A program made the position numbers and the translations under genes. A stretch of DNA of 64,000 bases, taken from Nemertoderma westbladi (Eukaryota; Animalia; Xenacoelomorpha). The stretch lies in the NCBI GenBank assembly GCA_032718475.1, contig JAUCBJ010006746.1:19682-83681 (forward strand), given 5' to 3'. Each line of letters begins with the position of its first letter. Position 1 is the first letter of the stretch. Below the pieces are notes generated by a model. That model searched no databases, had not been told where the DNA came from, and saw nothing but the letters and a program-made list of their open reading frames with translations. This document shows, one piece after another, positions 1 to 64,000 of this stretch.

Positions 1-1409
1 AGCTGTTAACTGTTTATTTATGCAGTCTTGATTCTCTTGAATATTTTCCAACTCTAGTTGGGTGGTCTCTTCAGATGCTCTTCTTTCTGCTTCTGCCACT
101 GCTCGCTTTCTTTCCGCTTCTACTGCTGCCGCTGCCGCTTTTCTTTCTGATTCTGCCGCTGCCGCTGCCGCTTTTCTATCCACTTCTGCCGCTTTTCTTT
201 CTGCTTCTGCCTCTGCTGCTGCCGCTGCTGCTATCTTTCTGTCTTCTATACGTTTTTTCTTTACTTGTTCTTCTTGGACTCTAGTGATGCGGAGGCGTTC
301 ATCAAATTTAGCTTGGTTCGCAGCTCTCATATCCGCATCGATTGCGTCCAACACAAGCTTGGCTCCTTCACTATTAGGGCTAAGCCCCTCCAGCCTTCTC
401 CTCAACTCTTCATCACCTACAAAGCGTTGATAGTCTGACAGATAGATGTCAATAGCATCCCTCTTATGCGGTTTCTCTGCTGTCGCTTCACTTTCCACTT
501 GGGAAAAGGTAGCGTCTGTTGATTCTCCAAGGGTTGAGCGCTCAGCTAACTGAGATTTCCACGGGGCAGTTCTTTGAACTTGGAGACTCACCGCTGTAAC
601 CAAGTCTTTACGGCAACTTGCAACGACGTGTCTTGTCTTCTTTTCGAAGCCTCCTCAAAGGCCGATAGGATTAGTCTGATTCTTAGAATTCTTTCTCGAA
701 CTTGATAAAGCAGCTCTCCCTGCTCTTGAGGTCCTTGTGGTTGTCTAAACAATTGTTCCTCTAATCGCTCCATGGAGCTGAAGAATCCCTGTACGTATCC
801 GGCTGCTGACCTCTTCCATACAGCTGGATCGCTGGTTTCTTTTGTTACTCCCATCCTGTGTATGTCTTCCCAGGCAGCTTCCGATAAGTCAAACGGGAGT
901 CCGGGTCCGGGGAAGTTCCATTGCGACTCGACAATAGACTTCAGTTCTTCCCTTGTGTATCCCGCATAACTATCCTTGGTCGATCGCTTACTTCTCGCCC
1001 AATCAATCTGGTGTTCCTCCACCGCAATCAATACCCTAGTGAGTACGGCTGCAGGAAGGATGAGAAGGGGATCCGAATAAACCGCATCTGTCATCTTTGC
1101 TCCGTGCTCGGGTGTCAGCTCTACAGTATCCGCACTACTGGAGCTGTCGGGCCGCTGAGAAATAAGTTCTCGGCTCGCGGGTTGCTGCTGTTCCGCTGCT
1201 TCTTGGTCCCGCTTGACCTGAGCTCGAGTGCCTATGATAGACCTACGGTGTTGGACTAGCCTAGGGTCTGATACTACTACTGGAGGGATGATCTTTCTTA
1301 CAGTAGGAGGTGAGTTGAACTTCGGTCTCACACGTTCCACACTCCTGTCTGGGTCACAGATGGTTGTATCTAGGAGACTGTCTGACAGGTTTTGCTTTGT
1401 GTCAGACAT
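1..1409 (-). pseudogene. Frameshifted coiled-coil ORF, possibly gag/ORF1-like of a retroelement; runs off the window start
   Basis: The 273-aa ORF 1409-588 ends in TGA. An overlapping -1 frame is open from 654 to base 1 (KKTRHVVASCRKDLVTAVSLQVQ...RKIAAAAAAEAEAERKAAEVDRKAAAAAAESERK...INKQLTA) and contains Ala/Glu/Arg coiled-coil repeats. It has no evident introns and a long repeat-containing upstream leader. No diagnostic gag motif is visible, so the family is unassigned. Confidence 0.45.
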
Positions 1410-1570
1410 GTTTGTTTGTACAGTTGAATGCCTACTGCTATATTACAGTTAAAGCAAGTCTAGTAATTCAGTATCAACTGTTAGCCTAGTAATTAATTAC
1501 CGATACTGCTACTCAGTGTAGCGTGATATATATATAATATATTAGAATACCGGTATGCTTATAGTATATA

Positions 1571-1804
1571 TATAAGTATTATTACAGACTAGGTTTGTCA
1601 CAGAATACCGGTATATAATTTCAGCACAAATATATATAAATATATAATAGGCCTATCGTGAATACCGGTATACAGCTTACACTTATAATGCTATACTCCC
1701 ATATAAGTATAATTACAGACTAGAATTAATCACAGAATACCGGTATATAATTTAGCCTAAATTTATAGAAATAAATATAATAAGCCTATCGTGAATACCG
1801 GTAT
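1571..1804. repeat. Two diverged direct repeats, period ~132 bp
   Basis: tataagtat..ttacagactag...cacagaataccggtatataattt...gcctatcgtgaataccggtat occurs at ~1571-1670 and ~1702-1804. Confidence 0.8.
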
Positions 1805-2752
1805 GTCAATTATTTTAAATAATTGAATTTCTGAATTTTTAGGGGTTACTTGGTTACTTTACTTACTTTATTACCGTTATTTGAGCAGTAGTCCAACTGA
1901 TATTGAGACCTAATTGTTGTATGGCAGGCCTACTATTTATAAATCGTTTGAGTTGATTTATAATATATATACCCGTTTAATGGGTTTTTGTCAATATTTG
2001 AAATAAATGTTATTATTTCTGGGGGGAGTCACTACACAGAAGCTGTGCGCTCTCAGTGAAGTGCTACTTGTTGGACACTAAAACAAATAATTCTAATTTA
2101 CCTAAGTTACTTAATACTACAAATTACGTACAATTCGGTGTGAGATTACAATCTCTAAATAAACACAAAAATTACAAGTACGAATTTTTAGGGTAATTTT
2201 ACAAGAAGTCTACAAACCAGCCTAACAAAGGGTTAGAATATCTGGTTATTACAACGGACAGGGTACTACGGTATTTGAAAATAATAAGTAGTAGTAAATA
2301 TACTGCGTTGTCCAGATAGGAAAAATACCACCGTCTGACGACTTATAGCCGTATCGCTATAAGTACTACGTTATGTATCACGGAGTGTTCCTACCTAGAA
2401 GTTAATTACCGCGGTCTACCAGAACCAACGTGCCTATTAACCACTTTACAACACAAATATACTGCCTACACACTAATTGCCTTCGGAAAGCACTGTACAC
2501 TAAACCCTAAATTAGGTACAAGTACTTATACAACAAATAATCAGTAGTTAAAAATACTTGAACAGCTAAAAGAACCACGGTATCTGCTGGAGTGACCGGG
2601 GCACAAAATCACCAGTCTTTACCTACGCCAAGCAGCCCTGATGTAGTACCGGGGTTAATTTAACTATAACGGTATATATAACAAGCACAATTACTGTAGG
2701 AATAAACTTGGGGATATGAATGTTGCGAATAATCGCATAAACTCTGAATAAT

Positions 2753-3324
2753 AAATATTACGCTACGCGTACAGACTACTCAAACAAAATGCAGACCAAA
2801 TACTGACAGACTACTATCAAGCCTAAACAAACTACGGTATATGCAGACTCCGAAATGGTTAGTTAGTATGCGTTCTAACCGAGTAGTACGACTTATTCTT
2901 TCGAGGGGGTTTACCTCACAGCACTGGAAGCCCCTACGTTCCCAACTGGCACTTTATCGGACATACACTCTACACACACCGAAATCTCTTCAGACCTAAC
3001 AACAGCCAGGCAAAATCCAGCCTACAAATTATCTAAATAAGAAATATTACGCTACCCGTACAGACTACACAAACAAAGTACAGACCAAACGCTGGCAGAC
3101 TACTATCAAGCCTAAATACACTACAGTATATGCAGACTCCGAAATGGTTAGTTAGTATGCGTTCTAACCGAGTAGTACGACTTATTCTTTCGAGGGGGTT
3201 TACCTCACAGCACTGGAAGCCCCTACTTTCCTAACTAGTACTTTTTCGGACATACGCTCTACACACACTACAGTCCCTTCAGACTTAACAACAGTCAGAC
3301 AACAGTCCAGCCTAAAAATTATCT
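2753..3324. repeat. Tandem duplication, period 289 bp, with an identical ~101-nt core
   Basis: Copies start aaatattacgctac at 2753 and 3042. Segments 2837-2937 and 3126-3226 are identical, while the flanks carry many substitutions. Confidence 0.9.
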
Positions 3325-3669
3325 GTACAATCTGAGCAGGCTTACACGCCTTCTGCTCAATATTGGCCTACAAATAAATAAAACTGACAGAAATAAGTAA
3401 AATCTCAATAAAAAACCAGGGCGGGCCCTCCCTGATTCAATATTAAGGCCTACCGGTATCATGACCTACTAAACCACGACCTGCCAAGCTGCAGCAGGAC
3501 CACTAAATTAGTGGGCCGATTGATTTTTAGATGGATAAATGTGAATAAGTATATATAACATAGAATTGGCACCTCCAATGTCAACTGACAAGTTTCAAGA
3601 AGTATAATGTTGCTAATTAGGAAAAGTGTAATGTATTGAATTTATAAAATAATCGGTGCTTTCCTGTAA

Positions 3670-3695
3670 CCCCCCCCCCCCCCCCCCCCCCCCCC
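3670..3695. repeat. Poly-C tract (poly-G on the minus strand)
   Basis: Run of ~26 C. A second run of ~24 C lies at 12300-12323. Confidence 0.9.
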
Positions 3696-3902
3696 ATCTG
3701 ATGTTAAATTCCTTTCCTGATGTTAAAACTATGCTGTTATTGGCAGCATTGTGTGTTAAGTAGCACTTTTTCACAGCATTTATGGCACTGAGTGATTTTT
3801 TCATGAACGAGCAAAGCGAGCAAGTGCAAGCAATAAAGAAAACGAGGATTGTATGATGAATATAAATCACTTCTTACAAAACTCATAACAATATAAACAT
3901 AA

Positions 3903-4526
3903 GTGAGGTTTGATCAAGAAACCGACCTACGGTTACAAAAAATAATTTTGTGTTTTTTTATACAGACAGACAGACTGACTAACACGAATTCAGACAAGCA
4001 GGATCGCGTCAAACCCATAAATCGACATTGGAAGTGGAATCGCCTTCCGAGAAAACCCCCAAAGCAAAACATTTTGTTAGATATCATGTTTCCCTAATTT
4101 TTGACAGACAAACGGACACACAGACAAACAGACTGATCGACAGTCTATGATCCGTCAGCCGTGGAAAGTAACAATTGCAATTAAATCACTGCACAGGAAA
4201 ACTCATAGCAAAAATTATCCTGTAGGACAAATACAATTATAGTATTTTGAAAAAGTAATACTGTTACTGAATCTTACAAATAATTGGCCACTTATTTATA
4301 ATAATTTCAAAATGAGTAAGGTCTACAAAAAATCAAATAACTCCAAAACTAAAATAGATATGAAAATTTCGTTTACAGTTTCAGAATTAGCAAAAAAGTC
4401 TGATCTAGAAAAAGTAAAAAAATAAAATTCGATATTTTAATACCAAATGAACTATTTTGACTTCAACCGCTAATTATGTGAAATAATATTTTGCAACGGT
4501 AGGTCGATTTCTTGATCAAACCTCAC
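3903..4526. mobile_element. 624-bp non-autonomous DNA transposon (MITE) with 4-bp TSD, nested in the P element
   Basis: 46-bp TIRs GTGAGGTTTGATCAAGAAA[C/T]CGACCTAC... at 3903-3948 and 4481-4526 (41/46 identical). ATAA is duplicated at 3899-3902 and 4527-4530. The interior contains CAGA-type repeats. Confidence 0.85.
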
Positions 4527-4603
4527 ATAAACACAAATGATTTTTCGAATATAAACTATTGACAATTATAATTATTATTGACATTGACATTGTATTACTA
4601 TAA

Positions 4604-7171
4604 CTATAAGTCCTTATTTCGTTGTCTCAATTTAAATTTTTTAATTTGGCTTTCCCGCACACTTTGTGATTCGTTTATGGATTTGTTTTTCCCGAACACA
4701 TTTACTGCCGTCAAGAAGACAACAGATTTATTGGACAATTCGTGCGCTTTACAACCAAATCCCAGGTCATAACTCCCACAGAAGTTCTCTAAGAGTACAA
4801 GAGCTGCGTTACGATAGTGTTTCATACTTTCGAGATACTTTTCCACAGCTGATAGAACTTTGAAGCACTCCGTAACAAGACAGTTCAGTTTAATCGGGGG
4901 TATAGTGAGTTTACCTCGGTTTAGAAGTTGGTGATAGCTACAATCCAGTACCAGATCTGTTTGTAACAACGTTTTACAATCCAGGCATGAGGTCTTAGCG
5001 AGCTTGTGAGCTGTATAGCCACTAATACAAACTATAATTTCTTTAGTTGTGGAATCAAACTCGGAAATATCAAGGTTTGCATCTTCGATAACCTTAATTA
5101 ACTCATCACACGATTCAGCGTCATTGTCCGAACTTATAATAACTTGCGAGTAATCAATGTTAGCTTTCAGAAGTGATCTAATCTGGAGTATCTTTTCTGA
5201 TTGCAGTGCTTCTTTGTGACTTATGAGAAATCTACCACCATTCATCTGCCTATAGCAGCCATAACGTCGCTCTAACTTGTCACTCTGCAGTTTTCGAGTT
5301 AGAACATAGTCATAGGAGTCAGAACTCAGTAGGGTTGTGCATATATCAGCAATAGCATTATTTGTACAAACAAATGCAGATCGTGTTTGTGCAGTTAACA
5401 TACGTTTACAAGAAATGGAATCATTTAACCACACTGATAAATTCCGAAGAAACATTGGTTTACCATCACCAGAGACCATGGCATTTCCTATAGGATTTGG
5501 ATGGAAACGCTGACCTGCATTAACAACAAGCCACCAATGGCTGATAAGTTGAAGGAAATCAGCAGTGCATTTCTCATTTGGGAAGTAATATCGACATGCA
5601 GCTATTGTTGTTTCGTGAAAGATAGCAAGAGCGAGAGAAACACTCTGCTTACTGTTACCGAAGTGGGTAGCAGAATAGGTCAACTTTGGAGCCAGACTAA
5701 GATGGCTACCGAGCTTACTGTCTCTCTCTTCTATTTCATATAAGAGTTGCCATTTTACTTGTCCCTTAGATACGGTATATTGAGTTCCATTAAGAGTATA
5801 TATAAATTCCCGATTTATCAGAAAGTATCGGAGTGAAGCGAGATTATTCCTAATATTTTTTATAATGTGAACAGAATCAAACATTAAATGTGGCATGTTA
5901 TCTAGAGAAATTGATAAAGGAAGATTGACGTGTAGCTTGTCAAAAGCTGCGGTATTTACAGAGCTGTCATCAGTAATGACTGCAATAAGATTAAAGTTAG
6001 CACCACGGAGAATAGTAATGCACATTTCAATACCCACCTGTACTGTAGAATGCGTCGCGGAAACAACTGGTTTGGCATGAATAACTATAGCAATAGATTT
6101 TTTCATTGAAGTCACCATAAAGCACACAAGACCAGAATAAAGTTGATCTGATGAGGCATCCTTACCAAAGAACTGACCACTACTATACATTTCCTGCTCC
6201 TGCAACTTAATCTCGTCTACCAACAATAATATATCATTGGAAATATTACCAGACTCCCTCATTAATATTAGGGCAGCCATGCAATCCACAGTTCCCGAGG
6301 TGATACTACATAGTAATGATAGTGATGGCAAAGGAAGTTGAGTCTTTAATAATTTATAGGCATTTACGGAAGTGTAACGAAGGAGTAAAGCAAACCTAAT
6401 CTGCTCAGAACTGTATTTAGGGCGACCTTTTGGTTTTATAAATTGTAGAGAGAAGAAACTGCTAATAATCGACTCATTGTCATCCTTATGAATTCGGCAG
6501 AAGTTTAGTAGTTCAGAAATCATTGTTGTAGAATTCAATTGGCAGTTATGAACAGATCGCAACCAACTTGGTAGAGTCAAAGGAATTCCATTATAGGATA
6601 ATCTAACATTTAAGTTGTTACTGATGTTTAACGTTTCAGAAATAGTTGGTATACCACTTACTATATTCAGTTTAAAGATTGTCAATGACTCAATGTCCGC
6701 TTTAACTTCATATCCAGTGAGTTCGATAGGCTTTGTTGCAATGTATTTATGCAGTTGTTCAAGGGATGAAATACGAGTTCGTTTTGTAAACTCCTCTAAT
6801 TCGTCTGGTTGGAATAAACGCTTAATTGGTTGTTTCCTAATAGGTGTAACTTGTTTGGCAGCCCAACTAGGAACACTCTGAGGATAAATACTTGGGTATG
6901 CTTCCTTCTTAAGAGTTGGCCTTAAGGTATTTCTATTAATGAACTCATTTTCAAAGTGAAGTATACAAACTTTGGAGCTACTGGATGGAGTCCAAGGTGA
7001 GGATAATGTATTCTCAGAACGGTTTGACATAAACTGTAGCCATGTGTGATAAACCGGAGATGATGATTGCGGAAAACTAAACATGGATGGTGTAGGACTG
7101 GCGGTGGTTGAACTAGTCGACTGTGATGCATATCCTGACTTGCAACCATAAACACAGCATTTCCCAACCAT
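4604..7171 (-). CDS. P-element/THAP9-type transposase, intronless, ~855 aa from the likely ATG (MVGKCCVYGC...)
   Basis: N-terminal C2CH THAP zinc finger (CCVYGC...FSFP...W...VCILHF...LKKEAYPSI). Catalytic-type motifs LLVDEIKL, AVITDDSSVN, MFDSVHIIKNIRNNL and LQSDKLERRYGCYRQMNGG are present. There are no stops or frameshifts. The ORF track extends the frame to 7225. Confidence 0.92.
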   Translation of the reverse strand: MVGKCCVYGCKSGYASQSTSSTTASPTPSMFSFPQSSSPVYHTWLQFMSNRSENTLSSPWTPSSSSKVCILHFENEFINRNTLRPTLKKEAYPSIYPQSVPSWAAKQVTPIRKQPIKRLFQPDELEEFTKRTRISSLEQLHKYIATKPIELTGYEVKADIESLTIFKLNIVSGIPTISETLNISNNLNVRLSYNGIPLTLPSWLRSVHNCQLNSTTMISELLNFCRIHKDDNESIISSFFSLQFIKPKGRPKYSSEQIRFALLLRYTSVNAYKLLKTQLPLPSLSLLCSITSGTVDCMAALILMRESGNISNDILLLVDEIKLQEQEMYSSGQFFGKDASSDQLYSGLVCFMVTSMKKSIAIVIHAKPVVSATHSTVQVGIEMCITILRGANFNLIAVITDDSSVNTAAFDKLHVNLPLSISLDNMPHLMFDSVHIIKNIRNNLASLRYFLINREFIYTLNGTQYTVSKGQVKWQLLYEIEERDSKLGSHLSLAPKLTYSATHFGNSKQSVSLALAIFHETTIAACRYYFPNEKCTADFLQLISHWWLVVNAGQRFHPNPIGNAMVSGDGKPMFLRNLSVWLNDSISCKRMLTAQTRSAFVCTNNAIADICTTLLSSDSYDYVLTRKLQSDKLERRYGCYRQMNGGRFLISHKEALQSEKILQIRSLLKANIDYSQVIISSDNDAESCDELIKVIEDANLDISEFDSTTKEIIVCISGYTAHKLAKTSCLDCKTLLQTDLVLDCSYHQLLNRGKLTIPPIKLNCLVTECFKVLSAVEKYLESMKHYRNAALVLLENFCGSYDLGFGCKAHELSNKSVVFLTAVNVFGKNKSINESQSVRESQIKKFKLRQRNKDL

Positions 7172-9604
7172 TATAATAATAGTTAGTATATACAGTATAT
7201 ATATGCACCTCCAAACCATTATCAATAATCAATATCAGTAGGCCTAATCAATATTTATATATCCAGGTCAAATATGACTACCAAATGCAAATACAGAAAT
7301 AGCCTATACTATTTTGGCCTACCGAAATATGACCTACCATTTACATAAAGGGGAATGTCACGATTTGGGTACCTTCAAATTCAACACAAAATGCAGAAGT
7401 ATTTACCATTACTGGCCCTAGGGGAGGGGCCTTATGTTTAATTTTGTAAATTGTAAATTTGTACAAACTTATTAAATTAATAAAAATTTAGTATTTTGTA
7501 TTGCTGTATGGCAGATGGTAATTGCAATTGTAGGTAGGGCCTACCCGAAACCGAAACGTGACTGTACCACATAGAGAAATAAATACCATACCACATAAAG
7601 AAATAAATATAAGGTTCTACGGTAATGCATTTTAGGACCGATTTTTTACAGTACCGGTACTGGTATACAATAAACATAGCATTTCACATACGGTACCGGA
7701 CCGGTCCGCCGGTAGCAGCAGGCCTATTGCTATTGCTGTGCTGCAGTAGCTGCCAGGCTGCTGCAGTTAGATTAGAAAAGGTAAAGCCTCATCACGTAGC
7801 TGCTTAAACAGTTAGGGTTTGGGCTAATTTAATTGACATATATATGACCTATTAATTGACCTATTTAATTACAGAATTAGGGTACAGGGGTATACTGGTA
7901 TAGATGACGATGCTGGAAGATTAAGTCGGTTCGGCAGTTCGGTTTCGTTCGTTCTGGTGGTACCATGGGTACCCTGACTGGAATACTTACATCAGTACAT
8001 ATTGTGCGCGCCGCAATGCAGTTAAACCTGTCTGCCTGTAGGTGGTAGGCCTAAGTATTCCAGTCAGGCTGGGGGCTGGGGGTTGGAGGTCCTACCTGGT
8101 TATGCTTTGAAAAGTCGCCTACCTCCTGACCTCAGCTTGCAGCTAGTCGGCCAGTAGGCAGTAGGTAGAAATACTTTTAATTTTGAACACTAGGGCCCTA
8201 AGGCAGTACCAAGTACCAGTCTGCTGGTCCTGCAGTCCTGGTAGGTAGGTACTGGCGAAAATGACTGAGTAGTGTACTGCATACTGGTGTACTCTGGTAC
8301 TGCTGCTGTACTGTATGGCAGTATGATAATGTATACATACAGATAGCTGTATCCTGTATGGATAGTGGATAGGGAACAGTCTGGTGACAAACCTGAGGTA
8401 TACAGGACCGGTATTGGTTTATTACTGTAGGCCATAGCTAATGAATGAATCTATTATAATAATAATTATTTATTCCCTAACATTATCATACCTGGAAGGC
8501 AAGCTATATTTAAATTTTAAAAACCGGCCCACTAATTTCGGGGGGCTGCTGCAGCTTGGCAGGTCGTACTTTAGTAGGTCATGCTGGTATATAATTATCA
8601 AATCGAATAATACTGCTGTACCTGTACTGCTGTAGGTACCGGTCCGGGTGGTTAGGTAGTCAGGCCTACTAGGTACCGGTTAACCGGTACTTCAGCTTTA
8701 TTGCCTACCGCAATACAGAAGCTATATCTGTTATTGTACGCGCTTTCAGACCTTTAGCAGTTTAACCTGCCAAATTGGGATGTCTTCTACATAATAAATC
8801 GACTTTAGCCTATGACGAGTATTTGATACACTACATTAGCCGAAGCCAGTCTATGCGCGACCATTCACCCGCTGGATATACCCGGGAGACTGGATTCGGA
8901 AGCTTAATCTTATTGCGGTGTAGGCCTACTGTATTATTCGACTGATCGTAATATATAATCTCTGACAAATATTATTCACTTTCGGGAAATATTAACAGTT
9001 CCTTTAGGACGTGGCGCTCTAAATATGTAAACAGAGTTATGACTTAAACTAGACACAACGGGATGGCTATAGATTCACGTATATGGCGCATTCTTTAGGA
9101 TATGCTTTGTTATCAGTCACAATCATACACACTACTGCACAATACTGCACACCGATCTGCCGACCTTCACTAATTTTAGTCACATATAAAGAGAACAACA
9201 ACCGACTCATGTAGTGCCTATGAAATAGCATTAGATTCACTCCAAAACCACTTTAATGTAAGTCGCAATTGGTATATGTAACCGGTCTCTCTTACCTTCA
9301 GTATATCAAGAAGATTGAGGGTTTTATAATTATTTATCGATATTCCAAATATAATAATATTCCATCAACTGATATAATGAATAACCGACAGTAAATAGCA
9401 GTAAAAATGCGGTGTTTGTAGTTGACAATATGATTAGGTGAGTGAGTAAGTAAGATAACAGATATACGTTCTATAATTAAGCCTACTAATGTTGGGCTAA
9501 AGTCTGAAAAACACAGAGATTCCAAAGCCGGTCTTCTAGGCTCGGGAAAACCAACACAACTGATCCCTCTGGGCTGTTGTAGGTATCTTTCAACACAAAG
9601 AGAA

Positions 9605-9800
9605 ACAGCTCTCATTGGCCGAGTTCCAGATTCTGTAGGTTCCACGAATGTCTAAATGCCGAACTATTCGGGTTTTTGCAGCCCATATTCAACACAAGGC
9701 GAAATCGCTCTGATTGGTGGATCATTGTTCTGATTGGTTGATCGAACAGAACAAAGAGCCTATAGGCGTACAGCAAATCGGTTGGTAGATTGCGTCATTT
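9605..9800 (-). promoter_or_regulatory. Possible Pol II promoter with clustered CCAAT boxes
   Basis: ATTGG/CCAAT motifs occur at ~9614, ~9713 and ~9733, and a CRE-like ttgcgtca at ~9790. A minus-strand donor-like site (GAAG|GTAAGA) lies at ~9296. This rests on motif matches only. Confidence 0.3.
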
Positions 9801-9990
9801 GAGTTAGGTAGTTTAGAGTATTTGAGCGCATTGGGGGAAACTGGCTTTTTATGTCCGCTAAAGCACACATGCAGACACAGCGGGTAAATCGCTAGTTATG
9901 TCCTCTAAAAACACCTTACACAGTACATTGCGGAGAAAAGGGCCAGTTATATCCCGCAAAAGCTTTTACATTTATGCTGTTGCTATTATA

Positions 9991-10679
9991 CAGTACAGGC
10001 CACCAGAAAAAGCAGATTTCATCCAATGTGATCACATGTGAATACATTTGTTCAAGTCATCTGATTGGCAGGTTATGGCGAGTTATCTAGCTAACTTGCT
10101 GGGACCGACAAAGGCTTAGTGTGCGGTGCGCCTGTATGTCTGATATCAGGTAGATGAGAGAGCCCACAGGACGTAACATTGCGGACATGGGCTGTATTGG
10201 TAGAGAGAGAATTACATACAAGACCACATGGAGGTTCATGGAGTGTATGGGAGTGGGTGGGTATATGGATGGACGAGCCTAGACCATTGAATAATTAATT
10301 TAGTGCAGGGAGATGTCGCGCCATTAGTCTGACACCGAGAGGGCACAGAGAAACACCAGAAGATGGCTTTACATCACTAACTATAGGCCTGCCTACTAGA
10401 CACTATTAATCGCACACTATAAAGGTAAACAAAATCCTTATCGCATTTCCAGCTGCAATGAGTGACAGTTCGCGGCAAACTACAGAGAGTTTCCAGATTA
10501 CTAAGCGTTTCAAAAGTATTCAATTGTATCCTTTGGCGAAAAAATTTTGGTTGTTGCCAATTCAATTATGTTCAATTATGTTCAATTGTCCCGTTCAACA
10601 ACATTACATTACACTGGTACACATTTGATAAAATGTGTTCACAATTGTACAAATCTGCGTTTTCTGGTGGCCTGTACTG
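9991..10679. mobile_element. 689-bp Tc1/mariner/pogo-type MITE
   Basis: 29-bp TIRs CAGTACAGGCCACCAGAAAA[A/C]GCAGATTT at 9991-10019 and 10651-10679 (28/29 identical), flanked by TA on both sides. No coding capacity. Confidence 0.88.
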
Positions 10680-10914
10680 TAACTCAGTAACGTAATTAAT
10701 TAGTAATACGTATTCTGGAATACTTAGTAATTAGTACACAAATCTGTATTTTTTGAGACACTAATTTATTTAGCTTTTTTTTTTAGAATAAAATTAAGAA
10801 CTTGTGCGCTGCATAGCGGAGAATAGTTGGGTAAATTACGTTTAGAAATACCTTAGAATATTCAACGCTAGGCGGTTATTTGAAAGTTGCGGGTCGGCAG
10901 GCTGACAGCGGTAG

Positions 10915-11110
10915 TGAAGGTAGCGCAGTAGTAAATTTGCTGGCTTAAACCAGCGCAAGATCCAAGTTTCGACATTAGGGCAAATTAATATCCTATTCCG
11001 TTACAATATTAAAATATTCTCACATTCGACAGCGTCCCGCCCAGCAACTGCTTGTATTCCTCTGTGGAAAGTGAACGCCGAGTGTTAAACCACCCGCACT
11101 CATATTAAGT
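10915..11110 (+). mobile_element. Possible degenerate tRNA-derived SINE
   Basis: A-box-like tagcgcagtagt, hairpin gctgg-cttaaa-ccagc and B-box-like gtttcgac occur at tRNA-like spacing, but the match is poor. Confidence 0.25.
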
Positions 11111-11969
11111 AGCTTAGGAAGCCAGTTCAGATTTATTGTTTTGGTTATTGCTGTTTGGCTTATAAATTCGAACAGTTAGCTCTCTGTTGAGATTTCGACA
11201 GAGAAAGGAGCGTGTGATTGACAGAGCCGTACATAGTTTGCAATAGTAAACGGTCGCGTCTATATAGTCCAACAGTAAAAGGTTTTGTTTGCTGTATCGT
11301 TCAACAGGAAGGGTTTGAAAAAGCTTCATATTCACTATAAAAACTTACGTTGATGGTAGCAAAACTATATATGGAGTAAAAGGCAATAAAATGGGCTTTC
11401 CATTTCTGTAGTCAAAATCTCAAAATACTCGTTTCTGATTGGCTGATGGCAAAAAAGTTAATTTTCATTGGTTAGTCGTCTAAAACACTACTCCTCATTC
11501 AATCTGTGGTGGAATTTGCTGAAATTTGCTGAGAACATTCATGAGGTACTGTATGTTGCCACAAAACTCTTTGACAAAATTTCAAATTTCACAAAAATTA
11601 AATTTTTAAGGCACTTTTCGTAATTCAAAATTTAGATAATTGAATTTTTTCATACATTATACTTATCATACATATGACTACATTTTTGGTTATAAAATGA
11701 TAACAAAGTCGAATTTCAAACTTCTGTCGAAGAGTTATATTCTTATTGATTTTATGATCAGAACAAAAAAAACAGAATCCAAATCCATTGAGAAATGGCG
11801 GTGGAGTAGCATTTTGAAAAATTTAGAAAATCCCAAAATCGAGAACATAATAAAGACCAGTAAAATGCATTTAAAGTTTTTAAACCTTCCCGCGCAAAAT
11901 TGTCTATCTGACTGTAATAATTTAAATGGTAATTTATGCCTCTTAATAACAATTAAAGAGGCAAACAGC

Positions 11970-12130
11970 TGGAATTTTCGCTTGGGGGTTTTTGAGGCAG
12001 GTGATTTCATTTCAGATAATAGTTTTCATGCTGTGGCAAAATCTAATCTGTCTGTCTGTGTCAATGTCCATCCGTCAATGGACAGACGTCGGCAGACAGA
12101 AAAACGATGGACAGATCGTCAGACAGACTT
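11970..12130. repeat. Degenerate segment related to the interior of the 3903-4526 MITE
   Basis: ttttcgcttgggggtttttgaggcaggtgatttcatttc matches the reverse complement of ~4030-4070 at about 29/41 positions. Both are followed by ctgtctgtctgt repeats. Confidence 0.4.
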
Positions 12131-12646
12131 AGTAATATTGACTTGGGAGTTTAGATTACCGAATTAAATTACAGTAAATGGGAATAAAACAAAAGTGTTA
12201 GCTGGATGGGCTGGATAGCTTTCTTAGACTTTGACGGACAAACTGATATTGCTTTATCAAATTTTGATTAGAAAGACCGAAAGACAGATATAAAATCAGC
12301 CCCCCCCCCCCCCCCCCCCCCCCTTAAATACAAGACGGGATTTATATTTCAACGTTTTTAGAATTTATAGCATCTCATTTTAAAATATTTTTAGTCCTTT
12401 AGATATTATTTAGATGCGAAAATTAACAACAAAATGAAACATGAGGAATAAAATTGAAAATTATAATTAAACTAATTACAGTAGAAAATAGTGAGAAGGG
12501 CAAGAGCTTACGGATTTAACATAAATTACAATGTAAACATGAGAATGTTTAATATATGAAATATATTGATTATGATTTATCTTTGATCGCTCCTATCGAT
12601 ATCAATATGGTAATTCGAAACAATTCGTCGTAAGATAGATATAGAC

Positions 12647-14401
12647 TTAGTAAGTATCTGGTTTTTTGAGAAACGATAATACGAGTTGGGCCACTAACAT
12701 CGCAGAGCAGACTACCCAAAAGAATATCTCAACCGATGTGAGTCCAATACATGTCTGTTCGTAAAGAGCCTCTTGGCCATTGATTTCTCTGTAAATAGAA
12801 ATCGTGTTAGCGGCGATGCCCCAGATGACGAGTAAAATGGCGAACCCATTGAGCCAGACAGTGGCCCTGATACTGCAGGTCGCGATGTCGCGATCACTAG
12901 CGACACCTCTCATCCCGAGGAGACCCGCCAACAACACGACCACGCCTACCCACACATCCGTACAATGGAACCAATATTTGCAATCGTACTCGATTCGAGC
13001 CGCACCAACACAAATAACGGCTATCGCCAATACCACGAGACCAAAACTGGTGATAGCGTAGCCGCTTCGGAACCTCCATAGGTTGTGGCGTTCCAGAGAT
13101 TCAACTGTATCGCTTGACTTCATAGCGGAAACGAATGTATTGGCTACGGCGATCTTCTTCACCGGTCGCCAAGATTTTGAATTTTTCGAGGGAGAAGAGA
13201 GCAGCCATCTGTTGCGCTTTTCTTTGTCGGGGTTACAGAATGTTTTTATTCCGGCGAGACTTATCTGTAGGAATGACACGATGATCTCCAGAATGCATAC
13301 CATGATGAATACGATGCTGATTGGTCGACATTTGTTGGCGGATAGTGCGATCCATTCATCAGTGCCCCAAACCCAGGACAAAGATATTGAGCCGTCAATG
13401 AGGCCCCAACTCGAAAGAGCAATTGTGATGCAGCCGTTAATGACCGTTATGGCGAGCGCGTGTTCCGAGAACACGCTGTCTACGTGACTACCATACAGCC
13501 CGAAGATAGATGATAAAAGAATGAAAAATGAAAGAAAAATCCCGGTGTTAATCCAACCCAAAGGGCACTGCTGATCTAATCGAATGGCGCCGACAAGTAG
13601 AAATATTAGAGCCAAAACGAGCTGCACGGTAGCCAGCATCGAGTTGCCATCTTTATGTTTCCATGGTTTCTGAAAGGTTGCCATGACCGCGAGACTGGCC
13701 CTGCGAAGACTCTTTCTCATCGACATTTTCCTCCCAGACTCTCCGTTTTCGACAATAGAGACTCGTTTTGATTGCGCGGCTGCCGGTCTCGGGTCCGTTT
13801 TCGCCATCCTCGGCTCGTCCGGGTCGCTCTCCTCAGCGTCGCGCTTTTTATTTGATTCCCGAATCTCTCCCAACACGGAATCCCGGTTATACAGCGGTAC
13901 GTCCGGGATGCTGCTCCTACCCTCCGCCGCCCTCCTACTGGCCCTCAATGCCTCCTCTCTTCGGATGTTCTCCTGTTCCCTCCACTCCTCGTCTTGCTTC
14001 CGAAGTGACGCCATCTTACGTTCGTACTCCTCGCGTTCCTTCCTCTCCTCCCATTCGCGGCGCTTCTTTTCCAGTTCCTCTTCCTGGTAGAATTGAGTAG
14101 ACATCTTCTGAGCTTCCACATCATTACTTGCCTTCTCCACCGACTCATTATCGACTCGTCCCTTCGACTTGTGCTTCTTCTTATGTCGTCGTTTCTTTTT
14201 GTGTCTTTTTTCCCGATTTTCCCGCTCCCGGCTTTCTCCGCCCTCCACCTTATCTCGCTTGCGTCTCCGATGTCGTTTGCGTCGTTTCGCATCGCTACTA
14301 CTACTACTGCTGCTGCTACTGCTGCTGCTACTGGAACTGGATCGCTTCCTGCGACGATGTTTCCGTTTTATTTTAACTTCATTTTCCGCCTCTTCTTTCA
14401 T
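12647..14401 (-). CDS. 584-aa membrane protein: basic/poly-Ser and coiled-coil N-terminus plus two tandem MS4A/CD20-like four-helix units
   Basis: The ORF is intact and GC-richer than its flanks. There are two clusters of four hydrophobic segments (LATVQLVLALIFLLVG...CILEIIVSF; FGLVVLAIAVICVG...DVWVGVVVLLAGLLG...SVEIFFWVV). An acceptor-like ttccaacag sits 5 nt before the ATG. The family assignment is by motif resemblance. Confidence 0.75.
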   Translation of the reverse strand: MKEEAENEVKIKRKHRRRKRSSSSSSSSSSSSSSSSDAKRRKRHRRRKRDKVEGGESRERENREKRHKKKRRHKKKHKSKGRVDNESVEKASNDVEAQKMSTQFYQEEELEKKRREWEERKEREEYERKMASLRKQDEEWREQENIRREEALRASRRAAEGRSSIPDVPLYNRDSVLGEIRESNKKRDAEESDPDEPRMAKTDPRPAAAQSKRVSIVENGESGRKMSMRKSLRRASLAVMATFQKPWKHKDGNSMLATVQLVLALIFLLVGAIRLDQQCPLGWINTGIFLSFFILLSSIFGLYGSHVDSVFSEHALAITVINGCITIALSSWGLIDGSISLSWVWGTDEWIALSANKCRPISIVFIMVCILEIIVSFLQISLAGIKTFCNPDKEKRNRWLLSSPSKNSKSWRPVKKIAVANTFVSAMKSSDTVESLERHNLWRFRSGYAITSFGLVVLAIAVICVGAARIEYDCKYWFHCTDVWVGVVVLLAGLLGMRGVASDRDIATCSIRATVWLNGFAILLVIWGIAANTISIYREINGQEALYEQTCIGLTSVEIFFWVVCSAMLVAQLVLSFLKKPDTY

Positions 14402-14554
14402 TATAACTGTTGGAATTTAAACACGTCACTCGGCATATAAATTTAAATTGTTACGGTACCTAGTATTAACTAATTATAGTATATTATTATATGAATTATA
14501 TAAAAAATCCTCCCTTTATTTATATGAAATGATAATTATTTGTGTAAGATTATT

Positions 14555-14870
14555 TATATTATACTGAATGGGAGAATCTTTTAGGCTCATTAAGCCAAGG
14601 AATGTCTTTTCACCATCGTGGGTGATATTCCTAAACCCTTCCACTTTGTTTCCAAGTAATATAATAATATGAAACCACTCATTCACCCATAACACCAATA
14701 CCAAGTTGCCTTCGTTCCCATTTATCGACCAGTCAAGGGTGAATGCCTGGGTTGGGCTAGGCTGCAGCATTTAAAGCACTGTGCCCAAACAGTGCTGCCC
14801 AATCCAGGGATCGAACCAGGGCCTTAATGGATTGGAAGGCCCTTAATGTCACCACCACTAGACCAAGCTA
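14555..14870 (-). mobile_element. tRNA(Gly)-derived SINE with a Nin/Deu-type central domain
   Basis: A box TGGTCTAGTGG (14865-14855), gccttccaa anticodon-arm remnant and B box GGTTCGATCCC (14817-14807). These are followed by cccaacccaggcattcaccct..ggtcgataaatggg, resembling the Nin domain. The 3' end is approximate. Confidence 0.75.
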
Positions 14871-15721
14871 GTTTTATTATATTTATGATTTAAATTATAA
14901 TAGTTATTTACTTATGACTATCAGCAACCACATTATGTGTTAGTAATAATTTAATATTAATTTCAAATCTGGGATGTGATAGATCATTATAGATAGATGT
15001 ATATATATAGATTATTTATATATATGTCATTCTATTGTAAGGAAACACTCCTCAACTTCCAGTATATGTATCCTGAAGATGATACTGCGGTTTTTAGTTT
15101 CACATAATCTACATGATTCTGTAATCGACATCGTCATAATTAATAAAATGAAATCTCAAATTTGTAATATATTCATACCAATTATAGTTGTTCAAAAATT
15201 GTTATAATTTCTACCTATAGCTAATCTAGTCCCACTTTACACGATTACATATTGGACTTGGCCTACATAACCATCGTAAATCTGTAAAATGACATAAAAC
15301 CTAATCATAAAGAATCAATAAATCATGTTTGTTATATTAGTTATAACTTTCATATTAGTTGAGGGATTGTATCAACGGTAGGCCTACACACATCCTAGCA
15401 ACGGGAATAATTAATTAAACTCCTTGCCAAAAGTAACCCCATACAGTTTACATAGTTAAAGACCATATGACTGATGAACCATAATCTTTACGAATAAATT
15501 GAACCTAATTATTTTATAAAGTATAAAGCGTAAATTACATTACGATGGGGCCAGATTTTCGAACCATAGAGTGTTAACTAAATGTGTTTTGGGGCAGAAA
15601 AGATATTAGTGACGTGACATTATAGCTAATGTAAATTATCAGAATTGATACATAATGACCTCCCATATTATCACATAAGTATTTTAACTTCCATTGTCTT
15701 TAATTTGAATATTTTAGAAGT

Positions 15722-15982
15722 TATATTATACGCTAGTATCGGTGCCACTCATAAAGGAAGCACTACACGTGCGACTCGAAGTGCTCCAACAGTCTGTCCA
15801 CTACTTCTAGTGAAGGTATCACGCATTGGTAACTATTAGTTAGGCGATAGGAGCACTTGTCCAAATAACATTCCACATTACATAAATATATAACTTTCGT
15901 TTGGCACCGCTTTACAAAGTCGGCAATGACGTCCAGGTGGGATCGAACTGGTGCCCTCCAGGTTGAAAGTCTGATGCTCTAC
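15722..15982 (-). mobile_element. tRNA(Lys)-derived SINE, 5' end eroded
   Basis: gtagagcatcagactttcaacctggagggcaccagttcgatccc resembles the tRNA-Lys(TTT) D-, anticodon- and T-arm sequence. There is no acceptor stem, and a non-tRNA body follows. Confidence 0.65.
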
Positions 15983-17251
15983 AATTCTTACAAATTATAA
16001 AAACATTACATAATAGAACTCTGAATAAATGGCGGTATTGCTGGAGATAAGTTTATTTTTTGGTAAGATATTAAATAGTTAAAGGGAATGAACAAAGAAT
16101 TGTTAACATTTCAAAGAATATAAAAACATTGACGGTGTATCAGTAACCACGACTGAAGAGTATTATATTATTTATAAAAAGGTGAATGAATAATGTATCA
16201 CATAATATTTAGATTTGGAGTATAAAATGAATTCTACCTAACTGTCTAATAAAATAAGAAAGAAATAGTCGATCCATTCTAGGTCTAAAAGTATTGTGTC
16301 TAGGTTAAACTGTGTTTATTTTTTAGCTTCGTGATGAGGATGTACTATCGAATACATAACGAAATAATGTCAAAAAAAAATAATAAATTAACAATAAAAA
16401 TTCATATAAATGTTTTTAATTTATTTTTCAGCAGTAAATCAATACTTCATATGTACAGTTATCATTGTTATCAGTTATCATTTTACTGTAAAATTCACTC
16501 GAGGATAAAGAAAACACAAAATATTACACAAATGAACTATAAGAACATGCACCATAAGGTCTTACTAAGAGAAGAACATTGAAGACTGCGGCACTGCGCG
16601 TTATCGAAAAAACAAACACTAATAAAAGGATAAATTATGTTATTATTAAATAAGATTAATTTATATAAATAAAAAAAGTAATGCAGTTGTATATATTCTA
16701 ATAAACTAAATCAATGATAAATCGATTGTGTAAAAAAATGAAATAAATATTTAAAGCAAATTAAGTCAACATTGGTTGACAATTGGTTGTCAATGGTAGC
16801 ACGTTTCTAAAATATAAAACAAAAAGCGTAGGCCTTGGTTGTAACATAAAGTAAGATTGCAGAGACGACCTCCAATATCGCTTATTAATAGGCCCAGAGC
16901 TATAAAAATCTATATGGCCCTGAAACTTTCAATCCGCCGGGTTTAGCACTGTCCGCAAGGGAAGTAAAGCCACTCCACTCGGACAATTTACACAACATGA
17001 TGTAAATAATTAATCTGTATTGAGAATCAATGTCTGGCACAAAGAGTCCAAAGCATAATACGAAGCCGTAACACCGTAACAACAATGAGAGAACTAATAG
17101 ATGTTCGATTTGTTTTGAGTATAACTGGCCAGAAATACACCTAAGACATTATTCACAGAGTCAATGACCTCTAGGACAGTGATCCGGGACATCTTGACCT
17201 CGCAAATTAAAATAATATTTATAGTCAGTGACCTTTAGGACATTGCCCTGG

Positions 17252-17393
17252 CTACCTTTTCACCCCACCAATGAGCACTTTGCTGATAAAGTTTACTATC
17301 GCCGTAGAGGGCTGTTCGCTATCCATCTCCGCGAATACGTGGCACTCATTCACCGTAAACGACCCGAATTTACGAGCAACGAAACCAAAAATT
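17252..17393 (-). CDS. TNS: Tensin terminal coding exon (PTB domain C-terminus)
   Basis: Acceptor ttttttttcag|A. It encodes (K)[46 protein letters not shown], matching the tensin C-terminus (LFGFVARK...CHLFAE.D..QPASAIVNF.SKV). Its phase fits the exon ending at 56025. The exon is missing from the ORF track. Confidence 0.95.
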
Positions 17394-20300
17394 CTGAAAA
17401 AAAAATAAGAAAAATCGCATTAATTGATGAGAAAACTATAAACTGAGCTATCTGGGTCACCCAAACTCATCCTAAACTCTTTGTTTTCGTTGTAAAATAT
17501 TGGCAACGTAACATTGCCAAACCCAGTGCCTCCCTGCCTTAACAACGCTCTCTGTATCATCCTATTGTTACTTACTTAGCCTCCCTAACAACGCTGCCTG
17601 TAGCATCCTATTGTTACTTACTTAGCCTCCCTAACAGCGCTCCATGTAGCATCCTATTGTTACTTACTTAGCCTCCCTAACAACGCTCCATGTAGCATCC
17701 TATTGTTACTTACTTAGCCTCCCTAACAACGCTCCATGTAGCATCCCATTGTTACTTACTTAGCCTCCCTAACAACGCTCCATGTAGCATCCCATTGTTA
17801 CTTACTTAGCATCCCTAACAACGCTCTATGTAGCATCTTATTGTTACTTACTTAGCCTCCCTAACAACGCTCTCTGTAGCATCCTATTGTTACTTACTTA
17901 GCCTCCCTAACAACGCTCACTGTAGCATCCTATTGTTACTTACTTAGCCTCCCTAACAACGCTCTCTGTAGCATCCTATTGTTACTTACTTAGCCTCCCT
18001 AACAACGCTCCATGTAGCATCATATTGTTACTTACTTAGCCTCCCTAACAACGCTCCATGTAGCATCCTATTGTTACTTACTTAGCCTCCCTAACAACGC
18101 TCTCTGTAGCATCCTATTGTTACTTACTTAGCCTCCCTAACAACGCTCTCTGTATCATCCTATTGTTACTTACTTAGCCTCCCTAACAACGCTCCATGTA
18201 GCATCATATTGTTACTTACTTAGCCTCCCTAACAACGCTCCATGTAGCATCCTATTGTTACTTACTTAGCCTCCCTAACAACGCTCCCTGTAGCATCCTA
18301 TTGTTACTTACTTAGCCTCCCTAACAATGCTCCATGTAGCATCCTATTGTTACTTACTTAGCCTCCCTAACAACGCTCTCTGTATCATCCTATTGTTACT
18401 TACTTAGCCTCCCTAACAACGCTCCATGTAGCATCATATTGTTACTTACTTAGCCTCCCTAACAACGCTCCATGTAGCATCCTATTGTTACATACTTAGC
18501 CTCCCTAACAACGCTCCCTGTAGCATCCTATTGTTACTTACTTAGCCTCCCTAACAATGCTCCATGTAGCATCCTATTGTTACTTACTTAGCCTCCCTAA
18601 CAACGCTCCATGTAGCATCCTATTGTTACTTACTTAGCCTCCCTAACAACGCTCCCTGTAGCATCCTATTGTTACTTACTTAGCCTCCCTAACAACGCTC
18701 CCTGTAGCATCCTATTGTTACTTACTTAGCCTCCCTAACAACGCTCTCTGTAGCATCCTAATGTTACTTACTTAGCCTCCCTAACAACGCTCTCTGTAGC
18801 ATCCTAATGTTACTTACTTAGCCTCCCTAACAACGCTCCATGTAGCATCCTATTGTTACTTACTTAGCCTCCCTAACAACGCTCCATGTATCATCCTATT
18901 GTTACTTACTTAGCCTCCCTAACAACGCTCCATGTAGCATCCTATTGTTACTTACTTAGCCTCCCTAACAACGCTCCATGTAGCATCCCATTGTTACTTA
19001 CTTAGCCTCCCTAACAACGCTCCATGTAGCATCCTATTGTTACTTACTTAGCCTCCCTAACAACGCTCTCTGTAGCATCCTATTGTTACTTACTTAGCCT
19101 CCCTAACAACGCTCTCTGTATCATCCTATTGTTACTTACTTAGCCTCCCTAACAACGCTCCATGTAGCATCATATTGTTACTTACTTAGCCTCCCTAACA
19201 ACGCTCCATGTAGCATCCTATTGTTACTTACTTAGCCTCCCTAACAACGCTCCCTGTAGCATCCTATTGTTACTTACTTAGCCTCCCTAACAATGCTCCA
19301 TGTAGCATCCTATTGTTACTTACTTAGCCTCCCTAACAACGCTCTCTGTATCATCCTATTGTTACTTACTTAGCCTCCCTAACAACGCTCCATGTAGCAT
19401 CATATTGTTACTTACTTAGCCTCCCTAACAACGCTCCATGTAGCATCCTATTGTTACTTACTTAGCCTCCCTAACAACGCTCCCTGTAGCATCCTATTGT
19501 TACTTACTTAGCCTCCCTAACAATGCTCCATGTAGCATCCTATTGTTACTTACTTAGCCTCCCTAACAACGCTCCATGTAGCATCCTATTGTTACTTACT
19601 TAGCCTCCCTAACAACGCTCCCTGTAGCATCCTATTGTTACTTACTTAGCCTCCCTAACAACGCTCTCTGTAGCATCCTAATGTTACTTACTTAGCCTCC
19701 CTAACAACGCTCCATGTAGCATCCTATTGTTACTTACTTAGCCTCCCTAACAACGCTCCATGTAGCATCCTATTGTTACTTACTTAGCCTCCTTAACAAC
19801 GCTCCCTGTAGCATCCTATTGTTACTTACTTAGCCTCCCTAACAACGCTCCATGTAGCATCCTATTGTTACTTACTTAGCATCCCTAACAACGCTCTCTG
19901 TATCATCCTATTGTTACTTACTTAGCCTCCCTAACAACGCTCCCTGTAGCATCCTATTGTTACTTACTTAGCCTCCCTAACAACGCTCTCTGTAGCATCC
20001 TAATGTTACTTACTTAGCCTCCCTAACAACGCTCCATGTAGCATCCTATTGTTACTTACTTAGCCTCCCTAACAACGCTCCATGTAGCATCCTATTGTTA
20101 CTTACTTAGCCTCCTTAACAACGCTCCCTGTAGCATCCTATTGTTACTTACTTAGCCTCCCTAACAACGCTCCATGTAGCATCCTATTGTTACTTACTTA
20201 GCATCCCTAACAACGCTCTCTGTATCATCCTATTGTTACTTACTTAGCCTCCCTAACAACGCTCCCTGTAGCATCCTATTGTTACTTACTTAGCCTCCCT

Positions 20301-23300
20301 AACAACGCTCTCTGTAGCATCCTAATGTTACTTACTTAGCCTCCCTAACAACGCTCCATGTAGCATCCTATTGTTACTTACTTAGCCTCCCTAACAACGC
20401 TCCATGTAGCATCCTATTGTTACTTACTTAGCCTCCCTAACAACGCTCCATGTAGCATCCTATTGTTACTTACTTAGCCTCCCTAACAACGCTCTCTGTA
20501 TCATCCTATTGTTACTTACTTAGCCTCCTTAACAACGCTCCATGTAGCATCCTATTGTTACTTACTTAACCTCCCTAACAACGCTCCATGTAGCATCCTA
20601 TTGTTACTTACTTAGCCTCCCTAACAACGCTCTATGTAGCATCCTATTGTTACTTACTTAGCCTCCCTAACAACGCTCCATGTAGCATCCTATTGTTACT
20701 TACTTAGCCTCCCTAACAACGCTCTATGTAGCATCCTATTGTTACTTACTTAGCCTCCCTAACAACGCTCCATGTAGCATCCTATTGTTACTTACTTAGC
20801 CTCTCTAACAACGCTCCATGTAGCATCCTATTGTTACTTACTTAGCATCCCTAACAACGCTCTATGTAGCATCTTATTGTTACTTACTTAGCCTCCCTAA
20901 CAACGCTCCATGTAGCATCCCATTGTTACTTACTTAGCCTCCCTAACAACGCTCCATGTAGCATCCTATTGTTACTTACTTAGCCTCCCTAACAACGCTC
21001 ACTGTAGCATCCTATTGTTACTTACTTAGCCTCCCTAACAACGCTCCATGTAACATCCTATTGTTACTTACTTAGCCTCCCTAACAACGCTCCATGTAGC
21101 AGCCTATTGTTACTTACTTAGCCTCCCTAACAACGCTCTCTTTATCATCCTATTGTTACTTACTTAGCCTCCCTAACAACGCTATCTATAGCATCCTATT
21201 GTTACTTACTTAGCCTCCCTAACAACGCTCCATGTAGCATCCTATTGTTACTTACTTAGCCTCCCTAACAACGCTCTCTTTATCATCCTATTGTTACTTA
21301 CTTAGCCTCCCTAACAACGCTCTCTGTATCATCCTATTGTTACTTACTTAGCCTCCCTAACAACGCTCCATGTAGCATCCTATTGTTACTTACTTAGCCT
21401 CCCTAACAACGCTCACTGTAGCATCCTATTGTTACTTACTTAGCCTCCCTCACAACGCTCTCTGTAACATCCTATTGTTACTTACTTAGCCTCCCTAACA
21501 ACGCTCTCTGTAGCATCCTATTGTTACTTACTTAGCCTCCCTAACAACGCTCCATGTAGCATCCTATTGTTACTTACTTAGCCTCCCTAACAACGCTATC
21601 TATAGCATCCTATTGTTACTTACTTAGCCTCCCTAACAACGCTCCATGTAGCATCCTATTGTTACTTACTTAGCCTCCCTCACAACGCTCCATGTAGCAT
21701 CCTATTGTTACTTACTTAGCCTCCCTAACAACGCTCTCTGTATCATCCTATTGTTACTTACTTAGCCTCCCTAACAACGCTATCTATAGCATCCTATTGT
21801 TACTTACTTAGCCTCCCTAACAACGCTCCATGTAGCATCCTATTGTTACTTACTTAGCCTCCCTCACAACGCTCTCTGTATCATCCTATTGTTACTTACT
21901 TAGCCTCCCAAACAACGCTCTCTTTATCATCCTATTGTTACTTACTTAGCCTCCCTAACAACGCTCTCTGTATCATCCTATTGTTACTTACTTAGCCTCC
22001 CTCACAACGCTCTCTGTAACATCCTATTGTTACTTACTTAGCCTCCCTAACAACGCTCTCTGTAGCATCCTATTGTTACTTACTTAGCCTCCCTAACAAC
22101 GCTCCATGTAGCATCCTATTGTTACTTACTTAGCCTCCCTAACAACGCTATCTATAGCATCCTATTGTTACTTACTTAGCCTCCCTAACAACGCTCCATG
22201 TAGCATCCTATTGTTACTTACTTAGCCTCCCTAACAACGCTCTCTGTATCATCCTATTGTTACTTACTTAGCCTCCCTAACAACGCTCCATGTAGCATCC
22301 TATTGTTACTTACTTAGCCTCCCTAACAACGCTCTCTGTATCATCCTATTGTTACTTACTTAGCCTCCCTAACAACGCCCCATGTAGCATCCTATTGTTA
22401 CTTACTTAGCCTCCCTAACAACGCTCTCTGTAACATCCTATTGTTACTTACTTAGCCTCCCTAACAACGCTCTCTGTAGCATCCTATTGTTACTTACTTA
22501 GCCTCCCTAACAACGCTCCATGTAGCATCCTATTGTTACTTACTTAGCCTCCCTCACAACGCTCTCTGTAACATCCTATTGTTACTTACTTATCCTCCCT
22601 AACAACGCTCTCTGTAGCATCCTATTGTTACTTACTTAGCCTCCCTAACAACGCTCCATGTAGCATCCTATTGTTACTTACTTAGCCTCCCTAACAACGC
22701 TATCTGTAGCATCCTATTGTTACTTACTTAGCCTCCCTAACAACGCTCCATGTAGCATCCTATTGTTACTTACTTAGCCTCCCTAACAACGCTCCATGTA
22801 GCATCCTATTGTTACTTATTTAGCCTCCCTAACAACGCTCCATGTAGCATCCTATTGTTACTTACTTAACCTCCCTAACAACGCTCCATGTAGCATCCTA
22901 TTGTTACTTACTTAGCCTCCCTAACAACGCTCCCTGTAACATCCTATTGTTACTTACTTAGCCTCCCTAACAACGCTCTCTGTATCATCCTATTGTTACT
23001 TATTTAGCCTCCCTAACAACGCTCCATGTAGCATCCTATTGTTACTTACTTAGCATCCCTAACAACGCTCCATGTAGCATCCTATTGTTACTTATTTAGC
23101 ATCCCTAACAACGCTCTATGTAGCATCTTATTGTTACTTACTTAGCCTCCCTAACAACGCTCCATGTAGCATCCTATTGTTACTTACTTAGCATCCCTAA
23201 CAACGCTCTATGTAGCATCTTATTGTTACTTACTTAGCCTCCCTAACAACGCTCCATGTAGCATCCTATTGTTACTTACTTAGCATCCCTAACAACGCTC

Positions 23301-26300
23301 TATGTAGCATCTTATTGTTACTTACTTAGCCTCCCTAACAACGCTCTCTGTAGCATCCTATTGTTACTTACTTAGCCTCCCTAACAACGCTCTCTGTATC
23401 ATCCTATTGTTACTTACTTAGCCTCCCTAACAACGCTCCATGTAGCATCCTATTGTTACTTACTTAGCATCCCTAACAACGCTCTATGTAGCATCTTATT
23501 GTTACTTACTTAGCCTCCCTAACAACGCTCCATGTAGCATCCTATTGTTACTTACTTAACCTCCCTAACAACGCTCCATGTAGCATCCTATTGTTACTTA
23601 CTTAGCATCCCTAACAACGCTCTATGTAGCATCTTATTGTTACTTACTTAGCCTCCCTAACAACGCTCCATGTAGCATCCTATTGTTACTTACTTAGCAT
23701 CCCTAACAACGCTCTATGTAGCATCTTATTGTTACTTACTTAGCCTCCCTAACAACGCTCCATGTAGCATCCTATTGTTACTTACTTAGCCTCCCTAACA
23801 ACGCTCCATGTAGCATCCTATTGTTACTTATTTAGCCTCCCTAACAACGCTCCATGTAGCATCCTATTGTTACTTACTTAACCTCCCTAACAACGCTCCA
23901 TGTAGCATCATATTGTTACTTACTTAGCCTCCCTAACAACGCTCTCTGTAGCATCCTATTGTTACTTACTTAGCCTCCCTAACAACGCTCTCTGTAGCAT
24001 CCTATTGTTATTTACTTAGCCTCCCTAACAACGCTCCATGTAGCATCCCATTGTTACTTACTTAGCCTCCCTAACAACGCTCTCTGTATCATCTTATTGT
24101 TACTTACTTAGCCTCCCTAACAACGCTCCATGTAGCATCCTATTGTCACTTACTTAGCCTCCCTAACAACGCTCTCTGTATCATCCTATTGTCACTTACT
24201 TAGCCTCCCTAACAACGCTCTCTGTATCATCCTATTGTTACTTACTTAGCATCCCTAACAACGCTCTATGTAGCATCTTATTGTTACTTACTTAGCCTCC
24301 CTAACAACGCTCCATGTAGCATCCTATTGTTACTTACTTAGCCTCCCTAACAACGCTTTCTGTAACATCCTATTGTTACTTACTTAGCATCCCTAACAAC
24401 GCTCTATGTAGCATCTTATTGTTACTTACTTAGCCTCCCTAACAACGCTCCATGTAGCATCCTATTGTTACTTACTTAGCATCCCTAACAACGCTCTATG
24501 TAGCATCTTATTGTTACTTACTTAGCCTCCCTAACAACGCTCCATGTAGCATCCTATTGTTACTTACTTAGCCTCCCTAACAACGCTCCATGTAACATCC
24601 TATTGTTACTTACTTAGCCTCCCTAACAACGCTCCATGTAGCAGCCTATTGTTACTTACTTAGCCTCCCTAACAACGCTCCATGTAACATCCTATTGTTA
24701 CTTACTTAGCCTCCCTAACAACGCTCCATGTAGCAGCCTATTGTTACTTACTTAGCCTCCCTAACAACGCTCTCTTTATCATCCTATTGTTACTTACTTA
24801 GCCTCCCTAACAACGCTCTCTGTATCATCCTATTGTTACTTACTTAGCCTCCCTCACAACGCTCTCTGTAACATCCTATTGTTACTTACTTAGCCTCCCT
24901 AACAACGCTCTCTGTAGCATCCTATTGTTACTTACTTAGCCTCCCTAACAACGCTCCATGTAGCATCCTATTGTTACTTACTTAGCCTCCCTAACAACGC
25001 TATCTATAGCATCCTATTGTTACTTACTTAGCCTCCCTAACAACGCTCCATGTAGCATCCTATTGTTACTTACTTAGCCTCCCTAACAACGCTATCTATA
25101 GCATCCTATTGTTACTTACTTAGCCTCCCTAACAACGCTCTCTGTATCATCCTATTGTTACTTACTTAGCCTCCCTCACAACGCTCTCTGTAACATCCTA
25201 TTGTTACTTACTTAGCCTCCCTAACAACGCTCTCTGTAGCATCCTATTGTTACTTACTTAGCCTCCCTAACAACGCTCCATGTAGCATCCTATTGTTACT
25301 TACTTAGCCTCCCTAACAACGCTATCTATAGCATCCTATTGTTACTTACTTAGCATCCCTAACAACGCTCTATGTAGCATCTTATTGTTACTTACTTAGC
25401 CTCCCTAACAACGCTCCATGTAGCATCCTATTGTTACTTACTTAGCCTCCCTCACAACGCTCTCTGTAACATCCTATTGTTACTTACTTAGCCTCCCTAA
25501 CAACGCTCTCTGTAGCATCCTATTGTTACTTACTTAGCCTCCCTAACAACGCTCCATGTAGCATCCTATTGTTACTTACTTAGCCTCCCTCACAACGCTC
25601 TCTGTAACATCCTATTGTTACTTACTTATCCTCCCTAACAACGCTCTCTGTAGCATCCTATTGTTACTTACTTAGCCTCCCTAACAACGCTCCATGTAGC
25701 ATCCTATTGTTACTTACTTAGCCTCCCTAACAACGCTATCTGTAGCATCCTATTGTTACTTACTTACCCTCCCTAACAACGCTCCATGTAGCATCCTATT
25801 GTTACTTACTTAGCCTCCCTAACAACGCTCCATGTAGCATCCTATTGTTACTTATTTAGCCTCCCTAACAACGCTCCATGTAGCATCCTATTGTTACTTA
25901 CTTAACCTCCCTAACAACGCTCCATGTAGCATCCTATTGTTACTTACTTAGCCTCCCTAACAACGCTCCCTGTAACATCCTATTGTTACTTACTTAGCCT
26001 CCCTAACAACGCTCTCTGTATCATCCTATTGTTACTTATTTAGCCTCCCTAACAACGCTCCATGTAGCATCCTATTGTTACTTACTTAGCATCCCTAACA
26101 ACGCTCCATGTAGCATCCTATTGTTACTTATTTAGCATCCCTAACAACGCTCTATGTAGCATCTTATTGTTACTTACTTAGCCTCCCTAACAACGCTCCA
26201 TGTAGCATCCTATTGTTACTTACTTAGCATCCCTAACAACGCTCTATGTAGCATCTTATTGTTACTTACTTAGCCTCCCTAACAACGCTCCATGTAGCAT

Positions 26301-29300
26301 CCTATTGTTACTTACTTAGCATCCCTAACAACGCTCTATGTAGCATCTTATTGTTACTTACTTAGCCTCCCTAACAACGCTCCATGTAGCATCCTATTGT
26401 TACTTACTTAGCATCCCTAACAACGCTCTATGTAGCATCTTATTGTTACTTACTTAGCCTCCCTAACAACGCTCCATGTAGCATCCTATTGTTACTTACT
26501 TAACCTCCCTAACAACGCTCCATGTAGCATCCTATTGTTACTTACTTAGCATCCCTAACAACGCTCTATGTAGCATCTTATTGTTACTTACTTAGCCTCC
26601 CTAACAACGCTCCATGTAGCATCTTATTGTTACTTACTTAGCCTCCCTAACAACGCTCCATGTAGCATCCTATTGTTACTTACTTAACCTCCCTAACAAC
26701 GCTCCATGTAGCATCCTATTGTTACTTACTTAGCATCCCTAACAACGCTCTATGTAGCATCCTATTGTTACTTACTTAGCATCCCTAACAACGCTCTATG
26801 TAGCATCTTATTGTTACTTACTTAGCCTCCCTAACAACGCTCCATGTAGCATCCTATTGTTACTTACTTAACCTCCCTAACAACGCCCCATGTAGCATCC
26901 TATTGTTACTTACTTAGCATCCCTAACAACGCTCTCTGTAGCATCCTATTGTTACTTACTTAGCCTCCCTAACAACGCTCTCTGTAGCATCCTATTGTTA
27001 CTTTCTTAGCTTCCCTAACAACGCTCTATGTAGCATCTTATTGTTACTTACTTAGCCTCCCTAACAACGCTCCATGTAGCATCCTATTGTTACTTACTTA
27101 GCATCCCTAACAACGCTCTATGTAGCATCTTATTGTTACTTACTTAGCCTCCCTAACAACGCTCCATGTAGCATCCTATTGTTACTTACTTAGCCTCCCT
27201 AACAACGCTCCATGTAGCATCCTATTGTTACTTACTAGCCTCCCTAACAACGCTCCATGTAGCATCCTATTGTTACTTACTTAACCTCCCTAACAACGCT
27301 CCATGTAGCATCATATTGTTACTTACTTAGCCTCCCTAACAACGCTCTCTGTAGCATCCTATTGTTACTTACTTAGCCTCCCTAACAACGCTCTCTGTAG
27401 CATCCTATTGTTATTTACTTAGCCTCCCTAACAACGCTCCATGTAGCATCCCATTGTTACTTACTTAGCCTCCCTAACAACGCTCCATGTAGCATCCTAT
27501 TGTTACTTACTTAGCCTCCCTAACAACGCTCTCTGTATCATCTTATTGTTACTTACTTAGCCTCCCTAACAACGCTCCATGTAGCATCCTATTGTCACTT
27601 ACTTAGCCTCCCTAACAACGCTCTCTGTATCATCCTATTGTCACTTACTTAGCCTCCCTAACAACGCTCTCTGTATCATCCTATTGTTACTTACTTAGCA
27701 TCCCTAACAACGCTCTATGTAGCATCTTATTGTTACTTACTTAGCCTCCCTAACAACGCTCCATGTAGCATCCTATTGTTACTTACTTAGCCTCCCTAAC
27801 AACGCTTTCTGTAACATCCTATTGTTACTTACTTAGCATCCCTAACAACGCTCTATGTAGCATCTTATTGTTACTTACTTAGCCTCCCTAACAACGCTCC
27901 ATGTAGCATCCTATTGTTACTTACTTAGCATCCCTAACAACGCTCTATGTAGCATCTTATTGTTACTTACTTAGCCTCCCTAACAACGCTCCATGTAGCA
28001 TCCTATTGTTACTTTCTTAGCATCCCTAACAACGCTCTATGTAGCATCTTATTGTTACTTACTTAGCCTCCCTAACAACGCTCTCTTTATCATCCTATTG
28101 TTACTTACTTAGCCTCCCTAACAACGCTATCTGTATCATGCTATTGTTACTTACTTAGCCTCCCTAACAACGCTCCATGTAGCAGCCTATTGTTACTTAC
28201 TTAGCCTCCCTAACAACGCTCTCTTTATCATCCTATTGTTACTTACTTAGCCTCCCTAACAACGCTCCATGTAGCATCCTATTGTTACTTACTTAGCCTC
28301 CCTAACAACGCTCTCTGTAGCATCCTATTGTTACTTACTTAGCCTCCCTAACAACGCTCTCTGTATCATCCTATTGTTACTTACTTAGCCTCCCTAACAA
28401 CGCTCTCTGTAGCATCCTATTGTTACTTACTTAGCCTCCCTAACAACGCTCTCTGTATCATCCTATTGTTACTTACTTAGCCTCCCTCACAACGCTCTCT
28501 GTAACATCCTATTGTTACTTACTTAGCCTCCCTAAAAACGCTCTCTGTAGCATCCTATTGTTACTTACTTAGCCTCCCTAACAACGCTCCATGTAGCATC
28601 CTATTGTTACTTACTTAGCCTCCCTAACAACGCTATCTATAGCATCCTATTGTTACTTACTTAGCCTCCCTAACAACGCTCCATGTAGCATCCTATTGTT
28701 ACTTACTTAGCCTCCCTCACAACGCTCTCTGTAACATCCTATTGTTACTTACTTAGCCTCCCTAACAACGCTCTCTGTAGCATCCTATTGTTACTTACTT
28801 AGCCTCCCTAACAACGCTCCATGTAGCATCCTATTGTTACTTACTTAGCCTCCCTCACAACGCTCTCTGTAACATCCTATTGTTACTTACTTAGCCTCCC
28901 TAACAACGCTCTCTGTAGCATCCTATTGTTACTTACTTAGCCTCCCTAACAACGCTCCATGTAGCATCCTATTGTTACTTACTTAGCCTCCCTAACAACG
29001 CTATCTGTAGCATCCTATTGTTACTTACTTAGCCTCCCTAACAACGCTCCATGTAGCATCCTATTGTTACTTACTTAGCCTCCCTAACAACGCTCCATGT
29101 AGCATCCTATTGTTACTTATTTAGCCTCCCTAACAACGCTCCATGTAGCATCCTATTGTTACTTACTTAACCTCCCTAACAACGCTCCATGTAGCATCCT
29201 ATTGTTACTTACTTAGCCTCCCTAACAACGCTCCCTGTAACATCCTATTGTTACTTACTTAGCCTCCCTAACAACGCTCTCTGTATCATCCTATTGTTAC

Positions 29301-32300
29301 TTATTTAGCCTCCCTAACAACGCTCCATGTAGCATCCTATTGTTACTTACTTAGCATCCCTAACAACGCTCCATGTAGCATCCTATTGTTACTTATTTAG
29401 CATCCCTAACAACGCTCTATGTAGCATCTTATTGTTACTTACTTAGCCTCCCTAACAACGCTCCATGTAGCATCCTATTGTTACTTACTTAGCATCCCTA
29501 ACAACGCTCTATGTAGCATCTTATTGTTACTTACTTAGCCTCCCTAACAACGCTCCATGTAGCATCCTATTGTTACTTACTTAGCATCCCTAACAACGCT
29601 CTATGTAGCATCTTATTGTTACTTACTTAGCCTCCCTAACAACGCTCCATGTAGCATCCTATTGTTACTTACTTAGCATCCCTAACAACGCTCTATGTAG
29701 CATCTTATTGTTACTTACTTAGCCTCCCTAACAACGCTCCATGTAGCATCCTATTGTTACTTACTTAACCTCCCTAACAACGCTCCATGTAGCATCCTAT
29801 TGTTACTTACTTAGCATCCCTAACAACGCTCTATGTAGCATCTTATTGTTACTTACTTAGCCTCCCTAACAACGCTCCATGTAGCATCCTATTGTTACTT
29901 ACTTAGCATCCCTAACAACGCTCTATGTAGCATCTTATTGTTACTTACTTAGCCTCCCTAACAACGCTCCATGTAGCATCCTATTGTTACTTACTTAGCC
30001 TCCCTAACAACGCTCCATGTAGCATCCTATTGTTACTTATTTAGCCTCCCTAACAACGCTCCATGTAGCATCCTATTGTTACTTACTTAACCTCCCTAAC
30101 AACGCTCCATGTAGCATCATATTGTTACTTACTTAGCCTCCCTAACAACGCTCTCTGTAGCATCCTATTGTTACTTACTTAGCCTCCCTAACAACGCTCT
30201 CTGTAGCATCCTATTGTTATTTACTTAGCCTCCCTAACAACGCTCCATGTAGCATCCCATTGTTACTTACTTAGCCTCCCTAACAACGCTCTCTGTATCA
30301 TCTTATTGTTACTTACTTAGCCTCCCTAACAACGCTCCATGTAGCATCCTATTGTCACTTACTTAGCCTCCCTAACAACGCTCTCTGTATCATCCTATTG
30401 TCACTTACTTAGCCTCCCTAACAACGCTCTCTGTATCATCCTATTGTTACTTACTTAGCATCCCTAACAACGCTCTATGTAGCATCTTATTGTTACTTAC
30501 TTAGCCTCCCTAACAACGCTCCATGTAGCATCCTATTGTTACTTACTTAGCCTCCCTAACAACGCTTTCTGTAACATCCTATTGTTACTTACTTAGCATC
30601 CCTAACAACGCTCTATGTAGCATCCTATTGTTACTTACTTAGCCTCCCTAACAACGCTCCATGTAGCATCTTATTGTTACTTACTTAGCCTCCCTAACAA
30701 CGCTCTATGTAGCATCTTATTGTTACTTACTTAGCCTCCCTAACAACGCTCCATGTAGCATCCTATTGTTACTTACTTAGCATCCCTAACAACGCTCTAT
30801 GTAGCATCTTATTGTTACTTACTTAGCCTCCCTAACAACGCTCCATGTAGCATCCTATTGTTACTTACTTAACCTCCCTAACAACGCTCTCTGTAGCATC
30901 CTATTGTTATTTACTTAGCCTCCCTAACAACGCTCCCTGTAGCATCCTATTGTTACTTACTTAGCCTCCCTCACAACGCTCTCTGTAACATCCTATTGTT
31001 ACTTACTTAGCCTCCCTAACAACGCTCTCTGTATCATCCTATTGTTACTTACTTAGCCTCCCTAACAACGCTCCATGTAGCATCCTATTGTTACTTACTT
31101 AGCATCCCTAACAACGCTCTATGTAGCATCTTATTGTTACTTACTTAGCCTCCCTAACAACGCTCCATGTAGCATCCTATTGTTACTTACTTAGCATCCC
31201 TAACAACGCTCCATGTAGCATCCTATTGTTACTTACTTAGCCTCCCTAACAACGCTCCCTGTAACATCCTATTGTTACTTACTTAGCCTCCCTAACAACG
31301 CTCTCTGTATCATCCTATTGTTACTTATTTAGCCTCCCTAACAACGCTCCATGTAGCATCCTATTGTTACTTACTTAGCATCCCTAACAACGCTCCATGT
31401 AGCATCCTATTGTTACTTATTTAGCATCCCTAACAACGCTCTATGTAGCATCTTATTGTTACTTACTTAGCCTCCCTAACAACGCTCCATGTAGCATCCT
31501 ATTGTTACTTACTTAGCATCCCTAACAACGCTCTATGTAGCATCTTATTGTTACTTACTTAGCCTCCCTAACAACGCTCCATGTAGCATCCTATTGTTAC
31601 TTACTTAACCTCCCTAACAACGCTCCATGTAGCATCCTATTGTTACTTACTTAACCTCCCTAACAACGCTCCATGTAGCATCCTATTGTTACTTACTTAG
31701 CCTCCCTAACAACGCTCCCTGTAACATCCTATTGTTACTTACTTAGCCTCCCTAACAACGCTCTCTGTATCATCCTATTGTTACTTATTTAGCCTCCCTA
31801 ACAACGCTCCATGTAGCATCCTATTGTTACTTACTTAGCATCCCTAACAACGCTCCATGTAGCATCCTATTGTTACTTATTTAGCATCCCTAACAACGCT
31901 CTATGTAGCATCTTATTGTTACTTACTTAGCCTCCCTAACAACGCTCCATGTAGCATCCTATTGTTACTTACTTAGCATCCCTAACAACGCTCTATGTAG
32001 CATCTTATTGTTACTTACTTAGCCTCCCTAACAACGCTCCATGTAGCATCTTATTGTTACTTACTTAGCCTCCCTAACAACGCTCCATGTAGCATCCTAT
32101 TGTTACTTACTTAGCCTCCCTAACAACGCTCCATGTAGCATCCTATTGTTACTTACTAGCCTCCCTAACAACGCTCCATGTAGCATCCTATTGTTACTTA
32201 CTTAACCTCCCTAACAACGCTCCATGTAGCATCATATTGTTACTTACTTAGCCTCCCTAACAACGCTCTCTGTAGCATCCTATTGTTACTTACTTAGCCT

Positions 32301-35300
32301 CCCTAACAACGCTCTCTGTAGCATCCTATTGTTATTTACTTAGCCTCCCTAACAACGCTCTATGTAGCATCTTATTGTTACTTACTTAGCCTCCCTAACA
32401 ACGCTCCATGTAGCATCCTATTGTTACTTACTTAGCCTCCCTAACAACGCTCTCTGTAGCATCCTATTGTTACTTACTTAGCCTCCCTAACAACGCTCTC
32501 TGTAGCATCCTATTGTTATTTACTTAGCCTCCCTAACAACGCTCTATGTAGCATCTTATTGTTACTTACTTAGCCTCCCTAACAACGCTCCATGTAGCAT
32601 CATATTGTTACTTACTTAGCCTCCCTAACAACGCTCTCTGTAGCATCCTATTGTTACTTACTTAGCCTCCCTAACAACGCTCCATGTAGCATCCCATTGT
32701 TACTTACTTAGCCTCCCTAACAACGCTCTCTGTATCATCTTATTGTTACTTACTTAGCCTCCCTAACAACGCTCCATGTAGCATCCTATTGTCACTTACT
32801 TAGCCTCCCTAACAACGCTCTCTGTATCATCCTATTGTCACTTACTTAGCCTCCCTAACAACGCTCTCTGTATCATCCTATTGTTACTTACTTAGCATCC
32901 CTAACAACGCTCTATGTAGCATCTTATTGTTACTTACTTAGCCTCCCTAACAACGCTCCATGTAGCATCCTATTGTTACTTACTTAGCCTCCCTAACAAC
33001 GCTTTCTGTAACATCCTATTGTTACTTACTTAGCATCCCTAACAACGCTCTATGTAGCATCTTATTGTTACTTACTTAGCCTCCCTAACAACGCTCCATG
33101 TAGCATCCTATTGTTACTTACTTAGCATCCCTAACAACGCTCTATGTAGCATCTTATTGTTACTTACTTAGCCTCCCTAACAACGCTCCATGTAGCATCC
33201 TATTGTTACTTACTTAGCATCCCTAACAACGCTCCATGTAGCATCCTATTGTTACTTACTTAGCCTCCCTAACAACGCTCCATGTAGCATCCTATTGTTA
33301 CTTACTTAGCATCCCTAACAACGCTCTATGTAGCATCTTATTGTTACTTACTTAGCCTCCCTAACAACGCTTTCTGTAACATCCTATTGTTACTTACTTA
33401 GCATCCCTAACAACGCTCTATGTAGCATCTTATTGTTACTTACTTAGCCTCCCTAACAACGCTCCATGTAGCATCCTATTGTTACTTACTTAGCCTCCCT
33501 AACAACGCTTTCTGTAACATCCTATTGTTACTTACTTAGCATCCCTAACAACGCTCTATGTAGCATCTTATTGTTACTTACTTAGCCTCCCTAACAACGC
33601 TCCATGTAGCATCCTATTGTTACTTACTTAGCATCCCTAACAACGCTCTCTGTAGCATCCTATTGTTACTTACTTAGCATCCCTAACAACGCTCTATGTA
33701 GCATCTTATTGTTACTTACTTAGCATCCCTAACAACGCTCTATGTAGCATCTTATTGTTACTTACTTAGCCTCCCTAACAACGCTCCATGTAGCATCCTA
33801 TTGTTACTTACTTAGCATCCCTAACAACGCTTTCTGTAACATCCTATTGTTACTTACTTAGCATCCCTAACAACGCTCTATGTAGCATCTTATTGTTACT
33901 TACTTAGCCTCCCTAACAACGCTCCATGTAGCATCCTATTGTTACTTACTTAGCATCCCTAACAACGCTCTCTGCAGCATCCTATTGTTACTTACTTAGC
34001 ATCCCTAACAACGCTCTATGTAGCATCTTATTGTTACTTACTTAGCATCCCTAACAACGCTCTATGTAGCATCTTATTGTTACTTACTTAGCCTCCCTAA
34101 CAACGCTCCATGTAGCATCCTATTGTTACTTACTTAGCATCCCTAACAACGCTTTCTGTAACATCCTATTGTTACTTACTTAGCATCCCTAACAACGCTC
34201 TATGTAGCATCTTATTGTTACTTACTTAGCCTCCCTAACAACGCTCCATGTAGCATCCTATTGTTACTTACTTAGCATCCCTAACAACGCTCTCTGTAGC
34301 ATCCTATTGTTACTTACTTAGCATCCCTAACAACGCTCTATGTAGCATCTTATTGTTACTTACTTAGCATCCCTAACAACGCTCTATGTAGCATCTTATT
34401 GTTACTTACTTAGCCTCCCTAACAACGCTCCATGTAGCATCCTATTGTTACTTACTTAGCATCCCTAACAACGCTCTATGTAGCATCTTATTGTTACTTA
34501 CTTAGCCTCCCTAACAACGCTCCATGTAGCATCCTATTGTTACTTACTTAGCATCCCTAACAACGCTCTATGTAGCATCTTATTGTTACTTACTTAGCCT
34601 CCCTAACAACGCTCCATGTAGCATCCTATTGTTACTTACTTAGCATCCCTAACAACGCTCTATGTAGCATCTTATTGTTACTTACTTAGCCTCCCTAACA
34701 ACGCTCCATGTAGCATCCTATTGTTACTTACTTAGCATCCCTAACAACGCTCTATGTAGCATCTTATTGTTACTTACTTAGCCTCCCTAACAACGCTCCA
34801 TGTAGCATCCTATTGTTACTTACTTAGCCTCCCTAACAACGCTCCATGTAGCATCCTATTGTTACTTACTTAGCCTCCCTAACAACGCTCCATGTAGCAT
34901 CCTATTGTTACTTACTTAGCATCCCTAACAACGCTCCATGTAGCATCTTATTGTTACTTACTTAGCCTCCCTAACAACGCTCCATGTAGCATCCTATTGT
35001 TACTTACTTAACCTCCCTAACAACGCTCCATGTAGCATCCTATTGTTACTTACTTAGCATCCCTAACAACGCTCTATGTAGCATCTTATTGTTACTTACT
35101 TAGCCTCCCTAACAACGCTCCATGTAGCATCCTATTGTTACTTACTTAGCATCCCTAACAACGCTCTATGTAGCATCTTATTGTTACTTACTTAGCCTCC
35201 CTAACAACGCTCCATGTAGCATCCTATTGTTACTTACTTAGCATCCCTAACAACGCTCTATGTAGCATCTTATTGTTACTTACTTAGCCTCCCTAACAAC

Positions 35301-38300
35301 GCTCCATGTAGCATCCTATTGTTACTTACTTAGCATCCCTAACAACGCTCTATGTAGCATCTTATTGTTACTTACTTAGCCTCCCTAACAACGCTCCATG
35401 TAGCATCCTATTGTTACTTACTTAGCATCCCTAACAACGCTCTATGTAGCATCTTATTGTTACTTACTTAGCCTCCCTAACAACGCTCCATGTAGCATCC
35501 TATTGTTACTTACTTAGCCTCCCTAACAACGCTTTCTGTAACATCCTATTGTTACTTACTTAGCATCCCTAACAACGCTCTATGTAGCATCTTATTGTTA
35601 CTTACTTAGCCTCCCTAACAACGCTCCATGTAGCATCCTATTGTTACTTACTTAGCATCCCTAACAACGCTCTATGTAGCATCTTATTGTTACTTACTTA
35701 GCCTCCCTAACAACGCTCCATGTAGCATCCTATTGTTACTTACTTAGCATCCCTAACAACGCTCTATGTAGCATCTTATTGTTACTTACTTAGCCTCCCT
35801 AACAACGCTCCATGTAGCATCCTATTGTTACTTACTTAGCATCCCTAACAACGCTCTATGTAGCATCTTATTGTTACTTACTTAGCCTCCCTAACAACGC
35901 TCCATGTAGCATCCTATTGTTACTTACTTAGCATCCCTAACAACGCTCTATGTAGCATCTTATTGTTACTTACTTAGCCTCCCTAACAACGCTCCATGTA
36001 GCATCCTATTGTTACTTACTTAGCCTCCCTAACAACGCTTTCTGTAACATCCTATTGTTACTTACTTAGCATCCCTAACAACGCTCTATGTAGCATCTTA
36101 TTGTTACTTACTTAGCCTCCCTAACAACGCTCCATGTAGCATCCTATTGTTACTTACTTAGCATCCCTAACAACGCTCTATGTAGCATCTTATTGTTACT
36201 TACTTAGCCTCCCTAACAACGCTCCATGTAGCATCCTATTGTTACTTACTTAGCATCCCTAACAACGCTCCATGTAGCATCCTATTGTTACTTACTTAGC
36301 CTCCCTAACAACGCTCCATGTAGCATCCTATTGTTACTTACTTAGCATCCCTAACAACGCTCTATGTAGCATCTTATTGTTACTTACTTAGCCTCCCTAA
36401 CAACGCTTTCTGTAACATCCTATTGTTACTTACTTAGCATCCCTAACAACGCTCTATGTAGCATCTTATTGTTACTTACTTAGCCTCCCTAACAACGCTC
36501 CATGTAGCATCCTATTGTTACTTACTTAGCCTCCCTAACAACGCTTTCTGTAACATCCTATTGTTACTTACTTAGCATCCCTAACAACGCTCTATGTAGC
36601 ATCTTATTGTTACTTACTTAGCCTCCCTAACAACGCTCCATGTAGCATCCTATTGTTACTTACTTAGCATCCCTAACAACGCTCTCTGTAGCATCCTATT
36701 GTTACTTACTTAGCATCCCTAACAACGCTCTATGTAGCATCTTATTGTTACTTACTTAGCATCCCTAACAACGCTCTATGTAGCATCTTATTGTTACTTA
36801 CTTAGCCTCCCTAACAACGCTCCATGTAGCATCCTATTGTTACTTACTTAGCATCCCTAACAACGCTTTCTGTAACATCCTATTGTTACTTACTTAGCAT
36901 CCCTAACAACGCTCTATGTAGCATCTTATTGTTACTTACTTAGCCTCCCTAACAACGCTCCATGTAGCATCCTATTGTTACTTACTTAGCATCCCTAACA
37001 ACGCTCTCTGTAGCATCCTATTGTTACTTACTTAGCATCCCTAACAACGCTCTATGTAGCATCTTATTGTTACTTACTTAGCATCCCTAACAACGCTCTA
37101 TGTAGCATCTTATTGTTACTTACTTAGCCTCCCTAACAACGCTCCATGTAGCATCCTATTGTTACTTACTTAGCATCCCTAACAACGCTTTCTGTAACAT
37201 CCTATTGTTACTTACTTAGCATCCCTAACAACGCTCTATGTAGCATCTTATTGTTACTTACTTAGCCTCCCTAACAACGCTCCATGTAGCATCCTATTGT
37301 TACTTACTTAGCATCCCTAACAACGCTCTCTGTAGCATCCTATTGTTACTTACTTAGCATCCCTAACAACGCTCTATGTAGCATCTTATTGTTACTTACT
37401 TAGCATCCCTAACAACGCTCTATGTAGCATCTTATTGTTACTTACTTAGCCTCCCTAACAACGCTCCATGTAGCATCCTATTGTTACTTACTTAGCATCC
37501 CTAACAACGCTCTATGTAGCATCTTATTGTTACTTACTTAGCCTCCCTAACAACGCTCCATGTAGCATCCTATTGTTACTTACTTAGCATCCCTAACAAC
37601 GCTCTATGTAGCATCTTATTGTTACTTACTTAGCCTCCCTAACAACGCTCCATGTAGCATCCTATTGTTACTTACTTAGCATCCCTAACAACGCTCTATG
37701 TAGCATCTTATTGTTACTTACTTAGCCTCCCTAACAACGCTCCATGTAGCATCCTATTGTTACTTACTTAGCATCCCTAACAACGCTCTATGTAGCATCT
37801 TATTGTTACTTACTTAGCCTCCCTAACAACGCTCCATGTAGCATCCTATTGTTACTTACTTAGCCTCCCTAACAACGCTCCATGTAGCATCCTATTGTTA
37901 CTTACTTAGCCTCCCTAACAACGCTCCATGTAGCATCCTATTGTTACTTACTTAGCATCCCTAACAACGCTCCATGTAGCATCTTATTGTTACTTACTTA
38001 GCCTCCCTAACAACGCTCCATGTAGCATCCTATTGTTACTTACTTAGCCTCCCTAACAACGCTCCATGTAGCATCCTATTGTTACTTACTTAGCATCCCT
38101 AACAACGCTCTATGTAGCATCTTATTGTTACTTACTTAGCCTCCCTAACAACGCTCCATGTAGCATCCTATTGTTACTTACTTAGCATCCCTAACAACGC
38201 TCTATGTAGCATCTTATTGTTACTTACTTAGCCTCCCTAACAACGCTCCATGTAGCATCCTATTGTTACTTACTTAGCCTCCCTAACAACGCTCCATGTA

Positions 38301-41300
38301 GCATCCTATTGTTACTTACTTAGCATCCCTAACAACGCTCTATGTAGCATCTTATTGTTACTTACTTAGCCTCCCTAACAACGCTCCATGTAGCATCCTA
38401 TTGTTACTTACTTAGCCTCCCTAACAACGCTCTATGTAGCATCCTATTGTTACTTACTTAGCCTCCCTAACAACGCTCCATGTAGCATCCTATTGTTACT
38501 TACTTAGCCTCCCTAACAACGCTCTATGTAGCATCCTATTGTTACTTACTTAGCCTCCCTAACAACGCTCCATGTAGCATCCTATTGTTACTTACTTAGC
38601 CTCCCTAACAACGCTCCTGTAGCATCCTATTGTTACTTACTTAGCCTCCCTAACAACGCTCCATGTAGCATCCTATTGTTACTTACTTAGCCTCCCTAAC
38701 AACGCTCCATGTAGCATCCTATTGTTACTTACTTAGCCTCCCTAACAACGCTCCATGTAGCATCCTATTGTTACTTACTTAGCCTCCCTAACAACGCTCT
38801 ATGTAGCATCCTATTGTTACTTACTTAGCCTCCCTAACAACGCTCCATGTAGCATCCTATTGTTACTTACTTAGCCTCCCTAACAACGCTCCATGTAGCA
38901 TCCCATTGTTACTTACTTAGCCTCCCTAACAACGCTCCATGTAGCATCCTATTGTTACTTACTTAGCCTCCCTAACAACGCTCACTGTAGCATCCTATTG
39001 TTACTTACTTAGCCTCCCTAACAACGCTCCATGTAACATCCTATTGTTACTTACTTAGCCTCCCTAACAACGCTCCATGTAGCAGCCTATTGTTACTTAC
39101 TTAGCCTCCCTAACAACGCTCTCTTTATCATCCTATTGTTACTTACTTAGCCTCCCTAACAACGCTCTCTGTATCATCCTATTGTTACTTACTTAGCCTC
39201 CCTCACAACGCTCTCTGTAACATCCTATTGTTACTTACTTAGCCTCCCTAACAACGCTCTCTGTAGCATCCTATTGTTACTTACTTAGCCTCCCTAACAA
39301 CGCTCCATGTAGCATCCTATTGTTACTTACTTAGCCTCCCTAACAACGCTCTCTGTAGCATCCTATTGTTACTTACTTAGCCTCCCTAACAACGCTCCAT
39401 GTAGCATCCTATTGTTACTTACTTAGCCTCCCTCACAACGCTCTCTGTAACATCCTATTGTTACTTACTTAGCCTCCCTAACAACGCTCTCTGTAGCATC
39501 CTATTGTTACTTACTTAGCCTCCCTAACAACGCTCCATGTAGCATCCTATTGTTACTTACTTAGCCTCCCTCACAACGCTCTCTGTAACATCCTATTGTT
39601 ACTTACTTAGCCTCCCTAACAACGCTCTCTGTAGCATCCTATTGTTACTTACTTAGCCTCCCTAACAACGCTCCATGTAGCATCCTATTGTTACTTACTT
39701 AGCCTCCCTAACAACGCTCCATGTAGCATCCTATTGTTACTTACTTAGCATCCCTAACAACGCTCTATGTAGCATCTTATTGTTACTTACTTAGCCTCCC
39801 TAACAACGCTCCATGTAGCATCCTATTGTTACTTACTTAGCATCCCTAACAACGCTCTATGTAGCATCTTATTGTTACTTACTTAGCCTCCCTAACAACG
39901 CTCCATGTAGCATCCTATTGTTACTTACTTAGCCTCCCTAACAACGCTCTATGTAGCATCCTATTGTTACTTACTTAGCCTCCCTAACAACGCTCCATGT
40001 AGCATCCTATTGTTACTTACTTAGCATCCCTAACAACGCTCTATGTAGCATCCTATTGTTACTTACTTAGCATCCCTAACAACGCTCTATGTAGCATCTT
40101 ATTGTTACTTACTTAGCCTCCCTAACAACGCTCCATGTAGCATCCTATTGTTACTTACTTAGCCTCCCTAACAACGCTCCATGTAGCATCCTATTGTCAC
40201 TTACTTAGCCTCCCTAACAACGCTCTCTGTAGCATCCTATTGTTACTTACTTAGCCTCCCTAACAACGCTCCATGTAGCATCCTATTGTTACTTACTTAG
40301 CCTCCCTAACAACGCTCTATGTAGCATCTTATTGTTACTTACTTAGCCTCCCTAACAACGCTCCATGTAGCATCCTATTGTTACTTACTTAGCCTCCCTA
40401 ACAACGCTCCATGTAGCATCCTATTGTTACTTACTTAGCCTCCCTAACAACGCTCTATGTAGCATCCTATTGTTACTTACTTAGCCTCCCTAACAACGCT
40501 CCATGTAGCATCTTATTGTTACTTACTTAGCCTCCCTAACAACGCTCCATGTAGCATCCTATTGTTACTTACTTAGCCTCCCTAACAACGCTCCATGTAG
40601 CATCCTATTGTTACTTACTTAGCCTCCCTAACAACGCTCCATGTAGCATCCTATTGTTACTTACTTAACCTCCCTAACAACGCTCCATGTAGCATCCTAT
40701 TGTTACTTACTTAGCCTCCCTAACAACGCTCTCTGTAGCATCCTATTGTTACTTACTTAGCCTCCCTAACAACGCTCTCATGTAGCATCCTATTGTTATT
40801 TACTTAGCCTCCCTAACAACGCTCCATGTAGCATCCCATTGTTACTTACTTAACCTCCCTAACAACGCTCTCTGTAGCATCCTATTGTTACTTACTTAGC
40901 CTCCCTAACAACGCTCTATGTAGCATCCTATTGTTACTTACTTAGCCTCCCTAACAACGCTCCATGTAGCATCCTATTGTTACTTACTTAGCATCCCTAA
41001 CAACGCTCCATGTAGCATCCTATTGTTACTTACTTAGCCTCCCTAACAACGCTCCATGTAGCATCCTATTGTTACTTACTTAGCCTCCCTAACAACGCTC
41101 CATGTAGCATCCTATTGTTACTTACTTAGCCTCCCTAACAACGCTCTCTGTAGCATCCTATTGTTACTTACTTAGCCTCCCTAACAACGCTCTCTGTAGC
41201 ATCCTATTGTTATTTACTTAGCCTCCCTAACAACGCTCCATGTAGCATCCTATTGTTACTTACTTAGCCTCCCTAACAACGCTCTCTGTAGCATCCTATT

Positions 41301-44300
41301 GTTACTTACTTAGCCTCCCTAACAACGCTCTCTGTATCATCCTATTGTTACTTACTTAGCCTCCCTAACAACGCTCCATGTAGCATCCTATTGTCACTTA
41401 CTTAGCCTCCCTAACAACGCTCTCTGTATCATCCTATTGTCACTTACTTAGCCTCCCTAACAACGCTCTCTGTATCATCCTATTGTTACTTACTTAGCCT
41501 CCCTAACAACGCTCTCTGTAGCATCCTATTGTTACTTACTTAGCCTCCCTAACAACGCTCCATGTAGCATCCTATTGTTACTTACTTAGCCTCCCTAACA
41601 ACGCTCTCTGTAGCATCCTATTGTTACTTACTTAGCCTCCCTAACAACGCTCTCTGTAGCATCCTATTGTTACTTACTTAGCCTCCCTAACAACGCTCTC
41701 ATGTAGCATCCTATTGTTACTTACTTAGCCTCCCTAACAACGCTCCATGTAGCATCCTATTGTTACTTACTTAGCCTCCCTAACAACGCTCTATGTAGCA
41801 TCCTATTGTTACTTACTTAGCCTCCCTAACAACGCTCCATGTAGCATCCTATTGTTACTTACTTAGCCTCCCTAACAACGCTCTATGTAGCATCCTATTG
41901 TTACTTACTTAGCCTCCCTAACAACGCTCCATGTAGCATCCTATTGTTACTTACTTAGCCTCCCTAACAACGCTCCATGTAGCATCCTATTGTTACTTAC
42001 TTAGCCTCCCTAACAACGCTCTCTGTAGCATCCTATTGTTACTTACTTAGCCTCCCTAACAACGCTCCATGTAGCATCCTATTGTTACTTACTTAGCCTC
42101 CCTAACAACGCTCTCTGTAGCATCCTATTGTTACTTACTTAGCCTCCCTAACAACGCTCCATGTAGCATCCTATTGTTACTTACTTAGCCTCCCTAACAA
42201 CGCTCTCTGTAGCATCCTATTGTTACTTACTTAGCCTCCCTAACAACGCTCCATGTAGCATCCTATTGTTACTTACTTAGCCTCCCTAACAACGCTCCAT
42301 GTAGCATCCTATTGTTACTTACTTAGCCTCCCTAACAACGCTCTCTGTATCATCCTATTGTTACTTACTTAGCCTCCCTAACAACGCTCTCTGTAGCATC
42401 CTATTGTTACTTACTTAGCCTCCCTAACAACGCTCCTGTAGCATCCTATTGTTACTTACTTAGCCTCCCTAACAACGCTCCATGTAGCATCCTATTGTTA
42501 CTTACTTAGCCTCCCTAACAACGCTCTCTGTAGCATCCTATTGTTACTTACTTAGCCTCCCTAACAACGCTCCATGTAGCATCCTATTGTTACTTACTTA
42601 GCCTCCCTAACAACGCTCTCTGTAGCATCCTATTGTTACTTACTTAGCCTCCCTAACAACGCTCCATGTAGCATCCTATTGTTACTTACTTAGCCTCCCT
42701 AACAACGCTCCATGTAGCATCCTATTGTTACTTACTTAGCCTCCCTAACAACGCTCTCTGTAGCATCCTATTGTTACTTACTTAGCCTCCCTAACAACGC
42801 TCCATGTAGCATCCTATTGTTACTTACTTAGCCTCCCTAACAACGCTCTATGTAGCATCCTATTGTTACTTACTTAGCCTCCCTAACAACGCTCCATGTA
42901 GCATCCTATTGTTACTTACTTAGCCTCCCTAACAACGCTCTATGTAGCATCCTATTGTTACTTACTTAGCCTCCCTAACAACGCTCCATGTAGCATCCTA
43001 TTGTTACTTACTTAGCCTCCCTAACAACGCTCCATGTAGCATCCTATTGTTACTTACTTAGCCTCCCTAACAACGCTCCATGTAGCATCCTATTGTTACT
43101 TACTTAGCCTCCCTAACAACGCTCCATGTAGCATCCTATTGTTACTTACTTAGCCTCCCTAACAACGCTCTCTGTAGCATCCTATTGTTACTTACTTAGC
43201 CTCCCTAACAACGCTCCATGTAGCATCCTATTGTTACTTACTTAGCCTCCCTAACAACGCTCCATGTAGCATCCTATTGTTACTTACTTAGCCTCCCTAA
43301 CAACGCTCCATGTAGCATCCTATTGTTACTTACTTAGCCTCCCTAACAACGCTCTATGTAGCATCCAATTGTTACTTACTTAGCCTCCCTAACAACGCTC
43401 CATGTAGCATCCTATTGTTACTTACTTAGCCTCCCTAACAACGCTCTATGTAGCATCCTATTGTTACTTACTTAGCCTCCCTAACAACGCTCCATGTAGC
43501 ATCCTATTGTTACTTACTTAGCATCCCTAACAACGCTCTATGTAGCATCTTATTGTTACTTACTTAGCCTCCCTAACAACGCTCCATGTAGCATCCTATT
43601 GTTACTTACTTAGCCTCCCTAACAACGCTCCATGTAGCATCCTATTGTTACTTATTTAGCCTCCCTAACAACGCTCCATGTATCATCCTATTGTTACTTA
43701 CTTAGCCTCCCTAACAACGCTCCATGTAGCATCCTATTGTTACTTACTTAACCTCCCTAACAACGCTCCATGTAGCATCCTATTGTTACTTACTTAGCAT
43801 CCCTAACAACGCTCTATGTAGCATCTTATTGTTACTTACTTAGCCTCCCTAACAACGCTCCATGTAGCATCCTATTGTTACTTACTTAGCATCCCTAACA
43901 ACGCTCTATGTAGCATCTTATTGTTACTTACTTAGCCTCCCTAACAACACCCCATGTAGCATCCTATTGTTATTTACTTAGCCTCCCTAACAACGCTCCA
44001 TGTAGCATCCCATTGTTACATACTTAGCCTCCCTAACAACGCTCTATGTAGCATCCTATTGTTACTTACTTAGCCTCCCTAACAACGCTCTCTGTATCAT
44101 CTTATTGTTACTTACTTAGCCTCCCTAACAACGCTCCATGTAGCATCCTATTGTCACTTACTTAGCCTCCCTAACAACGCTCTCTGTATCATCCTATTGT
44201 CACTTACTTAGCCTCCCTAACAACGCTCTCTGTATCATCCTATTGTTACTTACTTAGCCTCCCTAACAACGCTCTCTGTATCATCCTATTGTCACTTACT

Positions 44301-47300
44301 TAGCCTCCCTAACAACGCTCTCTGTAGCATCCTATTGTTACTTACTTAGCCTCCCTAACAACGCTCTCTGTAGCATCCTATTGTTATTTACTTAGCCTCC
44401 CTAACAACGCTCCCTGTAGCATCCTATTGTTACTTACTTAGCCTCCCTAACAACGCTCCATGTAGCATCCAATTGTTACGTACTTAGCCTCCCTAACAAC
44501 GCTCTCTGTATCATCTTATTGTTACTTACTTAGCCTCCCTAACAACGCTCCATGTAGCATCCTATTGTCACTTACTTAGCCTCCCTAACAACGCTCTCTG
44601 TATCATCCTATTGTCACTTACTTAGCCTCCCTAACAACGCTCTCTGTATCATCCTATTGTTACTTACTTAGCCTCCCTAACAACGCTCTCTGTATCATCC
44701 TATTGTCACTTACTTAGCCTCCCTAACAACGCTCCATGTAGCATCCTATTGTTACTTACTTAGCCTCCCTAACAACGCTCTCTGTATCATCCTATTGTCA
44801 CTTACTTAGCCTCCCTAACAACGCTTTCTGTAACATCCTATTGTTACTTACTTAGCCTCCCTAACAACGCTCTCTGTATCATCCTATTGTTACTTATTTA
44901 GCCTCCCTAACAACGCTCTCTTTATCATCCTATTGTTACTTACTTAGCCTCCCTAACAACGCTCTCTGTATCATGCTATTGTTACTTACTTAGCCTCCCT
45001 CACAACGCTCTCTGTAACATCCTATTGTTACTTACTTAGCCTCCCTAACAACGCTCTCTGTATCATCCTATTGTTACTTATTTAGCCTCCCTAACAACGC
45101 TCTCTTTATCATCCTATTGTCACTTACTTAGCCTCCCTAACAACGCTCCATGTAGCATCCTATTGTTACTTACTTAGCCTCCCTAACAACGCTCCATGTA
45201 GCATCCTATTGTTACTTACTTAGCCTCCCTAACAACGCTCTCTGTATCATCCTATTGTCACTTACTTAGCCTCCCTAACAACGCTTTCTGTAACATCCTA
45301 TTGTTACTTACTTAGCCTCCCTAACAACGCTCTCTGTATCATCCTATTGTTACTTACTTAGCCTCCCTAACAACGCTCTCTTTATCATCCTATTGTCACT
45401 TACTTAGCCTCCCTAACAACGCTCCATGTAGCATCCTATTGTTACTTACTTAGCCTCCCTAACAACGCTCCATGTAGCATCCTATTGTTACTTACTTAGC
45501 CTCCCTAACAACGCTCTCTGTATCATCCTATTGTCACTTACTTAGCCTCCCTAACAACGCTTTCTGTAACATCCTATTGTTACTTACTCAGCCTCCCTAA
45601 CAACGCTCTCTGTATCATCCTATTGTTACTTACTTAGCCTCCCTAACAACGCTCTCTGTATCATCCTATTGTCACTTACTTAGCCTCCCTAACAACGCTC
45701 CATGTAGCATCCTATTGTTACTTACTTAGCCTCCCTAACAACGCTCTCTGTATCATCCTATTGTCACTTACTTAGCCTCCCTAACAACGCTTTCTGTAAC
45801 ATCCTATTGTTACTTACTTAGCCTCCCTAACAACGCTCTCTGTATCATCCTATTGTTACTTATTTAGCCTCCCTAACAACGCTCTCTTTATCATCCTATT
45901 GTTACTTACTTAGCCTCCCTAACAACGCTCTCTGTATCATGCTATTGTTACTTACTTAGCCTCCCTCTCAACGCTCTCTGTAACATCCTATTGTTACTTA
46001 CTTAGCCTCCCTAACAACGCTCTCTGTAACATCCTATTGTTACTTACTTAGCCTCCCTAACAACGCTCCATGTAGCATCCTATTGTTACTTACTTAGCCT
46101 CCCTAACAACGCTCTCTGTAGCATCCTATTGTAACTTACTTAGCCTCCCTAACAACGCTCCATGTAGCATCCTATTGTTACTTACTTAGCCTCCCTAACA
46201 ACGCTCTCTGTATCATCCTATTGTTACTTATTTAGCCTCCCTAACAACGCTCTCTTTATCATCCTATTGTTACTTACTTAGCCTCCCTAACAACGCTCTC
46301 TGTATCATGCTATTGTTACTTACTTAGCCTCCCTAACAACGCTCCATGTAGCATCCTATTGTTACTTACTTAGCCTCCCTAACAACGCTCCATGTAGCAT
46401 CCTATTGTTACTTACTTAGCCTCCCTAACAACGCTCCCTGTAGCATCCTATTGTTACTTACTTAGCCTCCCTAACAACGCTCCATGTAGCATCCTATTGT
46501 TACTTACTTAGCCTCCCTAACAACGCTCCCTGTAGCATCCTATTGTTACTTACTTAGCCTCCCTAACAACGCTCCCTGTAGCATCCTATTGTTACTTACT
46601 TAGCCTCCCTAACAACGCTCTCTGTAGCATCCTATTGTTACTTACTTAGCCTCCCTAACAACGCTCTCTGTATCATCCTATTGTCACTTACTTAGCCTCC
46701 CTAACAACGCTCCCTGTAGCATCCTATTGTTACTTACTTAGCCTCCCTAACAACGCTCCCTGTAGCATCCTATTGTTACTTACTTAGCCTCCCTAACAAC
46801 GCTCCCTGTAGCATCCTATTGTTACTTACTTAGCCTCCCTAACAACGCTCTCTGTAGCATCCTATTGTTACTTACTTAGCCTCCCTAACAACGCTCCCTG
46901 TAGCATCCTATTGTTACTTACTTAGCCTCCCTAACAACGCTCCCTGTAGCATCCTATTGTTACTTACTTAGCCTCCCTAACAACGCTCCCTGTAGCATCC
47001 TATTGTTACTTACTTAGCCTCCCTAACAACGCTCTCTGTAGCATCCTATTGTTACTTACTTAGCCTCCCTAACAACGCTCCCTGTAGCATCCTATTGTTA
47101 CTTACTTAGCCTCCCTAACAACGCTCCCTGTAGCATCCTATTGTTACTTACTTAGCCTCCCTAACAACGCTCCCTGTAGCATCCTATTGTTACTTACTTA
47201 GCCTCCCTAACAACGCTCCATGTAGCATCCTATTGTTACTTACTTAGCCTCCCTAACAACGCTCCCTGTAGCATCCTATTGTTACTTACTTAGCCTCCCT

Positions 47301-50300
47301 AACAACGCTCCCTGTAGCATCCTATTGTTACTTACTTAGCCTCCCTAACAACGCTCTCTGTAGCATCCTATTGTTACTTACTTAGCCTCCCTAACAACGC
47401 TCTCTGTAGCATCCTATTGTCACTTACTTAGCCTCCCTAACAACGCTCCCTGTAGCATCCTATTGTTACTTACTTAGCCTCCCTAACAACGCTCCCTGTA
47501 GCATCCTATTGTTACTTACTTAGCCTCCCTAACAACGCTCCCTGTAGCATCCTATTGTTACTTACTTAGCCTCCCTAACAACGCTCCATGTAGCATCATA
47601 TTGTCACTTACTTAGCCTCCCTAACAACGCTCCATGTAGCATCCTATTGTTACTTACTTAGCCTCCCTAACAACGCTCCATGTAGCATCCTATTGTTACT
47701 TACTTAGCCTCCCTAACAACGCTCCCTGTAGCATCCTATTGTTACTTACTTAGCCTCCCTAACAACGCTCCATGTAGCATCCTATTGTTACTTACTTAGC
47801 CTCCCTAACAACGCTCCCTGTAGCATCCTATTGTTACTTACTTAGCCTCCCTAACAACGCTCCCTGTAGCATCCTATTGTTACTTACTTAGCCTCCCTAA
47901 CAACGCTCTCTGTAGCATCCTATTGTTACTTACTTAGCCTCCCTAACAACGCTCTCTGTATCATCCTATTGTCACTTACTTAGCCTCCCTAACAACGCTC
48001 CCTGTAGCATCCTATTGTTACTTACTTAGCCTCCCTAACAACGCTCCCTGTAGCATCCTATTGTTACTTACTTAGCCTCCCTAACAACGCTCCCTGTAGC
48101 ATCCTATTGTTACTTACTTAGCCTCCCTAACAACGCTCTCTGTAGCATCCTATTGTTACTTACTTAGCCTCCCTAACAACGCTCCCTGTAGCATCCTATT
48201 GTTACTTACTTAGCCTCCCTAACAACGCTCCCTGTAGCATCCTATTGTTACTTACTTAGCCTCCCTAACAACGCTCCCTGTAGCATCCTATTGTTACTTA
48301 CTTAGCCTCCCTAACAACGCTCTCTGTAGCATCCTATTGTTACTTACTTAGCCTCCCTAACAACGCTCCCTGTAGCATCCTATTGTTACTTACTTAGCCT
48401 CCCTAACAACGCTCCCTGTAGCATCCTATTGTTACTTACTTAGCCTCCCTAACAACGCTCCCTGTAGCATCCTATTGTTACTTACTTAGCCTCCCTAACA
48501 ACGCTCCATGTAGCATCCTATTGTTACTTACTTAGCCTCCCTAACAACGCTCCCTGTAGCATCCTATTGTTACTTACTTAGCCTCCCTAACAACGCTCCC
48601 TGTAGCATCCTATTGTTACTTACTTAGCCTCCCTAACAACGCTCTCTGTAGCATCCTATTGTTACTTACTTAGCCTCCCTAACAACGCTCTCTGTATCAT
48701 CCTATTGTCACTTACTTAGCCTCCCTAACAACGCTCCCTGTAGCATCCTATTGTTACTTACTTAGCCTCCCTAACAACGCTCCCTGTAGCATCCTATTGT
48801 TACTTACTTAGCCTCCCTAACAACGCTCCCTGTAGCATCCTATTGTTACTTACTTAGCCTCCCTAACAACGCTCCATGTAGCATCATATTGTCACTTACT
48901 TAGCCTCCCTAACAACGCTCTCTGTAGCATCCTATTGTTAATTACTTAGCCTCCCTAACAACGCTCCCTGTAGCATCCTATTGTTACTTACTTAGCCTCC
49001 CTAACAACGCTCCATGTAGCATCATATTGTCACTTACTTAGCCTCCCTAACAACGCTCTCTGTAGCATCCCATTGTTACTTACTTAGCCTCCCTAACAAC
49101 GCTCCCTGTAGCATCCTATTGTTACTTACTTAGCCTCCCTAACAACGCTCCCTGTAGCATCATATTGTTACTTACTTAGCCTCCCTAACAACGCTCCCTG
49201 TAGCATCCTATTGTTACTTACTTAGCCTCCCTAACAACGCTCCATGTAGCATCATATTGTCACTTACTTAGCCTCCCTAACAACGCTCTCTGTAGCATCC
49301 TATTGTTACTTACTTAGCCTCCCTAACAACGCTCCCTGTAGCATCCTATTGTTACTTACTTAGCCTCCCTAACAACGCTCCATGTAGCATCATATTGTCA
49401 CTTACTTAGCCTCCCTAACAACGCTCTCTGTAGCATCCCATTGTTACTTACTTAGCCTCCCTAACAACGCTCCCTGTAGCATCCTATTGTTACTTACTTA
49501 GCCTCCCTAACAACGCTCTCTGTATCATGCTATTGTTACTTACTTAGCCTCCCTCACAACGCTCTCTGTAACATCCTATTGTTACTTACTTAGCCTCCCT
49601 AACAACGCTCTCTGTATCATCCTATTGTTACTTATTTAGCCTCCCTAACAACGCTCTCTTTATCATCCTATTGTTACTTACTTAGCCTCCCTAACAACGC
49701 TCCCTGTAGCATCCTATTGTTACTTACTTAGCCTCCCTAACAACGCTCTCTGTAGCATCCTATTGTTACTTACTTAGCCTCCCTAACAACGCTCTCTGTA
49801 TCATCCTATTGTCACTTACTTAGCCTCCCTAACAACGCTCCCTGTAGCATCCTATTGTTACTTACTTAGCCTCCCTAACAACGCTCCCTGTAGCATCCTA
49901 TTGTTACTTACTTAGCCTCCCTAACAACGCTCCCTGTAGCATCCTATTGTTACTTACTTAGCCTCCCTAACAACGCTCTCTGTAGCATCCTATTGTTACT
50001 TACTTAGCCTCCCTAACAACGCTCTCTGTATCATCCTATTGTCACTTACTTAGCCTCCCTAACAACGCTTTCTGTAACATCCTATTGTTACTTACTTAGC
50101 CTCCCTAACAACGCTCTCTGTATCATCCTATTGTTACTTATTTAGCCTCCCTAACAACGCTCTCTTTATCATCCTATTGTCACTTACTTAGCCTCCCTAA
50201 CAACGCTTTCTGTAACATCCTATTGTTACTTACTTAGCCTCCCTAACAACGCTCTCTGTATCATCCTATTGTTACTTATTTAGCCTCCCTAACAACGCTC

Positions 50301-53300
50301 TCTTTATCATCCTATTGTTACTTACTTAGCCTCCCTAACAACGCTCTCTGTATCATGCTATTGTTACTTACTTAGCCTCCCTCACAACGCTCTCTGTAAC
50401 ATCCTATTGTTACTTACTTAGCCTCCCTAACAACGCTCTCTGTAGCATCCTATTGTTACTTACTTAGCCTCCCTAACAACGCTCCATGTAGCATCCTATT
50501 GTTACTTTCTTAGCCTCGCTAACAACGCTCTCTGTATCATCCTATTGTTACTTATTTAGCCTCCCTAACAACGCTCTCTTTATCATCCTATTGTTACTTA
50601 CTTAGCCTCCCTAACAACGCTCTCTGTATCATGCTATTGTTACTTACTTAGCCTCCCTAACAACGCTCTCTGTATCATCCTATTGTTACTTATTTAGCCT
50701 CCCTAACAACGCTCTCTTTATCATCCTATTGTTACTTACTTAGCCTCCCTAACAACGCTCTCTGTATCATGCTATTGTTACTTACTTAGCCTCCCTCACA
50801 ACGCTCTCTGTAACATCCTATTGTTACTTACTTAGCCTCCCTAACAACGCTCTCTGTAGCATCCTATTGTTACTTACTTAGCCTCCCTAACAACGCTCCA
50901 TGTAGCATCCTATTGTTACTTTCTTAGCCTCGCTAACAACGCTCTCTGTAACATCCTATTGTTACTTACTTAGCCTCCCTAACAACGCTCTCTGTAGCAT
51001 CCTATTGTTACTTACTTAGCCTCCCTAACAACGCTCCATGTAGCATCCTATTGTTACTTTCTTAGCCTCGCTAACAACGCTCTCTTTATCATCCTATTGT
51101 TACTTACTTAGCCTCCCTAACAACGCTCTCTGTATCATGCTATTGTTACTTACTTAGCCTCCCTCACAACGCTCTCTGTAACATCCTATTGTTACTTACT
51201 TAGCCTCCCTAACAACGCTCTCTGTAGCATCCTATTGTTACTTTCTTAGCCTCCCTAACAACGCTCCATGTAGCATCCTATTGTTACTTACTTAGCCTCC
51301 CTCACAACGCTCTCTGTAACATCCTATTGTTACTTACTTAGCCTCCCTAACAACGCTCTCTGTAGCATCCTATTGTTACTTTCTTAGCCTCCCTAACAAC
51401 GCTCCATGTAGCATCCTATTGTTACTTTCTTAGCCTCGCTAACAACGCTCTCTTTATCATCCTATTGTTACTTACTTAGCCTCCCTAACAACGCTCTCTG
51501 TATCATGCTATTGTTACTTACTTAGCCTCCCTCACAACGCTCTCTGTAACATCCTATTGTTACTTACTTAGCCTCCCTAACAACGCTCTCTGTAGCATCC
51601 TATTGTTACTTTCTTAGCCTCCCTAACAACGCTCCATGTAGCATCCTATTGTTACTTACTAGCCTCCCTAACAACGCTCCATGTAGCATCCTATTGTTAC
51701 TTACTTAGCCTCCCTAACAACGCTCCATGTAGCATCCTATTGTTACTTACTTAACCTCCCTAACAACGCTCCATGTAGCATCCTATTGTTACTTACTTAG
51801 CATCCCTAACAACGCTCTATGTAGCATCCTATTGTTACTTACTTAGCCTCCCTAACAACGCTCCATGTAGCATCCTATTGTTACTTACTTAACCTCCCTA
51901 ACAACGCTCCATGTAGCATCCTATTGTTACTTACTAGCCTCCCTAACAACGCTCCATGTAGCATCCTATTGTTACTTACTTAGCCTCCCTAACAACGCTC
52001 CATGTAGCATCCTATTGTTACTTACTTAACCTCCCTAACAACGCTCCATGTAGCATCCTATTGTTACTTACTTAGCCTCCCTAACAACGCTCCATGTAGC
52101 ATCCTATTGTTACTTTCTTAGCCTCCCTAACAACGCTCCATGTAGCATCCTATTGTTACTTTCTTAGCCTCGCTAACAACGCTCTCTTTATCATCCTATT
52201 GTTACTTACTTAGCCTCCCTAACAACGCTCTCTGTATCATGCTATTGTTACTTACTTAGCCTCCCTCACAACGCTCTCTGTAACATCCTATTGTTACTTA
52301 CTTAGCCTCCCTAACAACGCTCTCTGTAGCATCCTATTGTTACTTTCTTAGCCTCCCTAACAACGCTCCATGTAGCATCCTATTGTTACTTACTAGCCTC
52401 CCTAACAACGCTCCATGTAGCATCCTATTGTTACTTACTTAGCCTCCCTAACAACGCTCCATGTAGCATCCTATTGTTACTTACTTAACCTCCCTAACAA
52501 CGCTCCATGTAGCATCCTATTGTTACTTACTTAGCATCCCTAACAACGCTCCATGTAGCATCTTATTGTTACTTACTTAGCCTCCCTAACAACGCTCTAT
52601 GTAGCATCTTATTGTTACTTACTTAGCCTCCCTAACAACGCTCCATGTAGCATCCTATTGTTACTTACTTACCCTCCCTAACAACGCTCTCTGTAGCATC
52701 CTATTGTTACTTACTAGCCTCCCTAACAACGCTCCATGTAGCATCCTATTGTTACTTACTTAGCCTCCCTAACAACGCTCCATGTAGCATCCTATTGTTA
52801 CTTACTTAACCTCCCTAACAACGCTCCATGTAGCATCCTATTGTTACTTACTTAGCATCCCTAACAACGCTCTCTGTATCATCTTATTGTTACTTACTTA
52901 GCCTCCCTAACAACGCTCCATGTAGCATCCTATTGTCACTTACTTAGCCTCCCTAACGACGCTCTCTGTAGCATCCTATTGTTACTTACTTAGCCTCCCT
53001 AACAACGCTCTCTGTATCATCCTATTGTCACTTACTTAGCCTCCCTAACAACGCTCTCTGTAGCATCCTATTGTTACTTACTTAGCCTCACTAACAACGC
53101 TCTCTGTAGGATCCTATTGTTACTTACTTAGCCTCCCTAACAACGCTCTCTGTATCATGCTATTGTTACTTACTTAGCCTCCCTAACGACGCTCTCTGTA
53201 GCATCCTATTGTTACTTACTTAGCCTCCCTAACAACGCTCTCTGTATCATCCTATTGTCACTTACTTAGCCTCCCTAACAACGCTCTCTGTAGGATCCTA

Positions 53301-56024
53301 TTGTTACTTACTTAGCCTCACTAACAACGCTCCATGTAGCATCCTATTGTTACTTACTTAGCCTCCCTAACAACGCTCTCTGTATCATCCTATTGTCACT
53401 TACTTAGCCTCCCTAACAACGCTCTCTGTAGGATCCTATTGTTACTTACTTAACCTCCCTAACAACGCTCCATGTAGCATCCTATTGTTACTTACTTAGC
53501 CTCCCTAACAACGCTCCATGTAGCATCCTATTGTTACTTACTTAGCCTCCCTAACGACGCTCTCTGTAGCATCCTATTGTTACTTACTTAGCCTCCCTAA
53601 CAACGCTCTCTGTATCATCCTATTGTCACTTACTTAGCCTCCCTAACAACGCTCTCTGTAGGATCCTATTGTTACTTACTTAACCTCCCTAACAACGCTC
53701 CATGTAGCATCCTATTGTTACTTACTTAGCCTCCCTAACAACGCTCCATGTAGCATCCTATTGTTACTTTCTTAGCCTCCCTAACAACGCTCCATGTAGC
53801 ATCCTATTGTTACTTTCTTAGCCTCGCTAACAACGCTCTCTTTATCATCCTATTGTTACTTACTTAGCCTCCCTAACAACGCTCTCTGTATCATGCTATT
53901 GTTACTTACTTAGCCTCCCTCACAACGCTCTCTGTAACATCCTATTGTTACTTACTTAGCCTCCCTAACAACGCTCTCTGTAGCATCCTATTGTTACTTT
54001 CTTAGCCTCCCTAACAACGCTCCATGTAGCATCCTATTGTTACTTACTAGCCTCCCTAACAACGCTCCATGTAGCATCCTATTGTTACTTACTTAGCCTC
54101 CCTAACAACGCTCCATGTAGCATCCTATTGTTACTTACTTAACCTCCCTAACAACGCTCCATGTAGCATCCTATTGTTACTTACTTAGCATCCCTAACAA
54201 CGCTCTATGTAGCATCCTATTGTTACTTACTTAGCCTCCTTAACAACGCTCCATGTAGCATCCCATTGTTACTTACTTAGCCTCCCTAACAACGCTCTCT
54301 GTATCATCTTATTGTTACTTACTTAGCCTCCCTAACAACGCTCCATGTAGCATCCTATTGTCACTTACTTAGCCTCCCTAACGACGCTCTCTGTAGCATC
54401 CTATTGTTACTTACTTAGCCTCCCTAACAACGCTCTCTGTATCATCCTATTGTCACTTACTTAGCCTCCCTAACAACGCTCTCTGTAGCATCCTATTGTT
54501 ACTTACTTAGCCTCACTAACAACGCTCTCTGTAGGATCCTATTGTTACTTACTTAGCCTCCCTAACAACGCTCTCTGTATCATGCTATTGTTACTTACTT
54601 AGCCTCCCTAACGACGCTCTCTGTAGCATCCTATTGTTACTTACTTAGCCTCCCTAACAACGCTCTCTGTATCATCCTATTGTCACTTACTTAGCCTCCC
54701 TAACAACGCTCCATGTAGCATCCTATTGTCACTTACTTAGCCTCCCTAACGACGCTCTCTGTAGCATCCTATTGTTACTTACTTAGCCTCCCTAACAACG
54801 CTCTCTGTATCATCCTATTGTCACTTACTTAGCCTCCCTAACAACGCTCTCTGTAGGATCCTATTGTTACTTACTTAGCCTCACTAACAACGCTCTCTGT
54901 AGGATCCTATTGTTACTTACTTAGCCTCCCTAACAACGCTCTCTGTATCATGCTATTGTTACTTACTTAGCCTCCCTAACAACGCTCCATGTAGCATCCT
55001 ATTGTCACTTACTTAGCCTCCCTAACAACGCTCTATGTAGCATCCTATTGTTACTTACTTAGCCTCCCTAACAACGCTCTCTGTATCATCCTATTGTCAC
55101 TTACTTAGCCTCCCTAACAACGCTCTCTGTAGCATCCTATTGTTACTTACTTAGCCTCCCTAACAACGCTCTCTGTAGCATCCTATTGTCACTTACTTAG
55201 CCTCCCTAACAACGCTCTCTGTAGCATCCTATTGTTACTTACTTAGCCTCCCTAACAACGCTCTCTGTATCATCCTATTGTCACTTACTTAGACTCCCTA
55301 ACAATGCTCCATGTAGCATCCTATTGTCACTTACTTAGCCTCCCTAACAACGCTCTCTGTAGGATCCTATTGTCACTTACTTAGCATCCCTAACAACGCT
55401 CCATGTAGCATCCTATTGTCACTTACTTAGCCTCCCTAACAACGCTCTCTGTAGGATCCTATTGTTACTTACTTAGCCTCCCTAACAACGCTCTCTGTAT
55501 CATCCTATTGTCACTTACTTAGACTCCCTAACAATGCTCCATGTAGCATCCTATTGTCACTTACTTAGCCTCCCTAACAACGCTCTCTGTAGGATCCTAT
55601 TGTTACTTACTTAGCCTCCCTAACAACGCTCTCTGTATCATCCTATTGTCACTTACTTAGCCTCCCTAACAACGCTCACTGTAGCATCCTATTGTTACTT
55701 ACTTAGCCTCCCTAACAACGCTCCATGTAGCATCCTATTTATACTTACTTAGCCTCCCAAACAACGCACTCTGTAGCATCCTATTGTTACTTACTTAGCC
55801 TCCCTAACAACGCTCTCTGTAGCATCCTATTGTTACTTACTTAGCCTCCCTAACAACGCTCTCTGTAGCATCCTATTGTCACTTACTTAGCCTCCCTAAC
55901 AACGCTCTCTGTAGCATCCTATTGTTACTTACTTAGCCTCCCTAACAACGCTCTCTGTATCATCTTATTGTCACTTACTTAGCCTCCCTAACAACGCTCC
56001 CTGTAGCATCATATTGTTACTTAC
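17394..56024 (-). other. Giant last intron of tensin (38,631 bp, phase 2)
   Basis: Donor AA|GTAAGT at 56024 and acceptor TTTTCAG ending at 17394. Only ~145 bp (17394-17539) is non-satellite. Confidence 0.92.
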
Positions 56025-56058
56025 TTAGCCTCCCTAACAACGCTCCCTGTAGCATCCT
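17540..56058. repeat. 46-bp tandem satellite, ~837 copies, consensus cctccctaacaacgctc(ca/tc/ta/cc)tgtagcatcctattgttacttacttag
   Basis: The period of 46 is read directly (e.g. ctccctaaca at 17581 and 17627). The array is uninterrupted and head-to-tail, and its last 34 nt overlap the tensin exon. Confidence 0.99.
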
Positions 56059-56179
56059 TCCTAACCCATCGACGCTCCCTGGGATCCATCCCGCAGTAAG
56101 TGACCGTCTCTGTCTGGTAGTGTCGCCTTAGGAACTTCTTACGTTCGTTGTCTGTCAACGTAATCCCTTTAGAGTGTAC
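56025..56179 (-). CDS. TNS: Tensin penultimate coding exon (PTB domain)
   Basis: Acceptor ttgtctcgcag|G. It encodes VHSKGITLTDNERKKFLRRHYQTETVTYCGMDPRERRWVRKDATGSVVREA(K), cf. tensin [21 protein letters not shown]...DP.ER.W. Length is 155 nt and the donor is AA|gtaagt. Confidence 0.95.
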
Positions 56180-56190
56180 CTGCGAGACAA

Positions 56191-56252
56191 TATACGTACA
56201 TATACGCACACATACGTGCATATACGTACATATACGTACATATACGTACATA
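56191..56252. repeat. (tatacgtaca)n 10-bp micro/minisatellite
   Basis: About six copies lie immediately upstream of the exon's acceptor site. Confidence 0.85.
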
Positions 56253-56280
56253 ATATATAAATCATAACAACGTGACTTTG

Positions 56281-57325
56281 ATTAATGTAATCTTTATTAA
56301 TCCAACGGATTGTAAAATTTACATACACTCAATACAAATTTACACAATTTTAACTCATAAATTTACATTTTCTTAAGTTGCTTAATAAAATAAAGATAGT
56401 ATTAGTGATAAAAGGCGACATCAGTGGGATAGAAAAATAACATTGTTAAAAATCGAGTTTAAGGAGAGAGCGATCAAAGTAGAGTCAACGGTGCAATGAA
56501 TAACAACAGAATGATTATAGTAATGAATAACAATAATAACGAGAAATCTAATAATAATAATATAATCTATAGTATAAATAGTAAACGAGCATTTTACATA
56601 GTGTAAAAATGAATAGCCAGGTGGATGCTAGAGCGAAAAACCTGGGCATTGACTGCGGGGCAACTATATATGTGACACGTCACTTGCTGATTGAAAGCAT
56701 AGTTTGCAAGTACAGGGCTCTGTCGGGCGCCAGCAGCCGGATGAGCATAACTTATGATGCATTCCATTAGATGAGTTGAGCCGCTGCTCGACGACGCATC
56801 TTAGATAGGTATCGCAGGTCTATTGCGGCCTGAGATGGTCTATCTACAGATTCTAAAACCCGTGTGGTGGAAGAAAACTTGCTGATGCCGCACCACAGTT
56901 TGAAGAAGAATCCACGAGTCTTAATGACATGAGGGAGGGATGTGTGTTTGTTCTTGTTGGGTTCGAAGATAATACAGCCGCGATTCCTGAACTGAACTTA
57001 GTGAGTTACCATATATAACCAAATCATCAGCGTACAATAGAAGAAACACCGCAGTGACGGCTATAGCTGCCGGGAGATCAGCGATGAAGAGGCTAAATAG
57101 GAGAGGCGATAATTTATCGCCTTGTAGGACTCCGATCATTTGGCTGATTGGCTCTGTTAGGTACAAGCCAATGCTCAATCGAATAAAGTTTCACCTAATA
57201 TGGACAATATCGCATGAATGAAATGTCGGCTGACTCCAAGGTGAGATAGCTTGAAGAATAGTTTGTGGCGGTCTACAGTATTGAAAGCTTTACTGAAATC
57301 GACGAACACGCAATATACCCAAACA
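56281..57325 (-). mobile_element. 5'-truncated, internally deleted non-LTR retrotransposon (LINE)
   Basis: RT motifs YCVFVDFSKAFNTVDRHKLF and GVLQGDKLSPLLFSLFIADL...LLYADDLVI are present, followed by a Cys/His C-terminal remnant (CTCKLCFQSASDVSH). The 3' end reads aatccgttggattaataaag. The reading frame is disrupted. Confidence 0.85.
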
Positions 57326-57535
57326 GTTGGTTCCTCACTCAATCACCTGTTATTGCTTTCGTACCCAATTTTATCCGGAACTAGAAGTATAACATTTATA
57401 TCCTACCAATTATTGCTGAAGTTGTTGTGTAGGGTTACATTTTGTGTGAGATATCTAGGTTCAAGAAGAAAATGAAATACAGACACATTACCATGTGATT
57501 CGGTTCCCAACACGAGTTTGTCGAGAACTACAAAC

Positions 57536-57747
57536 CTTAAAGTGAACGCAGATTGGTTCGGGTAGGGGCCGCATGCTGAATGCTTCGGACACCGCCCGTT
57601 CTATGGAAGGGGGGCCGGTAAGCATCTCCGTATTGCAGTAGTGGATGTAGATGACGTTACAACCGACACCGCGTTCCAGTAGATGCTGACTGCCCGACTC
57701 GTCGGTGGGAGTAGCAGACCCATCCACGCCAGGAGAATCGGTTACGT
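57536..57747 (-). CDS. TNS: Tensin exon (SH2-PTB linker and PTB N-terminus)
   Basis: ctattgttgtag|AC ... AAG|gtttgt. It encodes VTDSPG...LLERGVGCNVIYIHYCNTEMLTGPPSIERAVSE...ICVHFK, cf. tensin LL.QGAACNV.....V..ESLTGP.AI..A...IVHFK. Confidence 0.93.
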
Positions 57748-57900
57748 CTACAACAATAGAGAGGAATTCATTACAACGCAAACACTGTAGCCAGAATTGT
57801 TCCGCGTAAGTAATAATGCAATATACGACGACTTGAAGGGCTGTGAATGGCCGAAATTACACTACGTTTCTTAGATTATAACTATAATTAATTTAAACCG

Positions 57901-58175
57901 TGGGCCCATGTGAAGTATACCAGACTTAAAGGTGTTTTATTTCACTTTGCTGTTTACCCCATGCTAAACAAGGTTCGAAAACCTAGTTTACTGAAGGGCT
58001 GAATCTAACCAAAACAATAAACAAATTAGTATCTGATTATAAGGTTATAAGATATAAGGTATAAATAAGCGGGCCCATGTGAAGAATGCCAGGTTTCCAC
58101 CACAAACACAGGTTACAGAAGGGCTTAATCTAACCAAAACAATAAACGAATTAGTATATGTACAGGCTATAAGAC
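57901..58175. repeat. Imperfect intronic direct duplication
   Basis: gggcccatgtgaag occurs at 57902 and 58071. aagggct.aatctaaccaaaacaataaac.aattagtat occurs at ~57995 and ~58119. Confidence 0.7.
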
Positions 58176-58336
58176 AGAAATAAGCGCTATAAAACACTTA
58201 ATAAAGATAAATTTAAAAAATATATAAATTATTCATGTATAAAATCCCACTAAAACTTCGACCGTGAAAACCCGGTATTCTTCAAATTGGCCGCTTTGCC
58301 CCGCTCCGTACCATGTACCCTTATATAGGTTCTCAC

Positions 58337-58519
58337 CTGTAAAGTCTGAAAGGAACAGTTTACAGGGGAGGGCCAATGGAGTTACTGAATGTTGGTAGAC
58401 AAGGGCCGGTAGACTGGAGAATGTCGGCTCGTTCGCACATCCCTTCAGTCGGACGCCACGAGAGTTCGATTCGATAAGAAAGTGGCGAACCAGTTCGTTT
58501 TCCGTTCCAGAATTATCAT
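58337..58519 (-). CDS. TNS: Tensin exon (SH2 C-terminal half)
   Basis: ttttgctcag|AT ... G|gtgaga. It encodes [60 protein letters not shown], with the tensin SH2 signature ELVRHFLIE...[24 protein letters not shown]. Confidence 0.96.
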
Positions 58520-58931
58520 CTGAGCAAAATTATCAATTAAATAAAACGTAGAACTCTACAGATTAGCAAACATTAAATATTATTAATAAATATTAATTAT
58601 ACATATCTATAGTAACTAAATAACACAACAATTAATGGAACATCAATAACTCTCGTAATATCTTACAATGTACACATATTACGATGGTTTCAGCATCATC
58701 AGCATGAACAATAAATTATTTGGTTTACTCAGTTCAAATTCATCCAATCAATTTCAATTTCCTCCAATCCTTTTGTAAATATTACATTATGTTGATGTGA
58801 ATATCTGAAGAAGCTGTTATTGAAAGTTTAAACCACCGAAAAGAGTTGTTAGTCGATCGTCCATTATTAAACTCTACTTCAAAGTTAAAGATAGTTAGTA
58901 AACTATTAGTAAAATAAAGCGACCCCTTTAC

Positions 58932-59072
58932 CTTGTCTCTTTGTAGCCTGGGTGGTGAGGATACCTGGTGGAGGCGTGGATACTTTAATGGCCAACCCAA
59001 AGCAACCGGGATACGAACTGCTATCCCGGATAACAAATGTACCCGGCACGCCATGACTGACTAGTTCAATAG
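58932..59072 (-). CDS. TNS: Tensin exon (SH2 N-terminal half)
   Basis: tttctttcccacag|CT ... G|gtaaag. It encodes (A)IELVSHGVPGTFVIRDSSSYPGCFGLAIKVSTPPPGILTTQATKRQ, containing the FLVR-type FVIRDS motif. Confidence 0.95.
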
Positions 59073-59241
59073 CTGTGGGAAAGAAATAACAGCAAATGTA
59101 TCACGTGTACCAATACAGAGTGCGGGATAAGCAGGGGAAATAAATAATAACAACAAATAATACAAATATAATATAATTATTATAAAGAAATACATCGAAT
59201 TTATATACTTAACGAAGATATACATCAAAACCGTTTCGCAT

Positions 59242-61677
59242 CATGTAACACACAACAATAGCATACTTCACTACATGTAACACACAACAATTAGTAGCAA
59301 CTACATGTAACACACAACAATAGCCCACTTCACTACATGTAACACACAAAAATAGCCTACTACACTACATGTAACATACAACAATAGCCTACTTCACTAC
59401 ATGTAACACACAACAATAGCCCACTTCACTACATGTAACACACAAAAATAGCCTACTACACTACATATAACACACAACAATAGCATACTTCACTACATGT
59501 AACACACAACAATTAATAGCAACTACATGTAACACACAACAATAGCATACTTCACTACATGTAACACACAACAATTAATAGCAACTACATGTAACACACA
59601 ACAATAGCCCACTTCACTACATGTAACACAAAAAAAATAGCCTACTACACTACATATAACACACAACAATAGCCCACTTCATTACATGTAACACACAACA
59701 ATAGCCCACTTCACTACATGTAACACACAAAAATAGCGGAAGCAGGACAATTCGGTCCCGGACAATTCGGTCCGGACAATTCGGTCCCGGACAATTCGGT
59801 CCCGGACAATTCGGTCCCATTAATTTTGTGTTTTGGGACCGAATTGTCCGGGACCGAATTGTCCGGATACTGACTAGGACAATTCGGTCCCAAAACATGC
59901 ATATTAATGGGACCGAATTGTCCGGGACCGAATTGTCCGGGACCGAATTGTCCGGGACCGAATTGTCCGGGACCGAATTGTCCAGGACCGAATTGTCCGG
60001 GACCAAATTTAATTGGTACTATATAATGGTGAATGTTCTAGAACCTTAATATATATTATTATATGGTAGCTAGTGTTTTGTACTACTGTAACTAGCTAGA
60101 TTACTAGCTATATTTTTTTTAATAAAAAAAATTTACTTTTTTTTGTTAACATTATTATTTATGGTAGCTATGGAGCTTTATGGAGCTTGTGATTTATTTA
60201 CTAGCTAGTAATAGTATGTATTTAAAATGTTTAAAGCTGATTTTTTTTATATACTGCGTAAGTATAATGTATGTGTTGTTGGCTGGTAACAAGCCTAAAT
60301 TATTATCCTAGATAATAGCTGGATCTCATTCAGGGACTGTTATAATATCATCAATATTGTTGGTAATTAATATAATCAGCAACAGTTTAGGCCTAATTCT
60401 GAAATATCAATGTTTTCACAAGTGTTTTTATAATTTCAAGGAAATGCTAGCTAGTAAAAAAAAACACTAGCTACACCTTAATAAATAATATATAATAATG
60501 TTCTCGAACACTACCAATAACAAAAATAAAAAAAAATACAGTATTTTTAAAATTTCAAAAAATTCTAGCAAGTAAATAACACTAGCTACCATAACAAATA
60601 TCTCTACTAATGTTCTAGAACATTCACCAATATCAAAAAAGCCCTAAAAAGTTGCTATCAGGAACCGGACAATTCGGTCCCGGACAATTCGGTCCCGGAC
60701 AATTCGGTCCTAGGACAATTCGGTCCTAGGACAATTCGGTCCCGGACAATTCGGTGCCGGACAATTCGGTCCCATTTATTTAGTGTTTTGGGACCGAATT
60801 GTCCGGACCGAATTGTCCGGGACCGAATTGTCCTACATCCAAAAATAGCCTACTACACTACATGTAACACACAACAATAGCCCACTTCACTACATGTAAC
60901 ACGCAACAATTAATAGCAACTACATGTAACACACAACAATAGCCCACCTCACTACATGTAACACATAACAATTAATATCAACTACATGTAACACACAACA
61001 ATAGCCTACTTCACTACATGTAACACACAACAATAGCCTACTACACTACATGTAACACACAACAATAGCCCACTACACTACATGTAACACACAACAATAG
61101 CCTACTACACTATATGTAACACACAACAATTAATAGCAACTACATGTAACACACAACAATAGCCCACTTCACTACATGTAACACACAACAATAGCCCACT
61201 ACACTACATGTAACACACAAAAATAGCCTACTACACTACATGTAACACACAACAATAGCCCACTACACTACATGTAACACACAACAATAGCCTACTACAC
61301 TACATGTAACACACAACAATTAATAGCAACTACATGTAACACACAACAATAGCCAACATACATGTAACACACAACAATAGCCCACTTCACTACATGTAAC
61401 ACACAACAATAGCCCACTTCACTACATGTAACACACAACAATAGCCCACTACACTACATGTAACACACAACAATAGCCTACTTCACTACATGTAACACAC
61501 AACAATTAATAGCAACTACATGTAACACACAACAATAGCAACAACATGTAACACACAACAATAGCCCACTTCACTACATGTAACACACAACAATAGCCCA
61601 CTTCACTACATGTAACACACAACAATAGCCCACTTCACTACATGTAACACACAACAATTAATAGCAACTACATGTAA
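59242..61677. repeat. 30/32-bp minisatellite (catgtaacacacaacaatagcccacttcacta and catgtaacacacaacaattaatagcaacta), split by a transposon
   Basis: Tandem copies occupy 59242-59737 and 60841-61677. Confidence 0.95.
59738..60840. mobile_element. 1103-bp non-autonomous foldback element, MULE/Mutator-like (9-bp TSD)
   Basis: A perfect TSD aaaaatagc sits at 59729-59737 and 60841-60849. The termini GGA[A/T]G[C/T]AGGACAATTCGGTCCCGG are inverted. The arms are built of 15-bp GGACAATTCGGTCCC repeats in both orientations, and the AT-rich interior is also imperfectly palindromic. Confidence 0.88.
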
Positions 61678-62399
61678 ATGAACGGAGAATGGTTTCTAAC
61701 TGATGATACATACGGATAGCAGTTTTACACAAAGTATACGAACAAAGTATTTCCGGCATTTTTAGGAAAATAAGCTGCCTTTTTTTCACTTCCATCTATC
61801 TGTATCTGTGGGAATATATTCCAATCTTTATTCCTGAAATATCTGTTATAAATCAGATAACAATGCAACTTTGTGGAATAAAACCCATCGGGCAGTATAT
61901 AGACATATACATCGTGGTCTTAGAGAAAAAGTTATGGTACCCTAGGGATTGGAGGGTGTTAGGTACTGGGACCCCGTCATGCATGACCAAAAGTTGTGAG
62001 GGATTTATTGTGCAACAGGTGATAAATAAATATGCGGACTGCCTGGGGACTTACAAAAGGGAGGATTTATTAGGTATGCCGCATCGCATAATTAGTTACT
62101 GATTACCTATGGCCAAGAAAGCATCAATTACAAACTCAGTTTGAAGCCTGAAACTCATATATTTTATAAATACTATTTATCATTTTAATATTGAAACAAA
62201 ATTTAGTAGATCTGACAGACGCCAGTAGGCAAGATTGCAAAACTGTGCAAAATGGGATTCCTAGAAAAATTAAATGGGGACTTTTACATAATATTTACAT
62301 ATTATCGGAACAATAAAGGTTCGGAGCCGGCTCTGTTCAACTGTCAAGTTTGGAGGGATTAATGAGACACCTACAATGCAGTATTCGGTCTGGTTGGAA

Positions 62400-63050
62400 T
62401 TGCGTGCATTGTACTTGACACAATACACCAGGCGTAGCATTCTTGTGTATGTGCCATCCATGGATTTGGTGTCCTTAGCAGTTAGAGCGCAGTTCCAATG
62501 CTGCCCTAAATAATCGAACTTTGAGATTCCACATTATTCTATTGGACTTCCATATCCTGGACTGGACAGTCCTTCCCATTACATATTCTAAGTGAATTCC
62601 GGATAAATGATCCCAAGTAACAGAAGTCATCTACACTCAAGCATACCATCAATGGAGCTTATTCTCATACGATTAGACACTTACTAACGACTATCGAGGT
62701 TAGCTGTAAACTGTAAACGATAAATTTTGGTCATCGTGAAGTTAACAAAAAGAGCAACATTGGAAGCACCCTGCTCCGCTCCAATGAGCCTAGGAGCTGT
62801 TTGGCTCCCTTTAGTGACCGTAAGTACTCGAGTCATCAGCAAACTGAAAATCAAGGTGCTTGCTTGGCTTGGCTAGTGATTGATTCTACTAGAAATATAA
62901 GAAAACCATCAATACATTTGATTGACAGCGACAATGCTGATGGTCTGGGTTTAATGTCAGAAAAATTGGTGAAAAAGTGCTCAAAGACTACTATGACAGA
63001 ATCTTCGATCCTGGCCATCGAGATGTGTTTAATAATTCCAAATACCAAAG
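62400..63050. mobile_element. Degenerate RTE/RTE-X LINE remnant in two oppositely oriented pieces
   Basis: Minus strand ~62655-62400 reads VDDFCYLGSFI...IWKS...KVRLFRA...MDGTYTRMLRLV. Plus strand ~62795-63050 reads LAPF...LIDSDNADGLGLMSE../AQRLL, a degenerate D.DFADD.AL.S...AQ.LL motif. Confidence 0.65.
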
Positions 63051-63613
63051 GGAAAGGGATTAAACAAACTATCAAGGCTGGTATAGAAATCAGCTGGAAT
63101 TCACTATTCCTGGCAGCAGTAGCGCAGTCCATGCTGGGCCCTTTACAGTAGAAGAAAGGGAATTCCTTGACGGTACATTCATTAGGAGGCTGTCCAGGGT
63201 TCAAGGTAAAAGATACAATGATCACTAAGTAAACAAGGAAATGCACGACCTCGGTTGTATCTTTCTGCTACCAAAACAGCACTCCACTGCATGCATGCAT
63301 GAAGGGTCAAAGCTCCTGGACACTGCTAAATTGTATAACAGATCAGTCTCCCAATGACCTTGAGTTACAGCAGGAAACGTAGAGGTGTGCAATGGACATC
63401 TCTGCAATTACCTGTGAGGCAGGGAGGGGGAAAACATTTTTATTTACGTATCTATCTATACAATAAATCCAACATCGTCATCTTCTCTATACCGGTGGAA
63501 ATTAATCGCTAATATTGTAATTAACATGTTACGGTAACAAATCCACGAATCAGTTATATTATTATTAGATTATTCTGTTATTTTGAAATTTAGACACAAA
63601 TGTTATACAATAC

Positions 63614-63787
63614 CTTGCTCTCTGGAAATCTTAGGTTTGTACCAGGTATGGGATGTGTCGTAGACAAACTTGGCGGGTCCCCTAGACATATCCATATCAA
63701 CCAACGACGACACACTAGAACGATGACTCAGATGAGACTGACTGTAGCTACTCAAAGGGGTCCCTCCACCTTCATTGGATAAACAAC
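63614..63787 (-). CDS. TNS: Tensin exon (start of SH2 domain); the gene continues beyond the window end
   Basis: gtttttgttag|GT ... G|gtattg. It encodes CLSNEGG...PAKFVYDTSHTWYKPKISREQ, cf. tensin KFVQDTSK.WYKP.ISREQA. Confidence 0.95.
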
Positions 63788-64000
63788 CTAACAAAAACAG
63801 TACGAAATAATCCAAATTAATTCCACACATAAAAGAAAATTTTATTTAGCGAATTGCTTATATATGCTAAGTAATGCGTGAAATCTAATCGATATCAGAT
63901 ACTACCACGCAATATATTACAAAACTTATCAAGGGAGCTCTGGAAGGTGGATTAGCACGCATGAATAGAATGTTAGTTGAAACGTCAGGCACCAAACGCA

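Follow-up and report, generated by a model that had tools for sequence, protein, structure and literature searches.

Introduction

Minisatellites whose first monomer lies across an exon–intron boundary have been described in the human genes F7, IFI6, CBS, LMNB2, and PDGF (PMC1557585, Borensztajn et al. 2006). Intron 7 of F7 carries a 37-bp VNTR of 5–9 copies, from which only the first donor is used, and this upstream-first selection of the donor was demonstrated by mutagenesis. Just one donor is used in LMNB2 (10–15 copies) and in PDGF (16–18 copies) as well, and two pseudo-donors are used in addition in IFI6 (6-16), with its 25 pseudo-sites, and in intron 13 of CBS, with 15–20 copies (Borensztajn et al. 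2006). Intron 18 of human ABCA7 holds a 25-bp VNTR that starts at the donor of exon 18, which ranges from 12 to ~427 units (298–10,678 bp) and whose second unit sometimes provides the donor, giving an out-of-frame transcript (PMC5954066, De Roeck et al. 2018). Satellite-filled giant introns are also present in Drosophila Y genes, which exceed 4 Mb (PMC11207136, Fingerhut et al. 2024).

Here we describe a 46-bp tandem array at the end of the penultimate exon of a tensin gene, located in a 64,000-nucleotide stretch of Nemertoderma westbladi DNA (the whole of which is called the window below). The initial annotation of this stretch had suggested that a monomer made of the host exon end and its donor is without precedent, a view that had to be abandoned, since such repeats are described for F7, IFI6, CBS, LMNB2, and PDGF (PMC1557585) and for ABCA7 (PMC5954066). 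Several human genes with this arrangement are already in print, and the array opens no new class of element. Title searches, in which few subscription papers were covered, found no publication on this tensin array or on a gene-derived satellite of its type.

Results

Six tensin exons are visible on the minus strand of the window. As the initial annotation had proposed, they are intact and in phase: all have GT–AG ends, and they splice into a single open frame with a stop codon in exon 6. The features referred to in the text, with the evidence for each, are as follows.

63614..63787, minus strand: first visible exon, called exon 1 (linker, beginning of SH2); GT–AG ends, open frame
58932..59072, minus strand: exon 2 (SH2, Pfam E 3e-4); GT–AG ends, frame, Pfam
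58337..58519, minus strand: exon 3 (end of SH2 region); GT–AG ends, open frame
57536..57747, minus strand: exon 4 (start of PTB region); GT–AG ends, open frame
56025..56179, minus strand: exon 5, penultimate (PTB 46–83), 155 nt, phase-2 donor; frame, Pfam, structures, spliced contig
17540..56058, minus strand: 46-bp tandem array, 838 monomers, each of 32 nt of exon end and 14 nt of intron start
17394..56024, minus strand: intron 5, 38,631 nt; gene model, motif scan
17394..17575, minus strand: GT..AG interval of 182 nt between the last intact pseudo-donor and the true acceptor; geometry only, a potential dead-end competitor
17394..17539, minus strand: unique 3' end of intron 5, 146 nt, containing the acceptor (pyrimidine fraction 0.94); crossed by DNA contigs from runs X1, X2, and X4
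17252..17393, minus strand: terminal coding exon 6 (PTB 85–130, stop codon); frame, Pfam, structures
16425, 16320, and 16057, minus strand: AATAAA candidates of the 3' UTR, after the terminal exon

From 1 to 5, the introns measure 4541, 412, 589, 1356, and 38,631 nt, introns 1–4 being placed from sequence and frame only. A 38.6-kb intron is of unremarkable size for many animals. When the six translations were scanned against Pfam, exon 2 matched SH2 and exons 5 and 6 matched the 46–83 and 85–130 parts of PTB, respectively; the other three exons gave no match when scanned singly. For exons 5 and 6, all five solved structures that were matched belong to the PTB domains of the tensin family, and the best matches of the two exons are tensin PTB domains with E values of 5e-15 and 1e-14. 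The named top protein matches are invertebrate and vertebrate tensins, with up to ~65–70% identity over exon 5 and no close relative among them. None of five candidates passed a word-based search with this exon among longer proteins. One protein match, P0028, with six matched stretches, was considered as a second amplified tensin exon and discarded as a false match, being a Flavobacterium repeat protein. Judging by these matches, the gene is a tensin, with a C-terminal SH2 followed by a tensin-type PTB domain.

The array was recovered by two methods, both in agreement with the ~837 tandem copies over 38.5 kb initially reported. TRF returned a single array at 17540–56058 (period 46, 837.5 copies, 94% matches, score 66177), and a wraparound alignment resolved 838 monomers, of which 837 are full-length and the final one is partial. 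The alignment bears out the composition proposed for the monomer, namely 32 nt identical or nearly identical to the coding end of the gene's own penultimate exon, followed by the first 14 intron nt with the donor, and monomer 1 (56056–56011, minus strand) is the end of that exon itself with its donor. The exact letters given for the monomer fared less well, as that version is present in 43 copies vs 140 for the most frequent variant, and the last letter of the first monomer, read at first as G, is T in the alignment. At the far end, the acceptor and the terminal PTB exon had been placed ~145 bp beyond the array, and the distance is indeed 146 nt.

The monomers are uniform in length (826/838 are exactly 46 nt), comprise 101 distinct variants, and have a mean pairwise divergence of 5.8%. 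Counting the authentic site, GT is kept in 797 of the 838 monomers, and the donor is the same as the authentic one in 775 at positions −3..+6, leaving 774 pseudo-donors, and in 715 at positions −3..+8. The 32 nt of the exon are copied exactly in 57 monomers, 44 of them within monomers 133–209. Exact repeats are nested inside the array at lags of 7, 11, 28, 66, 71, and 135–137 monomers, the longest exact duplicate spanning 23 monomers (~1 kb). TAG stands at the end of 708 of 837 monomers, just before the next exon-like unit. Outside the array, the first 24 nt of the monomer have no copy within the 64-kb window with up to four differences allowed, and a 24-nt monomer pattern had no match in JGI metagenome contigs, in whose samples the organism need not occur.

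With the 3' UTR and the last exon as query, eight sequencing runs were listed, four of which (X1–X4, from three studies) contain this sequence; none of these is recorded as RNA, which says nothing about expression, and X3 was entered as 'DNA?' by guess. The contigs of the four runs were compared with positions 16900–17610 of the window. In X1, X2, and X4 (two samples, two studies), contigs lead from the last exon into monomers by way of the unique end of the intron, and a 212-nt X1 contig passes from exon 5 into monomers. Each of the four runs shows differences from the window where the two overlap, so that none simply represents the haplotype of the window. No contig among X1–X4 spans the whole array.

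Copy number was approached through depth. Relative to the flank, four X1 monomer contigs have depths of 27, 42, 137, and 152 vs 37, 82, 249, and 274 predicted from the 31-mer counts of the window, or 0.5–0.75 of the depth expected from this array alone, with the assignment of variants to contigs being our own deduction; a fifth contig is off the prediction (11 vs 154). As a rough guide, these ratios point to several hundred monomer copies in the X1 sample too, and to no large dispersed excess of the monomer in it. Summed contig depth was dropped as a measure of copy number, because two runs of one sample gave 340 and 50,942, more than 100-fold apart.

Run X3, from a third study, gave a different product. 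Its single contig (1680 nt, depth 42) aligns with the last exon as far as 17393, and the alignment resumes at 17576, after a gap of 182 nt with GT..AG on the minus strand, within the exon-like portion of the last full monomer. The contig departs from this monomer at one letter, which is also the sole difference between the monomer and exon 5, and its loose end of 255 nt fits nowhere in the compared stretch; the 30 visible letters of this loose end are unique exon 5 sequence (56059–56088). The mismatch and the loose end both being exon 5 letters, the contig joins the donor at 56025 to 17393. Neither cover of the unique part of intron 5 (17404–17571) nor any monomer contig is present in X3, and the joint between 17393 and 17576 is absent from the three DNA-like runs (X1, X2, and X4); X3 thus appears to behave as RNA and not as a retrocopy. 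In this one spliced contig, from a single study, splicing removes the array by joining the first donor (56025) to the last exon (17393). The junction that the initial annotation had suggested looking for was therefore found in one X3 contig (depth 42). The spliced evidence comes from this one data set, and contig assembly drops rare forms, such as minor use of other donors.

We also asked whether the exon or the repeat came first. In 91 parsed proteins of 150 matches, the loop between a conserved W and an FGF-type motif has 9 residues in 40 and 8 in 12, and it has 14 residues, as in the N. westbladi tensin, in 11, and 15 in 14; in 86 of the 91, K or R stands immediately ahead of the conserved motif. 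Because this length and the K/R ending recur among tensins, the repeated 32 nt encode a normal tensin loop, which argues that the exon is older than the repeat. At this point of 38 related metagenome loci, 30 read through unbroken (probably transcripts for the most part), one is cut off, and seven are interrupted. In four of these seven, the interruption is a phase-2 intron of 66, 104, 308, or 689 nt without a junction repeat, one codon upstream and so not at the identical position of intron 5; in the other three (L027, L028, and L034) it lies elsewhere. A short intron near the end of exon 5 is thus likely to be old.

The precedence of the exon, which had been assumed at the outset, is supported by both the loop survey and the neighboring phase-2 introns, and the comparison of intron size in relatives then recommended gives 66–689 nt. 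The proposed inflation of the intron by roughly 200-fold is plausible in view of those sizes, but the array does not demonstrate it: the partial final monomer implies that either a deletion or a templated insertion was involved, so that the length of the ancestral intron is not readable from the array. The ancestral intron 5 might have had ~160 nt had nothing been lost, a figure that stays conjectural.

The sequence of intron 5 also bears on the possible fates of the transcript. The intron has hundreds of donors and one acceptor with a pyrimidine tract, at its true end. The monomer ends make poor acceptors: their pyrimidine fraction is 0.29 and their acceptor zone contains two AG, vs 0.59–0.94 and no AG for the six real acceptors. 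Reading through the first donor leads to a stop one codon later, and use of any later donor loses the last 46 PTB residues; this stop is 42 nt ahead of the junction for donor 2 and at least 88 nt ahead of it for later donors. Neither AATAAA nor ATTAAA is present on the sense strand of intron 5; the missing AATAAA was rejected as a sign of selection, as one absent point mutation suffices to explain it. Conservation is not significantly higher in the donor columns than in the others (P 0.16, 0.13), and so gave no sign of selection on the pseudo-donors. Structural masking of the copies was likewise rejected: the predicted unpaired probability is 0.40 at the authentic donor vs 0.38–0.79 (mean 0.55) at 42 sampled pseudo-donors, so that the copies are predicted to be no more hidden than the authentic site.

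Discussion

In our view, it is very probable that a 46-bp piece of the exon 5/intron 5 junction was amplified to 838 copies, likely in place, that the first donor is joined to the last exon, and that the copies are likely tolerated passengers, not a device. The array may have been born by a local duplication at the junction and may have grown by slippage or unequal exchange, as suggested by the exact repeats nested at monomer lags. The first donor would win for being the only one with an upstream acceptor, so that its exon (155 nt) can be defined, and it would also be transcribed and bound first, in a manner similar to the upstream-first selection in F7. At usual polymerase speeds, it waits some 10–25 minutes for its acceptor. 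Once this donor is committed, failures would be lost as truncated or degraded RNA; transcripts from later donors carry a stop one codon past the exon end, would be truncated or degraded, and hence are not seen.

Two other explanations deny that the array arose here in its present form. That a pre-existing dispersed satellite was inserted at this point, supplying the exon end and the donor, would fit an array that is not a whole number of units, with its partial final monomer, and an encoded loop that varies among tensins. The length of this loop, however, is typical of invertebrates and its final residue is the conserved K/R, a phase-2 intron lies one codon away in related genes, the monomer is found nowhere else in the window, and X1 depth is no higher than this array alone predicts, all of which make an insertion extremely improbable. 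An assembly artefact, either a mis-join or an inflated copy number, might be suspected from the lack of any read or contig spanning the array and from an X1 depth of ~0.5–0.75 of the window's copy number. We find it very unlikely, however, given that both flank junctions are present in independent DNA contigs and that the flanks are consecutive exons of one gene in the spliced contig. The internal variation is also structured and has no exact duplicate of more than 23 monomers, which is what growth by repeated local duplication would be expected to give.

The remaining explanations concern the RNA. Stepwise removal of the intron through the monomers, by recursive or nested splicing, is suggested by the TAG that ends 708 of 837 monomers just before the next exon-like unit. 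This TAG has no pyrimidine tract, though, and its use would leave a 32-nt frameshifting insert, which is absent from the X3 contig; moreover, AG/GT ratchet points with a pyrimidine tract, by which recursively spliced introns are recognized, were not found in intron 5, as the monomer has no such point and the 28 AGGT of the whole intron come from a variant without a tract. We therefore give stepwise removal hardly any credence. More room, if little, is left for a regulatory role, in which the length of the array would divert transcripts to later donors (stop, decay) or delay splicing and thereby tune tensin dose, as has been proposed for ABCA7. Just 182 nt separate the last intact pseudo-donor from the true acceptor, 774 pseudo-donors are the same as the authentic site at −3..+6, X1 depth suggests fewer copies than in the window, a hint of length polymorphism, and the length of the ABCA7 VNTR influences splicing (PMC5954066). 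Such tuning nevertheless seems unlikely, considering that no alternative product was present among X3 contigs (one contig) and that the donor columns, without significant extra conservation (P 0.16, 0.13), show no sign of selection on the copies.

With amplification in place and use of the first donor as the preferred reading, the locus extends upstream-first donor choice from the 5–9 copies of human F7 to ~775 identical donors over 38.6 kb, and tensin still yields a correct mRNA across the array (one spliced contig). It is also a natural case well suited to asking whether the 5' splice site is chosen by co-transcriptional commitment or by exon definition, and it points to a simple route from a short intron to a long one without new sequence. 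A broader claim, that this is the most extreme known natural test of first-donor commitment (775 identical donors, 38.6 kb, the last 182 nt from the acceptor) and that array length is possibly also a heritable dial, setting tensin dose by diverting transcripts to a stop-codon dead end, appears unlikely to us.

Among known systems, the giant introns of Drosophila Y fertility genes, the comparison made initially, proved a poorer match than the human junction VNTRs. The repeats of these genes are simple satellites, unrelated to a splice junction. The Y-gene introns share with the tensin intron a bulk of tandem repeat and a likely importance of co-transcriptional splicing, but the genes exceed 4 Mb, against 38.6 kb for the tensin intron.

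The array is closest to the F7 type. In both, the first monomer lies across the host exon–intron boundary, the donor is repeated identically inside the intron (775/838 at −3..+6 in tensin), and the most upstream donor is used in the mature RNA, as seen for tensin in one spliced contig of one study. The differences are in copy number (5–25 in the human cases vs 838), in the exon portion repeated (4 nt in F7 vs 32), and in the host, the human genes contrasting with an invertebrate-type tensin gene; in addition, IFI6 and CBS use two nearby pseudo-donors, whereas the evidence for tensin is one first-donor contig. ABCA7 resembles tensin in having a very long donor-repeating VNTR that begins at the donor of an exon, but its unit starts at GT with no listed exon letters, whereas the tensin monomer has 32 exon nt, and both an eightfold intron growth and a link to phenotype belong to ABCA7. 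The longest ABCA7 allele has at most about half the copies of tensin and 0.28 of its length. Exceeding that allele about twofold in copies and 3.6-fold in length, the tensin array is the largest such case that we found, no larger one having emerged from the literature search. It is a member of the known human junction-minisatellite kind, and what is new in it is its scale only.

Intron position and array edge

The last PTB intron of tensin appears not to be fixed in its position among the related loci recovered from metagenomes. In four of them (L008, L017, L026, and L037), it lies one codon upstream of the position of the intron in the window gene, whereas in three others (L027, L028, and L034) it is found elsewhere than in these four, a difference that suggests sliding or turnover of introns in this PTB loop. 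The array itself may also be changing at its edge: in X4, a public DNA-like sequencing run, the contig leading out of the last exon into the array has a terminal partial monomer variant differing from that of the window (17551–17557), which hints at turnover there.

Repeats and possible mobile-element sequences in other tensin introns

Two further features lie within the gene:

59242–61658, intron 1: second repeat of the gene, a 32-bp minisatellite interrupted by a 1.1-kb element
56921–57342, minus strand, intron 4: two short frames

The minisatellite comprises 15.7 and 26.2 copies, one block on each side of the element. Built of 15-bp units and bounded by inverted ends of 51 nt (59738–59788 and 60790–60840, 96% identical), this element is MITE- or foldback-like. 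The intron 4 frames resemble a broken LINE reverse-transcriptase fragment, with a YADD motif.

Neighboring open reading frames

12647–14416, minus strand: 583-aa ORF in one frame
4604–7228, minus strand: uninterrupted 855-aa ORF
2743–3324: two-copy tandem of 289 bp, upstream of the following ORFs
1–1442, minus strand: two overlapping ORFs of 284 and 218 aa, the latter open at the window end

The 583-aa ORF, with no Pfam matches at E 0.01, has a charged, Arg/Lys/Ser-rich N-terminal half followed by numerous hydrophobic segments. The 218-aa product is coiled-coil-like, with Ala/Arg repeats, and the Pfam scan of the 284-aa ORF gave no match; together with the 289-bp tandem, these two ORFs are possibly part of a mobile element. 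Judging from its domain matches (THAP, P-element transposase HTH, and RNase H-like, plus a GTP-binding domain below the cut-off), the 855-aa ORF apparently encodes an intact THAP/P-element-type transposase.

What the first reader, a model, noticed from the sequence alone, without database searches (positions are those of the whole stretch)
17540..56030. Splice-site choice problem: only the first of ~800 identical donors is productive; possible U1 snRNP sponge or NMD switch
Seen: most monomers keep CTAA|GTAAGTAA with the same 32-nt upstream context as the real donor. A minority lose the GT (ctaaataagt and ctaagaaagt variants). Reading past the first donor gives GCT AAG TAA, an immediate stop. 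Use of any later donor would therefore truncate the PTB domain before IFGFVARK. Established: GUAAGUA pairs with the U1 snRNA 5' end, duplicated donors compete, and U1 binding suppresses premature polyadenylation and promotes nuclear retention. Inference: the locus may rely on strict co-transcriptional commitment to the first donor. Alternatively it may remove the intron stepwise, or shed many NMD-targeted or PTB-less isoforms. Each nascent transcript could bind hundreds of U1 snRNPs.
Basis: inference. Interest (0 to 1): 0.8.

Follow-up and report, generated by a model that had tools for sequence, protein, structure and literature searches.

The report
Giant splice-donor repeat in tensin intron
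The end of one exon of an animal tensin gene, splice signal included, is copied 837 times in a row into a 38.6-kb intron; repeats of this kind are known from human and lancelet genes at up to about 26 copies, and the cell likely uses the first signal here too, though no RNA could be examined.

Summary
A 46-bp unit (last 32 nt of a tensin PTB exon plus 14 intron nt) is repeated 837 times on the minus strand, 56056-17540; 783 of 837 copies keep GTAAGT, 40 lose GT. In one-step splicing only donor 1 (56025/56024) gives a complete PTB domain; later donors stop 46 residues short.

This is a known kind: boundary-spanning minisatellites of human F7, 6-16, CBS, LMNB2, PDGF and amphioxus 'mirages', where the first donor is used alone or with the next two. 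The scan found this kind before on other DNA (25 findings, at least 13 genomes). New is the size, about 30 times the published cases I saw.

Sponge or NMD switch finds no support: donor positions vary like other positions (6 alleles seen, 6.1 expected; weak test), U1 pairing is middling, the intron has no AATAAA/ATTAAA, and the array offers no acceptor for stepwise removal. Splicing itself is untested. The choice problem is real: the 46-nt spacing just passes the 45 nt at which HeLa data favour the downstream donor, and the last donor would bound a 182-nt intron. Verdict: extreme member of a known kind, likely drifting repeat DNA.

The parts
17540..56056 (-). Tandem array of 837 full 46-bp units plus a partial one; each unit is the last 32 nt of the PTB exon plus the first 14 nt of the intron
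56011..56056 (-). First unit: the true exon end and donor 1 (last exon base 56025, GT at 56024-56023, in-frame TAA ending at 56021)
56025..56179 (-). 155-nt coding exon, middle of the tensin PTB domain
   Evidence: Pfam PF08416 positions 46-83, E 1.8e-08; PDB tensin 1wvh_A, E 4.8e-15
17394..56024 (-). 38,631-nt GT-AG intron (predicted), all repeat except the last 146 nt
17394..17575 (-). Last intact donor copy (G at 17575) to the acceptor: a potential 182-nt intron whose use would keep the stop
17394..17539 (-). Non-repeat end of the intron with a U-rich tract and AG acceptor (11 of 12 pyrimidines before the AG)
17252..17393 (-). Stop-bearing exon, last 46 residues of the PTB domain
   Evidence: Pfam PF08416 positions 85-130 of 131, E 2.9e-06
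57536..57747 (-). Tensin exon: SH2-PTB linker and start of PTB
58337..58519 (-). Tensin exon: second half of the SH2 domain
   Evidence: 1937 of 1960 candidates at E<=0.001, named ones being tensins or SH2/PTB proteins
58932..59072 (-). Tensin exon: first half of the SH2 domain
   Evidence: Pfam PF00017, E 3.3e-04
63614..63787 (-). Tensin exon: region before SH2 and its first residues
   Evidence: open frame, aligns to tensins

Best explanation
A 46-base stretch spanning the end of a tensin PTB exon and its splice donor is repeated 837 times into the intron, likely by slippage and unequal exchange without selection on the copies, and the cell likely splices mostly from the first donor, so that full-length tensin would still be made. 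Shown: the unit's make-up, the copy counts, the open six-exon frame through donor 1, the stop that any later donor keeps, nested duplications of 66-137 monomers, and no detectable difference in variability at donor positions. Inferred: donor 1 wins because it is transcribed first, closes a 155-nt exon with the upstream acceptor (donors 2, 3, 4, 5 would give 201, 247, 293, 339 nt), and stays held by polymerase-bound U1 while the 38.6 kb are made; the other copies have no acceptor of their own and pair only moderately with U1. Some leak to donors 2-3 is expected, as in human 6-16 and CBS. Donor 2 would leave the stop 42 nt before the junction (predicted truncated protein), donor 3 onward 88 nt or more (predicted decay). 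That leak would be a cost, not a switch.
For: Anatomy equals the published class. Six exons joined through donor 1 give one 334-residue frame, up to 56% identical to animal tensins, with junction residues and RRHY-to-FGF spacing (36) like homologs (34 in 17 and 36 in 16 of the 50 of 120 that had both motifs). GTAAGT positions: 6 distinct alleles against 6.1 base-matched expected, permutation P 0.46/0.73; exon-derived positions: 8 synonymous to 27 non-synonymous alleles against 23:73 possible, p=1.0. Nested block duplications. Predicted U1 duplex -7.2 kcal/mol, against -6.5, -6.8, -7.6, -11.1 for the four other donors of the gene and -14.0 for the consensus. [quoted passage not shown] Amphioxus mirages do not disturb regular splicing by RT-PCR (PMC3087553). 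The upstream donor stays paired to Pol II-tethered U1 during intron synthesis in human cells (PMC8316553).
Against: No junction has been observed for this locus, so first-donor use is borrowed from other genes with at most about 26 copies. With two strong duplicated donors 45 nt or more apart, HeLa and in vitro splicing goes about 100% to the downstream one (PMC3413131), and the unit here is 46 nt. The last donor would bound a 182-nt intron, shorter than the gene's other four (412-4541 nt). PMC8316553 also found U1 and Pol II on cryptic intronic donors. The variability test would detect only 1 or fewer, or 11 or more, alleles, and alleles are not independent events. The mechanistic papers are mammalian; this animal's lineage is unresolved (best relative 56%, long branch).
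Confidence: 0.7

Rival explanations
1. Downstream donors win often. By the intron-proximal rule or by intron definition, the acceptor pairs with later copies, above all the last one (182-nt intron), so this allele makes much stop-bearing RNA and little full-length tensin: a harmful but tolerated expansion.
For: 46-nt spacing is past the 45-nt threshold for downstream preference; both sites bind U1 in complex E (PMC3413131). The last donor is intact at 17575. 574 of 837 copies equal donor 1 over -20..+6.
Against: The downstream bias needs high U1 occupancy and fell when U1 was reduced; this donor lacks -1G and scores -7.2 against -14.0 kcal/mol. LMNB2 and PDGF units exceed 45 nt yet use the first site. 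Donor 1 is made 38.5 kb earlier. Six exons remain open and tensin-like.
Confidence: 0.15
2. The array is kept by selection as a regulatory device: it loads many U1 snRNPs on the nascent RNA (sponge, nuclear retention) or switches tensin off through decay of transcripts spliced from later donors.
For: 783 of 837 GTAAGT sites with 7 contiguous predicted U1 pairs; every later donor keeps a stop; the first copy without GT is number 45, though P=0.115 under random placement.
Against: No sign that donor positions are spared or purged. The sites are intact because copies are young (2.7 differences in 46 between random pairs). No AATAAA/ATTAAA to suppress. Surplus U1 is displaced at complex A (PMC3413131). 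A few nascent transcripts would hold at most thousands of U1 against about a million per human cell (figure recalled, from no call; unknown for this animal).
Confidence: 0.05
3. The intron is removed stepwise, by recursive splicing or through in-frame micro-exons (9 or 18 nt) cut from monomers.
For: Each unit has AG dinucleotides 9 and 18 nt before the next donor, which would keep the frame; 28 AGGT tetramers occur in the array.
Against: No AGGTAAG in the intron; none of 5,568 AGs in the array has more than 6 pyrimidines in the 12 nt before it, against 8-11 for the six real acceptors; the longest pyrimidine run is 5.
Confidence: 0.03
4. The question does not arise in life: this copy of tensin is silent or decaying, or the array length is inflated by the assembly or private to one haplotype.
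For: The window's tensin sits on a long branch (0.60, third longest of 76 terminal branches), which fits relaxed constraint as well as a fast-evolving lineage.
Against: All six exons are open with GT-AG borders. The array has 99 monomer types in nested, diverged blocks, with longest perfect block match 23 monomers, which a collapsed or copied assembly error would hardly give.
Confidence: 0.07

Closest known systems
Human F7 intron 7 37-bp VNTR (Borensztajn et al. 2006, PMC1557585; read parts 1-4 of 6: abstract, introduction, results, part of the discussion)
   Same: The first repeat unit spans the exon-intron boundary, so identical donors follow the true one; later donors mostly bring a premature stop.
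   Different: 5-9 copies against 837; unit 37 against 46 nt; 4 exon bases per unit against 32; first-site use shown by minigenes there, untested here.
Human 6-16 intron 2, CBS intron 13, LMNB2 and PDGF intron 4 minisatellites (seen only as summarised in the introduction of PMC1557585)
   Same: Donor-spanning tandem repeats; LMNB2 (100 bp) and PDGF (81 bp) have spacing above 45 nt like this one.
   Different: 10-26 copies. 6-16 and CBS also use two further sites; LMNB2 and PDGF use only the authentic one. Usage here is unknown.
Amphioxus 'mirage' minisatellites: Adh3, globins BflGb6 and BflGb9 (Ebner et al. 2010, PMC3087553; passages; Adh3 only as cited there)
   Same: Invertebrate tandem duplications of an exon-intron boundary, with concerted evolution inside the cluster and divergent edge copies; reported not to disturb splicing.
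   Different: 3-6 units in BflGb6; this array is satellite-sized (38.5 kb) with nested block duplications.
Duplicated strong 5' splice sites in model pre-mRNAs (Hodson et al. 2012, PMC3413131; passages)
   Same: Identical donors in tandem, each able to bind U1.
   Different: Two strong sites in short substrates, where the downstream site wins at 45 nt or more; here hundreds of moderate sites over 38 kb made co-transcriptionally.
Satellite-filled giant introns of Drosophila Y fertility genes (PMC11207136; search listing and start of abstract only)
   Same: An intron enlarged by orders of magnitude with tandem repeat DNA.
   Different: From recall, those satellites are simple repeats not made of the gene's own donor; those introns reach hundreds of kb to Mb.

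Membership tests
Boundary-spanning minisatellite (F7 type, amphioxus 'mirage') | Head-to-tail tandem repeat of a 10-160 bp unit | tested here: met
   46-bp unit, 837.5 copies, 94% matches
Boundary-spanning minisatellite (F7 type, amphioxus 'mirage') | Terminal unit spans a true exon-intron boundary of a protein-coding gene | tested here: met
   First unit = last 32 nt of the tensin PTB exon plus 14 intron nt; frame continues into the next exon. The junction is predicted from homology, not seen in RNA.
Boundary-spanning minisatellite (F7 type, amphioxus 'mirage') | Many but not all copies keep the splice signal | tested here: met
   797 of 837 keep GT, 783 GTAAGT, 40 lose GT
Boundary-spanning minisatellite (F7 type, amphioxus 'mirage') | Concerted evolution within the cluster | tested here: met
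   99 types in local runs and nested duplications with offsets of 28-137 monomers
Boundary-spanning minisatellite (F7 type, amphioxus 'mirage') | Authentic site used alone or with the nearest copies | not testable with these tools
   Needs RNA reads of this organism
Boundary-spanning minisatellite (F7 type, amphioxus 'mirage') | Copy number varies between alleles | not testable with these tools
   One sequence only; no genome held
Recursively spliced intron | Internal pyrimidine tract plus AG directly followed by a regenerated donor | tested here: not met
   0 AGGTAAG; at most 6 of 12 pyrimidines before any of 5,568 AGs in the array
Selected U1 decoy or unproductive-splicing (NMD) switch | Decoy donors conserved above their surroundings | tested here: inconclusive
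   6 alleles against 6.1 expected, no excess conservation, but low power and no orthologue
Selected U1 decoy or unproductive-splicing (NMD) switch | Regulated stop-bearing isoform or U1 enrichment on the RNA | not testable with these tools
   Needs RNA-seq with decay blocked, or U1 CLIP
Tensin (SH2 followed by C-terminal PTB) | SH2 then PTB at the C-terminus with tensin motifs | tested here: met
   PF00017 and PF08416, PDB tensins, 50-56% identity to named tensins over about 300 residues

The most novel reading that the evidence does not exclude
At 837 copies the array is no longer silent: a measurable share of transcripts splice from later donors or stall with many U1 snRNPs bound, so array length works as a heritable dial on full-length tensin, with donor 2 giving a decay-escaping tensin that lacks half its PTB domain. 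It would be the first boundary repeat large enough to overload first-donor commitment.
Probability: 0.12. Interest if true: 0.65.

Novelty: new member of a known kind. Interest (0 to 1): 0.3.

Why it matters
The kind is known, so the value is scale. Two published rules give opposite predictions here: first-site scanning (F7) and downstream preference at 45 nt or more (duplicated strong sites). A 46-nt unit, 783 intact donors and a last donor only 182 nt from the acceptor make this an unusually hard natural test. If nearly all junctions use donor 1, commitment to the first donor survives about 800 competitors over 38 kb in a non-mammalian animal. If not, repeat length tunes or cripples a focal-adhesion gene. 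One long-read RNA set from this organism would decide it.

Tried and rejected
RNA evidence: the one search for sequencing runs (window:12600-17530, kind rna) had no RNA holder listed; that is no evidence on expression, and no reads could be laid. No whole genome is held, so paralogues, a second haplotype and other such arrays in this genome were not examined. Homolog search with the 51-residue PTB exon scored none of 5 candidates; the SH2 exon worked. Lineage: the representative search, names of 10 of its 104 hits (8 of 10 clusters named, insects and nematodes) and a 76-sequence tree (only rows covering most of SH2-PTB, 19 names supplied by me) found no close relative; the grouping with nematodes (support 0.96) may be long-branch attraction and I draw nothing from it. 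The 589-residue neighbour had no homolog among 7996 candidates and no Pfam match; the structure-atlas look-up did not complete. Rfam: 0 matches in the window. A coding role for the array is rejected: longest open frame 32 codons sense, 57 antisense. Exon skipping as a rescue is rejected: it shifts the frame and stops after 7 residues. Paper searches returned 0 papers; searches returned nothing on a larger donor array or on a tandem-donor U1 sponge (listings only; the library lacks most subscription journals). Passages of PMC2812944 describe repeats at exon-intron boundaries in human duplicates but no donor counts; passages of PMC10078293 and PMC11289892 did not bear on the question. No supplements were read. 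Earlier-findings look-ups by place, by sequence and by one word set were empty.
Full report
What is there. The window is animal DNA. On the minus strand lie six exons of the 3' part of a tensin gene: 63787-63614, 59072-58932, 58519-58337, 57747-57536, 56179-56025 and 17393-17252, all with AG and GT borders. Joined, they give one 334-residue frame, up to 56% identical to the 120 homologs then held. Pfam finds SH2 and two consecutive halves of the PTB profile, positions 46-83 and 85-130 of 131, on either side of the large intron; the PDB search returns tensins. The junction through donor 1 reads Ala-Lys then Ile-Phe-Gly-Phe, like the commonest homolog context (Ser-Ala-Lys then Cys-Phe-Gly-Phe in 17 of the 52 of 120 with the motif), and the RRHY-to-FGF distance of 36 is one of the two modal values. 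The intron is thus predicted as 56024-17394, 38,631 nt; the other four are 412, 589, 1356 and 4541 nt (from the coordinates). No close relative was found, so the lineage is open.

The array. Period 46, 837.5 copies, 17540-56058. Each unit is the exon's last 32 nt and the intron's first 14; only 146 nt at the intron's end are not repeat. There are 837 full monomers of 99 types. 797 keep GT, 783 GTAAGT, 683 the full CTAA|GTAAGTAA; 25 carry G+1A and 15 T+2A. Only 57 have the exon's exact 32-mer. Types come in local runs and nested block duplications with offsets of 28, 66, 71, 135 and 137 monomers; random pairs differ at 2.7 of 46 positions. This is how tandem repeats turn over by slippage and unequal exchange (established; also described for amphioxus mirages).

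Consequence of donor choice. Donor 1 gives 98 residues from the start of the exon; donors 2, 3 and 837 give 52, losing the last 46 residues of PTB. The stop lies 42 nt before the junction for donor 2, 88 for donor 3, 134 for donor 4. By the mammalian 50-55 nt rule (recalled) donor 2 would escape decay and give a truncated protein, later ones would be decay targets; whether this animal follows the rule is unknown. Skipping the exon shifts the frame.

(1) Selection on donors: 52 distinct minor alleles over 46 positions; GTAAGT has 6 against 6.1 expected from base-matched positions; four measures over four position sets gave no one-sided permutation P below 0.13. The test would see only 1 or fewer, or 11 or more, alleles, and copies are not independent, so this is absence of a signal, not proof of neutrality. 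The exon-derived part has lost protein constraint in the copies: 8 synonymous to 27 non-synonymous alleles against 23:73 possible. (2) U1 strength: predicted duplex with the U1 5' end (motif recalled; pseudouridines not modelled) is -7.2 kcal/mol, within the -6.5 to -11.1 of the gene's other four donors and half the consensus, -14.0; the site lacks -1G. (3) Premature polyadenylation: no AATAAA or ATTAAA in the intron's sense strand; some weaker variants occur (21 GATAAA, 15 AAGAAA, 10 AGTAAA, 1 TATAAA). (4) Stepwise removal: no AGGTAAG, 28 AGGT, and no AG among 5,568 with more than 6 of 12 preceding pyrimidines, against 8-11 for the six real acceptors. In-frame micro-exons of 9 or 18 nt are possible on paper only. 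(5) Junction use and U1 binding could not be tested.

What is known. PMC1557585 (parts 1-4 of 6 read) describes minisatellites whose first monomer spans an exon-intron boundary: F7 (37 bp, 5-9 copies), 6-16 (25 pseudo-sites, the nearest two also used), CBS (15-20 copies, two also used), LMNB2 (100 bp, 10-15) and PDGF (81 bp, 16-18), the last two using only the authentic site. [quoted passage not shown] PMC3087553 (passages) describes amphioxus 'mirages' of the same build, not disturbing splicing. Against this, PMC3413131 (passages) reports that two strong duplicated donors both bind U1, that the downstream one is used about 100% at separations of 45 nt or more, that the bias falls when U1 is reduced, and that surplus U1 is displaced at complex A. 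PMC8316553 (abstract and passages) finds the upstream donor paired to Pol II-tethered U1 during intron synthesis, and also U1 with Pol II on cryptic intronic donors. Earlier notes of this scan list 25 findings of the kind in at least 13 genomes; the 15 shown give 12 to about 155 copies where a number is stated. They are unchecked AI notes; one led me to the name 'mirage', which I then checked in PMC3087553. My paper searches showed no larger donor array, within a library that lacks most subscription journals.

How it most likely works. The boundary was duplicated, the unit expanded to satellite size, and the copies drift. Donor 1 is made first, closes a 155-nt exon with the upstream acceptor and is likely held by polymerase-bound U1 until the acceptor appears; donors 2-5 would give exons of 201-339 nt and the rest have no acceptor partner. 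Small leak to the next copies is expected. I put this at 0.70. The main rival (0.15) is frequent use of later donors, because 46 nt is past the 45-nt threshold and the last donor bounds a 182-nt intron; the moderate donor strength and the LMNB2 and PDGF cases argue against it. A selected sponge or switch gets 0.05, stepwise removal 0.03, a silent copy or inflated assembly 0.07.

Verdict. Real, correctly seen, and a member of a described class by every sequence feature I could test; the two features needing RNA or other alleles are untested. It is the largest case I saw, about 30 times the published copy numbers, which makes it a good natural test of first-donor commitment but not a new kind of system. 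Interest 0.3.

Noticed in passing
window 17500-17561 (minus strand): The array ends in a partial unit that breaks off before its donor; the following bases look like a decayed copy with a short insertion, as edge copies of such clusters often do.
   Followed up: partly
window 59242-61658: The 4.5-kb tensin intron holds two blocks of a 32-bp minisatellite flanking two clusters of a 15-bp unit in both orientations (long perfect inverted arms); looks like a non-autonomous transposon or foldback element.
   Followed up: partly
window about 56600-57500 (minus strand): By eye, a broken reverse-transcriptase-like (LINE) fragment with a YADD-type motif in the 1356-nt tensin intron, same strand as the gene; the motif reading is recalled, not searched.
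   Followed up: no
window 4607-7228 (minus strand): 874-codon open frame with THAP and P-element transposase domains, apparently an intact intronless P-like element.
   Followed up: partly
window 12650-14416 (minus strand): 589-codon open frame with a Lys/Arg/Ser-rich first part and several hydrophobic stretches; no Pfam match and no homolog among 7996 candidates.
   Followed up: partly
window 1-1442 (minus strand): Two adjacent open frames (284 and at least 218 codons) without Pfam match for the one tested, the second with Ala/Glu-rich repeats; possibly the start of a retroelement.
   Followed up: no
window 2743-3324: Two tandem copies of a 289-bp unit at 90% match.
   Followed up: no
window 56025-56056 against the array: The commonest array variants would change the encoded residues if copied into the first unit (for example at -23, -22, -28, -6), so homogenisation of the array could rewrite the exon end; the exon's own type survives in 56 other copies, mostly at monomers 134-210.
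   Followed up: partly
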